This document shows positions 1 to 64,000 of a DNA stretch of 64,000 nt, one piece after another (position 1 is the first letter of the stretch; every line of letters starts with the position of its first letter). The translations under genes were made by a program, and so were the position numbers. The notes beneath the pieces are model-generated. The model saw nothing but the letters and a program-made list of their open reading frames with translations. It was not told where the DNA came from and did no database searches. The stretch lies in NCBI RefSeq assembly GCF_001194135.2, contig NC_068996.1, forward strand, positions 18,114,672 through 18,178,671. The letters are read 5' to 3'. Source of the DNA: Octopus bimaculoides (lineage: Eukaryota).

Positions 1-446
1 AGCAACAAAAAGAACAACCAGTTGTAAAACACTGTCCTGAGTAATCAAAGAAATATGTCTGTGCATATATGTGTGCATGTGCACATATACATGCAATGTA
101 AGTTGATGGCTTGTATTCTGTGTTTTTATAGCATCCCCCCTCCCTGCTTCATTCTTGTAACTAATGTACTTACATGATATTAGCAACTTAATTTTAGATT
201 AATTCCACACGCTATTACCACAATCTGTAAATTGCAATAATTTCAAAGCAGAAATCATATAAAATTTTTTTAATAGTAAGTTTCTTTTGTGTCAGTCTTG
301 CTTATTATTTTTTTTTGTATTTGTTTAGCAGTACTTTTTTTTTTTTAAATTGTTCTTTTAAACAGTTTTTTTAATTGTAATGTATAATTTACTCATTTTT
401 TGTATGGTGGTAATTTAGTATTTTAATTATATAATATTTAATTCAG

Positions 447-624
447 GTGAAAGTAGCCGTCCCTTTCTTGTTGAAGCATACTTTACGTGAATATCAGCAC
501 GTTGGTCTAGATTGGTTGGCCACGATGCATGAAAAGAAACTCAATGGAATTTTAGCCGATGAAATGGGTTTGGGTAAAACTATTCAAACTATTGCCTTGT
601 TGGCTCATTTAGCTTGTGAAAAGG
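447..624 (+). CDS. dom: domino/SRCAP/EP400 exon: SNF2 ATPase N-lobe, Q motif and Walker A ([12 protein letters not shown]...[16 protein letters not shown]). First exon visible; gene starts upstream of the window.
   Basis: ttcag acceptor at 446; G|gtaatt donor at 625; SWR1-family motif I. Confidence 0.97.
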
Positions 625-743
625 GTAATTATTTTAATATCCATTTGAAATTACGTAATCTAATTTATTATTTGAAATTAAAAGCTTTTGAAATGCACTT
701 AGTTGTTTGAGCTGATTCTTGTTATTTGTTACTGTTCTATTAG

Positions 744-880
744 GTATTTGGGGTCCGCATTTAATTGTGGTACCAACTAGTGTAATGCTCAATTGGGAAA
801 TGGAGTTAAAGAAATGGTGTCCTGCCTTCAAAATCTTGACATATTATGGTAACCCAAAAGAAAGGAAAGCTAAGAGAACA
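744..880 (+). CDS. dom: domino exon: motif Ia (WGPHLIVVPTSVMLNWEMELKKWCPAFKILTYYG)
   Basis: tag acceptor, gtgagt donor; phase 1 in, phase 0 out. Confidence 0.97.
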
Positions 881-981
881 GTGAGTTAAACAATCTATTG
901 AATATTTCATTCTTTATATACATTTTAACAATTTATTTGAACAAGATCTTGCAATTTTCAAAAATGTCACTTTTTTTTTAG

Positions 982-1092
982 GGTTGGACCAAAACAAATG
1001 CGTTCCATGTTTGTATTACGTCCTATAAACTAGTTATTCAAGACCATCAAGCCTTTAGGAGGAAAAAATGGAAGTATTTCATTTTAGATGAA
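982..1092 (+). CDS. dom: domino exon: GWTKTNAFHVCITSYKLV...WKYFILDE (Walker B, DE of DEAQ)
   Basis: Poly-T/ag acceptor, gtaagt donor; 37 codons. Confidence 0.97.
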
Positions 1093-1253
1093 GTAAGTAT
1101 TGATTTGCAGTTATTTTGATTTATTTAACCCTCTAGTATTTAATCCAGTAATATTTAGCCTTAATATGTTAAAACTGACCAAATCCAACCTCTTGCACCT
1201 TCTATTCAATATCATTCTGAAAATATGCAAACACATCATAGAAATCTTGCATA

Positions 1254-1634
1254 GGCGTAGGAGTGGCTGTGTGGTAAGTAGCTTGCTTACCAACCACATG
1301 GTCACGGGTTCAGTCCCACTGCGTGGCATCTTGGGCAAGTGTCTTCTACTATAGCCTCGGGCCGACCAAAGCCTTGTGAGTGGATTTGGTAGACGGAAAC
1401 TGAAAGAAGCCTGTCGTATATATGTATATATATATATATGTATGTGTTTGTCCCCCCAACATCGCTTGACAACCGATGCTGGTGTGATTATGTCCCCGTA
1501 ACTTAGCGGTTCGGCAAAAGAGACCGATAGAATAAGTACTAGGCTTCCAAAGAATAAGTCCTGGGGTCGATTTGCTTGACTAAAGGCGGTGCTCCAGCAT
1601 GGCCACAGTCGAAAGACTGAAACGAGTAAAAGAG
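1254..1634 (+). mobile_element. tRNA-derived SINE (octopus OR-type by recall), near full length
   Basis: A-box-like TGGCTGTGTGG, B-box GGTTCAGTCCC, central core, internal (TA)n; 3' half recurs at about 45983-46150. Confidence 0.85.
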
Positions 1635-1961
1635 ATTAATTCAAACCCTTTGTATTACATAAGTAATATATTTGACAAAGAAATCTGAAAGCTAAAGGGT
1701 TAATATTGCAAGTGGGTTGTTGAATCATAAGTTAAAGAAGCTGTGTATACCAGTCTCAAAGAAGTGTTCATTTATTGTTCTAAAATTTTAATTTTTTAGG
1801 ACACAGAATTGTCTGAAATCATAAACTTGTAATTAAGATAAAGGCAGTTATGAGTTGTATAGTTACTAAACTGCTATAGTGCTGAATATTTTTTTTTTTT
1901 CTCCCTTAAATAATTGCTTGATTGCTACTAAATGAAATCCACTGTTTCTCTGAATTTTCAG

Positions 1962-2213
1962 GCTCAAAATATAAAAAATTTCAAGTCTCAACGTTGGCAG
2001 ACACTTTTAAATTTTCAAAGTCAACGCCGATTATTATTAACTGGAACTCCGCTTCAAAACAGTTTAATGGAACTTTGGTCATTGATGCACTTTTTGATGC
2101 CAAATGTGTTTTCTTCGCATAAGGACTTCAAAGAATGGTTTGCTAATCCATTGTCAGGTATGATAGAGGGAAGCCATGAATACAATGACAATCTCATCAA
2201 ACGTTTGCATAAA
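1962..2213 (+). CDS. dom: domino exon: AQNIKNFKSQRWQ...RRLLLTGTPLQNSLMELWSLMHFLMP (motif III)
   Basis: ttcag acceptor, gtgagt donor; 84 codons. Confidence 0.97.
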
Positions 2214-3035
2214 GTGAGTATGATTTATATATATATATCTTATTTCAGTGTTTTGTTTTGTTTTGTTTTTTTAATTCAGTTGCTCTGGACTGTATTGCTG
2301 GCATTCACAGAAACATATTGGCATAAAAATAATAAAGCAAATGTGTTTTCAGTTAGAAAAATACAAGTATGGGGTATTTTCTCTGTGCTGCACTCAAAAC
2401 TTGCTTCTTTTGCCTTAGTCTCAATTTATCCAATACTTACCTTGTCAGTAGAATTTAATAGACAAAACAAGACAAACCTGTCGTGCGTGTGTGTTAAAGT
2501 ATATGCCAGACTGTTAAAGGTTCTTTACAGATGGAGTCAAAATACTGTTGTTCAGTTTTATAGTTGACTGAGTTTGAAGTTTCACTGCTGCTGATTTATA
2601 TGAAAATTTATTAGGACTTGGTTTTATTATACAGTAATTAAGGTGAGAAACAGTAGTTTGATTGGGAAAGCCTGGATATTTGAACCCACGTGGTGGGAGG
2701 AGTCTTTGAAAAGTGAAGGCAGTACGTTCAGATTATTACAGAATTAGAAGGCATCAGTGTGGGGAGTTATTCATATAGAAATATTTCTTAAAATATGCTT
2801 TATGGTAGCTATTTGAAACAAAACCAAAGAGACAAAAGACGAAATCAGCAGCATATACAAGAAATAAAAGACACATAGTTTGCAGATGAAGCAGTTCAAA
2901 GTAATGAATTGTTATAAGTTTGACTTACTACTGGAAATGAAACTTATTTTAATTGAATTTTTGTTTTATATTTTTTCAGTCTCAGAGCACTAGATTCATT
3001 CGTTTATGAGAAATCTACTTTTTCTTTTAATGCAG

Positions 3036-3172
3036 GTCTTGCGTCCATTTTTGTTGCGGCGCCTCAAAGACGATGTTGAGAAACAAATGCCTAAGAAGTA
3101 TGAACATGTTGTTATGTGTCGCCTTTCGAAAAGACAGAGATTTCTCTATGATGAATTCATGTCTCAAACAAA
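3036..3172 (+). CDS. dom: domino exon: [42 protein letters not shown]
   Basis: Hand-translated (not in the ORF track); tgcag acceptor, gtaagt donor; phase 2 out. Confidence 0.97.
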
Positions 3173-4329
3173 GTAAGTTAATGTAATTTTACAGACATTC
3201 CACTCACCCTATGAGATTTTACAAGCCTACAAATTTTGCCATTGCATGGAATTCTGTAACCCAAAACCTATTTTCCCTTTGATTTTGATGTTGTAAATTG
3301 AAATGCATTCCATTGTGAATTGAAGTGGAGAGAAATGAGGAAATAACCTGTTTATTCATGTGTATGACAGTTTATAAACACATGGTGTGTATGTATATAT
3401 TAAAAAAAAAATGTTTAGGAAGGAATGTAGCTGCTTGTGCATTTGTCCTAATTTTGCTTTTTAACGTCTGATAGTGTTCTCACTGTGGTTGTAGCAAGCT
3501 TTAAATGTGTTTTGTAATGTAGCTGAATTTTTCTCCTCATCAGACCTTCGTAAAACACTGTTTAATATCCATTGAATCCTTATATGATTACTGGCAGCAC
3601 TACTGCTTTCACTTCTACTTAGTGGCCTCTTATGAGTTACATTGAATAAAGGTAATAATATACTATGTAGTCAGTTTTAAAATCCAAGTGTAGCAATGAT
3701 AGACTAGAAATCATGCTATTAGAATCAGAAAAGTAGTAATGTTCTGTTTGAGTGTGAATTAATGATCTTATTATTGCTTGCAAGAAGAGATATGGAAAAA
3801 GGAACAAAATTTAAAGAATTCAGTTGATAGGTTTTAAGCCACAAAAGAGCAGGGAGTAGAGAGGAAAAAAAAAATGAGTGACCAGATGTATGAAATTATT
3901 ATGCCAAATATATCTTGTGTGTATGTGTGTATATATACACACACGTAAAAAGAGAGAGAGACTGTAATTTTACTTCTTAATATTTACCCAAGTTTCCCTT
4001 AGGATGGAATTACATGCTGTGTCATGCTTTACAGTTCCTGCTGAATTTTGTGTCCAGAGTTTCAATGACACAGCAGGATACTATTATTTTATCTTTGTTC
4101 TTGTGAGGTTGGGTTTATGTCCATTGGGCTGTTGTGAGAGTTATGTTGTTAATTAAGTTTGAATTGTTAGAATACTTAGAACGATAATGTTACTTTGTAG
4201 ACTATATACTTAGAGAACATTAATCAATAGAATATTTGCTGAGTTTGTGATTGAGAGAATGAGTAATGGTAAGAAAGAAAGGAATTTATTTTGCTTTTAT
4301 TTTAATCCAAAATTTATTGCTAATTTCAG

Positions 4330-4516
4330 AACCAAAGAAACATTAGCTTCTGGTCACTTCATGAGTGTCATCAATGTGCTAATGCAGCTCAGGAAAGTAT
4401 GCAATCATCCAAATCTCTTTGACCCACGGCCAATTGTCTCACCATTTCAAATGCAGGGTTTAGTATATTCAACTGCATCCCAAGTTGTCAATGCTTTAGA
4501 AACTGGACCGTTTGAT
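4330..4516 (+). CDS. dom: domino exon: TKETLASGHFMSVINVLMQLRKVCNHPNLFDPRPIVSPF
   Basis: ttcag acceptor, gtgagt donor; conserved QLRKVCNHP. Confidence 0.97.
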
Positions 4517-4656
4517 GTGAGTAACTTTTTTGCATTTTCATGTTTTCTAAAAGTGTGAAACTAACCTTTATAAACTATAGCACTAAAAACTAAAAATATT
4601 TCTTCAAATTGCATTTGGTACTAAGTTTTTATTTTTTGTTTTTACTCTATTGACAG

Positions 4657-4857
4657 AGTATTGACTTACGATTATTGTATCCAAGTCTTTGTGACATGGA
4701 ATATGACTTGCCAAAATTTATTTCCGAGAGAGTCAAGAAGACACAGACACCCCGGCATTTGATAATGGAAATTGATAGTCAACCAGATCCACCTCCACGT
4801 CCCAAACCTGCCAAATTAAAAACTTCACATCTTCGTAGTTCTTCTCCTTTTGTCCAG
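4657..4857 (+). CDS. dom: domino exon: start of the split-ATPase insertion (SIDLRLLYPSL...PDPPPRPKP)
   Basis: gacag acceptor, CAG|gtaaat donor; 67 codons. Confidence 0.93.
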
Positions 4858-4995
4858 GTAAATTTTTTTTAAAAATAATTTATGCAGACTTGAAAAATGT
4901 GTTGTTCTTTATACATACCAAGAAAATAAACTAATTTTACTTCATTAATTGTTAGTATTATTAAAATAATGTCAATTTTTATTTTTTTCTAATAG

Positions 4996-5143
4996 TCCGG
5001 AAGAGCTTCTCCTGTCAGCCAAAGTACATCTACAGCCCCAGGTACCACCACAACTATAGTTACAGCTAAGCCTAACATAGTGAAACCTGTGGTAGCAACA
5101 CATCAGTCCACCACTGCCACAGTCTCTACTGGTACATCAACAC
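4996..5143 (+). CDS. dom: domino exon: S/T-rich insertion (SGRASPVSQSTSTAPGTTTTIVTAKP...)
   Basis: aatag acceptor, gtaagg donor; open frame; phase 0 to 1. Confidence 0.85.
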
Positions 5144-6060
5144 GTAAGGCATTTTTCTGTTACCTTTCAATATTTGAATATTTTAATAGTAAAACTTTCA
5201 CAAAAGAGTTATTCAAACATTCTCTTTTGTTGGAAAAGAATATTTGCCATTGAAAGTTTACATATATGTGTTGGCATTTTTAAACTGTTTCTACAATATC
5301 CAAAGCAAATTTAAGAATATAAATGGGAGAACTACAAACTTGGTTTAAATATGGGAATGCTTAATTACCATATAATTCTTTTATTTACTGGATGATAATA
5401 ACGATATCAGTGAGCTGGTTTATCTTTTCTGTGTCAAAGTGAGGGTTATTTTTAATATCATTTTTAAATATTAGCAAGTTCATTCATAATTAATTCAATT
5501 ATGATATTAAAAAAATAGTTATATTGTATAGTTATATATATCTTTATCATTGATACCATTTAACATCTATTTTCCTTGGTGGCATGAGCTGAACAATTTA
5601 ACAGGATCCAATAAGTTTGAGGACTGCATTGTGCTTTGTGTCAGCCTGGGCTCAGTTTCTACAGCTGGATGCCCTTAATGTCAACCACTGTACAATGTAC
5701 TGGTTGCTGTTTTTTTTTTTGTTTTTCATTGCACCATCACTAGTGATATGACTATGCAGTTGGCAAAACTAAGGGAAAAAGGGGGAGAGAGTGAAAATGT
5801 GATGTTCTTGGCAGGCTGGGGTAAGAGAGGATAGATTTATAGTTAGGAGGGGTGTGTAAAGTAGACAGAGCAACAGAGTAGACACTATTGCAGTAGGGAA
5901 TATGAAAGGGACAGGAGATGAGGGATTAGTTTTGGGTCAGTGAAAAAGAGAAACATTGGATAAGTGTGATAAGGTGGGTTCTGTGAATGTAAATGGAAGG
6001 TGTGAAAGAAAGGGTAGGAGAGGTGAGAATCTGGAAAGAGTCATTGAAGGAAATATATTT

Positions 6061-6096
<36 letters not shown>

Positions 6097-6098
6097 AG

Positions 6099-6311
6099 CT
6101 TCAATGCCTATTCGAATTGGATTAGTTCCTCAGCACCAAATTGCGCAACAAATACGGACTACTCTTCCACATCAACAGTCTCAAAGCTTAGTTCCCGGAA
6201 CAACCTCTTCAATTGCTGCTGTTGTTCTATCATCTGCTAGTGTAGGGACATCACGACCGACGTTACCACAACCTAGTATTGCCACCATTCAAACAAAGGT
6301 TTTACCACATG
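6099..6311 (+). CDS. dom: domino exon: low-complexity insertion (SMPIRIGLVPQHQIAQQ...)
   Basis: Long poly-T tract plus ag, gtaagg donor; 213 nt, phase 1-1. Confidence 0.85.
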
Positions 6312-6467
6312 GTAAGGTCCAATAAGGATTTTCTCATTTTTCTCTTCAGTACAAATGTTCCTTTTCTTCCCCATTATTGTTGCAAATGCATATAATATTG
6401 TATCATCTTTATCAAAACTAAATTGCATTTGCTCACTTGGTAAATTTACTGTGCAATTATCTTACAG

Positions 6468-6617
6468 GTGCACTACATACATCAGGTACTGCTGCAGTTT
6501 CTACAACTTCATCTTCCACACCTGTTCTTTCTTCTCAACCCATAACTGTTCAAATACAACAAACTGATCAGGGAACACGACTCATGATTCCAACAGGCCA
6601 GCTTTCACAATTTTCTA
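6468..6617 (+). CDS. dom: domino exon: low-complexity insertion (ALHTSGTAAVSTT...QLSQFS)
   Basis: tacag acceptor, gtaaat donor; 150 nt, phase 1-1. Confidence 0.83.
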
Positions 6618-7054
6618 GTAAATATCCACACCATTCATATTTCTTTTGGTTGATTTAAGAAATGTCATCATTTTATGAGTTTTATAAATTATATTTTTTG
6701 TACAAGAATGTTCATTGTATAAAAGGATAAATGTTTATTCCACGTACTAATATAGGATAAATATTCAATAATGTTATCTATGATGAGAGGTCTTCAGGAG
6801 TAAGTGATCAGTTCTACTTCTGTGGAGTGGGAGGAACTTTTGTGATATTAACTCTTTCTCAACAGCATAGAAATAGTTAGTCACTTGCAGTTTTGCTGAA
6901 GTTTACCGTCTGAGTTTTCATGTTAATTATGCAATGTTGAGTGAGTTTTGTAACTTATTGTTGAATTACAAAGAAAGATATGTTATATTCACGTTTAATG
7001 AACTTAGATACTTAAATCTGTTGTCTGGTGAAGATAATGTTCTCTTCTTTTCAG

Positions 7055-7174
7055 CTGGATTCATTCAGATTATTCAAACTTCTGGGCAGCAATTTATTGC
7101 TGCTTCTACACCACCTGTTCAGTCTGTGATTCCTGTGCAAACTGTAACTAGTACATGTTCTGCAGTACCTGTTG
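7055..7174 (+). CDS. dom: domino exon: low-complexity insertion (GFIQIIQTSGQQFIAAST...)
   Basis: ttttcag acceptor, gtaaga donor; 120 nt, phase 1-1. Confidence 0.85.
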
Positions 7175-7926
7175 GTAAGATATTTTTCTATTTCAAATTT
7201 ATCATGTTGTTGTGTACAGCATGTTAAATGCTTATTTTGAATAAGAAATTGTACTGTTCTATCTATGCTATCAGTATAGAAAGAGAAAATGTTAACACTC
7301 TAGCTTTTTATTTTGCTGACTATAAAGGTATTGAAAAGCCATTTATGTAGTAAAAGTATTAATCAAAATTTTGTTTTTTGTGATTGGTTTGCAAAGTTCT
7401 TGATGTGAATCTGTCTTAAAACAAATCTTGTCTTGAAAGACACACACACTAGTCAGTCACTTGGTTAAATATCTAACTAACTAACTCTTCATTTACTCTC
7501 ACCCTTACCTCCTAAGCAAACATCCATCCATGTACTCAAACCTATATACACACATACAAGCATACATACACACCAGCATAAGACCAATTCTCAAACACTC
7601 TGAGCAGACCTTGTAAAGAGAAGGCAAGTCACTGAGAAGTTTGTGAATAGTGACGAAAGGATTTGGCAAGCAAACAACTGATTGATTGCTTAACCAGCAC
7701 ATTAAATAAAGGATTAGTTTGTTCGTTGGCTAAGTATTTGAACATTTGACTTACAATGAAGAATTTCTATTGAGCCAGTACATGTTATTATCGATGTAAC
7801 AACCCTCACAAGACAAGAGTTGTTAAAAAAAATATTCAGTTGAAAAATAGTTGTTAATGATTTTGATTGTGACAAGTGTAGAGGAGATGATAAAATTCAA
7901 ATGTTCTGTTTTTCTTCTCTTCACAG

Positions 7927-8298
7927 TGAATGGTCCTGGTCTAGTATCTAATTTATCATCCACTACCTCTGTTGCTAGCAGTAGTAGCAGTGCATCTGTT
8001 GTTTCAGTTCCTGCAGTGCTCAAGACTATTCCAACAGTCAATTTGCCTATTACAACAGCTGCTGCTACGGCTGGTAAACCTGTAATGAAAGTGCAACCTT
8101 TGTCTACAGAGCTTCCATCAACTATGCATTACCAATCACAGCAGAAACAAATTAGTCTAACAACAAGTCAGTCTAAACCAACTCCTATAATATTGGCTAC
8201 TGCTGCTGCAGCTGTGACCAGTACGAAGACTACAACTGCTGCACCACAATCGACACCTGCTGCTGCAACCATTTCTACAACCCTTGTGCAGACAATAG
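7927..8298 (+). CDS. dom: domino exon: S/T/A/P-rich insertion (NGPGLVSNLSSTTSV...TLVQTI)
   Basis: tcacag acceptor, gtaaaa donor; 372 nt, phase 1-1. Confidence 0.85.
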
Positions 8299-8477
8299 GT
8301 AAAAATGAAATTATTTTATATGCCTGTTTCATCTTGATATTGAATGTTAAGGAATTTGTTAATTCTATGTTTAGTAGTTTTCTTTTTTTATTGAAGATGG
8401 AATTATTGTATAGTTTGTGAATCTGCAAACTCTTTTGATGTTAGCACTTTTCTTCCTATCATATGCAACTACCTGCT

Positions 8478-8700
8478 TTAACTCTTTAGCATTCAGCTTA
8501 TTCTATCAGATGTTTTGCTGATTTATTCATAGTTTTGAATTAATCATACATTATCTTATAGCTTTCAGATTTCAATGAGCTAGCTGTTAATTTTTAGAAT
8601 GATGTAGGATTGTTGTAAAAGGTCAGGTCTGGCCAGTTTGAGCAAAAAACAGGTAGAATATTTTGGTCAGATATGGCCATTTTAAATATGAAAGGGTTAA
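8478..8700. mobile_element. piggyBac-like MITE family A copy
   Basis: ttaactctttagcattcag...aaagggttaa. Confidence 0.8.
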
Positions 8701-10193
8701 AAAATGAAATTTAGCGCTTCCATCAAAATTTCATGCAAGTTCCTTTGTTTCAAACTCCAGCTTAACCCTCTTGATACCTACCTGCCTTAGACCATCCTTG
8801 GTTCTATGATTCCAGTTTTAAAATGGTCTAAAAACATTCCATCAAAATTTCGTGTTCCAAACACCAATTTAATAATGACATAGTTATTGTATGAAATAGA
8901 AATATGATAATAATATGGTTAATATTGACAAAATTGTTTCACTTCATAAATAACTTCAAATTATAAGCTTTCCAAAATATAAGATTCTATGTTTTATTGG
9001 ACAATGCAATGTTTAGTTCATTTATGAACAATAAAACAATGATTTGTTTTGCAAAATGCATTTCAGTAGAATTAAGTTTATCAAACACTGATGTTTTTGG
9101 AGCACATCATAATTCCATTTTCGTTCTTGGAACTTTACTGCTACTTTAATTAAATATTACTGTACATTATAGAATTTTATTGCAGTCATTGTGTCCATTA
9201 GACACATAGAGGCATGAGAAACTGAAGATTGGGTGGTGTGAGTTGGGGTTTGAAATAGATTAATTGCTAATTTCATTTACTGTCAAATGAGAATATCATC
9301 TTTTCTGTTGGCTTGTGTTGAATACAACAATGGCTGCAACACTTATGCCATTAATTATAAGGTATTTGTTATCAATAAGGGATACTGCTCTTCACAGGAA
9401 TATTGTGGTTTCCGAAGCAGCATTAAGATTTGTGAAGTTTCTAGCCATTGTCTCTTGTTTGAGGAAGTCTAGGGGATGACTGATAATCTATTTTATCATT
9501 CATCATCAGAGTGATGAATAGCAAAATTGACTTCAATACATAAAGATCTAAAAGGGTTTGAACTAAATAGCACATTCAGCACAAATGATAATGCCATTCT
9601 GCTGTTGCATGTCATGATTATTCAATTTATCTTCCTGTTATGGATTATCTTTCCCTGTCTCAGTTTTGCGTCTAACTTCAGATTGCTGTAGTCTGTGTGG
9701 TTGAAGTATCATGCACTTTTTAGTCTTGTTCCCCTATACAGCCACTTCGTTGTTTTCTTTCACTTTATCAATTTTTGTTATATAAATCAAGGTCTGCAGC
9801 TTTTGCTGACAAATGATTTATCTTTCTGTGTGTTGTAGTTCATGTGCCAGAAATGTGATGTAAATCAGTACAAATAAGTAAGAGAGACTGGAGAGTTGAA
9901 TAAATTACTTGAATGTAAAAAAAACACTATGGCTACAAGATAATTGACAACAGAGTATTTGTTTATTACAGATGAGTAATTTATACAGATATCATATGGC
10001 TGTGTATTCCATATGATACAGATATCATATGGCTGTGTATGTTTTCTTGGGATGATAGGACAGTTCAGAACTTTTTTGTTTTTAGTACTATGAAATGTGG
10101 CTTAAAGAGAAAATCTTCCTACAACACGAAAAACATGGTTGCTAATGAATTGTTACTTTCACATTTTTCTTTATTTTATTTTGGTTATTATAG

Positions 10194-10312
10194 GTAGAAC
10201 ATCTCTGCAAGGTCAAACAAGCATTTCACTTACCTCAGCAAGTGGATTTGCTAATACCAAACTTGTTGCTGCAAAAGCAGTTGTCCAACAACCAAAGTCT
10301 GAATTCTTCTTA
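10194..10312 (+). CDS. dom: domino exon: RTSLQGQTSISLT...QQPKSEFFL
   Basis: tatag acceptor, gtaagt donor; phase 1 to 0. Confidence 0.88.
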
Positions 10313-11437
10313 GTAAGTTATATTTTATTTAAACCAGCTTTATTTAAACTTCCATTGTTTGTGTGTGTGTGCGCATGTTAAAGAGAAGAGATTGTTGGAA
10401 TTGAAAACAGCTATATTTCCCAGTGACTGCCAGTTTCATTTTACATTCTTTGAAGTGAACAAATGATAGGTTTAGTAGCTTACTAATAATTAGAATCTTC
10501 AAAGTGTATTAGTCTCACTCGGAAATGAGCATTGAAGCTATATTATCCTGATAGAAACTTAAATTGCTTTCAATCAAGGCTAATTTTCTTCTTGATAGTT
10601 TTTGTTTCCTTCAGTTACTTTTCTTTGTTTTTGTAATAGTTGATACTATTACTGTTGTACAAGTTTTTGAGTATGACCATCTGCCTGAATGAGTGTGTAA
10701 CATTTCCAGCATCTTTGAAATTAATCCATCACGTTATGTTGCTTTCTCTGCCTTGATATCCTAAATTGTGTTTTTAGCTGATAGCTACTAGTAAGTAGAC
10801 CCTCTCCCCTCATGCATATTTTACATTCAACAGTACCTCATAATAGCATTTTTGTGCTTCTCTTTTTTAAGTATCAATAAGGGCAGATGCACTGCTAGTA
10901 TTCTAAACACACTTCTTACATCTTGATTCATGCTAGCATGTTTTCTTGCAATCCAGAATACTCCATTTCTCTGATCCTCATGTTAGAGAACATCAGTAGA
11001 AACTATTATGCTTAGTTTCTCTGCAGCATCTCTACCTGATATTGTTTCTTATGCCATCCCATTGCCTTTCTTTTAGTCTTTCTAGGCCTGTCTCAGCTTT
11101 TCTGACTCTATTTACTGTACCCATTCTACAAGCATATCAAATTCCATCTGGCTGGAATCTTGCTACATCTGATAATCTTGATTATTGCTTGCAGCAGTGT
11201 GTGTCTGTATATGCGTATGTCTTGTTTCTTTATTTACATAGAATTTCTACTCTGTTATTTATATATAAAATATTTCATTAGCTAAAAAAATTTTTAATTT
11301 AAAACTTTCAAAATATCTTATTTAGTGTTTTCAACATATATTTCTGAAAGTTGTGAATGTTGTTTTTTTTTCTTTTCTTTTTTTACCTTTTTTATGATAG
11401 TGTTTTGACTATATTTTTGTTCTGATTTTTCCTCCAG

Positions 11438-11751
11438 GAATGTTTATATCAGAAACGGAAACAATGGAGAAAAGAGAAGTTGGATCATTTAGACCGAATA
11501 AATAAGAAACATTGTGATATGAATGTTATTTATGGGCAGGATTTATTGGAATCAGTAAATTTATTAAAAACCCCAGAAAAAGCTCTGTCAGTTAAAAATT
11601 TATGGCATGGCATTGGACACTTCCATTGTAAAAAAGTTCATCTTGATTATTCTTATTCTTGTAATTCATTATGGTCTCGGACAGCTGCATTAGAAAATAT
11701 GGTACATACTCCAGAAAAGTACCTTAATGAGCTGGCAGACATTCTATCAAG
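11438..11751 (+). CDS. dom: domino exon: ECLYQKRKQWRKEKLDHLDRINKKHC...IYGQDLL...ELADILS
   Basis: cctccag acceptor, AG|gtaagg donor; resembles the conserved end of the SWR1-family insertion. Confidence 0.92.
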
Positions 11752-13269
11752 GTAAGGACAAATTTAGAATAATCAGATTTGTTTTTTTACTTTTAATTTT
11801 TGTTTGATGTAGATGTTTGTAGCAATGCTTTAGTTAATTAAGTTTTATTAGAGAATTGTAGGAGTTGGAAATCAAAGCTTGATTTGTAACATTGGTGCCA
11901 CACCATAAATTTTATAGTGAATGAAAATAAATAATAGTACTTCTTGGACAGTAGATAATATTTCAAGTCATTTCTATTTGCCTGAATACTGTGGACATTG
12001 GTGTTTACCTCCTTAAAGTGCCAGCAGCACTAAAATTTTTTGGGATTCTCAGCTGTTGGAATGTGAGAGGCATGTGTATTGGCTGATTGAATCAATCCCA
12101 ATAGTTGACTTGTACTTTGTTATTTCTAGGAGGGGAAAGCAGAGTTGAACTTAGGTGAAAACCAAATATCATGCAACTTTTGAATGTTGGTTAATTTTTA
12201 TAGATATTTGGAAAAATAAAAGGTAGTCAATCATGGGGTCTCTGAACTGAGATGTAATAATGTATCAAAGAAACAATTATTCCAAGTGGAATATCTTGTT
12301 ACCCTCACCCTAAAAATAAAAAAAAATTAAGAGGATCTTAGATGTTGTAAAGAAGCTGGTAGACTGTCACTGGTTGTGATTTCAAATTTGCTACTGTTTC
12401 TGATCATATATTGATGTTGGGAATAACTATCAGATTGGTAACCTTGTCAGAACATTGTAGAACATCTACAGATGTTTTGTCCACTAGGTTATCAGAAGTT
12501 GTTTTCTGTTCACTGGTTGATGTTATTAATCAGCAATTTTTAAAATTTATTTCAAATGAAGAAGAGTCTATTTTAGAGATACATATTTTAAGATTTCTAC
12601 ATGTTTAAATGTTATTAGTTGGATTAAAGAGACTTGTTGAGTAAGTCTAGAAAAAGAAGAAAGGTAAACAAAATTGGAGTTCTACCTTATATTTCAGGGC
12701 TATGACTCCCTTCTTCAGGACACTTGCAAAAGCGAGAGATGGAAAAAGGTTGTTGCTCTAATGTGTAGGGAAGGGAGGTACCATACACAAACTGGTGCTG
12801 CTGTAGTAAACAGTCTGCTTTCCTGTAGTTCAATTCTGTTATTTATGGCTGGTCTCTGTTTGTTGGTAAGGAGGGACCGCTCATGATTTTGAGATTGCCC
12901 TGTTGTATTGAGTGGTCGTGATGGATACCTTGAATTAGTTAGGCTTCCATGGGTTGGGCTTTTTTTTTTAAACTGGTAAAATGCTCCTTTTACTATTAGA
13001 AATATACTTTTGACAGTGAGGCTAAATCAGCATCATTTTCTTCAAGTGCTACTGATATGCCTGAAGTACTGTTAGAAAAGAAAGTTTATGGTAAGCTCGA
13101 GAATTAAATGAAATCAAAACAAAAGTGCAATAAAATTTTGTACAACATAAAAGTGAGAGAATGTTACAAGAACTATATTGGTATTTGGAAAGAAGATATT
13201 GTTGGATACAAGAGGAAGAATTTTAAGTTTCTTAACATTTGGAAGACATTGATACATCATTATTATTTT

Positions 13270-14442
13270 CATTTAGCATCTGCTCTCCATGCTGGTATGG
13301 GTTAAACGGTTTGACTAGACCTGATGAACCAGAGAGCTTCACCAGGTTCCAGCCTGATTTTGCATAATTTCTACGGCTGGTTGCCCTTCCTAATGCCAAC
13401 CACTCTAGGAGTGTCATGAGTGCTTTTATGTTCCACTGGCACAGGTGCCATTTACATGACACTAGCAACAACCATGACTACAATTCGCGGGTGCCATTTA
13501 CATGGCACTGGCATTGACCATGATTCACAGTTGCCATTTAAATGGCACTGGCAATGACCACAACTACAATGCTTGAGTACCATTTACATGATACCGGGAT
13601 GGCCACATCTACAATTTCACTTGGCCTGATGTGTCTTCTCATGCACAGCGTATTGCCAAAGGCCTTGGTCACTTGTCATCACCTCCGTGAGACCCATCGT
13701 TTGAAGATCATGCTTCACCACCTCATCCAATGTCTTTTGGGGATCTACTTATTTACACAGCTCTCTTTGTACAGACACATCATATGGCTTTACCAGTGCA
13801 GTTGTCTCTCTTGCATACCACATCTAATGCTTTTTATGCCCAACTTTTCTCTCAAGACATTTACACTGTCATACACACACACAGACACTGCACATTCAGT
13901 GAAGCATAGTAGCTTAATTTCTTTCAAGCCTATGCATGTCCTCAGTGGTCACAGCCCATGTTTCACTGCTATGTAGCATAGCTGTTCACACACAGACATC
14001 ACACAGTCTGCTTTTCATTCTGAGGGAGAAACCCTTTGCTACCAACAGAAGTAGGAGGAGCTCTCTGAACTTTGCCCAGCATATTCTTATTCTTGCAGCT
14101 ACACTCAAAGCACCCACCTCTACTACTGATTTGATCACCTAGATAAAGGAAGCTATCAGCTACCTCTGGCTTACCTCCTTGGCATTTGATGGAATTTATT
14201 TTCTGTACATCTCTGTTTATTGTACCTATGCACCTTCCACACACAAAATTTATTTTCCCTGTTAACCTTCCTCTGATATTGCTGCACTTCTTATGTGTCC
14301 ATAGCTTACACTGGGTACATCTTATGGAGTTTCTACCTATGCCTTTTCTACAGATCAAGCAGGGCCATCTACCTGAGAGGATTTGTGATTTGTCTACTTT
14401 CCAACTTACTACAAGTTTGGTGTTTGCTAGATTTGACTTGAT
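13270..14442 (-). mobile_element. 5'-truncated RTE-clade LINE: RT C-terminal part with a PHD-like insert, plus 3' UTR
   Basis: KSNLANTKLVVS...WPCLICRKGIGRNSIRCTQCKLWTHKKCS...FVCGRC...DSFLYLGD; 3' UTR motif GGTTGGCATTAGGAAGGGCAACC; (AAT/GAT) tail. Confidence 0.85.
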
Positions 14443-15909
14443 ACAATTAAATAAAATAGAGATAGGGGTGAATTTTAAATTTGGTTACTTCAAAATTGTA
14501 CTGTGTGGGGACTAGCATGTCAGGGAATAAATCCATTTCCTCTGTGTGCCAAAAAAAAACAAAAAAACAAGAGATTGAGGTAGGATTTGCACTATGACTT
14601 TGTAAAACTCTCACCAACAATGATTACCCAAGCAGATCCACGAGTTGGAGGGTTAATAATACAAAGGTGTAGTAGGGAATGACCAACAAATGGTGGATGC
14701 AGCAGCATGCTGCTAAAGTGCATTACCCATATTATTACTGCTTAAAACTCAATATAATCTTCATTTGTAAGATGAAGCAAGTTCAATAAAAATCCAATAA
14801 AATAAGTATGAATCTGAAATAAGTACTAGGGTTGATATAAGTAAAAACCTTTAAAATGGTGTCCCAGCATGGCTATGACTGAAACCAATAAAGGATTAAA
14901 AATATTAGCATCATTTTAGGATCTGTTTTCAAGGTAATAAGAGATAGTGAATTGGCAATGTAGTGTCTCCATTTTATTTTGAACTAGAATTAGTATCATT
15001 GTAGTCCTACTTTTAGGAATAATTCATTTTATCCATGATTCTTCTCCACTTTCAGTAACTTCTAAACTCTACAGTTTTTCAGGATATGTTATTTGTATTT
15101 GATACAAGTGTAGCCTCTTTTTTTGTATGCATTAACCAATGTCTGTCTCTAACACCATCTCACTTTGTCATTTTAGTAATACCTCATACGTCCTTAGTTC
15201 ACTCTCGTGGCCACAGTTCCAATGAAAATTATTGGTTATGTACTTCAATTTATTTTTGGAGAAACAAGTATTTGAAGGGATTTATTGAAAAAGCTTTTCA
15301 TTTGTCTTATATTTAGAATAGATGGTTCTTAGATAAACTTATAGGTAGAGTGGTTTCAAGCATGTTGATGTCAAAAACAGTTAATATACAACGTGTTCTG
15401 AGTGACAGATTAAGTGATCACTTAAAGAAGTAAGAAAGTGCCCTGATTGTCTCTGTTTAACCATGCCTTGTATTATAGGTGCTAATGGATAAAGATATTT
15501 CTCTACTGATTGGAGATAAAAATGCACCTGCTCAAATAAATAACTGCTAAGTCACTGTTACCAACCTACTGCAATTTTTGCAACTATTATTTATCCCCTG
15601 AAACTATCCTAACTTCACTATCTTCAGGTCTTCCCTGTGATTCTTCTACTACAGCTTTTTGTTGGCTCCACTGAGTTGGCTTTCCCTGCAATATAATCCT
15701 CATTCACCAAAAGTGATAGATATCCCCTTCTCTAGTAATTCGCCAGAACTTGGGACTTGTGATTTGAGTAATTATTTTAGTCTAAGAATGTGAAAATATG
15801 CTATTTAAAAGTTAATATTATATGTAATTTATTTTGTTAATTATGTTTCTGAATAATCTCTTGTTATTTATTTAATATCTTTTTTTTTTTTTTTTTTTTT
15901 TTTTTGTAG

Positions 15910-16112
15910 ATTTGTATTTGTCATCCCACCAGTGACTGTGCCATTTGTAAAGCTCCATGTTTCTCATCCATCTCCATCCTCTGTAGCTCGAGAAAACTTT
16001 CAGAGGTTTATGTTACATAATTATGTCTCTCCTCAAACTGCCTGCCTCCACAAAATAGATGCTTGTATGTCAGTACAGTTTCCTGAACTCAGGTTGATAC
16101 AGTATGATTGTG
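15910..16112 (+). CDS. dom: domino exon: FVFVIPPV...VQFPELRLIQYDC
   Basis: Poly-T/tag acceptor, gtgagt donor; QFPxxRLIQYDCGKLQ signature. Confidence 0.96.
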
Positions 16113-16325
16113 GTGAGTAACCAGCTTTCAAGCATTAAATCTTTAAATGTATTGGTGGCATGTTTTAATTAGAATTTAATTGAAAGGTACTTCAAACAAA
16201 CAATAACTGTTTGTCATTTTAAAGAGTTTATTGTCCTCATTTAAGTAGTTGAAACATTTTTGCATTAAATTCATATTTTATATGAGGTTATTTATTGGAA
16301 ATTTTAATATTTTTTTTGTCAACAG

Positions 16326-16495
16326 GAAAATTGCAGACATTAGATGTCCTTCTAAGACAATTGAAAACAGGAAACCACAGAGTGTTGATTTTTACACAAA
16401 TGACAAAAATGTTAGATGTACTTGAAGCTTTTTTGAATTACCATGGTCATAGATATTTGCGCTTAGATGGAACAACCAGAGTAGAGCAAAGACAG
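16326..16495 (+). CDS. dom: domino exon: helicase C-lobe motif IV (KLQTLDVLLRQLKTGNHRVLIFTQMTKMLDVLE...YLRLDG)
   Basis: aacag acceptor, CAG|gtaaat donor. Confidence 0.98.
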
Positions 16496-16882
16496 GTAAA
16501 ATGTTGTTTTAATTAGTTGGAAACTAGTTATTTTTGTGCATCATAATACTAAATAAATCATTGGTTTTCCAAAATATTTATGGAAAATTTTACAGAAATT
16601 TTGTTTTTCTTTGTCCTAGCTATCTGAGAATGACATTGGATCTTTTTCATGTTTATAAATCTTCCATTAATGCATGTGATGAAAATTAAACTGAAAACTG
16701 TAAATAGGAGTGAAGCAAATAACAAATGTATATAATGTTGATCAGAGAAAGTTAAACATCATCATTTGTTACTTAACTAATGTCTTAATGGACATATGAC
16801 TGGTTTACATGTGACTTGAAACACTTGGGTTTCTAGTGGAACAGTTCGTGAATTAGATTTCATTGTAATATTTCTTTTATAG

Positions 16883-17107
<225 letters not shown>

Positions 17108-17462
17108 TAAATGAAGAAATGTATAATTTTATTATAGGTCGTATAAGGATTCAATTACATTTCTATATGGTGTGTAGGGTAAAGGGATAAATGATAAAGT
17201 TTAAATACACACAGAAATGTATATTTCCATTTAGTAAATAGCAGTTTAAAAAATAAATTTTTTATCACTACTTAATTTCCACGTATGTTGAACACTTGAT
17301 GTCAACCTGTCTGAGACTGCTTATGGTTCTTCTTGTTTTAAAGTGACCTAAACTCTTCATCAAAATTTCATAATTTGTTCCAAATACTAGCTTGATAGTG
17401 AGAAAATTATTATACTAATTCATTCATTAGTGTATTTCTACAGAAATAAGGTGACAAAAAGT

Positions 17463-17690
17463 TTAATCCTTTAGCATTCAGATTACTCAGTCATATGCTT
17501 GTATATTATTCACATACTTTTGAGTCAGTCATACATTATCTTACAGCTTTGAGATTTTGATGTGATTGCTTATTTTTGCAATGACATAGGTATGGCATGT
17601 ATAGGAGGTCAGTTTTAGCCAATATAAACATAAAACAAGTTGAATATTTGGGCTGAATAAATATGGCCAGTTTGAAAGCTAAAGGGTTAA
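17463..17690. mobile_element. TTAA-flanked (piggyBac-like) MITE family A. Other copies: 8478-8700, 33683-33906, 60690-60917, and deleted copy 25148-25270.
   Basis: TTAA-(C)CCTTTAGC...GCTAAAGGG-TTAA; 223-228 bp; shared interior. Confidence 0.85.
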
Positions 17691-18239
17691 ATTCCAAACC
17701 TCAGCAAATCTGCTTGTGTTGATTGCTATTCAAAGACAAGGTAGACTACATTCTATAATGAAAAGTTTTCTTGACCTTGGTTTACTTAATTTATTCATTT
17801 ATTTTCAAAACATGTCCACTTTTCCACAATGGCATGTGCTGGACAAAACATATTGGAATTTTTCTATGACTAGATGCTTTCCTATCACCAACCCTCACCT
17901 GTTTACAAGTAAGGTAATATTTCCTCTGTTGCTCCAAACAACAAATAGTTTTCAAATGTCAGTGTAGTGTCAATATAGACATTGACAGCACTTGTGTGGA
18001 TGGTGACCTTGTTTTTATGCAGCATACAAACATCATAATGAGGAAAGCGCAAGTGTGCTTGCATGTATGCACAACTGGCTTCCTATAATTTCTACCTACC
18101 AATTCACTCATAGGGCATTGGTTAGTCTAAGGCCACACTGGGTGACACCTGACTACATTGCCATACACTAAGAAGGAACCCTAAGACATGTGGTCATAAA
18201 GTGAACTTCATGAAATATGTAACTTTATCAAGAATTAAG

Positions 18240-18283
<44 letters not shown>

Positions 18284-18403
18284 CTTAATTCCTGTTGAAA
18301 TCAGTTTTATTGTTTGTTAATTTTGATATAGGTGACTGCTTTATGTTTTTATTTTGTTCCTTGTAAAACTGCTGATGCTTATTCTTGTAATTATTTCTTT
18401 TAG

Positions 18404-18518
18404 GTTAATCAGTGAAAGAACTATCGAAGAAAATATTTTAAAGAAAGCTGATCAAAAGCGCCTTTTAGGAGATGTGGCCATTGAGGGTGGAAATTTCACT
18501 ACTGCCTTCTTTAAGCAG
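18404..18518 (+). CDS. dom: domino exon: LISERTIEENILKKADQKRLLGDVAIEGGNFTTAFFKQ
   Basis: tttag acceptor, CAG|gtagaa donor. Confidence 0.97.
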
Positions 18519-18868
18519 GTAGAATTCAGTGTTATTGATCATGAAATTTACCCAGTAAACAATATATATTGTGATTTGTGTTCCTGACTATATTGTTGGC
18601 AGTATATTATCATTAATCTCAGATTAATCAGTTAAGATAACCATTATCATCCAGCCACATCTCTTACACTACTGAAACCCCCCACATAACTGGATGCCCA
18701 CATCAACTTTACTGTACCCAAAGGTTCCCAACACTATTCCTTACATTCCTAACGATATCTCCATCCAGATACCCCCAATATACCCTTCTCTTTGATACTA
18801 TATATCCTCCATTAAGCAACTTTCTCAGTCTGTCTTTAATCAAATGTGTAAACAATTATGGTTAAACT

Positions 18869-18872
<4 letters not shown>

Positions 18873-18920
<48 letters not shown>
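18873..18920. repeat. (TA)n microsatellite. Others at about 18243-18279, 46209-46244, 48182-48231 and 60930-60956.
   Basis: Direct reading. Confidence 0.97.
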
Positions 18921-18923
<3 letters not shown>

Positions 18924-21110
18924 CACACATACCCAAGCCTGTTCCCCATTTTTTAGGATTGGGTAGCCACAAGACACACCTGGCATTCCATTTATTTCTC
19001 AATTCAAAGGGGTGAACCCTGTTCTATGCTCGGGTCAAGGCAGAGAACACAACTGCCAATATCAGCAGTGAGGCTTGACAGCATCATGCTTGTTCTGTGC
19101 CCCTTTAAGCAATATCAATTTACTCATCTGTCCACAAACACTCTCCAAGTTTTCCTATCATTTATAAACTCGCTTGCCTCTCTCACTCTAACACCTCTAA
19201 CCACCAAAGCTTTCCTCACTCCATCCATCCATCCACACAAACCAAGGTCTACCTCTGTTTCTGCTGCCTACCACTTCAGCATTCATCACCCTCCTTACCA
19301 TCCGCTTCTCATCCATCCTCTCCATGTGGCCAAACCACCTCAACATTCGTCTATCCAATTTGGTTGTTAGTTTTTCTCTCATTGCTGCTCATCTTTGCAC
19401 CTCCTCATCCTCTCTATCCATGTCACACCAACCATAGCTCTGAAACATCTCATCTCAGACACATCTAGTCGCCTCCTTTCCACCTATCTCAACCCCCACA
19501 TCTCTGCACCATATAACATTGTTGGCACAATCACGCCCTCATACACACCTCTTTCCATGTTCATGCTCAACCATTTATCTCTCAGCATACCTTTCACAAC
19601 TCCAAGTATCTTACTCCCCCTCCCTCACTCTGAATCCCACCTTCTCAACCAACTGTTGCATGTGACCCCAGGTACCTAAAAACACCTCCTCTAGCATCTT
19701 ACCATTTATACTCACATCCATCCTACCAGCCATTCCATCTCTCAAACATCTCATCACCTTACTCTCAACTACATTCACTTTCAGTTTCCTCCTCTCACGC
19801 ATTCTTCCAAACTCAATCACCAGTCTCCTCAGTTGCTCTTCTGAATCCACCACCAGTGCTGTATCATAAGCAAACAACAACTGACTCACCTGCCATTTCT
19901 CTCTATTTTCTCCCACCATTTGGGCTCTCTTACCAAAGGTTCAAGCATTCACCTCTCTCACCACACCATCCATNNNNNNNNNNNNNNNNNNNNNNNNNNN
20001 NNNNNNNNNNNNNNNNNNNNNNNNNNNNNNNNNNNNNNNNNNNNNNNNNNNNNNNNNNNNNNNNNNNNNNNNNNNNNNNNNNNNNNNNNNNNNNNNNNNN
20101 NNNNNNNNNNNNNNNNNNNNNNNNNNNNNNNNNNNNNNNNNNNNNNNNNNNNNNNNNNNNNNNNNNNNNNNNNNNNNNNNNNNNNNNNNNNNNNNNNNNN
20201 NNNNNNNNNNNNNNNNNNNNNNNNNNNNNNNNNNNNNNNNNNNNNNNNNNNNNNNNNNNNNNNNNNNNNNNNNNNNNNNNNNNNNNNNNNNNNNNNNNNN
20301 NNNNNNNNNNNNNNNNNNNNNNNNNNNNNNNNNNNNNNNNNNNNNNNNNNNNNNNNNNNTGATCCGCACACCTTCTTCCACCCTTAAAACCACACTGCTC
20401 CTCCCCTAGTACATTCTCTGTCTGGTTCCTCACCCTTACAATCAGAATTCTCCCATACAGTTTACCAACCATACACAACAAACTTATACCCCTAAAATAC
20501 CCACACTCACATTTATCCTCTTTCCCCTTGCACAGTGGCACTATACAGGCACTGCACCAGTCCTTTGGTGCCCTTCCAGCCATATAACAAACATTCACAA
20601 GCCTCACTAACCATTCAGTCACTGTCACTCCTCCTTTCTTTAGGCATTCCACTTATACCTGGCACCTTCCAGTTTGCCATCTTCCATAGGGATTCCCTCA
20701 CCTCCTCTCTTCCAGTTGCATTGTAGTTCCGTTCCCCAACAGGCATTCTCCTCTCTCCTCCCTAAAGCTACTATACTTGCCCCCCTAACATCCTCCACAT
20801 TTAACAGCTCATTAAAATACTCTACCTGTCTCCTTTGTACATCCTCACTTCCTTTCAACAAATTTCCATTTACATCCTTCACCCTTTCTTCCTTTCCTCC
20901 AACCACCTCTTTATCTCTCCAAAACATCGTTTTATTTCTTACAAAATGTTCACTCAACTTTTTCCCAAACCTTTCACTCGCCTCCCATTTTGCTACCCTC
21001 ACCACTCTCTTCACTCTCCTCTTCACTTCTCTGTAACGACCATAAGCCTCTCCATCCCCTCTCTGCAACCACTCTTCAAAAGCCCTTTTCTTCTCTGCCA
21101 CTGCATTAAA
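18921..21110 (-). mobile_element. 5'-truncated, frameshifted RTE-clade LINE spanning an assembly gap
   Basis: IVPLCKGK...RGISLL...EEQCGFKGGR; SQLLFAYD (FADD); LKVNV; LRWFGHMERM...RGRP; ends at a (TA)n tract. Confidence 0.92.
19974..20359. other. assembly gap (N)
   Basis: 386 N inside the RTE LINE. Confidence 1.
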
Positions 21111-21149
21111 TATGTGGATTTTTTAAAATGCATTAAACAAAAAGAGGAG

Positions 21150-21350
21150 GATCCTGGTGAAGAGCTTGCTCTGCACCAGATGGCTGGACATGATTTGGGA
21201 AGTTCTCCAGAGGTTTCATGTCACCTTGGAGGATGCAGAGGAACTGACACGAGACTGCCAATGATGGAGAGCACTGGTGGACCTGGTTGGTTGTATGCAT
21301 GATAACATCTCCTGGATCACTAACTTGGAATGACTCCAGACCCATCAAGT
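21150..21350 (+). mobile_element. RTE-type LINE 3' end fragment
   Basis: RWLDMIWEVL...EDAEELTRD...WRALV C-terminus; caagtcaag tail. Confidence 0.6.
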
Positions 21351-22029
21351 CAAGCCATTAAACAAAAATATATATTTTAATCTTATCAATCATTAAAGTC
21401 GACAGTGATTTTACAATGTAGCGATTAATGAAAAAACATTCAAAAGGAGAAAATAAATACATTTTTTAGTATTCTTTTAGCAGTTATTGAAGTATTTGTC
21501 AAATGGCTTCAGGAAAAGTTTAAAATGTGGATGAATATTTGAATCAATGTAGTCAAACTAAAGTACTTGGTCAGTGCAGTGACTCTGTGCAATATATATT
21601 GTAGAATGTCTGGCAGGCTGATAAAAGACTAGAACATGGGTGATAAGCAGAGGAACATTCACATATGTGAACAAACGAGCTGTAAAAGGGGAAAATGGGT
21701 GATGAGTGTGGTAAAAATTTTTACAATGGTGATCACTGTCTGGATACATGACAATAAAAATATTGCTGTTTGCAGCTGAGATGACTAAAATGATATGAAC
21801 ATGAGTCACTGATGATCATGATAAAATGTATTGAGTTGAGTTGATATTGGATTGTAGATGTAAAGTTAGTTTTGGTCTTCACAAACAAGATAACATTGAA
21901 ACTAAGTTTAATGTGTTACATAGTAGACTTATCCAGTAAATAGCTGTTTATGAAATATGTTTATAAACAATCAAAATGACAGCATTTTTTTCTAAAGTAT
22001 ATACTAAAAGTTTTCTTCATAAATTACAG

Positions 22030-22218
22030 AATACTATCAAAGAATTGTTTGATGAGCCTACTGGATTGCAGGCTCTTGCTAAAGAAAGGGAAACTAAGAA
22101 ACGCATTGAGTGGCCGAAAGAAGCGAAAGTATTAACCACAACGTTGGTACAAAAACCAGCAGTGAACAAAGTTTCAGAGCATGGAAAAGAATCTAATCTT
22201 ATTACTCAATTGGAACAG
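22030..22218 (+). CDS. dom: domino exon: NTIKELFDEP...LITQLEQ
   Basis: tacag acceptor, CAG|gtgaat donor; 63 codons. Confidence 0.9.
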
Positions 22219-23396
22219 GTGAATATTGCATTAAATGCTTGGTATAAATCTTATTTGATTTCATTTGAAAAGGTGTTTGTTTATACACACACACATGTAT
22301 TGTTAGATAATAAATTCTTCGGTATACACCTGGTAGCTTGTTCGTAAAGCATGTTCACTTACATTGTTCATTGGGTGTCTGATTAATGAGAGAGATGAAA
22401 AATCGAAGATACGAGAATGTTTATTGACCACTACAATTGTCTCAACCCATCTAGTGTTGATCCCCCGTATCTCCCATCTTCCGTTCCTCTCATTAATCAT
22501 ATGTATAATGTTAGCACAGTATGGTTAAATGCTTGAGAAGTTTGTGTTGCAACTATGAGGTTTTTTTATTCTGGTGCATGGCATTTTGAGCAGATCATCT
22601 TCTTTAGCATCAGGTTGGCCCATGCTTTATGCATTGACAGAAACTGTAGGAATGTTTATTTGGTGGGTTGTAGTTGTAATTCAAAGTTTCAACTTTGTCA
22701 AATAGTGTCATGCTAATTGTATCTGTGAATTTCTTTGAAGGTTATGTGGGGGTCTACTAATCCACTTACATATTAAATTAGTGAGCTTGATGAGTATGAT
22801 TGATTGAATAATTGAATACTCTCTGTTCTGACTGAGATCTGTGTGTGTGTGTAATCGCTCACTTTAGTTCATCTGACAGGTTTCTTTGAGTTCATCCAAC
22901 TATTCTTTCAAACCAATCTTTAGATTGCCCATGAGCTTTAGGATGCAAAATCTTCTGTGTAAGGTGTTGGGCTCATGATTACAAGGTTGTTGGTTTTGAT
23001 CCCTGGACTGCAGTGTTTTGTGCGAGTAGCAGCTGAGCACTGATGGAGTACCCTCCTCTCTTTCTCTTCTGCTCTCAATTCCTGGATGGGAGTGCAGAGA
23101 GCGTGACTTTTTCTGCATATGACTACATTGGCCACACTGTTTCTAATCATTTTAAATACTTATTCTATTGTCATTCTATTTGAGTGATGGCCAAAATAAA
23201 CCATGTCATAAATTTTAGGTAAGAATATTTTAAACTCAATAAGATTAGTTATTTTATTAAATTGCACAAAATCCTTGATTGTTTTAGAAATCAGTTTAGG
23301 CATTAAGAATTTTTTTTTTTTTTTTTTTTTTTGCAGTAAATTGACAAAAGAGTTAAATGTTTCAGCATTATTTTAAACATTAAAACATTTTTGTAG

Positions 23397-23579
23397 GCAT
23401 TGTGTAAAGCAGAGGATGAGACTGATGTTATGGCTGCTGATTTGGTAAAAGCTGAACAAAAAGCAGAATTAGCAGAATTTGATGAAAACATCCCTTGGGA
23501 TGATAAAGAGGCTGAGAGGAAGCAAGATGAAGACGAAACATCTAAGGTTGAGATGGAATTGAGTCTTTTGGAAAAAGAG
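23397..23579 (+). CDS. dom: domino exon: ALCKAEDETDVMAADLVKAEQKAELAEFDENIPW...LLEKE
   Basis: tgtag acceptor, gtaagc donor; conserved AEDExD...ELAEFDE. Confidence 0.95.
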
Positions 23580-23977
23580 GTAAGCGAGTTTTTAACACTT
23601 GTAAAAGTTTTTTTTTTTTTTTTTTCTTGTCTTTAAAACATATTTACAAGCATCAGTAAAACTTTGGACTTATGTGATAGTCATTTTCTTGCAAAGTTCA
23701 CCTCTTGATGAGGGACTACCATTCTGTGTATTGGGAATTGCAGTTTCAGAAATGAATTTTGTGTAAGCATATTATTTACTGATGAACATTAAAAGTAACA
23801 TTTATGAAATAATTTTGACCAACCAATGTAGGGGCCTTTATGTAGTTGGTTAACCTGCTAGAAAGGACAATCAAATTCTAATAAAATCTTACCATTGTGC
23901 AATGATTCCCAAACATCTTGATATCAGTCCCAATTCTCCAGAAAAATTTCTTCCCTCTATTCATCACCACCACCACC

Positions 23978-24800
23978 ATTATCATATAATGTCCATGATC
24001 CCTACTGACACTGGTCGGATACTTTGACAGGTTCCTATACATCATGGTCTATTGTCTGTTTTGGCATGGTTTCTATGGCTGGATGCTCTTCCTAATACCA
24101 ACAACTTTACAGCGTAGTGGATGCTGTTTTCTGCAACCAACACTACTGAGGTTGCTATGCAGCTTGTAAGACTATGAATTCTGAGTGGGGAGCTTTATAT
24201 TGGATGACGAAGGGTAAAAGTATGAGAAAAGAGGCCGGAGCAGAACAAGTCTCTTGTAGAGGGGCCATATGGCTATTCATATTTTAGAAGTGAGGGTACA
24301 AGTGATTGAGTGGCTCAGGAAAACAATAAAAATAGTAGTGATGAGGTGGATAGCAGGGATAAAGGAACCAATGGTGTGGGTGGAGGTTGTAAGAGTATTG
24401 GAGGAATAAGACATGGGGAATGGGTGAGGGGAGGTAGGTATAGTTGAAATGCAGATATGTGATTGGTAGATAATCAACAATGCATGAGTTATGGGAGGAA
24501 AGGGAAAGTAGAAGGATGAGAGAGAGAGATGATGTGGTTGTATAAGTTGCAGGAATGGACAAGGAGGAGAGAGATGGTAGCAAGCATAGTGCATGAGAAT
24601 GAGAGAGGCATAGGAGGAGAGATAATTTTGTGATTCAGTGGCACTTGGTGATGGTGAAAGTGTGAGTGAGTAGAATAGTGTTAATGGATGGAGGATGGAT
24701 AACAGATGAAATGATTTTGGGTAGTAAAAAGTGGTATCATGGAAGAACTGCAGTTAGGGAGACAATGGGTGATGGTGATGTCTTGAAGAGGAAGGAAACT
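23978..24800 (-). mobile_element. degenerate non-LTR element: RTE-type 3' tail plus strand-asymmetric body. Related copies at 5558-6055 (-), 25340-25630 (+) and 37835-38205 (+).
   Basis: ttctatggctggatgctcttcctaataccaac tail motif; purine-rich + strand body; no clean protein motif. Confidence 0.55.
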
Positions 24801-25799
24801 GAGTAAAGAACCTAGTTTTGCTAACATATATATTTATGTGTGTAGGTTTTATTTATGCACACACATACCCACATACAGCTTTATCAGAACTCATTTTTGC
24901 TGGTGTGAGTGGCTCTTTTTGAGAACTGCTTGTATCCATATAATTCTTTCTTACACCAGTCTTGGACAAGTTTAAAAACCACCTTGGTTTTGTTAAACAG
25001 CAATTTATTTGGATCTGTTTCAATATTTGCAGCAGCACTAACCTCCCCAAACATTTCTGTACAATCTTAAAGTGAGAACCATAGAAACACCAACAGAAAT
25101 TAAGATAGAATAATCAGGTTTCATTTGGTTATAAATCCTGGCACAATTTAATCCTTTAGCATCCAAATTACATTGTTAAATGTAATGCTTAGACATGATA
25201 TTTTAAGGTAGATGTGAAAGGCCGGATCTGGATGGTTTAAACATAAAAATGGGCAGAATATGAGTTTAAATAACATTTTTTGGTAGATGCCCTTTTACCC
25301 TCATTTCCTACTATGGTAACCAAGTATCCCTTCTACAGCAAGGCACTTATCTCTATCCCTCAATTATACTTTAACCACTCAACTGGCACAAAGCCAGCTC
25401 CCTCAGTACTGCTTCCTCTCCCAGTTGAAAGGTCTTTGTCTTGCAAATTACTTGGTGACTGTTGTTGGTGGCATGTAAAAAGCACCCAGTACGCTTTGTA
25501 AAGTGGTTGGCGTTAGGAAGGGCATCCAGCCACAGAAACCTTGCCAAAGCAGACAATGAAGCCTACTGCAAGCTATAGTCAAACTGTTCAACCCATGCCA
25601 ACAAGGGAGATAGACGTTAAATGATAATTATTCTTCCATTCCTTGTTAACCAAAGCAAGTTATAATGAAAGCTCTTTATCTTTTTTTTTGTGTCCAGTTC
25701 TTTTTCTCAGTATTTATATTTTCTAATTTTATTTTTTAAATTCAAAAATCGAAATTTGGTGTTTAAAATTTATATAATTCCTTCAATTTTCTTTTGAAG

Positions 25800-25883
25800 C
25801 TATCTCCTGTTGAGCGGTATGCTGTCCTTTTCTTGGAAACCCAAATGGAACCATTCTGTAGTGAGGAGCTTCAGATGGCAGAA
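25800..25883 (+). CDS. dom: domino exon: LSPVERYAVLFLE...EELQMAE
   Basis: gaag acceptor, gtaagt donor; matches the SRCAP/EP400 LTPIERYA motif. Confidence 0.95.
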
Positions 25884-26100
25884 GTAAGTAAAATTAGTTT
25901 TAGAAGTCTGAGTTTGTGTGCATGCATTTGCATATTTATTTCTTTGATGTTTACCTTCAAAGCATTTTCATTTTCTTGTCATAAAATTTAAAAGAGTTAA
26001 TTAAAATATTTTTTTGGATGATAATATACAGTTGTAATTGAAGTAAAAATTTAACAAAGATAAAATGACTAACTAAGAATGTGTGCATTTTGTTTTGTAG

Positions 26101-26235
26101 GAGGATATTGAGAGTGCTAAAAAAGACTGGGAGTTGGCACGGCTCAAATCTCTGAAAGAAGAGGAAGAAATAAGAGCTGAATTAGAAGAAGATGAGATGC
26201 TGTTTACATATACAAGGGATGATGCATATAATCAG
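26101..26235 (+). CDS. dom: domino exon, short form used by the EP400/DOM-A-like isoform (EDIESAKKDWELARL...LFTYTRDDAYNQ)
   Basis: tgtag acceptor at 26100; internal donor CAG|gtgaaa at 26236; in phase with the exon at 35588. Confidence 0.88.
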
Positions 26236-28746
26236 GTGAAAAAATCTAAGTCTAAAAAGAATTCTGGTAACAAAAGCAATAAGAAAAAGAGTAATTATAA
26301 GAATTTTAATAGTAGGCAAAACACTTCTGATGAAAAGCTAACTTCTAGCCGTAAGAGTTCTCGAAGATCTGCTGCTAGCTCAGACATTGCTAAATCTCGG
26401 AGCAATGGACTAAGTAGCACTAGAAAGTCACTCATTAATAATAATGAAAAAGATGAAAACAGTTCAAGTCGGGGTGGGAAAATGAAGGGCATTAATTCCG
26501 TAAGATCTGAACACTCTTCACCAGTAAGCACTGGTATGTTGAAGCATGCTCTTAAGAAGGATGTTTCAAAGATTCCATCCAATCCTAGTGCCCAAAACAA
26601 GGCTACTTCAAATCAAAAAGTGCTAAATCTTAATTCCATTTCCAGTAAGAACAGTAATTCTGTAATTAACACCAAAACATCTGCTTCTAGTACTGTCGGC
26701 AATCAAAAGTTGGTAGGGTCTAAAAGAGCTAAAAAAGGAGTCGGGGCTAATAAAAAGAAGGTAGGCGGTCCTGGTAGAAAACCGGTTGGTTCAGGCAAAA
26801 AAGGTGCTGGGTCTAAGAAATCTAATACCAAAAAAGCAAACTCTAACAAAGTTGCATCTACTAAGAAGTTATCAGGTGGTGTAATATCTAAGAAATCAGC
26901 TGCTACATCAACAGTTGGTACATCCACTACTACTACTACTACTAGCAAGAAAGGGTCACAGGTAAATTCTGTTAAAAAAATTAAAGTGAATTCTAAGAAA
27001 CTGCTTAGAGCTACCCTAATAGCTCAGGAGAAACTAGCTGCTGATTTACAGGTAGCAGCCACTACGACTGCTTCAACACCTGTTCCAGTTTCTTCTGCTA
27101 GGATATTAGAAACAGCCGTAAAAGTTTCAGAACATGTAAAAGTAGAGTCGAAATCAACCAGCAAACTACCAACCAATTCAACCGTAAAAGTGTTGTCAGC
27201 AGCAGCAAAAACTACTCATACTTTAACAGTTAGCACATCTACTCAAATGGCTTGTGCCTCATCTGTTAGTACCTCTGTCACACGTGTTTTACCTGTGAGT
27301 TCTACTGGAACTTCTGTTCCACATATTGTTCCAGTCAGTGCAGCTACATGCATTGTATCTGGATCAACAGCTGCTCATGTCTGGACAACTTTAGCTCAAA
27401 AAGTACCAATTGGTCATATGGTGCCAATCAGAGCTTTAGGACAAAAAATACAGGTGCCAATGTCTGCTTTAACTCAAAAAGTACCTGTCAATACTATCAC
27501 TCAAAAAGTACCTATTTCAACTATAACTCAAGTTCCTGTGTCTGCTATTACCCAAGTTCCTATTAGTAGTATCACTCAAGTACCTGTCTCTGCTATATCT
27601 CAGAAGAAGGTACCTGTGTCAACTATAACTCATGTTCCTATGTCTGCTATTACACAGAAAATACCTGTAACTGCTGTTACTCAAGTCCCCATTACAGCAA
27701 TCACACAGAAGGTTCCTATTAAAACCTATTCTCAAAAGGTTCCTGTCACTACTATCACACAAAAGGTGCCAATTACTACAATAACACAGAAGATACCCTC
27801 TCAAAAGGTTCCCGTACCTATTGCTACACATAAGATACCTGTAACTTTTGCTACACAGAAACTTCCGGTATCTGTCTTACAGCAGAAACTTCCGGTATCT
27901 GTCTTACAGCAGAAACTTCCAGTATCTGTCTTACAACAGAAACTTCCAGTAACTATTGCAGCACAGAAATTACCTACAACTTCTCTTACTCCAAAGTTTA
28001 TAGTTTCTACTCCAACTCAAAAACTTTTATTTTCCACTCCAACCCAAAAACTATTGGTTCCAACTCAAGCACAAAAGCTATTAGTCACCTCATCAACTCA
28101 AAAGATTTTAGTATCGGCTCCTACGCAAAAACTATTAGTTGCAACCCCTACTCAAACGCATCTAGTTTCTACTGCACCAAGCCAAAAATTACCCCTGATA
28201 TCAACTCCTACCCAAACTGTGCCAGTGTCCACTATTCTTCCTAAGGCAGCAGTTACCACTTCAACTACACAGAATTGCCCGACTGTCAATCATGTCGGTG
28301 TTGAAAGTGTTTTAAGTGGTTCTCCTACAATTCCTGTTAAGTACACACAGGTTGTCCCTGCTCCACTTATCTCTATTCCAGTAACCACGGCAACGTCCAG
28401 TCCTCAGCCTTGGTCAAATCCAAATCTTGTGATACGAACCCGACGGGCTTCTATGCAAGAGTCTAAGAAGCGGGCAGATACTTCAGAGAGTGTCGATGCA
28501 GATGACAGTGTGGATAAAGAGTCAGCAGAGCATGTTATAAATGTAACAAATAAGTTGAATAATATCATTATAGACTTACCTGAAAGTCTACTTACAACAG
28601 ATACGCTAACAAATAGTGGAGGAAGTCAGATAGTGCAAATATCACATCCTAACTATAAACAGCAGAATTTAAATGGGCCAGATTTGTCCAACAAAATCAG
28701 TAGCAATTGTGTTGGGTCTGGTGACATCTTACCTGAAAATGGTTGA
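26101..28746 (+). CDS. dom: domino alternative terminal exon (read-through), SRCAP/DOM-B-like isoform: K/S-rich basic block, TQKVPV-type repeats, acidic/N-rich end
   Basis: 881 uninterrupted codons plus TGA in AT-rich DNA, in frame with the conserved exon start. Confidence 0.88.
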   Translation, partial: EDIESAKKDWELARLKSLKEEEEIRAELEEDEMLFTYTRDDAYNQVKKSKSKKNSGNKSNKKKSNYKNFNSRQNTSDEKLTSSRKSSRRSAASSDIAKSRSNGLSSTRKSLINNNEKDENSSSRGGKMKGINSVRSEHSSPVSTGMLKHALKKDVSKIPSNPSAQNKATSNQKVLNLNSISSKNSNSVINTKTSASSTVGNQKLVGSKRAKKGVGANKKKVGGPGRKPVGSGKKGAGSKKSNTKKANSNKVASTKKLSGGVISKKSAATSTVGTSTTTTTTSKKGSQVNSVKKIKVNSKKLLRATLIAQEKLAADLQVAATTTASTPVPVSSARILETAVKVSEHVKVESKSTSKLPTNSTVKVLSAAAKTTHTLTVSTSTQMACASSVSTSVTRVLPVSSTGTSVPHIVPVSAATCIVSGSTAAHVWTTLAQKVPIGHMVPIRALGQKIQVPMSALTQKVPVNTITQKVPISTITQVPVSAITQVPISSITQVPVSAISQKKVPVSTITHVPMSAITQKIPVTAVTQVPITAITQKVPIKTYSQKVPVTTITQKVPITTITQKIPSQKVPVPIATHKIPVTFATQKLPVSVLQQKLPVSVLQQKLPVSVLQQKLPVTIAAQKLPTTSLTPKFIVSTPTQKLLFSTPTQKLLVPTQAQKLLVTSSTQKILVSAPTQKLLVATPTQTHLVSTAPSQKLPLISTPTQTVPVSTILPKAAVTTSTTQNCPTVNHVGVESVLSGSPTIPVKYTQVVPAPLISIPVTTATSSPQPWSNPNLVIRTRRASMQESKKRADTSESVDADDSVDKESAEHVINVTNKLNNIIIDLPESLLTTDTLTNSGGSQIVQISHPNYKQQNLNGPDLSNKISSNCVGSGDILPENG
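27856..27950 (+). repeat. 27-bp coding tandem repeat (QKLPVSVLQ), about 3.5 units
   Basis: cagaaacttcc(g/a)gtatctgtcttaca units starting at 27856, 27883, 27910 and 27937. Confidence 0.95.
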
Positions 28747-28789
28747 TTACTCTATTAATCAAGTAGAACATTTAATTTTAAACCTGGAA

Positions 28790-29435
28790 AAAAAAATATG
28801 TATATTTGTATATGTATACATACACACATTCACCTTTCTCTGACATGTGCAAGTATATGTTATTGTATACATACGTATGTTTACTCACATGCACGTGCAC
28901 ACATGTAGTGCTTTTTACTATGGTGTGTGTATGTGTGTGTGTGTATGTAACGTCTGTAACTTGAATTACCATCTGCCAACGTAGGTACTGAATTCAATAG
29001 GAAGTTGCTCGAGATGTTAAACATTGTGGGAAGACTTTGTGATACATTTCAGATTGAAAAAACGGAGACATGCATATGTAGGCAGATACATATATATATA
29101 TATATTATATATAAAATATTTATGTAATATATGTTGTATATATTATTTTATATATATTTAATATATATTACAATATATTTGTATATTTTTACTATATCTA
29201 CACACATCACATATACATGCATATATATTTTATGCACACACATACACACATATATACATGTATTTATGTATTTATATTAATATTTGTATAGTGTGTGTAT
29301 GTGTGTGTGTATATATATAATATATTTACATATGTGTATAGACACGTATGTATATTAATTGTGTGTATATATAATATATGTGTTTGTGTGTGTATATATA
29401 ATGTACATATATACGTATGTATATATATATTAACA
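28790..29435. repeat. TA/CA/TG-rich low-complexity tract after the read-through stop codon
   Basis: Interrupted dinucleotide repeats. Confidence 0.85.
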
Positions 29436-29624
29436 TATGCAAGTTGACGATCAACTGTTGGTAAAGATTGAGAGAAAAAAAATGCAACATCTGGCAGTTT
29501 TTTGTACTGCATGTAAAAGATTTTCAGGGCTTAATGGTATTGTTGTGATATCTCAAGGCGAAGAAAAAAATTATTATGTAAGATATTTAACTCAAGAATT
29601 TTTTTTTTTCTTTTTTCTGTGAAA

Positions 29625-29700
29625 AATAAATGACTGAACAAACCTTTCTGTTGGTTATCGGCATCTCATTCCTGGTATGTGTGTTCTGTCGCTGTGTGTG
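29625..29700 (+). promoter_or_regulatory. candidate polyadenylation signal for the read-through isoform
   Basis: AATAAA at 29625-29630 after a U-rich tract, followed by GT-rich sequence. Other AATAAA hexamers occur further down (e.g. 29991). Confidence 0.4.
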
Positions 29701-32700
29701 TAAATAAGCAGGGGCACTGCTCTGATGATTCAAGGTTTTGGTGTCAACCTTTTTTCTCAACAATTAGTTCATCTCATTTCATTGGTGCATTGCAGTTCCT
29801 GGAGCTCCTCCTCTTCAACTACTTTTCCTCTTTTTTTTTTTTTTTAATCCATCCATCCATCTTTCCAACCAACCGACCAACCATCCATCCAACCATCTTT
29901 ATAAAAATGGCAACAGTGATCTATTTATCTATATATGTATATATACACACTTATGTATGTATATATATGTAAAGTACACACCATACATACAATAAATTAT
30001 ATACAACATATTATGTACACAAAATTTTAAACATATTAAGAAAATTGTTTCTAGAAAAAAAACCATTGAAATAAGTTTTACAAAAACTACTTGTGATTGA
30101 AATTGGGTTTTGAAAAAATTCATATTTTCTAATGTGCATGATTTAAAAATTACATTAATAACCACTTTTGACAAGTTTTAGAGAAGATTTTAATTTCTAT
30201 TATTGATTAATTTTAAATGGTATTTAATGCGAAATTATATTTTGTAGTTAGTCTGTTTGTATAAGATTTGATGTATTTCAGTTGCAAAAATATCTAGTAT
30301 AATACCATTATTAAACATTTGTGTGAAACTGCTAAATTGCATTTTTTTCTCAAATTATATAGTGACTATAATTTTTTCTCACGAGATAGGACTTTGGTTG
30401 GTTAAGCTTTTGATTTGGGGAAATCTTTGAAGAAAAATTTGTATCATTTGTCTCCATTGTATAGACATATGGTATAGTTATCATTTTATTAGCAGGCATA
30501 TTATTGGCTATCTTAAAGAAGGAAAAAAAAGAAAAACTGGCTTTTTAGAGAACAAAAATTTAGGTGTTTGAAATAGACAAGTAAAAATATTGAAAACAAT
30601 AATTGTATCACTGTCAATCAGTGTGTTAAATTTCCTCTCTCCTTGTCTTCCCCTCCTCCTACTTTCTTTTCATATATTAAAATCTCTCGTCTCCTGTTCT
30701 ATTAGAAAATGCTGAAATGATATCCATCTTTTTATCATGAATAAATCTCTTTAAGTTACCCCCTAAGATTGAAAACTTTTTTAAGAAATATCCAAAAATT
30801 TCTGACTAGGCACCAAATACCTTGTATCATGCTGTGCCTTGCCAGGCAGCTCCTTACACCAAGGAAATGAGATGCTGGTTGACTGCAGAATAGGTTTTTA
30901 ATAACCATATTCAGCCGTGAATCACTATATGCTCACTATATTTTATTGAGCTATAATGTGTGCTTACCAGGTACCTGTCAAATAAGCACTCGATAGCTCT
31001 TTCATTATCTACATTTTGGACCTAAGTACATTTTTGTGTTGCCATGAACATGTTTTTTTATTAAATCTTCAAATTCCCTAAAAATAATCAGTAATTTTTA
31101 TTTTATATCTTACAAAATGAATTTTAAAAAGTACCTAATATTTTCTTCATCCAGCCATATAAGCATAAATTAATTCCCATTTTATCAAATTTCAATTATG
31201 AATCTTATTCTACACTGCAAATTGCTTAGTTTATGATATTTCAAATCTGTTTAGTGAAAAATTAAATGTACAAAAAGATATAAGGATTCATGTACTGGTT
31301 GCAGATTAGTTGACTCCTTGTTTAAGTCTAGTTTCCAATCTAAAAATAACTCTTTTCCACTAATGATGTGGGCCATTAAAAAAAAAAGGCTAGACTTGTA
31401 AGCACATTTTCCCTTCTCTTTATTAAAATATCAACTAATTTGTTATGTGGACAATATAAAGCTTAGAAGTTGAAACCTATTTTTAGATGAGAACTGATAT
31501 AGAAACAGGTTTTTTTTTTTTTTCTAAACCATTTTAAAGTTACATGTAATGTTCACTGTAGAGTTTTTGAATGGTAAACAAAGATACTTTACTCTGATTG
31601 TTGCTGTTTAACCCCAGGTTTGTCCTGATGTAGACCTTGTTGATTATAATCACTTGCAACAACTTTATATTCAGAAAAGAAAGGGGGGAAAAATGGTATT
31701 TAAACTGAGATTTAATTGTTAAATGAGCTAAGAAGAAACTGGTTGTTCAACTTGATAGATAGTAGTTGAGTCTCCCTCTAATTATACCCTACTCTTAAAT
31801 AAGAACGGGTAACATTAGGAAATGTTGTCATAGATAAATCTAAGACAGTTGGCTGTAGTTGGAATACCTTAAATCATGAATCTATTTGGTCAGAAGAGGG
31901 AGTAAACAAATCTGAGTAAAAGGAGATTTCTCTAGGTCAGTCATCTTCCTGGAAGTAACAGTTAAATCACTGATCGTTCCTTGGTAGATTAGGAAAGAAA
32001 GAAAGAAAAAAAAAGAGGCAGGTTAATGTAGTCTGAAGTCAGACTTCCTTCAAAGTAAGACAGAATGGTCATGGTTGGAATATCTTTAATGATAGGTTTA
32101 TCAATTAAGTTTGACCTTGACTAAACAAGACCTGTTGTTAAAAAGAATGTCTGTGAGATGTTAGGACATTGTTAAGTCTGACACTAGAGAAGTAGCAACA
32201 CCCAAGAATACGATATATATCCTGAACGTCAATTAAGGCAATACAACTAGCAATAGCTTCACTTGTTTTATTTCTTCCTCTTTTAAAAATAGATGAAAAG
32301 TAAGATTTTAATTTTAAAATTAATATGAATTTCAAAATTAACTCAAGTAGCATTCTTTAGGGTGCTTTAGTTTTCTCCCTTTATGCTTAGAAAATGGTTT
32401 GTTTGAAGAACATAAAAAAAGGTACTTTAAAAAAATAACAAAAGCAATTCATAGTTTTAAATCTTACATAATAATATTTCACACATTTTGAGAAACATTT
32501 TGTTGAGTTGTGCCCTTGCTCATTAATTTAGATGTTGAAAATTTTGTGAAATTGTTGTGTGTTGTTTTATTTTAAAAGAGGGAAATTTTTATTTAAAAAA
32601 AAAAATGAGTTTATAACTGGCTGGAATCTAACCTGAAATCCTGCACTATATGTGCTGAAAATTTTAGTGTCATAATTGGAAGAAAGAATACCAATGTGTT

Positions 32701-33682
32701 TATAAATTATAAACATATCCTAATTATAAATATTATTATGCATCTTGCACCAGCTGGTATGTATTAAGGTATGTATAAGGTATGAATTCATAACAGTTTC
32801 TGAAGTTAGCCTTTGATTACAAACTTAATTTACAATTTTGAGATTATGCTAATTTAATTTCGATTTTCATAAAAAAAATTTTATCTATATACCTAGGTTG
32901 ATAATACCTAAGATTCTGATGGAAATTTTGACAGAGATTAGTCAGGAAATCGAAAATATATTTCTTTAACATTTTATGTTAGTACCATAAATAAGTAATG
33001 TTTGCAATCAGGGGCGTTCTTAGTGGATAGCAACTAACTTGATGTGTTATAAAATAATAATAATAGTGGTAATAAACAAACAAGATATTATTAAAAGATA
33101 ACTTTTTTTCTTTGTATTTAAAAATTTATGACCTCAACTGCAACAGTAGAATATGTAATTGTCGATAACTGATAGTGACTAAAGATGCTTCTTTTTTAAG
33201 TTTGCCATTTATAAACCTTCAAAAGCAGCTTGTTTTAAGGCTGCAGGTAAATATTAGGAAAGCCTTTCTCTATATGTCAACTGAGAATACTCTCAAAGCA
33301 TGAGAATATGTTCTTTGATTCTGGTTATTTGGTAGATCCTGCTAGAATATGTTAAATATAAAATGAATGCAAATTTTCGTTTTTTTAAAACACTTTTTTC
33401 ATCTTAAAATTATATTGAGTTTATACCAAGAATCATTCCTCTTTGGATGATGAGTATATTGTTAGTAATGAATGTAGTCCTTGGAAGGTATGCTATACCT
33501 GTCTTTCGTTATAAGGACAGTTGTAAGGTGACTGACTAGTGCCTCAATACCCCAAAACTGGGTTCCAGTCATTATTACTTGTATTGCAGCATTCACCAAG
33601 GTCCATTACTCAATTTTCCTCCTTTATAACTTTATCTCTTGGCACTAGTAGCATATTAACTTTTTCTTGTGAGCAGTTAACA

Positions 33683-33906
33683 TTAACTATTTAACATTTA
33701 GTTTACTTCGACAAATGTAACGCTCATTTGTTCACATTGTTATCGATCATTCATTATCTTGTAGCTTCAAGATATTAATGATGTGATTCTTTAATTTTAG
33801 AATGTCATTGTACAGTACATGTGAGAAGCCAGGTCTGTCAGGTCTTAACATAAAACAAGTAGAATATTTGGGCCAGATATGACTGGTTTAAATACTAAAG
33901 GGTTAA
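33683..33906. mobile_element. piggyBac-like MITE family A copy
   Basis: Shared interior; ends aatactaaagggttaa. Confidence 0.78.
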
Positions 33907-35587
33907 GAATAACTGAAAAGTAATTCTCCAAAAGTATCAACATACTGTCTTACTGGGTGGGTGGGGGAATAATCTTAAGTAGGAGGATAATTTTCTCAGA
34001 GGAATAACTGCTTTCCATTACAAATGATCTATTGTAAGGAAATTACAATTTTTTTCAGTTTTCTGAGTTTCTTGGAAAACTATTGAATTCAGTTTGTACT
34101 AACATCTAGAAGAGACATGCTGTAGTTGCAGCATGGAACTGAATTTACCATTTGATGTTTTGAGATAACCCTCAAATTTCTTTTATTAGCATCATGAAAA
34201 TATTAAACACTGTGACTCACATAAGGCACCAAAGTAGTTTTTTTTTTGTTTTTTTTGCCAGTGGGAACTAATATCACATTTCTTATATCTGACTTTACAT
34301 CTCAATTAGCTTGTAAAAATCTAATATAGATCTTATTCCTTTTTCTACAGTTCTCTTGTATGAGAGGTATAGCTCCCCCTTCATTCAGAAGCATTTTAGC
34401 ATCAATTATTTAATATCAAGCAATCGGTTGATAATTGGAAAACTGATCTAAATTGTTATAAATTTTCTTTTATATCTAAAGCAGATTTTTTTTTTATTTC
34501 TAAAACCCAAAAGCATCTTAAATTTTAAAATGAAAAGTATATTATAGGCTATTTAGCATTTCATTTACTGCCTCTTCACCCTGGTTAATTTAAAAGCTTT
34601 CCCTAATCATATCATACAAACATGCATTTTGTTGAAATTTTAAGATATAAATACATTATATATATTTAAATTAATTTGGTGTGAACGCTTGCTCACTTAT
34701 TTTCTAAATATTAAATTATGGAATGCTCAGTTATATACTTATAAATTATATTTAAGGAAAATTATTTATGGAATGTATTCCTAGTAACTACAAGTCTTTA
34801 CTTCAGATTTATTTGTAAATCTAGTTCTTATGGTGTTTGTGTGTGTCATATATATACACACACATCTCATAAACTTAGCTATTTCTAGAGCAAAATTTAA
34901 GTGAATACTCTCAGGTACAGCAGAGATGGTAAAACTTGTAATTCTGTGATGTTCCACCAAGTTAGACACAAGGTTTTAGTCTTCAGTTTGCACTGTGACT
35001 TCACCATTTCATTAATAATGATGATTAAAAAAAAAAAAGGTATCTGAATGATAGAGCATGGTGAATCTATATTAAATCGCATGTCTAGCATTAACCCAGT
35101 TAAACTGATCATTTTATCTTGGTACCAAAAATCACTTGAATTTTAGCTCTAGGTTATGATGATGTTAAAGTTGTGGTGTGCATGTTAATTAGAATTATTA
35201 ACTAGAATTTAAGAATGAACTATACAAAATGTAATTTTAAGAGAAAGCAGATTAGTACAGTATCTGTTCTCTTGAAAAGGTAAGAACATTAAGGGACTAG
35301 ATATCAGGGAAGATCCAGTCAGTCTTGCAGTTGACAAAAATATCAGGTAAATGGTAACAAGGATATCTTCAGTTTATGCTAGTAATCTGAAAGTAATGAG
35401 CACTGGCACTCAACAATTACACTCATCGCATTTGTAATACAAGGAGTGGGTTGGATGTGGGCACTGTCAGTTATTTACTTTTAACTGGAGGTGATTTCTG
35501 CATTCAGACAGCTATTTGTTATAGTATTTTGTTATTTTTGGACACCTAGTCTTACTACATCTTAATGGTCCTCACTTTATGTTGCAG

Positions 35588-35623
35588 GTCTATGTATGTG
35601 ACATTGATCATGAACCAATGCCT
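35588..35623 (+). CDS. dom: domino 36-nt microexon (VYVCDIDHEPMP), EP400-like isoform
   Basis: ttgcag acceptor, gtaagt donor; fills the EP400-type YVY...MP segment between DAYNQ and MWAPPTPP. Confidence 0.88.
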
Positions 35624-36662
35624 GTAAGTTTACCTTAAAAGTTTTTCATCTCATCCAAATGATGAATACAAACTTGATATTTATTTTTTATTTTAGGAAA
35701 ATATTGCCAAAAAGAAAAAAAAAAGACCGAAATAAAGAAAATATACCTTTTGATTCCCTCATATCATTTTCCAAACCTGCCAAGAATTACATTGATTTTA
35801 ATTTTTAGTATCATAGTTAGAAGCCATCAGTTGAATATTATCTTACTGCATCCGTATTCTTTTGAGTAGAGCAGGGAAAGTACTGGGTGCTCATCCTTAT
35901 TTCTTCTGATTCAATATATCACCTGCACAAAATCGATAGTTTTTGTTTATAAAATAACACCAAATTTTAGTTGGACATATTAGTCCTTTTCTTATCTTGT
36001 GTATCACGTGATACACGTAGCATATTCCTCTGGCATTTGTGTAGCATAAAGGATTCATATTCCCATTTCAACCAGCAGAGTGACTTGGGACTTGTGAAAG
36101 AAAAGCTGTATATTATTCAAAACATATGAAAAAAGAGCTAGCTGAAAGTCTGAAAACAAGCATGGATATTTAGGAGAAACTTATGAAAATACTTTGAACG
36201 AGTAAAAGGGTTAATAGTTGCTGGTAATATTGGCAGTGAAGGCTTATTTGTAGTTACCCTTCTTAGATGGAACTAACTGTTTGCTCTTGCAGATGATTAA
36301 GAATATTGATTCACAACCACTTGGTTCTGCACTTCCATTGCCCAGTATATATGGCAAGTATCTTCTGCTACTAGTTCTTCAATGGTTGACTTAATCTTGT
36401 TGCCTAATTTAACACCACTACTTGGATCCTGGGTGACGCATTCACCCTTGGCCTCCAGTTTGAGGAGGACTTAGTGCTTCCCTCTTGGAAACCCTGAAAT
36501 AAGTTTTAAATTTCTCCTTTAAGCCATTAGAAAATAATAATTTAGTTAAAGCCTCTTAATTAGGAAAGGCACAAAAAGACTGTTCTCACTGCATAGGCAA
36601 GTCTTCTACTATAATAGTTTTATCCAATACCTTGTGATTATATATATATATCTGTGAGTGGA

Positions 36663-36700
<38 letters not shown>

Positions 36701-36784
36701 CATCCACTCACAAATACATGCACACACACACATACAGTTAGATATATATGTGTGTGCGTATCATAAGTGTAAGCATGATTGTAT

Positions 36785-37145
36785 TACTAAAAAGCTTGCT
36801 CCCAAGCATGTGATCTTGGGTTCAGTCCCACTGCACACCACCATAGGCAAGTGTCTTCTACTACACCTCCTGGCTGATTAAAACTTGGATTTGGTAAACA
36901 GAAAGTGAACAAAACCTGTTGTGTGTTTGTCTTTGTATGCATGCCCCATGTCTTGACACCATGTGATGATTGTAAACGAGTATCACTATCATATAAGCAG
37001 TGGTGCTTGTTTCCAATGTTCCATGAAAGACATGTCTGACAATGGAGAAATATTGGCTTACTTGGAGGCAAGTGACAGTTAGCAACAGAAAAGGCATCTG
37101 GCCATAGAAAATCTATCTCAGCATATTCCATCCAAGCCGTGCATT
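36785..37145 (+). mobile_element. tRNA-derived SINE with OR-like head and RTE-LINE-type tail
   Basis: gggttcagtcccactg and ggcaagtgtcttctacta head; aaaaggcatctggccatagaaa tail; similar copy at about 50325-50700. Confidence 0.75.
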
Positions 37146-37339
37146 CTACTGTTTCACTAATTTTCCGGGACATGTATGTATACATATATGAAACCAAGTT
37201 CAGTGTTGTTCATTAATATATCTCTCACATCCCTTTTTGCTTTCATAGGGGTGTTACAATATAAAAGAGGTTGTGCACTTGCTAATCCACTCTTGCCATT
37301 GGTTTCTAACTGGGGCAAAATTAGCATACATTCATCATC

Positions 37340-37650
37340 ATCATCGTTTAACGTCCGCTTTCCATGCTAGCATGGGTTGGACGATTTGACTGAGGACTGG
37401 TGAACCAGATGGCTACACCAGGCTCCAATCTGATCTGGCAGAGTTTCTACAGCTGGATGCCCTTCCTAACACCAACCACTCTGAGAGTGTAGTGGATGTT
37501 TTACGTTCCACCGGCACGAGGGCCAGTCAGGCGGTACTTTCAACGGCCATGCTCAAAATGGTGTATTTTATGTGCCACCTGCACAGGAGCCAGTCCATCG
37601 GCACTGGCAACGATCTCGCTCGAATGTCTTTTCACGTGCCACTGCATAGA
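37340..37650 (-). mobile_element. RTE 3'-UTR-derived repeat. Other copies at 56555-56797 (+), 40410-40587 (+) and 47350-47585 (-).
   Basis: catcatcatcgtttaacgtccgctttccatgctagcatgggttgg...ggatgcccttcctaacaccaacc; mirrors 56555-56797. Confidence 0.8.
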
Positions 37651-38524
37651 TGTCCATTAACACTTTCTCCAGCACTATGATGCTCTGTAACTATATTTGT
37701 CATTCAAAAGAATAACCAAAGGTACTTCTGATCATCTCAAAATGTGTCCAGTCACAATTAGTCTTTTCAATTGTAATTATGCTATAAGCACAGCTGAGTA
37801 GTGAAAAAGTTAGCTACCCACCCTCACTAATCTCCAGTCATCTTCACTATACACACCACCTTGTAACTTGATGTATGGCCCCTCCCCATTATATCTTGAC
37901 CAGCTTTCATTCCTTCTGAGGAAGCCATGTCTCTCTTCTAATGCAAAACACTTTTTTCTCTCCCTCACTTACTCCCCACTAGTTGCAAGAGTCTTGTCTT
38001 GCAAGTTAATTGGTGACCTCATTGTTGCTGGTGCCATGTTAAAAAGCACCCTGTACACTCTGTAAAGGGTTTGGTGTTAGGAAAGGTAGCCAGCTGTAGA
38101 AACCATATCAAACAGACAGCAGAGGAAGCTTAGTGTAGTCTTCTGACTTCCTGTTGAACCATCCTGTCCATGCCAACATGGAAAATGGACATTTAATGAT
38201 GATGAGTTTGATCCCACTGGACAACAGTCTTACCAAAGACTAAGGTTGACACAAGCCTTGTGAGTGAAATTCCCTATAATCAGCATGGCTTGGACAAATA
38301 TATATTATTGAGGCATTGTTTTACAGCTGGATGCTTTTCTTGATGCTAACTCTTACATGTTTTTCAAGTAAGGAAATTTACATTCCATTCATCTTTGCAA
38401 GTGCAGAGCTAGCAGATGATTTTTCTTTTTTGAGTGGGATATGTCAACAAATAATATCATCTGTAGCTCAGCTCAACACAGAAAGTAAACATTTACACAT
38501 GCATGCACATAGACAAAATGGCCA

Positions 38525-38672
38525 TTGTATGTTTTGTCTACGAAATTCACTCATGAGGCATTTGTTGGTCTGAGGCTATAGTATAGAAGACACCTATCCA
38601 TAGTGCTATATTGTGGGATTGAATTCAGAACCATGTGGTTGTAAAGAGGACTTTTTAACTGCAGCGACATGC
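38525..38672 (-). mobile_element. OR-type SINE head/core fragment
   Basis: Reverse complement of the 1254 head (gaggctatagtatagaagacac...gaaccatgtggttg). Similar fragments near 18060-18215, 50730-50860 and 55430-55580. Confidence 0.7.
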
Positions 38673-40178
38673 CTTCACTTTTCAGCATAGAAGAGAAACT
38701 GGAATTATACCATTTAGGATTAGGGGCAATGAGAACATTTAGAACATTGTCCTGTAAAGAATGCTGTGCTGACTTCCAGATATGTTTAAATGCAGAGGAG
38801 TTGAGAAGAAAGTACTTGTTGCTAGCTAAGTTTTCCAGGAGTATGATACTAATTTTGTCTTGTGATATGTATGGACAATTCAAGCTGGAAAATGCTTTCA
38901 GTTGCTGGTGGAATCTATCTAAAATGGATGCAGACAAAGGAAGCAGTGAAGTAAAACTTACAAGTATTGCATCAGTTCCCCTCTCCTAACTGTATGGAGG
39001 TGCAAGAAGAAAGACTTGTATCTCTTTAAACTATATGTTCCAACATGGAAAAGCATGTATCATTGTTGAGTGTAGATCAGCACTGACTCATACTAGGAGA
39101 AGAACAAAAAATAGGAATGAGATTGGTGAAATACGAAGAATTATGAAATAGTTGTTTCATCATAGTCTTTTTTTCTTTTTTTTTTCTTGAGGCAGTATTT
39201 GCTATATGTGTGAGATGTTCTATGATTTATAGGGATGAAGCATGAGTAATGAATGCAGAGCAACAGGAATAGCTGAAAAGTACAGAAACAGAAATGGTTC
39301 TAAAGATGAATAAAGTATTGTTGAGAGAGGTCGGTGGGGGCGAGATCAACAATGAATTGCAGAGAGAGTTGGAGGGGAATTGAGTAATCCAGTGGTAATG
39401 AATGAGTGTTATGTAGAGAAATGGTGTAAAGTGGCTGAGTCTTGTACTGAGGAAAGATGAAAGTAGCTTGTGAGGAATGATTGAAATGGATGTGGAAGAA
39501 AGTAGAGGAAAAGAAAGACTAAGTAAGATCTGATTAAAAATGACAGAGGAGGAAATGAGGGCATAAGGATTAGTGATTGGAAGGTAGAGGATAGGGTCAA
39601 ATGCAGAAGATTGCCATAGAGCCTGCAAAGTAAACTCCTAATGTTTGTTGTAATTGATTTTTCTTTTCATTTCCCAGATAGTTAGTTAAATACACGGCTT
39701 ACAGTTGGGTTGGATATTTATATATGTGTATATGTGGTTCCACATTGCCTGAACCTCAATACATTCCATTCCAGTAAATATTAATAAATCCTTACCAACT
39801 TTGTACCAGTAACGTTTGATGATGGCTGCCATTATTACTGTAAAGAGTTTAGGCATTGTTTTATTTCTTTACCTGGGAACAGCATTAAACACTCTTCATA
39901 TCTAATGTGCAGATATGCTATTTGCAAATATGAACAAATTTGCCGTTACAAAATATTCATTGATGTGAAATTAATCAAGAGATAATTCTGGGTTGCTGAT
40001 CAGTCTTGCAAAGTCATATTTTTAAAAGTTTTTATTAAAAATAAGCACAAAACAAAAGTTAGAAATGTGGGTCTGTTGACATAGGTTATGTTTGGATGAG
40101 TTGTTAGGTCCAGAATCTCCTTAGAGCTTCTATATCATTGCAAGAAATTAGGAACAAAGATGTTTATACATTCGTTCA

Positions 40179-40219
<41 letters not shown>

Positions 40220-40606
40220 TGTTGTATTTGGGGATGGTCATATTGCCAGTTTAGCCATCTCCAAATACAACATCTGTTTCAACACGATTTCACATTAAAA
40301 ATCTTGCAAGACAAATATATATATATATATATGGTATGTGTATCATCATTATCATTTAATGTCTGCTAGTATGGGTTTTATTTATATGTGTGTATATACA
40401 CACACACACAATGTGCTGGTGTCATATTGGAAGCACCCAGTACACTCTGTAAAGTGGTTTGTATTAGGACAGGTAACCAGTTGTAGAAACCATGCTGAAA
40501 CAGACAAATGTAACCTGGGCAGCTCACAAGCAGGCTATCTCCTGCCAAACCATCAATGCATGGAGGACAGCTGTTAAATGATGATGTTGTATGTGCTGTG
40601 TATATC

Positions 40607-40641
<35 letters not shown>

Positions 40642-40715
40642 ATTGAAGGTAAGGTTATATTCTTTTTAATATTGAACTATTCAAAGCATTTTTTAAATTC
40701 TCTACTTAAACTTAG

Positions 40716-40872
40716 ATGTGGGCTCCTCCCACCCCACCCCAGGACGACAATGATGTTTATATTGATCAAACAATGTTCTTCTTATATGAACCCACCATTA
40801 TGCCGGAGACCCAGCTACCACCTGTCTACATCAGAAAGGAACATAAGCGACCCAAAATTGAAACTGTTACAA
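40716..40872 (+). CDS. dom: domino exon, EP400-like isoform: MWAPPTPPQDDNDVYID...QLPPVYIRKEHKR
   Basis: cttag acceptor, gtatgt donor; EP400 WTPPTPPQDD and LPPVYVRKE motifs. Confidence 0.95.
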
Positions 40873-41916
40873 GTATGTATATTGAATTCTTAGAAATGTT
40901 GTTAAAGCAATCCACTCAAATCTGTATTAATGTGTTTGTTTATATTTAGATAATTAAAATCTCAATTGAAACTTTGTTAATGGGGATGGACTGATATTTT
41001 TGGATAAAAAATGTGAATGGTAATTTGAAACAAATTCTCAACACAATAATACTGAACATCTTATTGCTTTATCAGACTAATTGATTTTTTCTTTGTTTTT
41101 TTATGTTGGTATGTTAATCAATTTCATATCAATTAAAAATTTTTGAAGGCTACTTTAATATTAAAAAAAATTTATCATTTGTCTTTGTCTTAGGGCCATG
41201 AATTTTCTTTTGTCTTATACTTATAAGACAGAAAAACTGCATCTATTTCTGTAGATAGATTGCAGTTTATTACTAGTAACTTACTAGATAATAATTTACT
41301 ATGTTTTCCTGAATCTTGGTGGACTAAGTTAGGTAGAATGTAGAGTAGTACTTAAATACAATGAAATGCCTGCAGTAGAATTGAACTTGGGAACTATGAG
41401 TTAGTAGTTCAATGCTATAATCACGTGGCTATTTTTCTTCTACAACATATATTCACTAAATGCACAATTTCCTGTTTGCTCTCCATTAAAACTAAAAGAC
41501 TGAGCAAGAAATATATTTGGAAAATAGGAATACAGCACCTATGTTGGTATTCAAGACACACTGATACAACAAGCTATGCTTAGAGTAAAATATGCTTTCA
41601 AAAATTTACAAATACAAGGATTCTTATACAATTATTTAGAACTTGTTCTAAGCTTTATCGTTAATACTTTGATGCAAAATTCTACAGAAAGAAGAACTTC
41701 TTGTTTAGTTTATAGAGGTGTTTGATGCTAAATTACTTAAAGCCATTTATCTGAATTAGTTATTACACTTTGCAAAACTCCAAATTTGTTTGACTTTTAT
41801 GAATCTTTCTTGAGTTTACAGTTTTGTTTTTGCCTTTAAGTAAAATTTTATTGTATTATTATTATTATTATTATTATTACTACACTTGTTGTTGTAAAAA
41901 CACCAATTATCTTTAG

Positions 41917-42164
41917 ATTCGTTACTCACAACAGCTCGTAAACAGAAACAACGCAAAGAAGAGCAGTTACGAGTTCCTCGATCACTATTTGATCGTCCAA
42001 CAGCAGCACAGCTGAAGATGCGTCGTGAAGCAAAAATGCAGAAGCTTAAACATGGTTTAATTAAGAATTTCCGCTCGATATCGTCTGTGTCAAACAAACA
42101 ACCAATGGAACAGGCTGAAGAACATCCGGAATGGTTAATTCATGAAGACTGGGCTTTACTACAG
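41917..42164 (+). CDS. dom: domino exon, EP400-like isoform: RKQKQRK...VPRSLFDRP...PEWLIHEDWALLQ (start of SANT). Alternative in-frame acceptor at 41935.
   Basis: Hand-translated; CAG|gttagt donor; EP400 PRSLFDR and PEWLISEDWALLQ motifs. Confidence 0.92.
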
Positions 42165-42832
42165 GTTAGTTGTAATTTTTAAACCATTATATATGTATGG
42201 AGATGTACTTGTATAGCAAGTGACCTGATCTAAGATCATGTGCTGGAACGAAATAAATGAATGCAGCATGGAATTTTGTCAGTGAACAGGTCGCGATCTG
42301 AAAGCGACAAAAATATTTTGACAAATTAAATTTAAATGTTGAAGTGAATCTAACGGTTTTTGTGTGCTTCTTAAATGGCTTATAAACACCTTCCATGCTG
42401 AAATTTTATATGTATGCATCATTTTCTGTCCTCCACGGTACAAATTTAAGTTGTGGTCCGTGGGAAGAGCCATTCTAATGATGTGTCCTGCCCTAACTCT
42501 TCGAAACACTTAGTTTTAGAATGGTGGCAGCTGATGAAGGAAATGTTCTTTATGTGGCCTGTGTGTTTTCTGTACTTTGTTTATCATTTTGTCCACGTTT
42601 TTTTGCAACGTCCTGTACCCAGATATGCATCTATATATATATATGTAGATGTAGGTATGTACATACATGTACGTATATATGCATACACTCATATATTATT
42701 TATATTATATATACATATACATACATAAACACACATCTAATGTATAAGTGAGAGAGTGATGTATTTTTTGCTATTTTATTGATATTGTTCCATATTTTGG
42801 TATTTTGAATTGTATTTTTGATTTTATTACAG

Positions 42833-43060
42833 GCTGTTCTGACACTTTTGGACTTGGCTCTGAATTTAACAGTTTTGTCTCCTGCTCGCATTGCAAACTG
42901 GGAGTTAGTTGCAGATGTTGTTAATTGCTGCAGCAGGAATTACCGATCTCCAAAGCAATGTAAAAATCGTTATGAAAATATTATTATTCCACGTGAAGAA
43001 GGCCGTGTTTTATATGATATGAATCCAAGAAAACAGAAGAAAACTAAAGGAATATACAAG
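42833..43060 (+). CDS. dom: domino exon, EP400-like isoform: SANT/Myb-like domain (NWELVADVVN...YRSPKQCKNRYENIIIPREEG)
   Basis: tacag acceptor, AAG|gtataa donor; 76 codons. Confidence 0.96.
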
Positions 43061-43153
43061 GTATAACTTAATTCAATGTTACATTGTATTTCCTGAGTTT
43101 AAAAAAAAAACACAGCAGAAATGTACATGTTGTAGGGGGTTAAGATAACGATT

Positions 43154-43710
43154 GGATCTTTTTTAAAACGGGGGCCACATTTTTCATTAATGTTTTACGT
43201 AGTGTTTTTGGTACCGAAAGACTTTCAAACTTTGTATACTTATCTATTTTGTGTTATAGAACAGAAAAATATTTTTGTATTCGAATTTATTTCATGTAAA
43301 AAATTGTCTTATTTCGATAATTTCAACCAATCACTGACAAGTATTCAGTTGTTTATATTTACTCCTTTGGCTGATTAAGCCATAGCTTCGTTTTATTTGC
43401 TTTTTTCATTTTCTTTTTTTTCTTTGTTTTATTTGCTTTTTTACCCTAACCCTAACCCTATCACCGATAGAATTGTTTCAGAATCGTTTGTTTATGTAGT
43501 CAGCGCTTAATGTATATCGGCTGAATGGACGTCAGTGATTGGTTGAAATTACAGAAATACGACAACTTTAACATGGAATAACTTAGGGATTTCTTTTTTT
43601 TTTAAGAAGACTAAAAGAAAAAGATGTTTTATATGACACATTCTACCAGTGTTCCAAGTTTCAAAATGTTTCGTTAATGAAAGATGTGGCCCCCGTTTTA
43701 AAAAAGATCC
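43154..43710. mobile_element. MITE with 37-bp TIRs and an internal 18-bp inverted repeat
   Basis: 43154-43190 versus 43674-43710 differ by 1 mismatch; 43321-43338 and 43531-43548 form a perfect IR. Confidence 0.9.
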
Positions 43711-43782
43711 TAATGATTTGTTATGTTTAAAAAAAATATGGAAAAATCCTAATTAAATGCTTTTGAACTTTTTTTTTCACAG

Positions 43783-44076
43783 ACAAAGAATAACCGACCA
43801 ATCAAAACAAGCCAGCTTTATGGGCAAGATAGCTATGCTGCTGTTACCACTCTGTACTCTGGCCGTTTTGATATGATAAAAAGTCTGGCAAATAAACGAC
43901 AGCCTCCACTAAGGCAGACTACCAACCAAGGGCAGAAGAATCCTAAACACACATCTGTGCTTCAGAGCAGTGGAATTAACTATGACTTGCCATTGGATCC
44001 AGTTCAAGTTGCTTTGATCAGAGCAGAAAGGATTCAACGAGAGAAGAAGCAGAACCAAGCTGCTGCAGCCGCTGCT
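43783..44076 (+). CDS. dom: domino exon, EP400-like isoform: TKNNRPIKTSQLYGQD...KNPKHTSVL...GINYD...RAERI...AAAAAA
   Basis: cacag acceptor, gtgagt donor; EP400 NPKHASVL, GINYD and RAERI motifs. Confidence 0.95.
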
Positions 44077-44221
44077 GTGAGTTTTCTTGTTCACTTTGGT
44101 TGTCGCTATTGTTTGTATTGGTTTGAATATTACATTTTACAGTGCAACTAGTATTTGTTACATTTCATTGTATGACTGTAGTTTGTTACAGTTCATTGGG
44201 TGAATGGTGTTTGTTACATTT

Positions 44222-45946
44222 CATTAAGTTTCCACCATTGTAGTGGATCAACTGATACAGCAACTTTTTTCTCCATTTTATATCACTGCACTTCATCAGA
44301 AGCGTTTTTGACACCCTCTTCTAAGTCTGAGTCAGACTTCATCAGTTTAATGTGCTTTTCATTAGGTTCACACATAGTTTTATTGATAGGGAGTATCATC
44401 TTGTGCATTATTCTTCAACTGGTCATCATTAACATCAACTGCTATTTGTTGTCCAATAAGTAACCAAGTTTGTTCTTTTGAACTGTCTGATAAACACTTC
44501 AAGTTTTTATATCGTGGATCAAGTGCTGTTGCAATCTGTAATAATATCTCAATACTTTTCATGTCAGCTACATGTTTGCTGAAGTCATTAACAGATACTG
44601 CCTTGAATCTAGCTATATAACCTGGATCATCATCATTTACAATCATGTGCTTTGTCAAAGACAATAACAGTGGCAATGCAAAGTTACACGACACATATTT
44701 TTCACCTCCCAAGCAGGACCATAACCTGATAAAATAAATCTAAAACGTTGATGTATTTTGAAATCTTTTCCCAATCAGAATCGAACAGTTTTAGACCTTT
44801 ATATTGCTTCTCTTTGTCTGGTGATGATTGCTTCTCTGGCCTGCAGCAGACTCTTTAGCATTAGTAAAGTACTGTTCCATCTTGCTGTAGCTTACACAAT
44901 AGTGAATCACTACAATTCTGCAATCCCGTTGTGTGGATAGGGCTTTGTTTAAAATGTCCTATGATTTTTTCAACATTTAACAAACAATGTTTCTGTATCT
45001 GCGGCTTTAAACCCATGCAATATGCTCAACTGCAGACTATAAGCCCAACATGGAATATGAGCAAAACCAGTTTGGTTAGCAGCTGAAACCAAATTTTGTG
45101 CATTGTCTGTTTCTAGAACCTGAATCTTCTTTGTTATATCCCAGTCTTTTACAAATTGTTTATATAACTCAGCAACATTGTTAGAATAGTGACACTCAAC
45201 AACATGCACACATTCAAGAATAACACTTATTAAAATTCCGGTCATCAGCAATCCAATGGCCGGTGATTCTGCAATAACTTTCATTACCTAGGAATGTCCA
45301 AAAATCAGATGTTAGTGCAATTGCCTTTGAATTTTGCACTGCTTCTTTAACCCTTTCTCTTTTGCTGTTATAAATATCAGCCAACAGTTTATCAATAGTG
45401 CACTGGCAAGCTACTTTATATTTGGTATTTTGAAGTGCTGTACGCAATACTTGCCGAAGACCATCATCTTCTACAATTAATATTGGTCTGTCGCTATTAG
45501 CTATCCAGATTGCAAGTGATATTTTAATGTGACATTGTACAGTAGCTCTCACCGGATGATCAGACCGATGATAAAACTGACTCAAAATAGTCTGCTTGGA
45601 GGTAGGTGACACCGCCGCTGTAGACTGACTAAATGAAGCTGACTTTGCAAGCTGAGGTTTTAAATACTGTAGCAAGTGTTTGTTTTGAAGTAAGTGTTAT
45701 CAGCGGTTTTGATATTGCTGTCAGCCAACAATTTAAATGCAAATTATTCATGTAATCGACCTGATAAAGGTTTATATTTCATAACTCGCTTCTTCTCTGC
45801 TGCCATTTTACTGTCGTTATTATTGCTTCCTGACTTCTGGCACATTTATTAATGATGGGTAGAAAATTAAATTTGAAACCGCTTAATAAAAATTTTATAG
45901 CTAAAATAAATTAACGATTAATTAATCTTTAAGTTCCACAGCCCTA
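44222..45946 (-). mobile_element. decayed hAT (Ac-group, ZBED-like) transposon, one end retained
   Basis: RPILIVEDDG, ALTSDFWT, TDNAQN, CWAYSLQL, LDPRYK, DPLQWWK motifs; TAGGGCTGT terminus at 45946. Confidence 0.9.
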
Positions 45947-45982
45947 AAATATATATATATATATATATTTATTTATAGTATC

Positions 45983-46150
45983 TGTGTTTGTTCCCCCAAC
46001 ATTGCTTGACAACCGATGCTTAGTGGTTCAGTGAAAGAGACCGATAGAATAAGTACTAGGCTTACAAAGAATAAGTCCTGGGATCAATTTGCTTGACTAA
46101 AGGCAGTGTCCCAGCATGGCCACAGTCAAATGACTGAAACAAGTAAAAGA
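45983..46150 (+). mobile_element. 3' half of the same SINE as 1254-1634
   Basis: Visibly near-identical to about 1445-1634 (gagaccgatagaataagtactaggctt...ccagcatggccacagtc). Confidence 0.85.
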
Positions 46151-46198
46151 ATATATTTATATTATATATGTATATATATATATGCGTATGTGTGTATA

Positions 46199-46249
<51 letters not shown>

Positions 46250-46338
46250 ATGATTGACCGTTGACTGGACACTATTCAATTTTTTTTCTCCGTGTTTTTC
46301 TCCTTGTCTCCGTATTCTTTCTGTTGAAGAGCGTAGCT

Positions 46339-46810
46339 NNNNNNNNNNNNNNNNNNNNNNNNNNNNNNNNNNNNNNNNNNNNNNNNNNNNNNNNNNNNNN
46401 NNNNNNNNNNNNNNNNNNNNNNNNNNNNNNNNNNNNNNNNNNNNNNNNNNNNNNNNNNNNNNNNNNNNNNNNNNNNNNNNNNNNNNNNNNNNNNNNNNNN
46501 NNNNNNNNNNNNNNNNNNNNNNNNNNNNNNNNNNNNNNNNNNNNNNNNNNNNNNNNNNNNNNNNNNNNNNNNNNNNNNNNNNNNNNNNNNNNNNNNNNNN
46601 NNNNNNNNNNNNNNNNNNNNNNNNNNNNNNNNNNNNNNNNNNNNNNNNNNNNNNNNNNNNNNNNNNNNNNNNNNNNNNNNNNNNNNNNNNNNNNNNNNNN
46701 NNNNNNNNNNNNNNNNNNNNNNNNNNNNNNNNNNNNNNNNNNNNNNNNNNNNNNNNNNNNNNNNNNNNNNNNNNNNNNNNNNNNNNNNNNNNNNNNNNNN
46801 NNNNNNNNNN
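46339..46810. other. assembly gap (N)
   Basis: 472 N upstream of the Tc1-like fragment. Confidence 1.
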
Positions 46811-47355
46811 CCAGACTGCCTTCTTCCAACTGTTAAACATGGAGGAGAATCTGTGATGATCTGGAGGGCTATATTTTGGAAATCCTCCAGTCCAATGGTT
46901 TCCCTTCATGGCAGAATTAATAATCAAGACTATTTAAGCATTTTATCTGATCAAATTCCTCCTATGGTTGCGGAACTGTTTCCAGAGAGAAACGCAATCT
47001 TTCAGGATGATAATGCACCAATTCACACAACTAAAGTTGTTACTGAATGGCATGAGGAACATTCTAGTGAAGTTGAACAATTTATCTGGCCACCACAGTC
47101 CCCAGATCTCAATATCATTGAACATTTATGGTGCATTTTAGAAAAACAAGCAAGGAGTCGATATCCTCCAACATCATCACTACAAGAACTGGAGACTTTT
47201 TTTAGCTGAGGAATGGACAAAACTTCCTTTGGAAACAATTCAAACTTTGTACGATTCCATACCTCGTAGAATTTAAGCTGTAATTACTGCCATAGGTGGT
47301 CCTACCCCATATTAAAATAAATTCGTTTGCAATTTTAAGGTGTTTCCATTATTGT
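46811..47355 (+). mobile_element. Tc1-like transposase 3' part, DD36E spacing
   Basis: FQDDNAPIH...WPPQSPDLNIIEHLW; in-frame stops; ends GGPTPY*; 5' part lies in the N gap. Confidence 0.92.
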
Positions 47356-48179
47356 CCATGCTGGCATGGGTTGGGTGGCTTAACTAGGGCTGGTAAGCTG
47401 GAACGCTACACCAGAGTATAAATGCGTGCTTTTACATGCAACCAGCACGGTTGCTCTTTGTGTGATACTGGCATCTTCCACAACTGCGATTGTGATTAGC
47501 TTGATGGGTCTTCTTCTCAAGCATGGCTTAATGCCACAGGTCTCGGCCATTGCCTCCATGATGCTCAATGCTTGAAATGACAAAATAAGTCATTTGAAAT
47601 TTGAGAAAATAGTCTGTTGAGGAGCACTAAACTATAATTATACCCCATATTTTCCCTTTGTGGTCCCTTCTATTTTCTTTACTTTAAAATTAATAAAGAA
47701 TAACTATACAGTAAATTGTGGAAATGATATTCAACAAAGAACCATGTGTAGGGTTGGAAGGAGTAAGTGTCTCAGAATAACTGTTCCTACATTATAGAAA
47801 TAGGAGAGGGGCCTGGGAGAAAATTTGGAAAGAAAGGAAAAACCTGAAATTTTGTCAGTCTTCTTTCCCTTTCTGCCTACCAAGTGTGTGTGTGTGTGGT
47901 TAAACAGATGTTTAAAATGGAGATAGGAAGGTACTTATTTAAAGCAGCATTGAAAATAGAGGTGGTGATTACTCTTTTTGCTTCTCAATTTACTGAATTC
48001 AGAATAATGATGTCTCATGAGAAGGATTTGTCTTCTGCTTACTTGTTTTTGTAAAAATTAGGTTTTCTAAAAAAAATTTCTTTATAAAAGTTTGAATGTT
48101 TTTTTAAAAATATTTTTAACAATGTGTCTCTAGAAGCTGTTTAATGAATTAAGATAATTAAATACAATCAAAATATAAT

Positions 48180-48239
<60 letters not shown>

Positions 48240-48291
48240 TTGTGTGCATATCATTGTCCATTCAATTGATGTTTTGTTGGTATTGATACAG

Positions 48292-48552
48292 CATGTTTCA
48301 ACTGAGCAGCAGTTAGCCCTACAACGCGCACAACAACCTGGCCAAGTTCAAGGTCAAGTTACCCAACAACAGCAGCAATCACAGCAACAACAACAACAAC
48401 AACAGCGGCAACAACAACAACAACAGCAGCAAGTTCCACAGGTGGTTGCTGCTGCTGCAGTAGCGACTCCCCCTACACACGTGTCTCAGAATGTAGCAGC
48501 AGTCCAAGCCCAGCAACTTCAGTCTCTCACCAATGTCTCCAGTTCAGTTATG
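48292..48552 (+). CDS. dom: domino exon, EP400-like isoform: poly-Q region
   Basis: tacag acceptor, ATG|gtaagc donor; CAA/CAG runs; phase 0-0. Confidence 0.9.
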
Positions 48553-48914
48553 GTAAGCACAACATTGCATTTCCTCCCCTGAAATTTTCTATTTCACTTG
48601 CTTGTCTTAGTCTGCTTCCTCCATCCCTCCCTTCTCTACCATTAGTATTGAGTTCTTCTTTCTTTCTCTCTCTCTCTCTCTCTCTCTAAATCTGATCTCT
48701 CTCATTTCTTCTGACTTAGTTTATTTTTCTTTTTGATTACTCCCTCTTAATACTTGCTTACTTAAATAGCAATTCTTTATTAATTGTTTATTTCATCCTA
48801 TTTCTTTTTTTACTTCCTTCTACTTAACCCTATAATGTCTAAGTTATAAATAAGCTGAAAATAATGAAACTGCTAGGTATTATAATTGCTTACATGTAAT
48901 AATGTTGTTTCTTA

Positions 48915-49110
48915 TTTAGGTACAAGGTCAGTAATTATGGGAGGCAGTGGGATTTAGTTGATATTATGAACCATGGTACTTGACTGGTGCTTTATTTCAT
49001 TGACCTAGAGATGATAAAGAAAAACATTGACCCCTTTAGAATTGGAACTCTGAATGTAGAGCCAGAACTGTAGCAAGGCATGTACTCTCATGCTGTAACA
49101 ATTCTGTTAA
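48915..49110 (-). mobile_element. degenerate copy of the 55598 SINE family
   Basis: gtacaagg...gtacttgactggtgctttatttcattgacc...ggaactc. Further copies at about 12040-12185 (-), 56372-56550 (+) and 61320-61495 (+). Confidence 0.65.
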
Positions 49111-50266
49111 TTCACTATCCTACTATATCTAATGTTGATAGTGTGAGCTTTCAGCTTTGTTGTTTTCTTTCCATATGAATAATAATTGAAGCCTCAAGAA
49201 TTCTTAAAAAGGCATTATAGGGCTAACTTTATATTTCTTCTTTTTTTTTTTCACTATGTTGTGTTTATCCAAGCGTGTCTTGTCTATCTGCTGTTCCTCC
49301 TCACTGTATCTACATCTCCCCTTATTTTTTTCTTTCTCTTTTTCTTTTGCACTCCCATACTACCCCTATGTATTTTTCCTGTTGCTTATATATCTCATTT
49401 CTTCACCCTATACCTTACACACATACCATATCCAATATATATTTTGTTTCTGTGTTGTGTGTCAGTACTTGCAAAAAAAAAAAAAAGAGAGACCACATTT
49501 CCGAAGCCCTATCTGAGATAGTTTTCTTTCCCTCTTGTTGCTGTCACCAATATCGAACCCTAATTAGGGTTATATCTAACCCTGATGTATCTGCTGTACC
49601 CTTTTACTTTGTCTTGTTATATTTCTGCTTGATATGCTCAATATTTTGTTTAGTGCAGTCATAACTTATTGTTGTCTTTTGCATCTTTATATTTTCCTTT
49701 TTTTTTAATTTTTATTTAAGTTTTTTTTTTGCAACTACAATGTTATTTTAATTTTGCTCAAGTATCTCCTCCCACTAATAGTTAAAAAATTGTGAATAAT
49801 TAATTGCAGGGTTTACAAATGATAATATATTATGCTTTATTTTTATGATAAATAAAATGAAGACTAGTATAGATTAAGTTCTTGTTTGTTCTCAGTTTCA
49901 GACTTACTTGCCGTAAACTAGTTATCACAATGCAAATAACATCAACATTAATTAGTTAGTTTAGGACAAATTGAATAAACATAAATTAAGAATAAACTAA
50001 TCTAGCTGTTGCTAATTTCTTTTTCTATTTTCTCTACAATTAGTTACGCAACTTTTCATTTCGTAAAAGGAAATATTGTGCAAACATGTCGTTGCTTTTG
50101 GTTTTTGTTATTAGGCTGTGGCTGTATTGGAGCATTGCATCGAAGAAATTTTTCTTTAATCAATTATTATTATAAAAGAAAGTCTTGGATGCAAAGTTCA
50201 GTGATCACTTCATCAATTTCTGTCTTGTCGGGTTTTTACTTTTGTGGAGTTACTTCCCCTTACTGA

Positions 50267-50317
<51 letters not shown>

Positions 50318-50324
50318 TGCACAC

Positions 50325-50700
50325 GCACGCGGCTGTGCAGTTTGTTTGTCAACCTCATAATTTTGGGTTCAGTCTCAATGCATGGCACTTTGAATTAATA
50401 GCTTTTACTGTAGCCTTGGGATGATCAGAACCTTTTGAATGGATTTGGTAAATGGAAAAAAAGCCTGAAAGATGCTCATATTGTATGTATGTGTCTCATT
50501 GTTAACGAGTGTCACTGTCATACAAGCAGTGACCTTTGTTTCCAATCTGTCATGAAAAAACACATCTGTCCATGAAGAAATATTACCTTGCTTGAAAACG
50601 GGAGACGGTCAGCAACAAGAAGGGCATCAGGCTGTAGAAAATTTACCTTAGTAAACTGTCTGACCCATGCAAGCATAGCAAAGGGGACATTGAAACAAAA
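50325..50700 (+). mobile_element. degenerate SINE, same structure as 36785-37145
   Basis: gggttcagtctc B-box, shared middle segment, gaagggcatcaggctgtagaaa tail. Confidence 0.7.
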
Positions 50701-51369
50701 TGTATGCACGCACACACACACTCATGTACACATGTGCATGATGGGCTTCTGCTCAGTTTTACCAAATTTTTGATCAACCTGATTGTGTAGTAGATCATAC
50801 ACAGTGGATAAGAACCCAGAGCTATATGGTTTCAAAATGAATTTCTTTAACCACGCAGCCATTCTTGTGTCCATATGCCCAAATGTCTTACAACTTCATT
50901 TCCCAAAGTTGGCATTTTCTTTGTGGCATAAAGGAAACATTTTCCTAATAAAAGTGTCATTTTACTATGAAAGGGCATTTTGGTTTAAAATTCAAGATGT
51001 GAGAGAGAAGTCAGTAGGATTTGAAACAAGAATGGAAATAGCCAGAATTATGTTATAAGGCATTTCACCCAATGCTCTAGCAGCTCTGCATAATTCATCA
51101 TAACAATTGTCATTGCAACTCTGCAAATTCACTAACTGTAGTTGAAGTCTATGTTTCAGTTGATAGCAAATAATTTTAACATTTATTTGTAATGACATTT
51201 AATTTGAATATATTTTCAATTTTTAGAAATTACAAGCGATGCTCTATAACACTTGCCACACTCCAATAAATAGTGTAAAAGCATTTAAAAGTTTTGATGT
51301 CCCTTATAATTGTCATCATGCATTTTTGGAAACTATTTTAAGGCATTTATAATACATATTGCATAGCAA

Positions 51370-52165
51370 AGATCACAAAGAGTACCAGCAGCAACCATCA
51401 CAGAGCTGGACTTTGCATATGATATAACACTCATATTTAATGAAATAAATCAAGCACAACAGCTGTTCAGCAGAGTAGAAACATCAGCTGCCAAAATTTG
51501 ACCTATACACAAATGTCAAGAAAACTGAAAATGTCAAATGAATCTGAACTGTTTGCTTTGAACGGTTTCAAACTGAATGTTGCTGAAGACTTCAGGTACT
51601 TAGGTGGTTGGGTGAGCAGTTCAGAAGTAAACATCAAGATCAAGAAGGTAAAAGCTTGGACAGCCTGTCACAAACTAAAGAAAATCTGGAACTCCATATT
51701 GCCCAGGCAAATCAAAATGAAGCTATTCACTGAAACTGATGAATCAGTGCTTTTATATGGTAATGAAACATGGACTCTGACAAAGAAATTATCAAACAGG
51801 CTTACTGGATGCTACACAATGATGCTATAAATGATCCTGAATGTGAAATGGCAGCATCATATGACAAATGGATGTCTTTATAGAGACCTGATGAAAGTTA
51901 GTGAGAAAATTAGGTAAAGATGGCTGTGTCTATCTGATCACTGCATGTGCCACCCTGATCTGGAAGCATCCCAATTCGTCTTGTGGAACCCACTTCATGG
52001 TGATATAAGAAGAGGAAAATGTTGTCACACTTACACCGACAACTTGATTCCAGACACTAGCTTGAAATGTATCCAGGACATTGAGGCAGTGATGATGGAC
52101 TGAGAAGTGTGGCAGGTAGACTTCGTTGCTATGGCCCAGGTTGCAAACTGGCCATAATAATGATG
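51370..52165 (+). mobile_element. degenerate RTE-type LINE, RT C-terminal half
   Basis: LDFAYDI, FRYLG, ESVLLYGNETWTL, GCYTMML motifs; TAA/TGA repeat tail. Confidence 0.88.
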
Positions 52166-52289
52166 ATAATTAAATTGAAGTTTGTTGTATTTTAGTCTAT
52201 TGTGTTAAGGTGTAGTTTAACTTCATTCAAGCTTCATCTCAGATATATCTTATTATTATCATCATCTTGACTCAGGATTGGGCTTATTC

Positions 52290-53340
52290 CTGGTAGAGTT
52301 TATGTGGGTAGCAGATAACCTTAGATGATATCCACAAGATTTCAATATGTCATCAAGTGCTCACAACCCTTCTGATGAACTTTTCTGTTCCTAAAAGGTT
52401 AACTTTCTGTAGAAACTCTGCAAGACATTCCATTCCAGTCTCCTTTATTCATTTGTCTATGTCATCCCTCACCGTCACCAATTACCACAGGTACAACCTT
52501 TACAGATTTCATCTTCCAAATCCTCACAATCTCAAAGTATAAGGGGTTGTATTTTTCCAACTTTTCAACTGCTTTCTTCAAAATCCTTGTATCAAATGGA
52601 CATGATGGATCAGTCAGTAAACAAATTCAATTTTTCTTGTTTATAACTGCTATGTCTGACTTGTTTTGTTCAATCTTATCCATTTGAATGGGAAAATCCT
52701 ACAAAATCTTGCTTGTTTCTGACTCCTGTATGCTTTCTATCTGATGATTATATCATGTAATTACTACTTCAAGCACCCATTTCTGACCATGTTTCCAGTG
52801 TAAAAACTTACATATTTTGATCATATCTCCATTTCTTATATTCTCCTTGGGCCAACTTGAGCATTCTGACACATGCATTTCACTGACACATTCTCCTATG
52901 CACATATTTTCACAAGCTGTGTGTTTGCAGTGCCTGATATTGAGCTGCTATTATAAAGCTCTCTGTTTCAGCCTAGTTCAGGTTTTTATTCCACATATAT
53001 CCTCAATGGCTTTTCGAAAACTGACCATACAAAGGTTTCTCATCAATTTTGAATTCCATTCTTGTCCGTTTCTCCTTTTCCTGCTTTCATCCCCTGTTCT
53101 TTATTCACTGCCCTTAGTAACTTTTCTGTGCTGTTATGCAAATAATCATGTAGTCTGCTTTGTTCCTTCTTCACATACACTTCCATAGCAATTAAGCCTC
53201 TTCCACTCTGGTCACTCTTCAAGTACAACTGATTAATATCAGCTTTCAGATGGTGGGCTCCATACATAGTCAACGACTTTCTGGTTTTTCTGTTAAGTTT
53301 CTGCATTTTGCCTTTTGTCCAGTTTATAATTTCCAGCTCT
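52290..53340 (-). mobile_element. R4/Dong-like LINE with restriction-like endonuclease (C-terminal fragment)
   Basis: HHLKADINQLYLKSDQSGRGL; decayed CCHC knuckle and RLE region read by hand; flanked by (TAA)n. Confidence 0.75.
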
Positions 53341-53399
53341 GTATCTGAAAACTAGCATTGCTCTTGAATTAATTGCTAATAATAATAATAATAATAATG

Positions 53400-53580
53400 G
53401 TTTCAAATTTTGGCACAGGGCCAGCAAGTTCAGGGGAGAGGGTGAGTCAGTTACATCAACCCCAGTGTTCAACTGGTACTTATTTTATCAACCTTGAAAG
53501 GCAAAATTGACCACAGCAAAATTTGAACTCTGAATGTACAGATGGATGAAATGCTGCCAAGCATTTTACCCAACATGGCA
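53400..53580 (-). mobile_element. copy of the 55598 SINE family
   Basis: ccccagtgttcaactggtacttattttatc...aatttgaactc; (TAA)n on both sides. Confidence 0.8.
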
Positions 53581-55098
53581 ATAATAATAACAATTATTTA
53601 TGAAGATTGACATGACTCTTCAGGAGGTAGATACACAATGAGAAGAGAGCAATATGATTTGTATTAAATAGAGATTGACTCTATTTTAATTGAATTAAAC
53701 AATATTTTGACAGTATGCCTGTCTTTCTTAGTTTCAAAATGGAAAATTGAAAATATGAAAATTCAAAATTTGGACTGGATAATCCTGCATTCCTTTTTAG
53801 ACAAAATGACATCATCAATTTTTGCTTTTGCTAACAAAGAAAAAACAGGAAAGTCAACACTTAGTCAAAATGTTTCATGTAAATGTGATATAATTCACCT
53901 GTTACTCTGTTCATGTAGCTTTAGTAATTCACAAATATATTTATCCTCAGTCTTTTTAGGACTGAAAGTGTAGTTGTCAGAATATTTTCTGAGAAAGTGT
54001 GAGGTGTCAGATCACTCAATGGTTTTTCATTTTACTTTTTTATTTTTTACTATCCTCAGAACTAAGCTCCTCTACTATAAAGCTGTTATAATTTGGCAAA
54101 TATAAAGCTGTTTGTTTTCAGCTTAAATATTTTGTTTTCAGATGTGTATCCAAAAGTATATAACAATAACAAATGGTTTCTACAGATTTCACTGTAGCTC
54201 CCTTTTCTCGTTCTATTTCTTCACATCTTAATACTTCACAGTTTTCCTGTGTGAAATTTCTCACTTTCTAGCAGTAAGACATCGGTGCTATGTTCCCAAT
54301 AATAACCAGAATTCAGGCATTTGAAAACAACTTGTAAACAAACTCAATATTTCCACTTCGTTTTACTTACTTTGTCCTTTTCCTTCTAGTAAAAATAATT
54401 GTCTAATGGTTATCTCCCTTGTTACAATTATCTCCCCTTCCATTAACATCTTGCATTTGCTTTCTTTAAATTTCGTCCTATTATTTTTTTCTTTGCTTCT
54501 CTTTTGTGTCAAAACATCACTCCTTCAGAATAATTATGAGTAATTATAATGTATTTGATAGTAATACATCCGAGAGCTATCAATGTTTTACATCAAAATC
54601 AAAATATTTTGAATGCTTTATACTGAAACATTTTTCACTGATGACGCAATCAAAAATTTTATCTACATTTTAATTAGAGCAATAAACTTCTCATTTTAGC
54701 TGAGAGTATACCCTCACATTTGCTTTTAAGTGTGTGTACTTTATATATATTACATGAGCGTCTGTCAGTGTGCTGTAATTAGTGTGTAGGATGTACTTTA
54801 AGTGAGTATGTATAAAGATTAAATTTTATCAATTGATTGATTATCTGAATATAAAGTAATTAATAAAGAGAAAATGTAACCTTGAATAATGGCAATACCA
54901 ATTTCGAAAATTATTTCTTTAATTTGAGCTTACACAGACTGTCCCTTGCCATTCCACATAAATCTGATGCTCCAATCCCCCCTCTCTCTCTGTCTCAATC
55001 AGAAACAAATTTTTTAAATGTGCTGAATTTTATTCTTTCATTCTTTAAGTTGTTTTAGTTTTCACTTATTGGACTGTAGTCATGCTGGGTCATTTACC

Positions 55099-55326
55099 TT
55101 AACCCTTACGTTACCAACCTGGCTGAAACCGGCTCTGGTTCTGAGTACAAATGTCTTGCTTTCATAAGTTTTGAATTGAAATCTTCCACCAAACCTTAGT
55201 CACTATTTATGTTCGTAACACTAGCTGAATGATAGCGAAGTTATTTTACTAAATTCTTTGTTATATTTAAAGTAATTGAAAGAAACACTGAGCATCTCAA
55301 CAGAAATATGATGATAAAAGGGTTAA
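55099..55326. mobile_element. TTAA-flanked MITE family B (partial copy at about 8762-8880)
   Basis: TTAACCCTTACG...AAAAGGGTTAA; 228 bp; interior differs from family A. Confidence 0.75.
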
Positions 55327-55597
55327 AGGATTTAGTCAATAAATTAACTGCAGTGCTTATTTATTCTTGTGGTCTCTTTTTTCATGAAATCACTAGGTTA
55401 GTGTTAAATGATGAGATACAAACATGCAAATGCACACACAAACACTCAAGCTTCCATACAGTTTTCATCTGAAAAACTTACTCATGAGGCATTGCTTGAC
55501 CTTGGGTTAATGTACACAGTGGGACTGAACCCCAAACCATATTGTTACTGAGTAAACTTCCTAATGACAGTGCCATGCCTGAATAATTATTATTATT

Positions 55598-55815
55598 AAG
55601 GTGGCGAGCTGTCAGAATCATTAGCATTCTTGGCAAAATGCTTAGCAGTATTTCGCTTTTCTTTATGTTCTGAGTTCAAATTCCATCGAGGTTGACTTTG
55701 CCTTTCATCCTTTTGGGGTCAATGCATTAAGCATCAGTGAAACACTGGGGTTGATGTAATCGACTAGTCCCCTCCCCCAAAATTTCAAGGTCTTGTGCCT
55801 TCAGTAGAAAGGATT
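55598..55815 (+). mobile_element. second SINE family (tRNA-like head; central domain resembling Meta/MESC by recall), full length
   Basis: gagttcaaattcc B-box; gaggttgactttgcctttcatcc core; (ATT)n flanks; many copies in the window. Confidence 0.8.
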
Positions 55816-55929
55816 ATCATTGTTATTCGTGAGATTTGTATTGTTTGCTTTCATTGCATAACCAAGCACAGCTTTGTGTCTTGAGTATGTGCAGTAGTCT
55901 GTTTTTTTTTGTTGTTTTTTTTTGTTATT

Positions 55930-56330
55930 GTAATTGTTTTGAAAGTGTGCTGTGTTCCTAACAGTGCTATTTTCTGTGTGGTATTTCATTTGTTCTGAGG
56001 TTGTGGTTATGTATTTGTCTGCATGCTTGTTTATCATTCCCAAATCACCTGTTATTATAGGGATTGTTTCTGTTTTCAGGCCCCCATATTCGGGTTACCT
56101 CTATTTCCAAGTCTTTATATTTAGATACTTTCTCCATCTACTTTAACAATACATCAGTATTGGGACTGATATATGAGACATTCCTTTTTCTGATCATCCT
56201 TGAAAACAATATCCGGTTGCTTAGCCCTGATCTGAGACTGTTGCCTTGCTTTTTCAGTAGGCATTTTCTAGTGTATGTTGTACCATCTCTTTTCTGATAT
56301 TTCATAATGCTGGCATAACTACTTGTGTAT
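55930..56330 (-). mobile_element. R4/Dong-like RLE LINE 3' fragment
   Basis: Hand translation across frameshifts: AKQPDIVFKD...SKYKDLEIEVTRIWG...QKIALLGTAH. Confidence 0.72.
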
Positions 56331-56949
56331 ATTATTATTATTATCATTATTATTAAAGTAATGTTGCAACACAATTGTTAGCATGTCAGATAAAAAATAC
56401 TTGGTGGCATATCTTCTGTTTTTATGTTCTGAGTTCAAATTCTGCCAAGGTCAACTTTGCTCTTAATCCTTACAAGGTTGATGAAATAAGTACCAGTTGA
56501 GCACTGGGGTTGATGTAATTACATAGCTCTCTTTCCCCAAAAAATTTCAGGCAAGAAACCATTCGAGCATTGTCGATGCCAGTACTGTCTGACTGACCTT
56601 CGTGCCAGTGGCAAGTAAAAAGCACCCACCACACTCTTGGAGTGGTTGGTGTTAAGGAAGGGCATCCAGCTGTAGAAACTTTGCCAGATTGGATTGGAGC
56701 CTGGTGTAGCCATCTGGCTTGACAACTCTCAGTCAAACCGTCCAGCCCATGCTAGCATGGAAAGCGGACGTTAATCGACGATGATGATGATGATAACTGA
56801 AAACAAAAACTCACTCGCTTACTCACCTTCTCTTGTTTCAGGCCATAGGTCATAACCTGGCTAAGAATTGTATAAAAGACACAAGAAAGAAGGAATAATA
56901 ATAATAATAATGATGATGATGATGATGATGATGAATACAAAATGTAGCT

Positions 56950-57415
56950 AAGTTTGTCCACTGGAGATAGTGTGAGAAGTATGGTCTTGAAAGAACACAA
57001 ATAATATGGGTATAAGCCAGAAGACATCACTGAGAATAATGAGTCTAAACTCATATGGGGTTTTATAACCCACTGTGACTCAGTGGTTGATGCTTGGAGA
57101 CCAGACATAGTTGTAGTGGATAAAGGGAAGAAAGAAACCAAGATCATAGATATTGCCATACCTAGGGATGCTCAAGTGGGTGACAAAGAGCCCAAAAAGA
57201 TTGAAAAGAACAAGCTACCAAAAGACAAAATTGCACAAATGTGAGCAATGAAGAAAGTAACTGTTGTCCCAGTAGGGTCACTGGGAACAATAACAACCAA
57301 GTTTGAATTATATGTCAGAAAAACTGGAATTGACAGAAGGGTAGACATGCTTAGAAAACTTCTTTATTGGGGATGGTGAGGATTTTTGAGATTGGTACTT
57401 GGGTATTAAGTATCA
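56950..57415 (+). mobile_element. R4/Dong-like RLE LINE 3' fragment
   Basis: KFVHW...RPDIVVVDK...IIDIAIPRD...KIEK...VVPVGSLG (PD-D/ExK nuclease). Confidence 0.78.
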
Positions 57416-57544
57416 TGGAAAGATACCCTATGAGACCTTTGACAACGGGTTGTTGTCTGCTTTACCAAAATTAACTGGAGCAAGTGAAACCAAAAGTTCT
57501 GAGAGGTGAAATGGAAATAATAATAATGATGATGATAATAATAA

Positions 57545-57930
57545 AAGCCCGAATGCAGTACCAGGCAGTGGCTCTATCATGTACATTGTTTTGTCTTTGG
57601 TATAAAAGATGGGCTACAGCAAATATTTTGCTCAATACCACAGATTTGCTTAACACTTGTCTGACCTTAACCAGTTGAGCATGTCCCTTGGTGGCTGACG
57701 ATATGTGCATCTCTGATCATGAGCAGAAGTAGTGGGGGAGCATCATAGCCATGTGTTGAGAGGAATTCTTTGGGGTTTGAATAATTCACCTTTGGAAACA
57801 TGGGTGTTTTGCTCAACATCTTTAAACAACCCTTATTCAGGGACCTTTTGAGCGGGATGGGCTACTGGACCTGAAGAAAATTCTAACTGGGCCCCACCTG
57901 CGAGGTCATGCACTGTTTATTTCGATTAAT
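57545..57930. repeat. unclassified interspersed repeat
   Basis: GC-richer block resembling a common octopus repeat by recall; no second copy in the window. Confidence 0.4.
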
Positions 57931-57947
57931 ATAACTGCTCCTGATTT

Positions 57948-58585
57948 AGGCACAAGACCAGCAATTTTCAGGCAGGGTCTTAATCAATACTGTCAACCTC
58001 AGTACTTGACTTATATTCTATTTTATTGACCCCTGAAAAGATGGAAGGTTGGAGTTGATCTCATCACATAAAAAGCTGCAAGGCACTTTAGTGATTCTGC
58101 AAATCTGCTTCCGATAAAAATAATAATAATAGCATTACTTTTTTTCTATAGGCACAAGGCCTGAAATTTTGTGAGAGGGAGCTAGTTGGTTACATTGACC
58201 CAGGTAGTCAGCAGGTACCTACTTTATCAACCCTGAAAGGATGAAAGGCAAAGTTGACCTCAGTGGAATTTGAACTCGGAACACAAAGACAGATCAAATG
58301 TTGCTAAGCATTTTGCCCAGTGTGCTAACAATTCTGTCAGCTTGCCACCTTGATGATGATAATGATTTCAAGTTTTAGCACAAGGCTAACAATTTTTTTT
58401 TGGGGGGGGGGGGCGGATAAGTTGATTATATCGACTCTAGTGTTTAACTGGTAGTTATTTCATTGAGCCTGAAAAGATGAAAAGTAAAGTTGACCACAGC
58501 AGAATTCAAACTCAGAACATAAAGACTGGTGGAATGCTGCTAAGTGTTTTGCCCAGCATGTTAAGTTCTGTCAGCTCACTGTCTT
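57948..58585 (-). mobile_element. three stacked copies of the 55598 SINE family (about 57948-58110, 58150-58351, 58365-58585)
   Basis: Repeated gcacaagg...gaaaggatgaaaggcaaagttgacc...gaactc units separated by AAT/GAT repeats. Confidence 0.8.
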
Positions 58586-60163
58586 CACAATAACAACAAC
58601 AACAACAACATTAATAATAATCTTACAAATATTTGATGAGTGAAACTATTTGAAGTAGGGCTATTTTTATTGGTCTAATTTCTTTTTGCTTTGGCGTTCA
58701 TGGAAAATATCAAATAGAGAGGTCTGTTTACCACATTTGTATAATAATATCAAGAAATTGTGAGTTCCAAGGGAACTTCAAGATCTAAACATTAAGATTG
58801 TTTTTGTTTACCATCATAGTTGAATAATTTTAAAGCAATATGTATGAAGAATGAATTTTATCTAAGACATCTCAATGCTTCTAAAAGCAAACTTTGTTTG
58901 CTTGTTTACGTTTGTCGTAATCTGAATATATATATATCCATATATATCTTACATCATGATTGCAATATGTGTGTGTGAGAGAATGCATGTTCACAAAAAT
59001 ACTTAATATATATTTTATCAAGGTGTAATATATCCATAAAGGAAATGTGCTCATGACTTGTTCACTGGCTCAAATTTTACTTCAACTACCTTTGTGTCAT
59101 ATCTCAGGGCAAAATCTATAACCATTTAATAATTATAACTGAAGGAGAGAGAGAGAGAGACCTGTGTGTGTTTTCTTTCCAAATCTTCATGTATTTGGGG
59201 ATCAAGATAGCAGAATATGGTTGTGGTTGTTATATAGTTTTGGTGTTATTCGTGGCTAGAAGGTAAAGGTGGAACATGAACTGGGAGATGATAGTTCCAG
59301 ATAAGTAGTTTGGAATAATATTTATGTTCTAAGGGATGAGACATGAAAGGACTAACTTTGATGTTGAGTTATGTTACTGGATGACCATGAAACTATAAAG
59401 ACAATTGGTGAAATAATTAAAATAAACTCTTTACAACAATGCTAGGAACTAAAACTGTGTGCATATGCACACACACACACACATATATATATATATTGTA
59501 GTTGTTAAAAAAAGATGTTCACCTAGTATTGGAATAAGGTTACTCTTAATAAGGATGAGGGTATTTATAATAAAAGTAATGAGGAGGGTTAAAAATTATA
59601 ATTTTATTTCATGTATTTATGTGCTTTATTTTGAGTTATGAAAATTAATTTTGATTTGATTTTTTTTTTTTAAATCTTGAAGTCTTTTATTTGCATGCTA
59701 ATTGTACAATGTTTATTATATTGTTGTCATGGCAATATGATTTATTTGTTTATTTAATGTCTTTATTGAAAGCTTTTTGTTATTTTGGTATTTTTGTATG
59801 CATATTTGTGTACCAAATGTTTATAAAACCTTGGAACAGTTTTCATTCTTTAGAACAAATATAATTAAATTATTTTGGTTAAAAAAAAACAAGATGAAAT
59901 TTGGTGTTCTTAGTGGAATGTTATGTACATTAATTATTCAGAGTAATTTTTGATAAAATATTGATTGCTGTAATTGCATAAACAGTAGTCAGCATGCATT
60001 TTTACTTTAATTGAAATTGAGATAGTACTAAAAAAATACATTTAAAAGCTTGATTACCAGAATTGCTATAGCTGTGTGTTAGCTGTTCCATGACTTTATA
60101 TAACTGTGTACACGTTTCAATATACCCATGCTGTGTCATTTTCTGTCATTACCGTCCGTACAG

Positions 60164-60370
60164 CAGACAGGACTGTTACAGAAGGCTGATGTTGCACCTT
60201 TAGCAGGAGTGAGGCCAACTTCAAAGGCTGTGTCTATCTCATGTCCCAAAGGAAATGGTAGAAGCATTTTCATCAACACCACTGGCGGCACGGCATCCAC
60301 AAATACTTTTGCTGCTTTCAACAAGCATATATCACAGAGTCTCTCAAACAATCCCCAAGCCACTAGAGTT
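60164..60370 (+). CDS. dom: probable domino exon, EP400-like isoform (QTGLLQKADVAPLAGVRP...PQATRV); NAGNAG acceptor 60164/60167. Gene continues beyond the window.
   Basis: Pyrimidine tract plus cag, gtgagt donor; GC-richer open frame, phase 0-0; little recognisable homology. Confidence 0.72.
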
Positions 60371-60689
60371 GTGAGTTTCTTACTTTTGACACCATCAGCT
60401 GGTATACCTTTATGATGTTTTTTGACATCATCAACATTTGTCGGTTAAAAACAACAAGCAATAAACTTTTTATTGGTTTAATCTTTAGTATAACAGAAGA
60501 AAGTTAAGTTTACAAAAAAAAAAACACAAAGAGAAAAATGATAAATAAAATCAGAAAAGTAATTTAAATAGTGTCTAGACAGTTATACTTTAGATATAGA
60601 ATGTGAGATCTCTTTAAAAAACAATTGGATTAAATTCTTAGATTACTTACAAATTGATGATGATGGTGGTAATATGAATTACTGTAAGG

Positions 60690-60917
60690 GTAACCCTTTA
60701 TCATTCAGATTACTCTGTCAAAAGTAATGCTTATATATTCACATTGTTTTAAGTTAATAATGTATTATCTCATAGCTTTGAGAGTTCAAAGATGCGATTG
60801 TTTATTTTTAGAATGACATTGTAGGGTAGGTGTAAGAGGCTGAATTTGGCCAGTTTGAACATAAACCAGGTGGACTATTTAGGCTTGATATGGATGGTTT
60901 AAATGTTAAAGGGTTAA
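60690..60917. mobile_element. piggyBac-like MITE family A copy
   Basis: taaccctttatcattcagattactc...aatgttaaagggttaa. Confidence 0.85.
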
Positions 60918-62653
60918 GTTCTAGATGTAAATATATATATATATATATATATATATAATAATTACTTTGTTATCTGCAACAAAATGAGTATTAGATTAAA
61001 ATTACAATCAGTATATTACATCTAACGTAAATGCACCATTGAAAGCCAAATTAATTGTGATATTCATTCAGAGATATTTCTTATGGACATATTAGTAGAC
61101 AAGAGTTGTCCAGCAGCGGGAAGACTTTTGTCTTGTACTGAAGTTTTGTATTTTCCAACAAATTATCTCCAGTTGAAATACCCCAGTAAATTTGACTATC
61201 CGTAATGTATTTATATGGTACAGAGGTTGCTATACATGCACGTGTGCACATATACACATTACTATAATGATGATTTTCAAAACAGTTGTTTGGTAGAAAT
61301 GAAATTAGAAGAAACAGTAGTAACTTTACTAAAATGCCTTTATGGTATTTAGTTTCATTCCATCTGCATTTTGAATTCAAATTCCACCAAGGCCAACTTT
61401 GTCTTTCATCCCTCCAAGGTTGATAAAACTGTACCAGTCATACACTCTGTTTGATTCAATCAGTTATGTCCTGCCTCTTTCCTACAATGTATGAGTTGGT
61501 TATACTTTATTAGAAATTATTATTATATTTTAATCAACTAATTTAGAAAATTAGTGTCTTGTTGAAATGATTGGACCCATTCACAGACAATGTTCTCATG
61601 TTGGGAAAACAAGGGGAAAATGATTTTTTTTTTCTGTAAGGCCAAGAAGAAACTGATACTTCGAATGTGGCTATAATGAATCTAAAGATCTTATTTCATA
61701 CAGCACTGCTGCTGCTGCTGCTGCTACTACTACTAATAATGATAATGACTACACAATTGCTTGGTGCTTTAATGTTGATGCTTTGTGCAATATTTTAAGA
61801 ATTGTAATTATTAGTACTCATAATTATTATATATACCACAAAATTGAGTTCAGAATATTGGGAGATGAATAAAAGTAAAATAATGTATATTTTTAGATTT
61901 GTGTATTTTTCTAAGGAAGTCCAAAGAATGCAGAATTTTATTTAGTCTGTATTTGATTTAAAGTTGAATAGAATTAGTATTAATAAACAAAAACTAAAGT
62001 GGAGAAGTGTTGGTAGGGATCATAAAATTTGAGTAAATGAGTTTTATTGTTTCAAGTATTTGGTTTTATCCAAGTTGAAAATCCCATTGGGATTGTTCTT
62101 GCTTTTCATTCATGAAAAACCTATAAAATAGTGGGTGCAATATTTTGCGGTCTCAATTCAATTGACTAGAGTCATCCCAAGACACCTTTTTTTTTTTAAA
62201 CTTTATAAGAAACTGAATTAGGATTTTAGACATGGCAAACAGGAAATGAACTCACATTATTTTTAAACATTGATAAAAAACAAAAGAGGTAAACATACCC
62301 ATAATCATACAAACTTTAGTTTACTCTTCACCAAAAAGAAATAACACATGCAATTGTTAGCTTATTTCTTAGACAGACATGTTACAAATAGTTCAGTTTT
62401 CATGAGAAGTATGCTACAAAATTTCAAGCAAAATTCAATAAGTAATGGTAGAAAGTTATAGGATTGGAGTTAAGAGTAACCAGTCTTGTTATGCCTCTGT
62501 ACAGGCTTTATTTGTTCACTGGATCAAATACAATCAATTATGATTTACGACCTAGCTCACAATTTGTTTGCTAATATTTCCTGCTTCTTGTGGGTAATAA
62601 ATTTTGAAGCACAGAAAAAGAGTGAGTGACTCTGTGTGTGTGTATGTATGTAT

Positions 62654-62655
<2 letters not shown>

Positions 62656-62715
<60 letters not shown>
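62656..62715. repeat. (CA)n microsatellite. Another at 50268-50313.
   Basis: Direct reading. Confidence 0.97.
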
Positions 62716-62720
<5 letters not shown>

Positions 62721-63390
62721 GTCCTTTAGAAATAGAAACATTAAGTTTTCCATGAATTTTCCATGTCTTGTACTTGTGTAGTAAGTACCATGCATGAATT
62801 TGTTGATATTATTTTCATTTCCTTGGAATCAACATATTTTTGCCTTGTTGTTGGCCATGGGGCATTTACTTGTATGTTTTTTTTTTCTTTTTAAGTATTT
62901 TTTTTCTTCTTTACTTGTGAAATTGTCATTTACCATTATTAAAGAAATCATATTTATTATCACTACTATTACTACTACTACTACTATTCTATTTTTATTT
63001 GCCAAAACTCTTCTATTCATCCATTTGGAGCCTCTCTTTCTCTCTCTAATATTCACACTTCTTATGCTTACTGCTTGAGAAGTTTTAACCTTACTTAATA
63101 CTCTTTAATTCAGTTTTTCTCTAAATTTTTTTTCTTTTAGTTTTAAAAAATGTTTTTTCTATCGTGATATATTTAAAATTGAATTTAACTACACACCAAA
63201 CTAAAATCTTAAACATGATTTTAACAATAACAAATTTTTTATTCGATAAAATTATTTTCAAATAATTACTAAATTTTTAGATAAAGGTTTATTACTTAAA
63301 ATTTTAGATTATTACCTCCATTTTTATTTTTTAAATTTTGGAATTATACATATATATATGTATGTGTGTGTTTGTGTGTGTATGTGTGTG

Positions 63391-64000
63391 TTCCGGACTG
63401 TTGCCATAGTAATGAAGCTAAATCATGCAGAGTGAAGCCGTTTGGAACAACTTGACCCTGAACTCTTCTGTGCATGTGCACTAAGTTTTAATGTTCTAGC
63501 TCACTTTTGCTGTTTACAGCAGTGCTTAGAAGGAAGGTGTGTAGCATGTGATCATTGTGTTGCTCATAACAGAGAAAGTTCAGCAGAGAATCTACACCAA
63601 ATTTTGCCAAAGATTGGTAATATTTGCTCAGAGGCCTACGCAAAATTTTCAAAAAGTTTTCATTGTTCTCAATACAGTCAAAGAAATCTTGTGCAACTGA
63701 AACTTAAGTGCTTTTTTGTTCAGCCGAAAGCAGTTTTGGCACAAACCTGGCAGACAATGTCTCAGATCCAAATTTTCAGTGATAGTGAACTGAACTATAA
63801 CTAAACTGCACATCCTCTGATAACTCACGGATGGTGATTCAAAAATTTCCCCTTACATCTGCGATGTTTTACTTAGTTCTGCTGTCTCAGAACATTCATC
63901 CCTGGACGTCCATCTTAGAAACATTTGAACCACTCATACACTCATCTCCATACGCTTTCTGCAACCTTGTGTAGACCTCTCAGCAGGTATCGCCATGACA
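63391..64000. mobile_element. mariner-derived element: + strand 5' part joined to a - strand copy of the transposase N-half
   Basis: + strand: EKVQQRIYTKFCQ. - strand: GDTC*EVYTRLQKAYGDECMS...TIRELSEDV...SARFVPKLL. Confidence 0.8.

What the first reader, a model, noticed from the sequence alone, without database searches (positions are those of the whole stretch)
26101..60370. One mollusc gene appears to encode both SRCAP-like and EP400-like remodellers via a splice-or-read-through switch
Seen: the exon at 26101 has an internal weak donor (CAG|GTGAAA, no +5 G) just after TYTRDDAYNQ. Ignoring it yields 836 more open codons and a stop at 28744. Using it joins, in phase, to exons 35588, 40716, 41917, 42833, 43783, 48292 and 60164, which encode WAPPTPPQDD, a SANT domain and poly-Q. 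Established: vertebrates use two genes (SRCAP for H2A.Z deposition, EP400 in the TIP60/NuA4 complex), while Drosophila domino makes DOM-A (SANT, poly-Q, Tip60) and DOM-B (H2A.V loading) from alternative C-termini. Inference: the two-complexes-from-one-gene design is shared by a lophotrochozoan, so it may be ancestral to protostomes or bilaterians. I do not know of a description in cephalopods.
Basis: partly seen in the sequence, partly recalled or inferred. Interest (0 to 1): 0.9.

Follow-up and report, generated by a model that had tools for sequence, protein, structure and literature searches.

The report
One gene, two remodeller tails (domino-type)
This mollusc gene makes two chromatin-remodeller mRNAs from one weak internal splice site, an EP400-like form and a SRCAP/DOM-B-like form; the fruit-fly domino gene is already known to make such a pair, and the same splice site sits at the same codon in snails, a worm and a sea squirt.

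Summary
The exon starting at 26101 holds an internal donor (CAG|GTGAAA, 26235/26236).

**Read-through form.** Ignoring the donor gives 836 more codons and a stop at 28744. RNA depth there matches the neighbouring exons. The RNA ends between about 29100 and 29445.

**Spliced form.** Using the donor joins 35588, 40716, 41917 or 41935, 42833, 43783, 48292 and 60164 in frame, on single cDNA contigs. The gene then runs past the window. The assembly gap (46339-46810) is intronic and spliced reads bridge it.

**What the two forms resemble.**
- The shared ATPase is SRCAP-type.
- The spliced tail matches human EP400 residues 2190-2644 (E 9e-100) and keeps the TRRAP-contact residues.
- The read-through tail is disordered and basic, with no SRCAP sequence match.

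**Other species.** The same donor at the same codon occurs in an annelid genome, in slug transcripts (both forms) and in a tunicate genome.

**Verdict.** This is a real domino-type isoform switch. The kind is known in Drosophila and has been suggested for arthropods. The evidence favours an ancestral bilaterian switch, later split into vertebrate SRCAP and EP400. That the two forms build two different complexes is inferred, not shown.

The parts
435..18584 (+). Upstream shared exons: SNF2 ATPase N-lobe (exons within about 435-4555), a long S/T/P/Q-rich insertion, and the helicase-C lobe (exons within 16286-18584)
   Evidence: Open frames read. PDB sequence search: N-lobe 625 bits to SRCAP, 471 to Swr1, 355 to EP400. 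C-lobe 314, 256 and 164 bits.
25798..25883 (+). Shared exon (LSPVERYAV...) just upstream of the switch exon; its start is the contig-piece start
   Evidence: Joint 25883>26101 with GT..AG ends: 38 reads in X23 and 35 in X24, plus contigs.
26101..26235 (+). Common part of the switch exon (45 codons, ...EDEMLFTYTRDDAYNQ)
   Evidence: It aligns with both human SRCAP and human EP400.
26233..26241 (+). Internal 5' splice site CAG|GTGAAA, which lacks G at +5; this is the decision point
   Evidence: 31 (X23) and 27 (X24) reads leave here into exon 35588, with consensus agreement 1.0. The same CAG|GTGAA(A/G/T) at the same codon is found in L001, L002, L004 (Ridgeia) and L003 (Clavelina).
26236..28746 (+). 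Read-through coding extension: 836 codons plus TGA. It is rich in K, S, T, V, P and Q and has 27-nt (9-aa) tandem repeats at 27470-28156
   Evidence: Continuous RNA depth, and a 1678-nt contig covering 26208-27885 across the donor. Chance of the open frame about 2e-27. Tandem repeats. No Pfam or PDB match.
28408..28452 (+). Near-invariant motif PWSNPNLVIRTRRAS inside the read-through tail
   Evidence: Present in about 50 orthologous tails, including Ridgeia, Arion, Biomphalaria and Plakobranchus. L, V, I, R, T, R and A are invariant in alignment A1. Coordinates.
28747..29445 (+). 3' UTR of the read-through mRNA, TA/TG-rich; the RNA ends somewhere between about 29100 and 29445
   Evidence: Depth about 15 at 28993-29100 but 0-2 at 29445-29597. 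Beyond that only T-run artefacts remain. There is no AATAAA before 29625.
35588..35623 (+). 36-nt micro-exon (VYVCDIDHEPMP), the first exon specific to the spliced form
   Evidence: Loose ends at 26237 and before 40716. Contig record positions 29-64. Equivalent 36-nt micro-exons occur in Clavelina (MFVSDISGEPMP) and L002 (MYVCDETGEQMP).
40716..40872 (+). Exon encoding MWAPPTPPQDD...; it matches the EP400 post-motor domain
   Evidence: Depth about 30 with introns at 0; contig record positions 65-221. Alignment to EP400.
41917..42164 (+). Exon with two acceptors, 41917 and 41935 (18 nt apart, both in frame); it ends in the start of the SANT domain (PEWLIHEDWALLQ)
   Evidence: The contigs use 41935 (record arithmetic). 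The raw-read consensus after 40872 is a mixture, with agreement 0.67-0.69.
42833..43060 (+). Exon encoding the core of the SANT domain
   Evidence: Joint 43060>43783: 31 reads in X23 and 11 in X24. Weak Myb/SANT Pfam hits. EP400 alignment.
43783..44076 (+). Exon encoding the end of the SANT domain and the HD (TRRAP-binding) segment
   Evidence: Contact residues mapped.
46339..46810 (.). Assembly gap, inside intron 44077-48291
   Evidence: Reads and contigs go from 44076 straight to CATGTTTCAACTGAG..., which is position 48292. Contig record positions 973 and 974 are adjacent.
48292..48552 (+). Q-rich exon
   Evidence: Loose ends on both sides. The contig arithmetic gives 261 nt.
60164..60370 (+). 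Last spliced-form exon inside the window; its donor at 60371 leads to an exon beyond 64000
   Evidence: Depth about 30-65 with introns near 0. 50 (X23) and 31 (X24) reads continue with CTGTAAGCGGTAATTTGAC..., a sequence absent from the window.

Best explanation
The window holds the 3' two-thirds of a single domino-type gene. It encodes a SWR1/SRCAP-family split ATPase and makes two mRNAs from one composite exon.

**Spliced form (shown at the RNA level).** If the weak internal donor at 26235/26236 is used, the transcript continues through a 36-nt micro-exon and at least six more exons. These encode an EP400-like post-motor domain, SANT domain, HD segment and Q-rich region.

**Read-through form (shown at the RNA level).** If the donor is not used, the exon runs on for 836 codons to a stop at 28744. 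The RNA ends 0.4-0.7 kb later. The product has the same ATPase but a basic, disordered tail without a SANT domain.

**Inferred mechanism.** Splicing at a suboptimal 5' splice site competes with cleavage and polyadenylation inside the following intron.

**Inferred function.** The spliced form should tether TRRAP and the TIP60 acetyltransferase module, like EP400 and fly DOM-A. The read-through form should act as the H2A.Z-loading enzyme, like SRCAP and fly DOM-B.

**Inferred history.** The switch predates the split between protostomes and chordates. Vertebrate SRCAP and EP400 would then be duplicates that each kept one of the two 3' ends.
For: **RNA evidence in the window**
- Junction 26235>35588 has 31 and 27 reads. 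Read-through depth is of the same order as the exons, and flanking introns are at 0.
- Single contigs of 1458 nt (X11) and 1565 nt (X5) chain 26208-26235, 35588, 40716, 41935, 42833, 43783, 48292 and 60164.
- Depth falls to 0-2 by 29445.

**Coding evidence**
- An open frame of 836 codons has P about 2e-27 by chance.

**Similarity to the human proteins**
- The ATPase lobes score far higher to SRCAP and Swr1 than to EP400.
- The spliced tail matches EP400 residues 2190-2644 at E 9e-100.
- Of the 11 EP400 residues that PMC11995519 reports as contacting TRRAP, 8 are identical (D2406, R2413, K2469, L2498, I2503, Y2505, L2509, P2511). The other 3 are conservative changes (H2397R, H2464R, I2512V).
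- Human SRCAP aligns with the shared region up to the donor and then continues RRSKKAKAPE. Human EP400 continues with a micro-exon-like MEYVYEDVDGQTEVMP and then LWTPPTPPQDD.

**Other species**
- Arion vulgaris transcripts P0083 and P0084 are identical up to ...SRNESQ. They then read VKRGRKP... and MFISDVDGVEMPMWCPPTPPQDD respectively.
- The Ridgeia genome has CAG|GTGAAG, 451 open codons, and then the EP400-like exons.
- The Clavelina genome shows CAG|GTGAAT and a 392-codon tail on one tandem copy. On the other, 99%-identical copy the tail is followed by a 36-nt micro-exon and the LWLPPTPPRDD and SANT exons.
- About 40 distinct protein clusters have read-through tails, and about 50 tails overall share WSNPNLVIRTR(R/K)A.

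**Published precedent**
- Fly DOM-A and DOM-B, and the two complexes they form: PMC7239659.
Against: - No protein-level or complex-level data exist for either form in this organism.
- The read-through tail has no detectable similarity to the SRCAP C-terminus. In this window it has only a degenerate AT-hook-like GGPGRKPVG.
- No poly(A)-tailed reads were seen, and there is no canonical AATAAA between the stop and the point where coverage drops. The libraries are unstranded.
- Whether this genome also has a separate EP400 or SRCAP gene could not be tested.
- The Clavelina region contains a 99%-identical partial tandem duplicate, or an assembly artefact. No RNA was examined for it.
- I could not obtain the fly sequence, so I could not check that the fly switch lies at the same codon.
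Confidence: 0.82

Rival explanations
1. The read-through RNA is only retained intron or unprocessed precursor and makes no functional protein. The gene would then have just the EP400-like product.
For: The libraries are total cDNA and unstranded. No poly(A) reads or canonical signal were found. The tail matches no Pfam family or PDB chain.
Against: - Other introns of the same gene have depth 0, while the extension has exon-level depth.
- Coverage stops 0.4-0.7 kb after the stop codon instead of running on through the intron.
- An open frame of 836 codons has P about 2e-27.
- Orthologous open tails of 268-917 codons, carrying a near-invariant motif, occur in about 50 sequences.
Confidence: 0.04
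2. The exons from 35588 onward belong to a separate EP400 gene with its own promoter. The 26235>35588 junction would be an occasional read-through chimera between neighbouring genes.
For: Annotators of other genomes called the downstream exons as separate genes. Examples are Ridgeia P0001, Araneus P0002 and Mytilus 'E1A-binding protein p400'.
Against: - Junction reads (31 and 27) are as numerous as the depth of the downstream exons, about 30.
- Every contig that reaches 40716 comes from the micro-exon, and every spliced read leaving 26235 enters it.
- The first downstream exon is a 36-nt internal exon with an acceptor and no start context.
- No second ATPase lies between 28746 and 60370.
- The Arion and Mytilus proteins P0084 and P0284 join the ATPase to the SANT part in one chain.
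Confidence: 0.03
3. The switch is real but arose independently in molluscs/annelids, arthropods and tunicates. This is the convergence framing in the eLife digest of PMC7239659. Vertebrate SRCAP and EP400 would then not descend from a two-isoform gene.
For: - Human SRCAP shows no tail homology and lacks the WSNPNLVIRTRRA motif.
- The tails evolve very fast.
- No amphioxus, echinoderm or cnidarian gene was examined.
- The fly junction was not compared.
Against: - The same codon and the same donor letters CAG|GTGAA appear in five genomes from at least three phyla.
- A 36-nt phase-0 micro-exon is followed by a W-PPTPP-DD exon in octopus, in Clavelina and in L002.
- Human SRCAP and EP400 stop being alignable to each other at exactly this residue.
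Confidence: 0.1

Closest known systems
Drosophila domino (DOM-A / DOM-B), PMC7239659
   Same: One SWR1-type gene with a shared HSA and ATPase. Alternative C-termini: one has a SANT domain and poly-Q, the other is shorter and has no predicted fold. The ATPase is SRCAP-like. The paper already notes similar alternative C-termini in bee, wasp, ant, beetle and a spider.
   Different: This organism is a lophotrochozoan. The exact switch is mapped here: an internal donor in a composite exon, followed by RNA ending in the intron. Whether the fly uses the same codon was not checked. The complexes (TIP60/TRRAP versus ARP6) are shown in fly and only inferred here.
Human EP400 (TIP60/NuA4 scaffold), PMC11995519, PDB 8qr1
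   Same: The spliced tail aligns with residues 2190-2644 (post-motor domain, linker, SANT, HD, QP-rich) at about 50% identity and keeps the TRRAP-contact residues.
   Different: EP400 is a separate gene with its own diverged ATPase. Here the ATPase is SRCAP-type and is shared with the other isoform. The window protein has 18 extra residues (RVLYDMNPRKQKKTKGIY) after the SANT core, and annelids have them too.
Human SRCAP (H2A.Z-loading remodeller), PDB 6igm
   Same: It is the best match to both ATPase lobes. It aligns up to the switch point and then also continues with a basic run. Its C-terminus is long and disordered (residues 2357-3230, per 10.1101/2024.07.30.605802).
   Different: There is no sequence similarity in the tail. 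SRCAP has three canonical AT hooks. The window tail has none, although gastropod orthologues do. SRCAP lacks the WSNPNLVIRTRRA motif.
Composite terminal exon with intronic polyadenylation (the type seen in immunoglobulin mu secreted/membrane switching; from my own knowledge)
   Same: A suboptimal 5' splice site inside an exon competes with RNA 3'-end formation just downstream. The outcome is two proteins with different C-termini.
   Different: Here the poly(A) site itself was not mapped, and nothing is known about regulation.

Membership tests
SWR1/SRCAP/Domino subfamily of INO80-type SNF2 ATPases | Both ATPase lobes are closest to SRCAP/Swr1 | tested here: met
   N-lobe: 625 bits to SRCAP, 471 to Swr1, 355 to EP400, 323 to INO80. 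C-lobe: 314, 256, 164 and 189 bits in the same order.
SWR1/SRCAP/Domino subfamily of INO80-type SNF2 ATPases | A long insertion splits the two lobes | tested here: met
   N-lobe exons end near 4555 and C-lobe exons start at 16286, with S/T/P/Q-rich exons between them. The matches fall at SRCAP residues 610-918 and 2043-2203.
SWR1/SRCAP/Domino subfamily of INO80-type SNF2 ATPases | N-terminal HSA domain | not testable with these tools
   The 5' part of the gene lies outside the window. The Ridgeia orthologue has EP400_N and HSA domains.
Domino-type isoform pair (DOM-A / DOM-B) | One gene with a shared ATPase and two alternative C-termini at the mRNA level | tested here: met
   Junction reads, read-through depth and chained contigs.
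Domino-type isoform pair (DOM-A / DOM-B) | The long form carries a SANT domain and a Q-rich region; the other form has no recognisable fold | tested here: met
Domino-type isoform pair (DOM-A / DOM-B) | The two isoforms assemble different complexes (TIP60/TRRAP versus ARP6) | not testable with these tools
   This needs isoform-specific purification. It is shown only in fly (PMC7239659).
Domino-type isoform pair (DOM-A / DOM-B) | The switch lies at the same codon as in fly | not tested
   The fly protein and gene sequences could not be obtained with these tools.
EP400 C-terminal module (PMD, linker, SANT, HD, QP-rich) | Sequence homology across the whole module | tested here: met
   E 8.7e-100 to 8qr1_A residues 2190-2644. 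EP400-named hits at about 50% identity.
EP400 C-terminal module (PMD, linker, SANT, HD, QP-rich) | TRRAP-contact residues of SANT and HD are kept | tested here: met
   8 of 11 are identical and 3 are conservative changes. The residue list comes from PMC11995519.
SRCAP-type C-terminal tail | Long, disordered, basic tail directly after the post-ATPase region | tested here: met
   Composition: K 11%, S 14%, T 12%, V 11%. No Pfam or PDB match.
SRCAP-type C-terminal tail | Canonical AT hooks (RGRP core) | tested here: not met
   The window tail has only GGPGRKPVG (26764-26790). Orthologous gastropod tails do have RRGRPRK and ARGRPRK.
SRCAP-type C-terminal tail | Sequence similarity to SRCAP residues 2357-3230 | tested here: not met
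   No hit at E<=1 for the tail and none for the motif profile. Only the first few basic residues after the donor align.
Composite terminal exon / intronic polyadenylation switch | An internal 5' splice site is used in some transcripts and ignored in others | tested here: met
Composite terminal exon / intronic polyadenylation switch | The read-through RNA ends before the next exon | tested here: met
   Depth about 15 at 28993-29100 and 0-2 from 29445.
Composite terminal exon / intronic polyadenylation switch | A mapped poly(A) site and signal | tested here: inconclusive
   There is no AATAAA or ATTAAA between 28747 and 29624. No poly(A) loose ends were listed.

The most novel reading that the evidence does not exclude
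The composite exon with its weak CAG|GTGAA donor is an ancestral bilaterian device. It let one SWR1-type gene supply both the H2A.Z-loading complex and the TIP60/NuA4 scaffold. Vertebrate SRCAP and EP400 would then be whole-gene duplicates that each kept one of the two 3' ends (subfunctionalisation), and not an independent solution. In addition, the read-through tail carries an undescribed, near-invariant docking motif, WSNPNLVIRTR(R/K)A. This motif may specify the SWR1-type complex in lophotrochozoans.
Probability: 0.6. Interest if true: 0.65.

Novelty: new member of a known kind. Interest (0 to 1): 0.5.

Why it matters
It changes the story of how animals separate H2A.Z loading from H4/H2A.Z acetylation.

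- **Current view.** The fly solution (isoforms) and the human solution (paralogues) have been presented as different evolutionary routes.
- **What this suggests.** The same splice switch at the same codon in molluscs, an annelid and a tunicate points to isoforms as the older state. The vertebrate gene pair would be a later split of that state.
- **What it predicts.** Exon boundaries in human SRCAP and EP400 should fit this history.
- **What it offers for experiments.** The SRCAP/DOM-B-like tail has a conserved short motif that can be mutated to ask what makes the two complexes different.
- **Practical point.** Genome annotators often cut this gene in two at the read-through stop.

Tried and rejected
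**Read-laying runs that failed**
- a filter tripped at 29134-29179.
- a filter tripped at 29929-29966.
- As a result, exon 35588, exon 41917/41935 and exon 48292 were never laid directly. They are confirmed only by loose ends on both sides and by contig arithmetic.

**Searches on the read-through tail that found nothing**
- Pfam.
- PDB chain sequences.
- A profile of the WSNPNLVIRTRRA motif against PDB chains, which include full-length SRCAP and EP400, gave only chance hits.
- A literature search for the motif string gave nothing relevant.

**Limits of the protein searches**
- The search for homologous proteins returned only proteins of roughly the query's length. Full-length named orthologues were therefore mostly missing, and one search gave no named hits.
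I could not show the switch in amphioxus, echinoderms or cnidarians.

**Literature limits**
- The 2021 review by Scacchetti and Becker is not held.
- The papers I read do not give the fly exon structure at the switch.

**Other**
- Four other open frames in introns, which I suspected were transposon pieces, gave no Pfam hit.
- I considered whether the Clavelina locus shows two tandem genes, one EP400-like and one SRCAP-like, and rejected that reading. It is one complete unit followed by a 99%-identical partial copy that lacks the EP400-like exons.

Full report
**1. The observation**

The window is 64 kb, has 34% G+C, and contains two assembly gaps. Its + strand carries a long, intron-rich gene. 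The exon that starts at 26101 follows a ttgtag acceptor. Its frame is open for 881 codons up to TGA at 28744-28746. After 45 codons (...EDEMLFTYTRDDAYNQ) comes CAG|GTGAAA at 26235/26236, and 836 more codons follow. With the window's base composition an open run of 836 codons has a probability near 2e-27. The next longest open frame on either strand has 211 codons. Together with their donors they join in frame.

**2. RNA evidence**

Many public RNA runs of the same (coded) organism hold 99% of the sampled words of the read-through stretch. I laid two raw-read runs (X23, X24) and two contig sets (X11, X5) on the region.

- *Spliced form.* At the donor, 31 (X23) and 27 (X24) reads continue with CTATGTATGTGACATTGATCATGAACCAAT, which is exon 35588.
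- *Read-through form.* Depth over 26236-28758, with both strand columns summed, is about 8-68 per bin and mostly 15-45. That is the same order as the shared exon, at about 38 (X23) and 22 (X24). The intron just upstream (25951-26067) has depth 0. A 1678-nt contig runs across the donor from 26208 to 27885.
- *The exon chain.* A single contig of 1458 nt in X11 (1565 nt in X5) links 26208-26235, 35588-35623, 40716-40872, 41935-42164, 42833-43060, 43783-44076, 48292-48552 and 60164-60370. Record positions fit to the base.
- *Alternative acceptor.* The contigs use acceptor 41935, not 41917. The raw reads after 40872 are a mixture of both (consensus agreement 0.67-0.69). The two differ by 18 nt, so both stay in frame.
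- *The assembly gap.* Reads leave 44076 and land on 48292 (51 reads in X24). The gap at 46339-46810 is therefore intronic and does not affect the frame.
- *Beyond the window.* After 60370 the RNA continues with a sequence that is not in the window, so the long form ends beyond base 64000.
- *3' end of the read-through RNA.* Depth is still about 15 at 28993-29100 but 0-2 from 29445 onward, apart from T-run artefacts. The read-through RNA therefore ends 0.4-0.7 kb after its stop codon and does not continue through the intron. There is no canonical AATAAA there.
- *Relative abundance.* By depth and junction counts the two forms are of similar abundance in these two samples, roughly 1:1 to 2:1 in favour of splicing.

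**3. What the proteins are**

- *Shared ATPase.* The N-lobe scores 625 bits to human SRCAP, 471 to yeast Swr1 and 355 to EP400. The helicase-C lobe scores 314, 256 and 164 bits in the same order.
- *Spliced tail.* It matches human EP400 residues 2190-2644 at E 8.7e-100 and matches nothing else in the PDB. Database relatives named EP400 are about 50% identical. According to PMC11995519, this EP400 region holds three functional parts. The post-motor domain helps dock the acetyltransferase module. The SANT and HD segments tether TRRAP. Of the 11 listed TRRAP-contact residues, 8 are identical here and 3 are conservative changes.
- *Read-through tail.* It has no Pfam or PDB match. It is rich in K, S, T, V, P and Q and contains 9-residue tandem repeats.
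- *Where the human paralogues part.* Human SRCAP aligns with the shared region up to the donor position and then also continues with a basic run (RRSKKAKAPE). Human EP400 instead continues MEYVYEDVDGQTEVMP-LWTPPTPPQDD, which corresponds to the micro-exon and the next exon here.

**4. Other species**

- *Arion vulgaris (slug).* Two UniProt transcripts are identical up to ...SRNESQ. One then reads VKRGRKPLKK... (P0083) and the other MFISDVDGVEMPMWCPPTPPQDD... (P0084).
- *Ridgeia piscesae (annelid).* The genome has the donor CAG|GTGAAG at the same codon, 451 open codons, a stop, and 4 kb further the MWTPPTPPQDD and SANT exons. Its annotators cut the gene into a 2629-residue protein and a separate 307-residue protein.
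- *Clavelina lepadiformis (tunicate).* One tandem copy shows CAG|GTGAAT and a 392-codon tail. On the other, 99%-identical copy the tail's stop is followed after 450 bp by a 36-nt micro-exon (MFVSDISGEPMP) and then LWLPPTPPRDD and SANT exons. The copy that shows the donor is a partial copy lacking the EP400-like exons. It may be an assembly artefact.
One also has the micro-exon and the WAPPTPPQDD exon 6 kb downstream.
- *Wider survey.* An exhaustive search found about 40 distinct clusters in which the shared exon runs on as ...QVKK....
- *Named mollusc models.* Read-through forms include "helicase domino" of Biomphalaria and Plakobranchus. Spliced forms include Mytilus "helicase domino-like isoform X5" and "E1A-binding protein p400".

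**5. Comparison with what is known**

The fly gene domino makes DOM-A (SANT, poly-Q, TIP60 complex) and DOM-B (H2A.V loading with ARP6) by alternative splicing. The same paper notes alternative C-termini in several insects and a spider, and it suggests the mode may be widespread in arthropods (PMC7239659). I found no paper that extends this beyond arthropods or that proposes it as the ancestral state.

This window is therefore a new member of a known kind. Three things are added here:
- the exact anatomy of the switch;
- its conservation, letter for letter, across at least three phyla including a chordate;
- the fact that human SRCAP and EP400 stop resembling each other at that very residue.

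**6. An unexpected extra**

The read-through tails are barely alignable. Yet almost all of them contain (P)WSNPNLVIRTR(R/K)A. In the window it lies at 28408-28452. It is also present in Ridgeia, Arion, Biomphalaria, Plakobranchus and about 45 unnamed clusters. It is absent from human SRCAP and EP400. My pattern search did not find it in Clavelina or in the presumed insect tails. Its function is unknown. A docking site specific to this isoform is my best guess.

**7. Limits**

- No protein or complex data exist for either form in this organism.
- The libraries are unstranded.
- The poly(A) site is not mapped.
- The rest of this genome could not be searched for further paralogues.
- The fly junction was not compared.
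- No amphioxus, echinoderm or cnidarian gene was examined.

Noticed in passing
window 28408-28452; also L004 (Ridgeia) tail, P0083, P0163, P0265 and about 45 unnamed proteins: A near-invariant motif, PWSNPNLVIRTR(R/K)A(S/A), sits inside read-through tails that otherwise evolve fast and are low in complexity. It is absent from human SRCAP and EP400, and I found no description of it in the literature.
   Followed up: partly
window 41917 and 41935: Two acceptors 18 nt apart are both used. The contigs carry 41935 and raw reads show a mixture. The six extra residues fall in a gap of the alignment to human EP400.
   Followed up: partly
window 43158-43700 and 60688-60855 (introns): Very high RNA depth, 300-350 per strand column against 10-30 for the gene's exons. 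There are many variant positions and joints to unrelated sequence. This looks like an abundant, expressed, multi-copy repeat family rather than part of this gene.
   Followed up: no
L003 (Clavelina lepadiformis) 1-1413 vs 15602-17012, and 8821-9500 vs 17014-17666: A tandem partial duplicate of the gene's 3' half, 99.2% identical. The second copy lacks the 7.4 kb that hold the EP400-like exons. It is either a real recent duplication or an assembly artefact.
   Followed up: partly
L004 (Ridgeia) 1-6066 and 10001-13602; L005 (Araneus) 1-87 and 10001-20759; Mytilus P0158: Genome annotations cut this gene at the read-through stop. They call the downstream SANT exons a separate 'hypothetical', 'Myb-like' or 'E1A-binding protein p400' gene.
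   Followed up: partly
window 43004-43057; L004 12542-12778; L002 19841-19960: Eighteen residues after the SANT core (RVLYDMNPRKQKKTKGIY) are conserved between the window and annelid-like genomes. They are missing from the human EP400 chains in the PDB.
   Followed up: no
window 27852-27951: Three to four copies of a 27-nt unit, 95% alike, encode QQKLPVSVL repeats. This is a recent expansion inside the coding tail. RNA contigs break there.
   Followed up: no
window 19974-20359: A second assembly gap lies between the helicase-C exons (which end about 18584) and the next coding exon (about 21967). It is presumably intronic, but I did not test this with reads.
   Followed up: no
window 28814 and 28931 (3' UTR repeat region): G>A and A>G differences appear in 40-70% of reads, in sequence that also matches reads from elsewhere. 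This is more likely repeat-copy variation than RNA editing. No A>G site at 10% or more was seen in the read-through coding region in X23 or X24.
   Followed up: no
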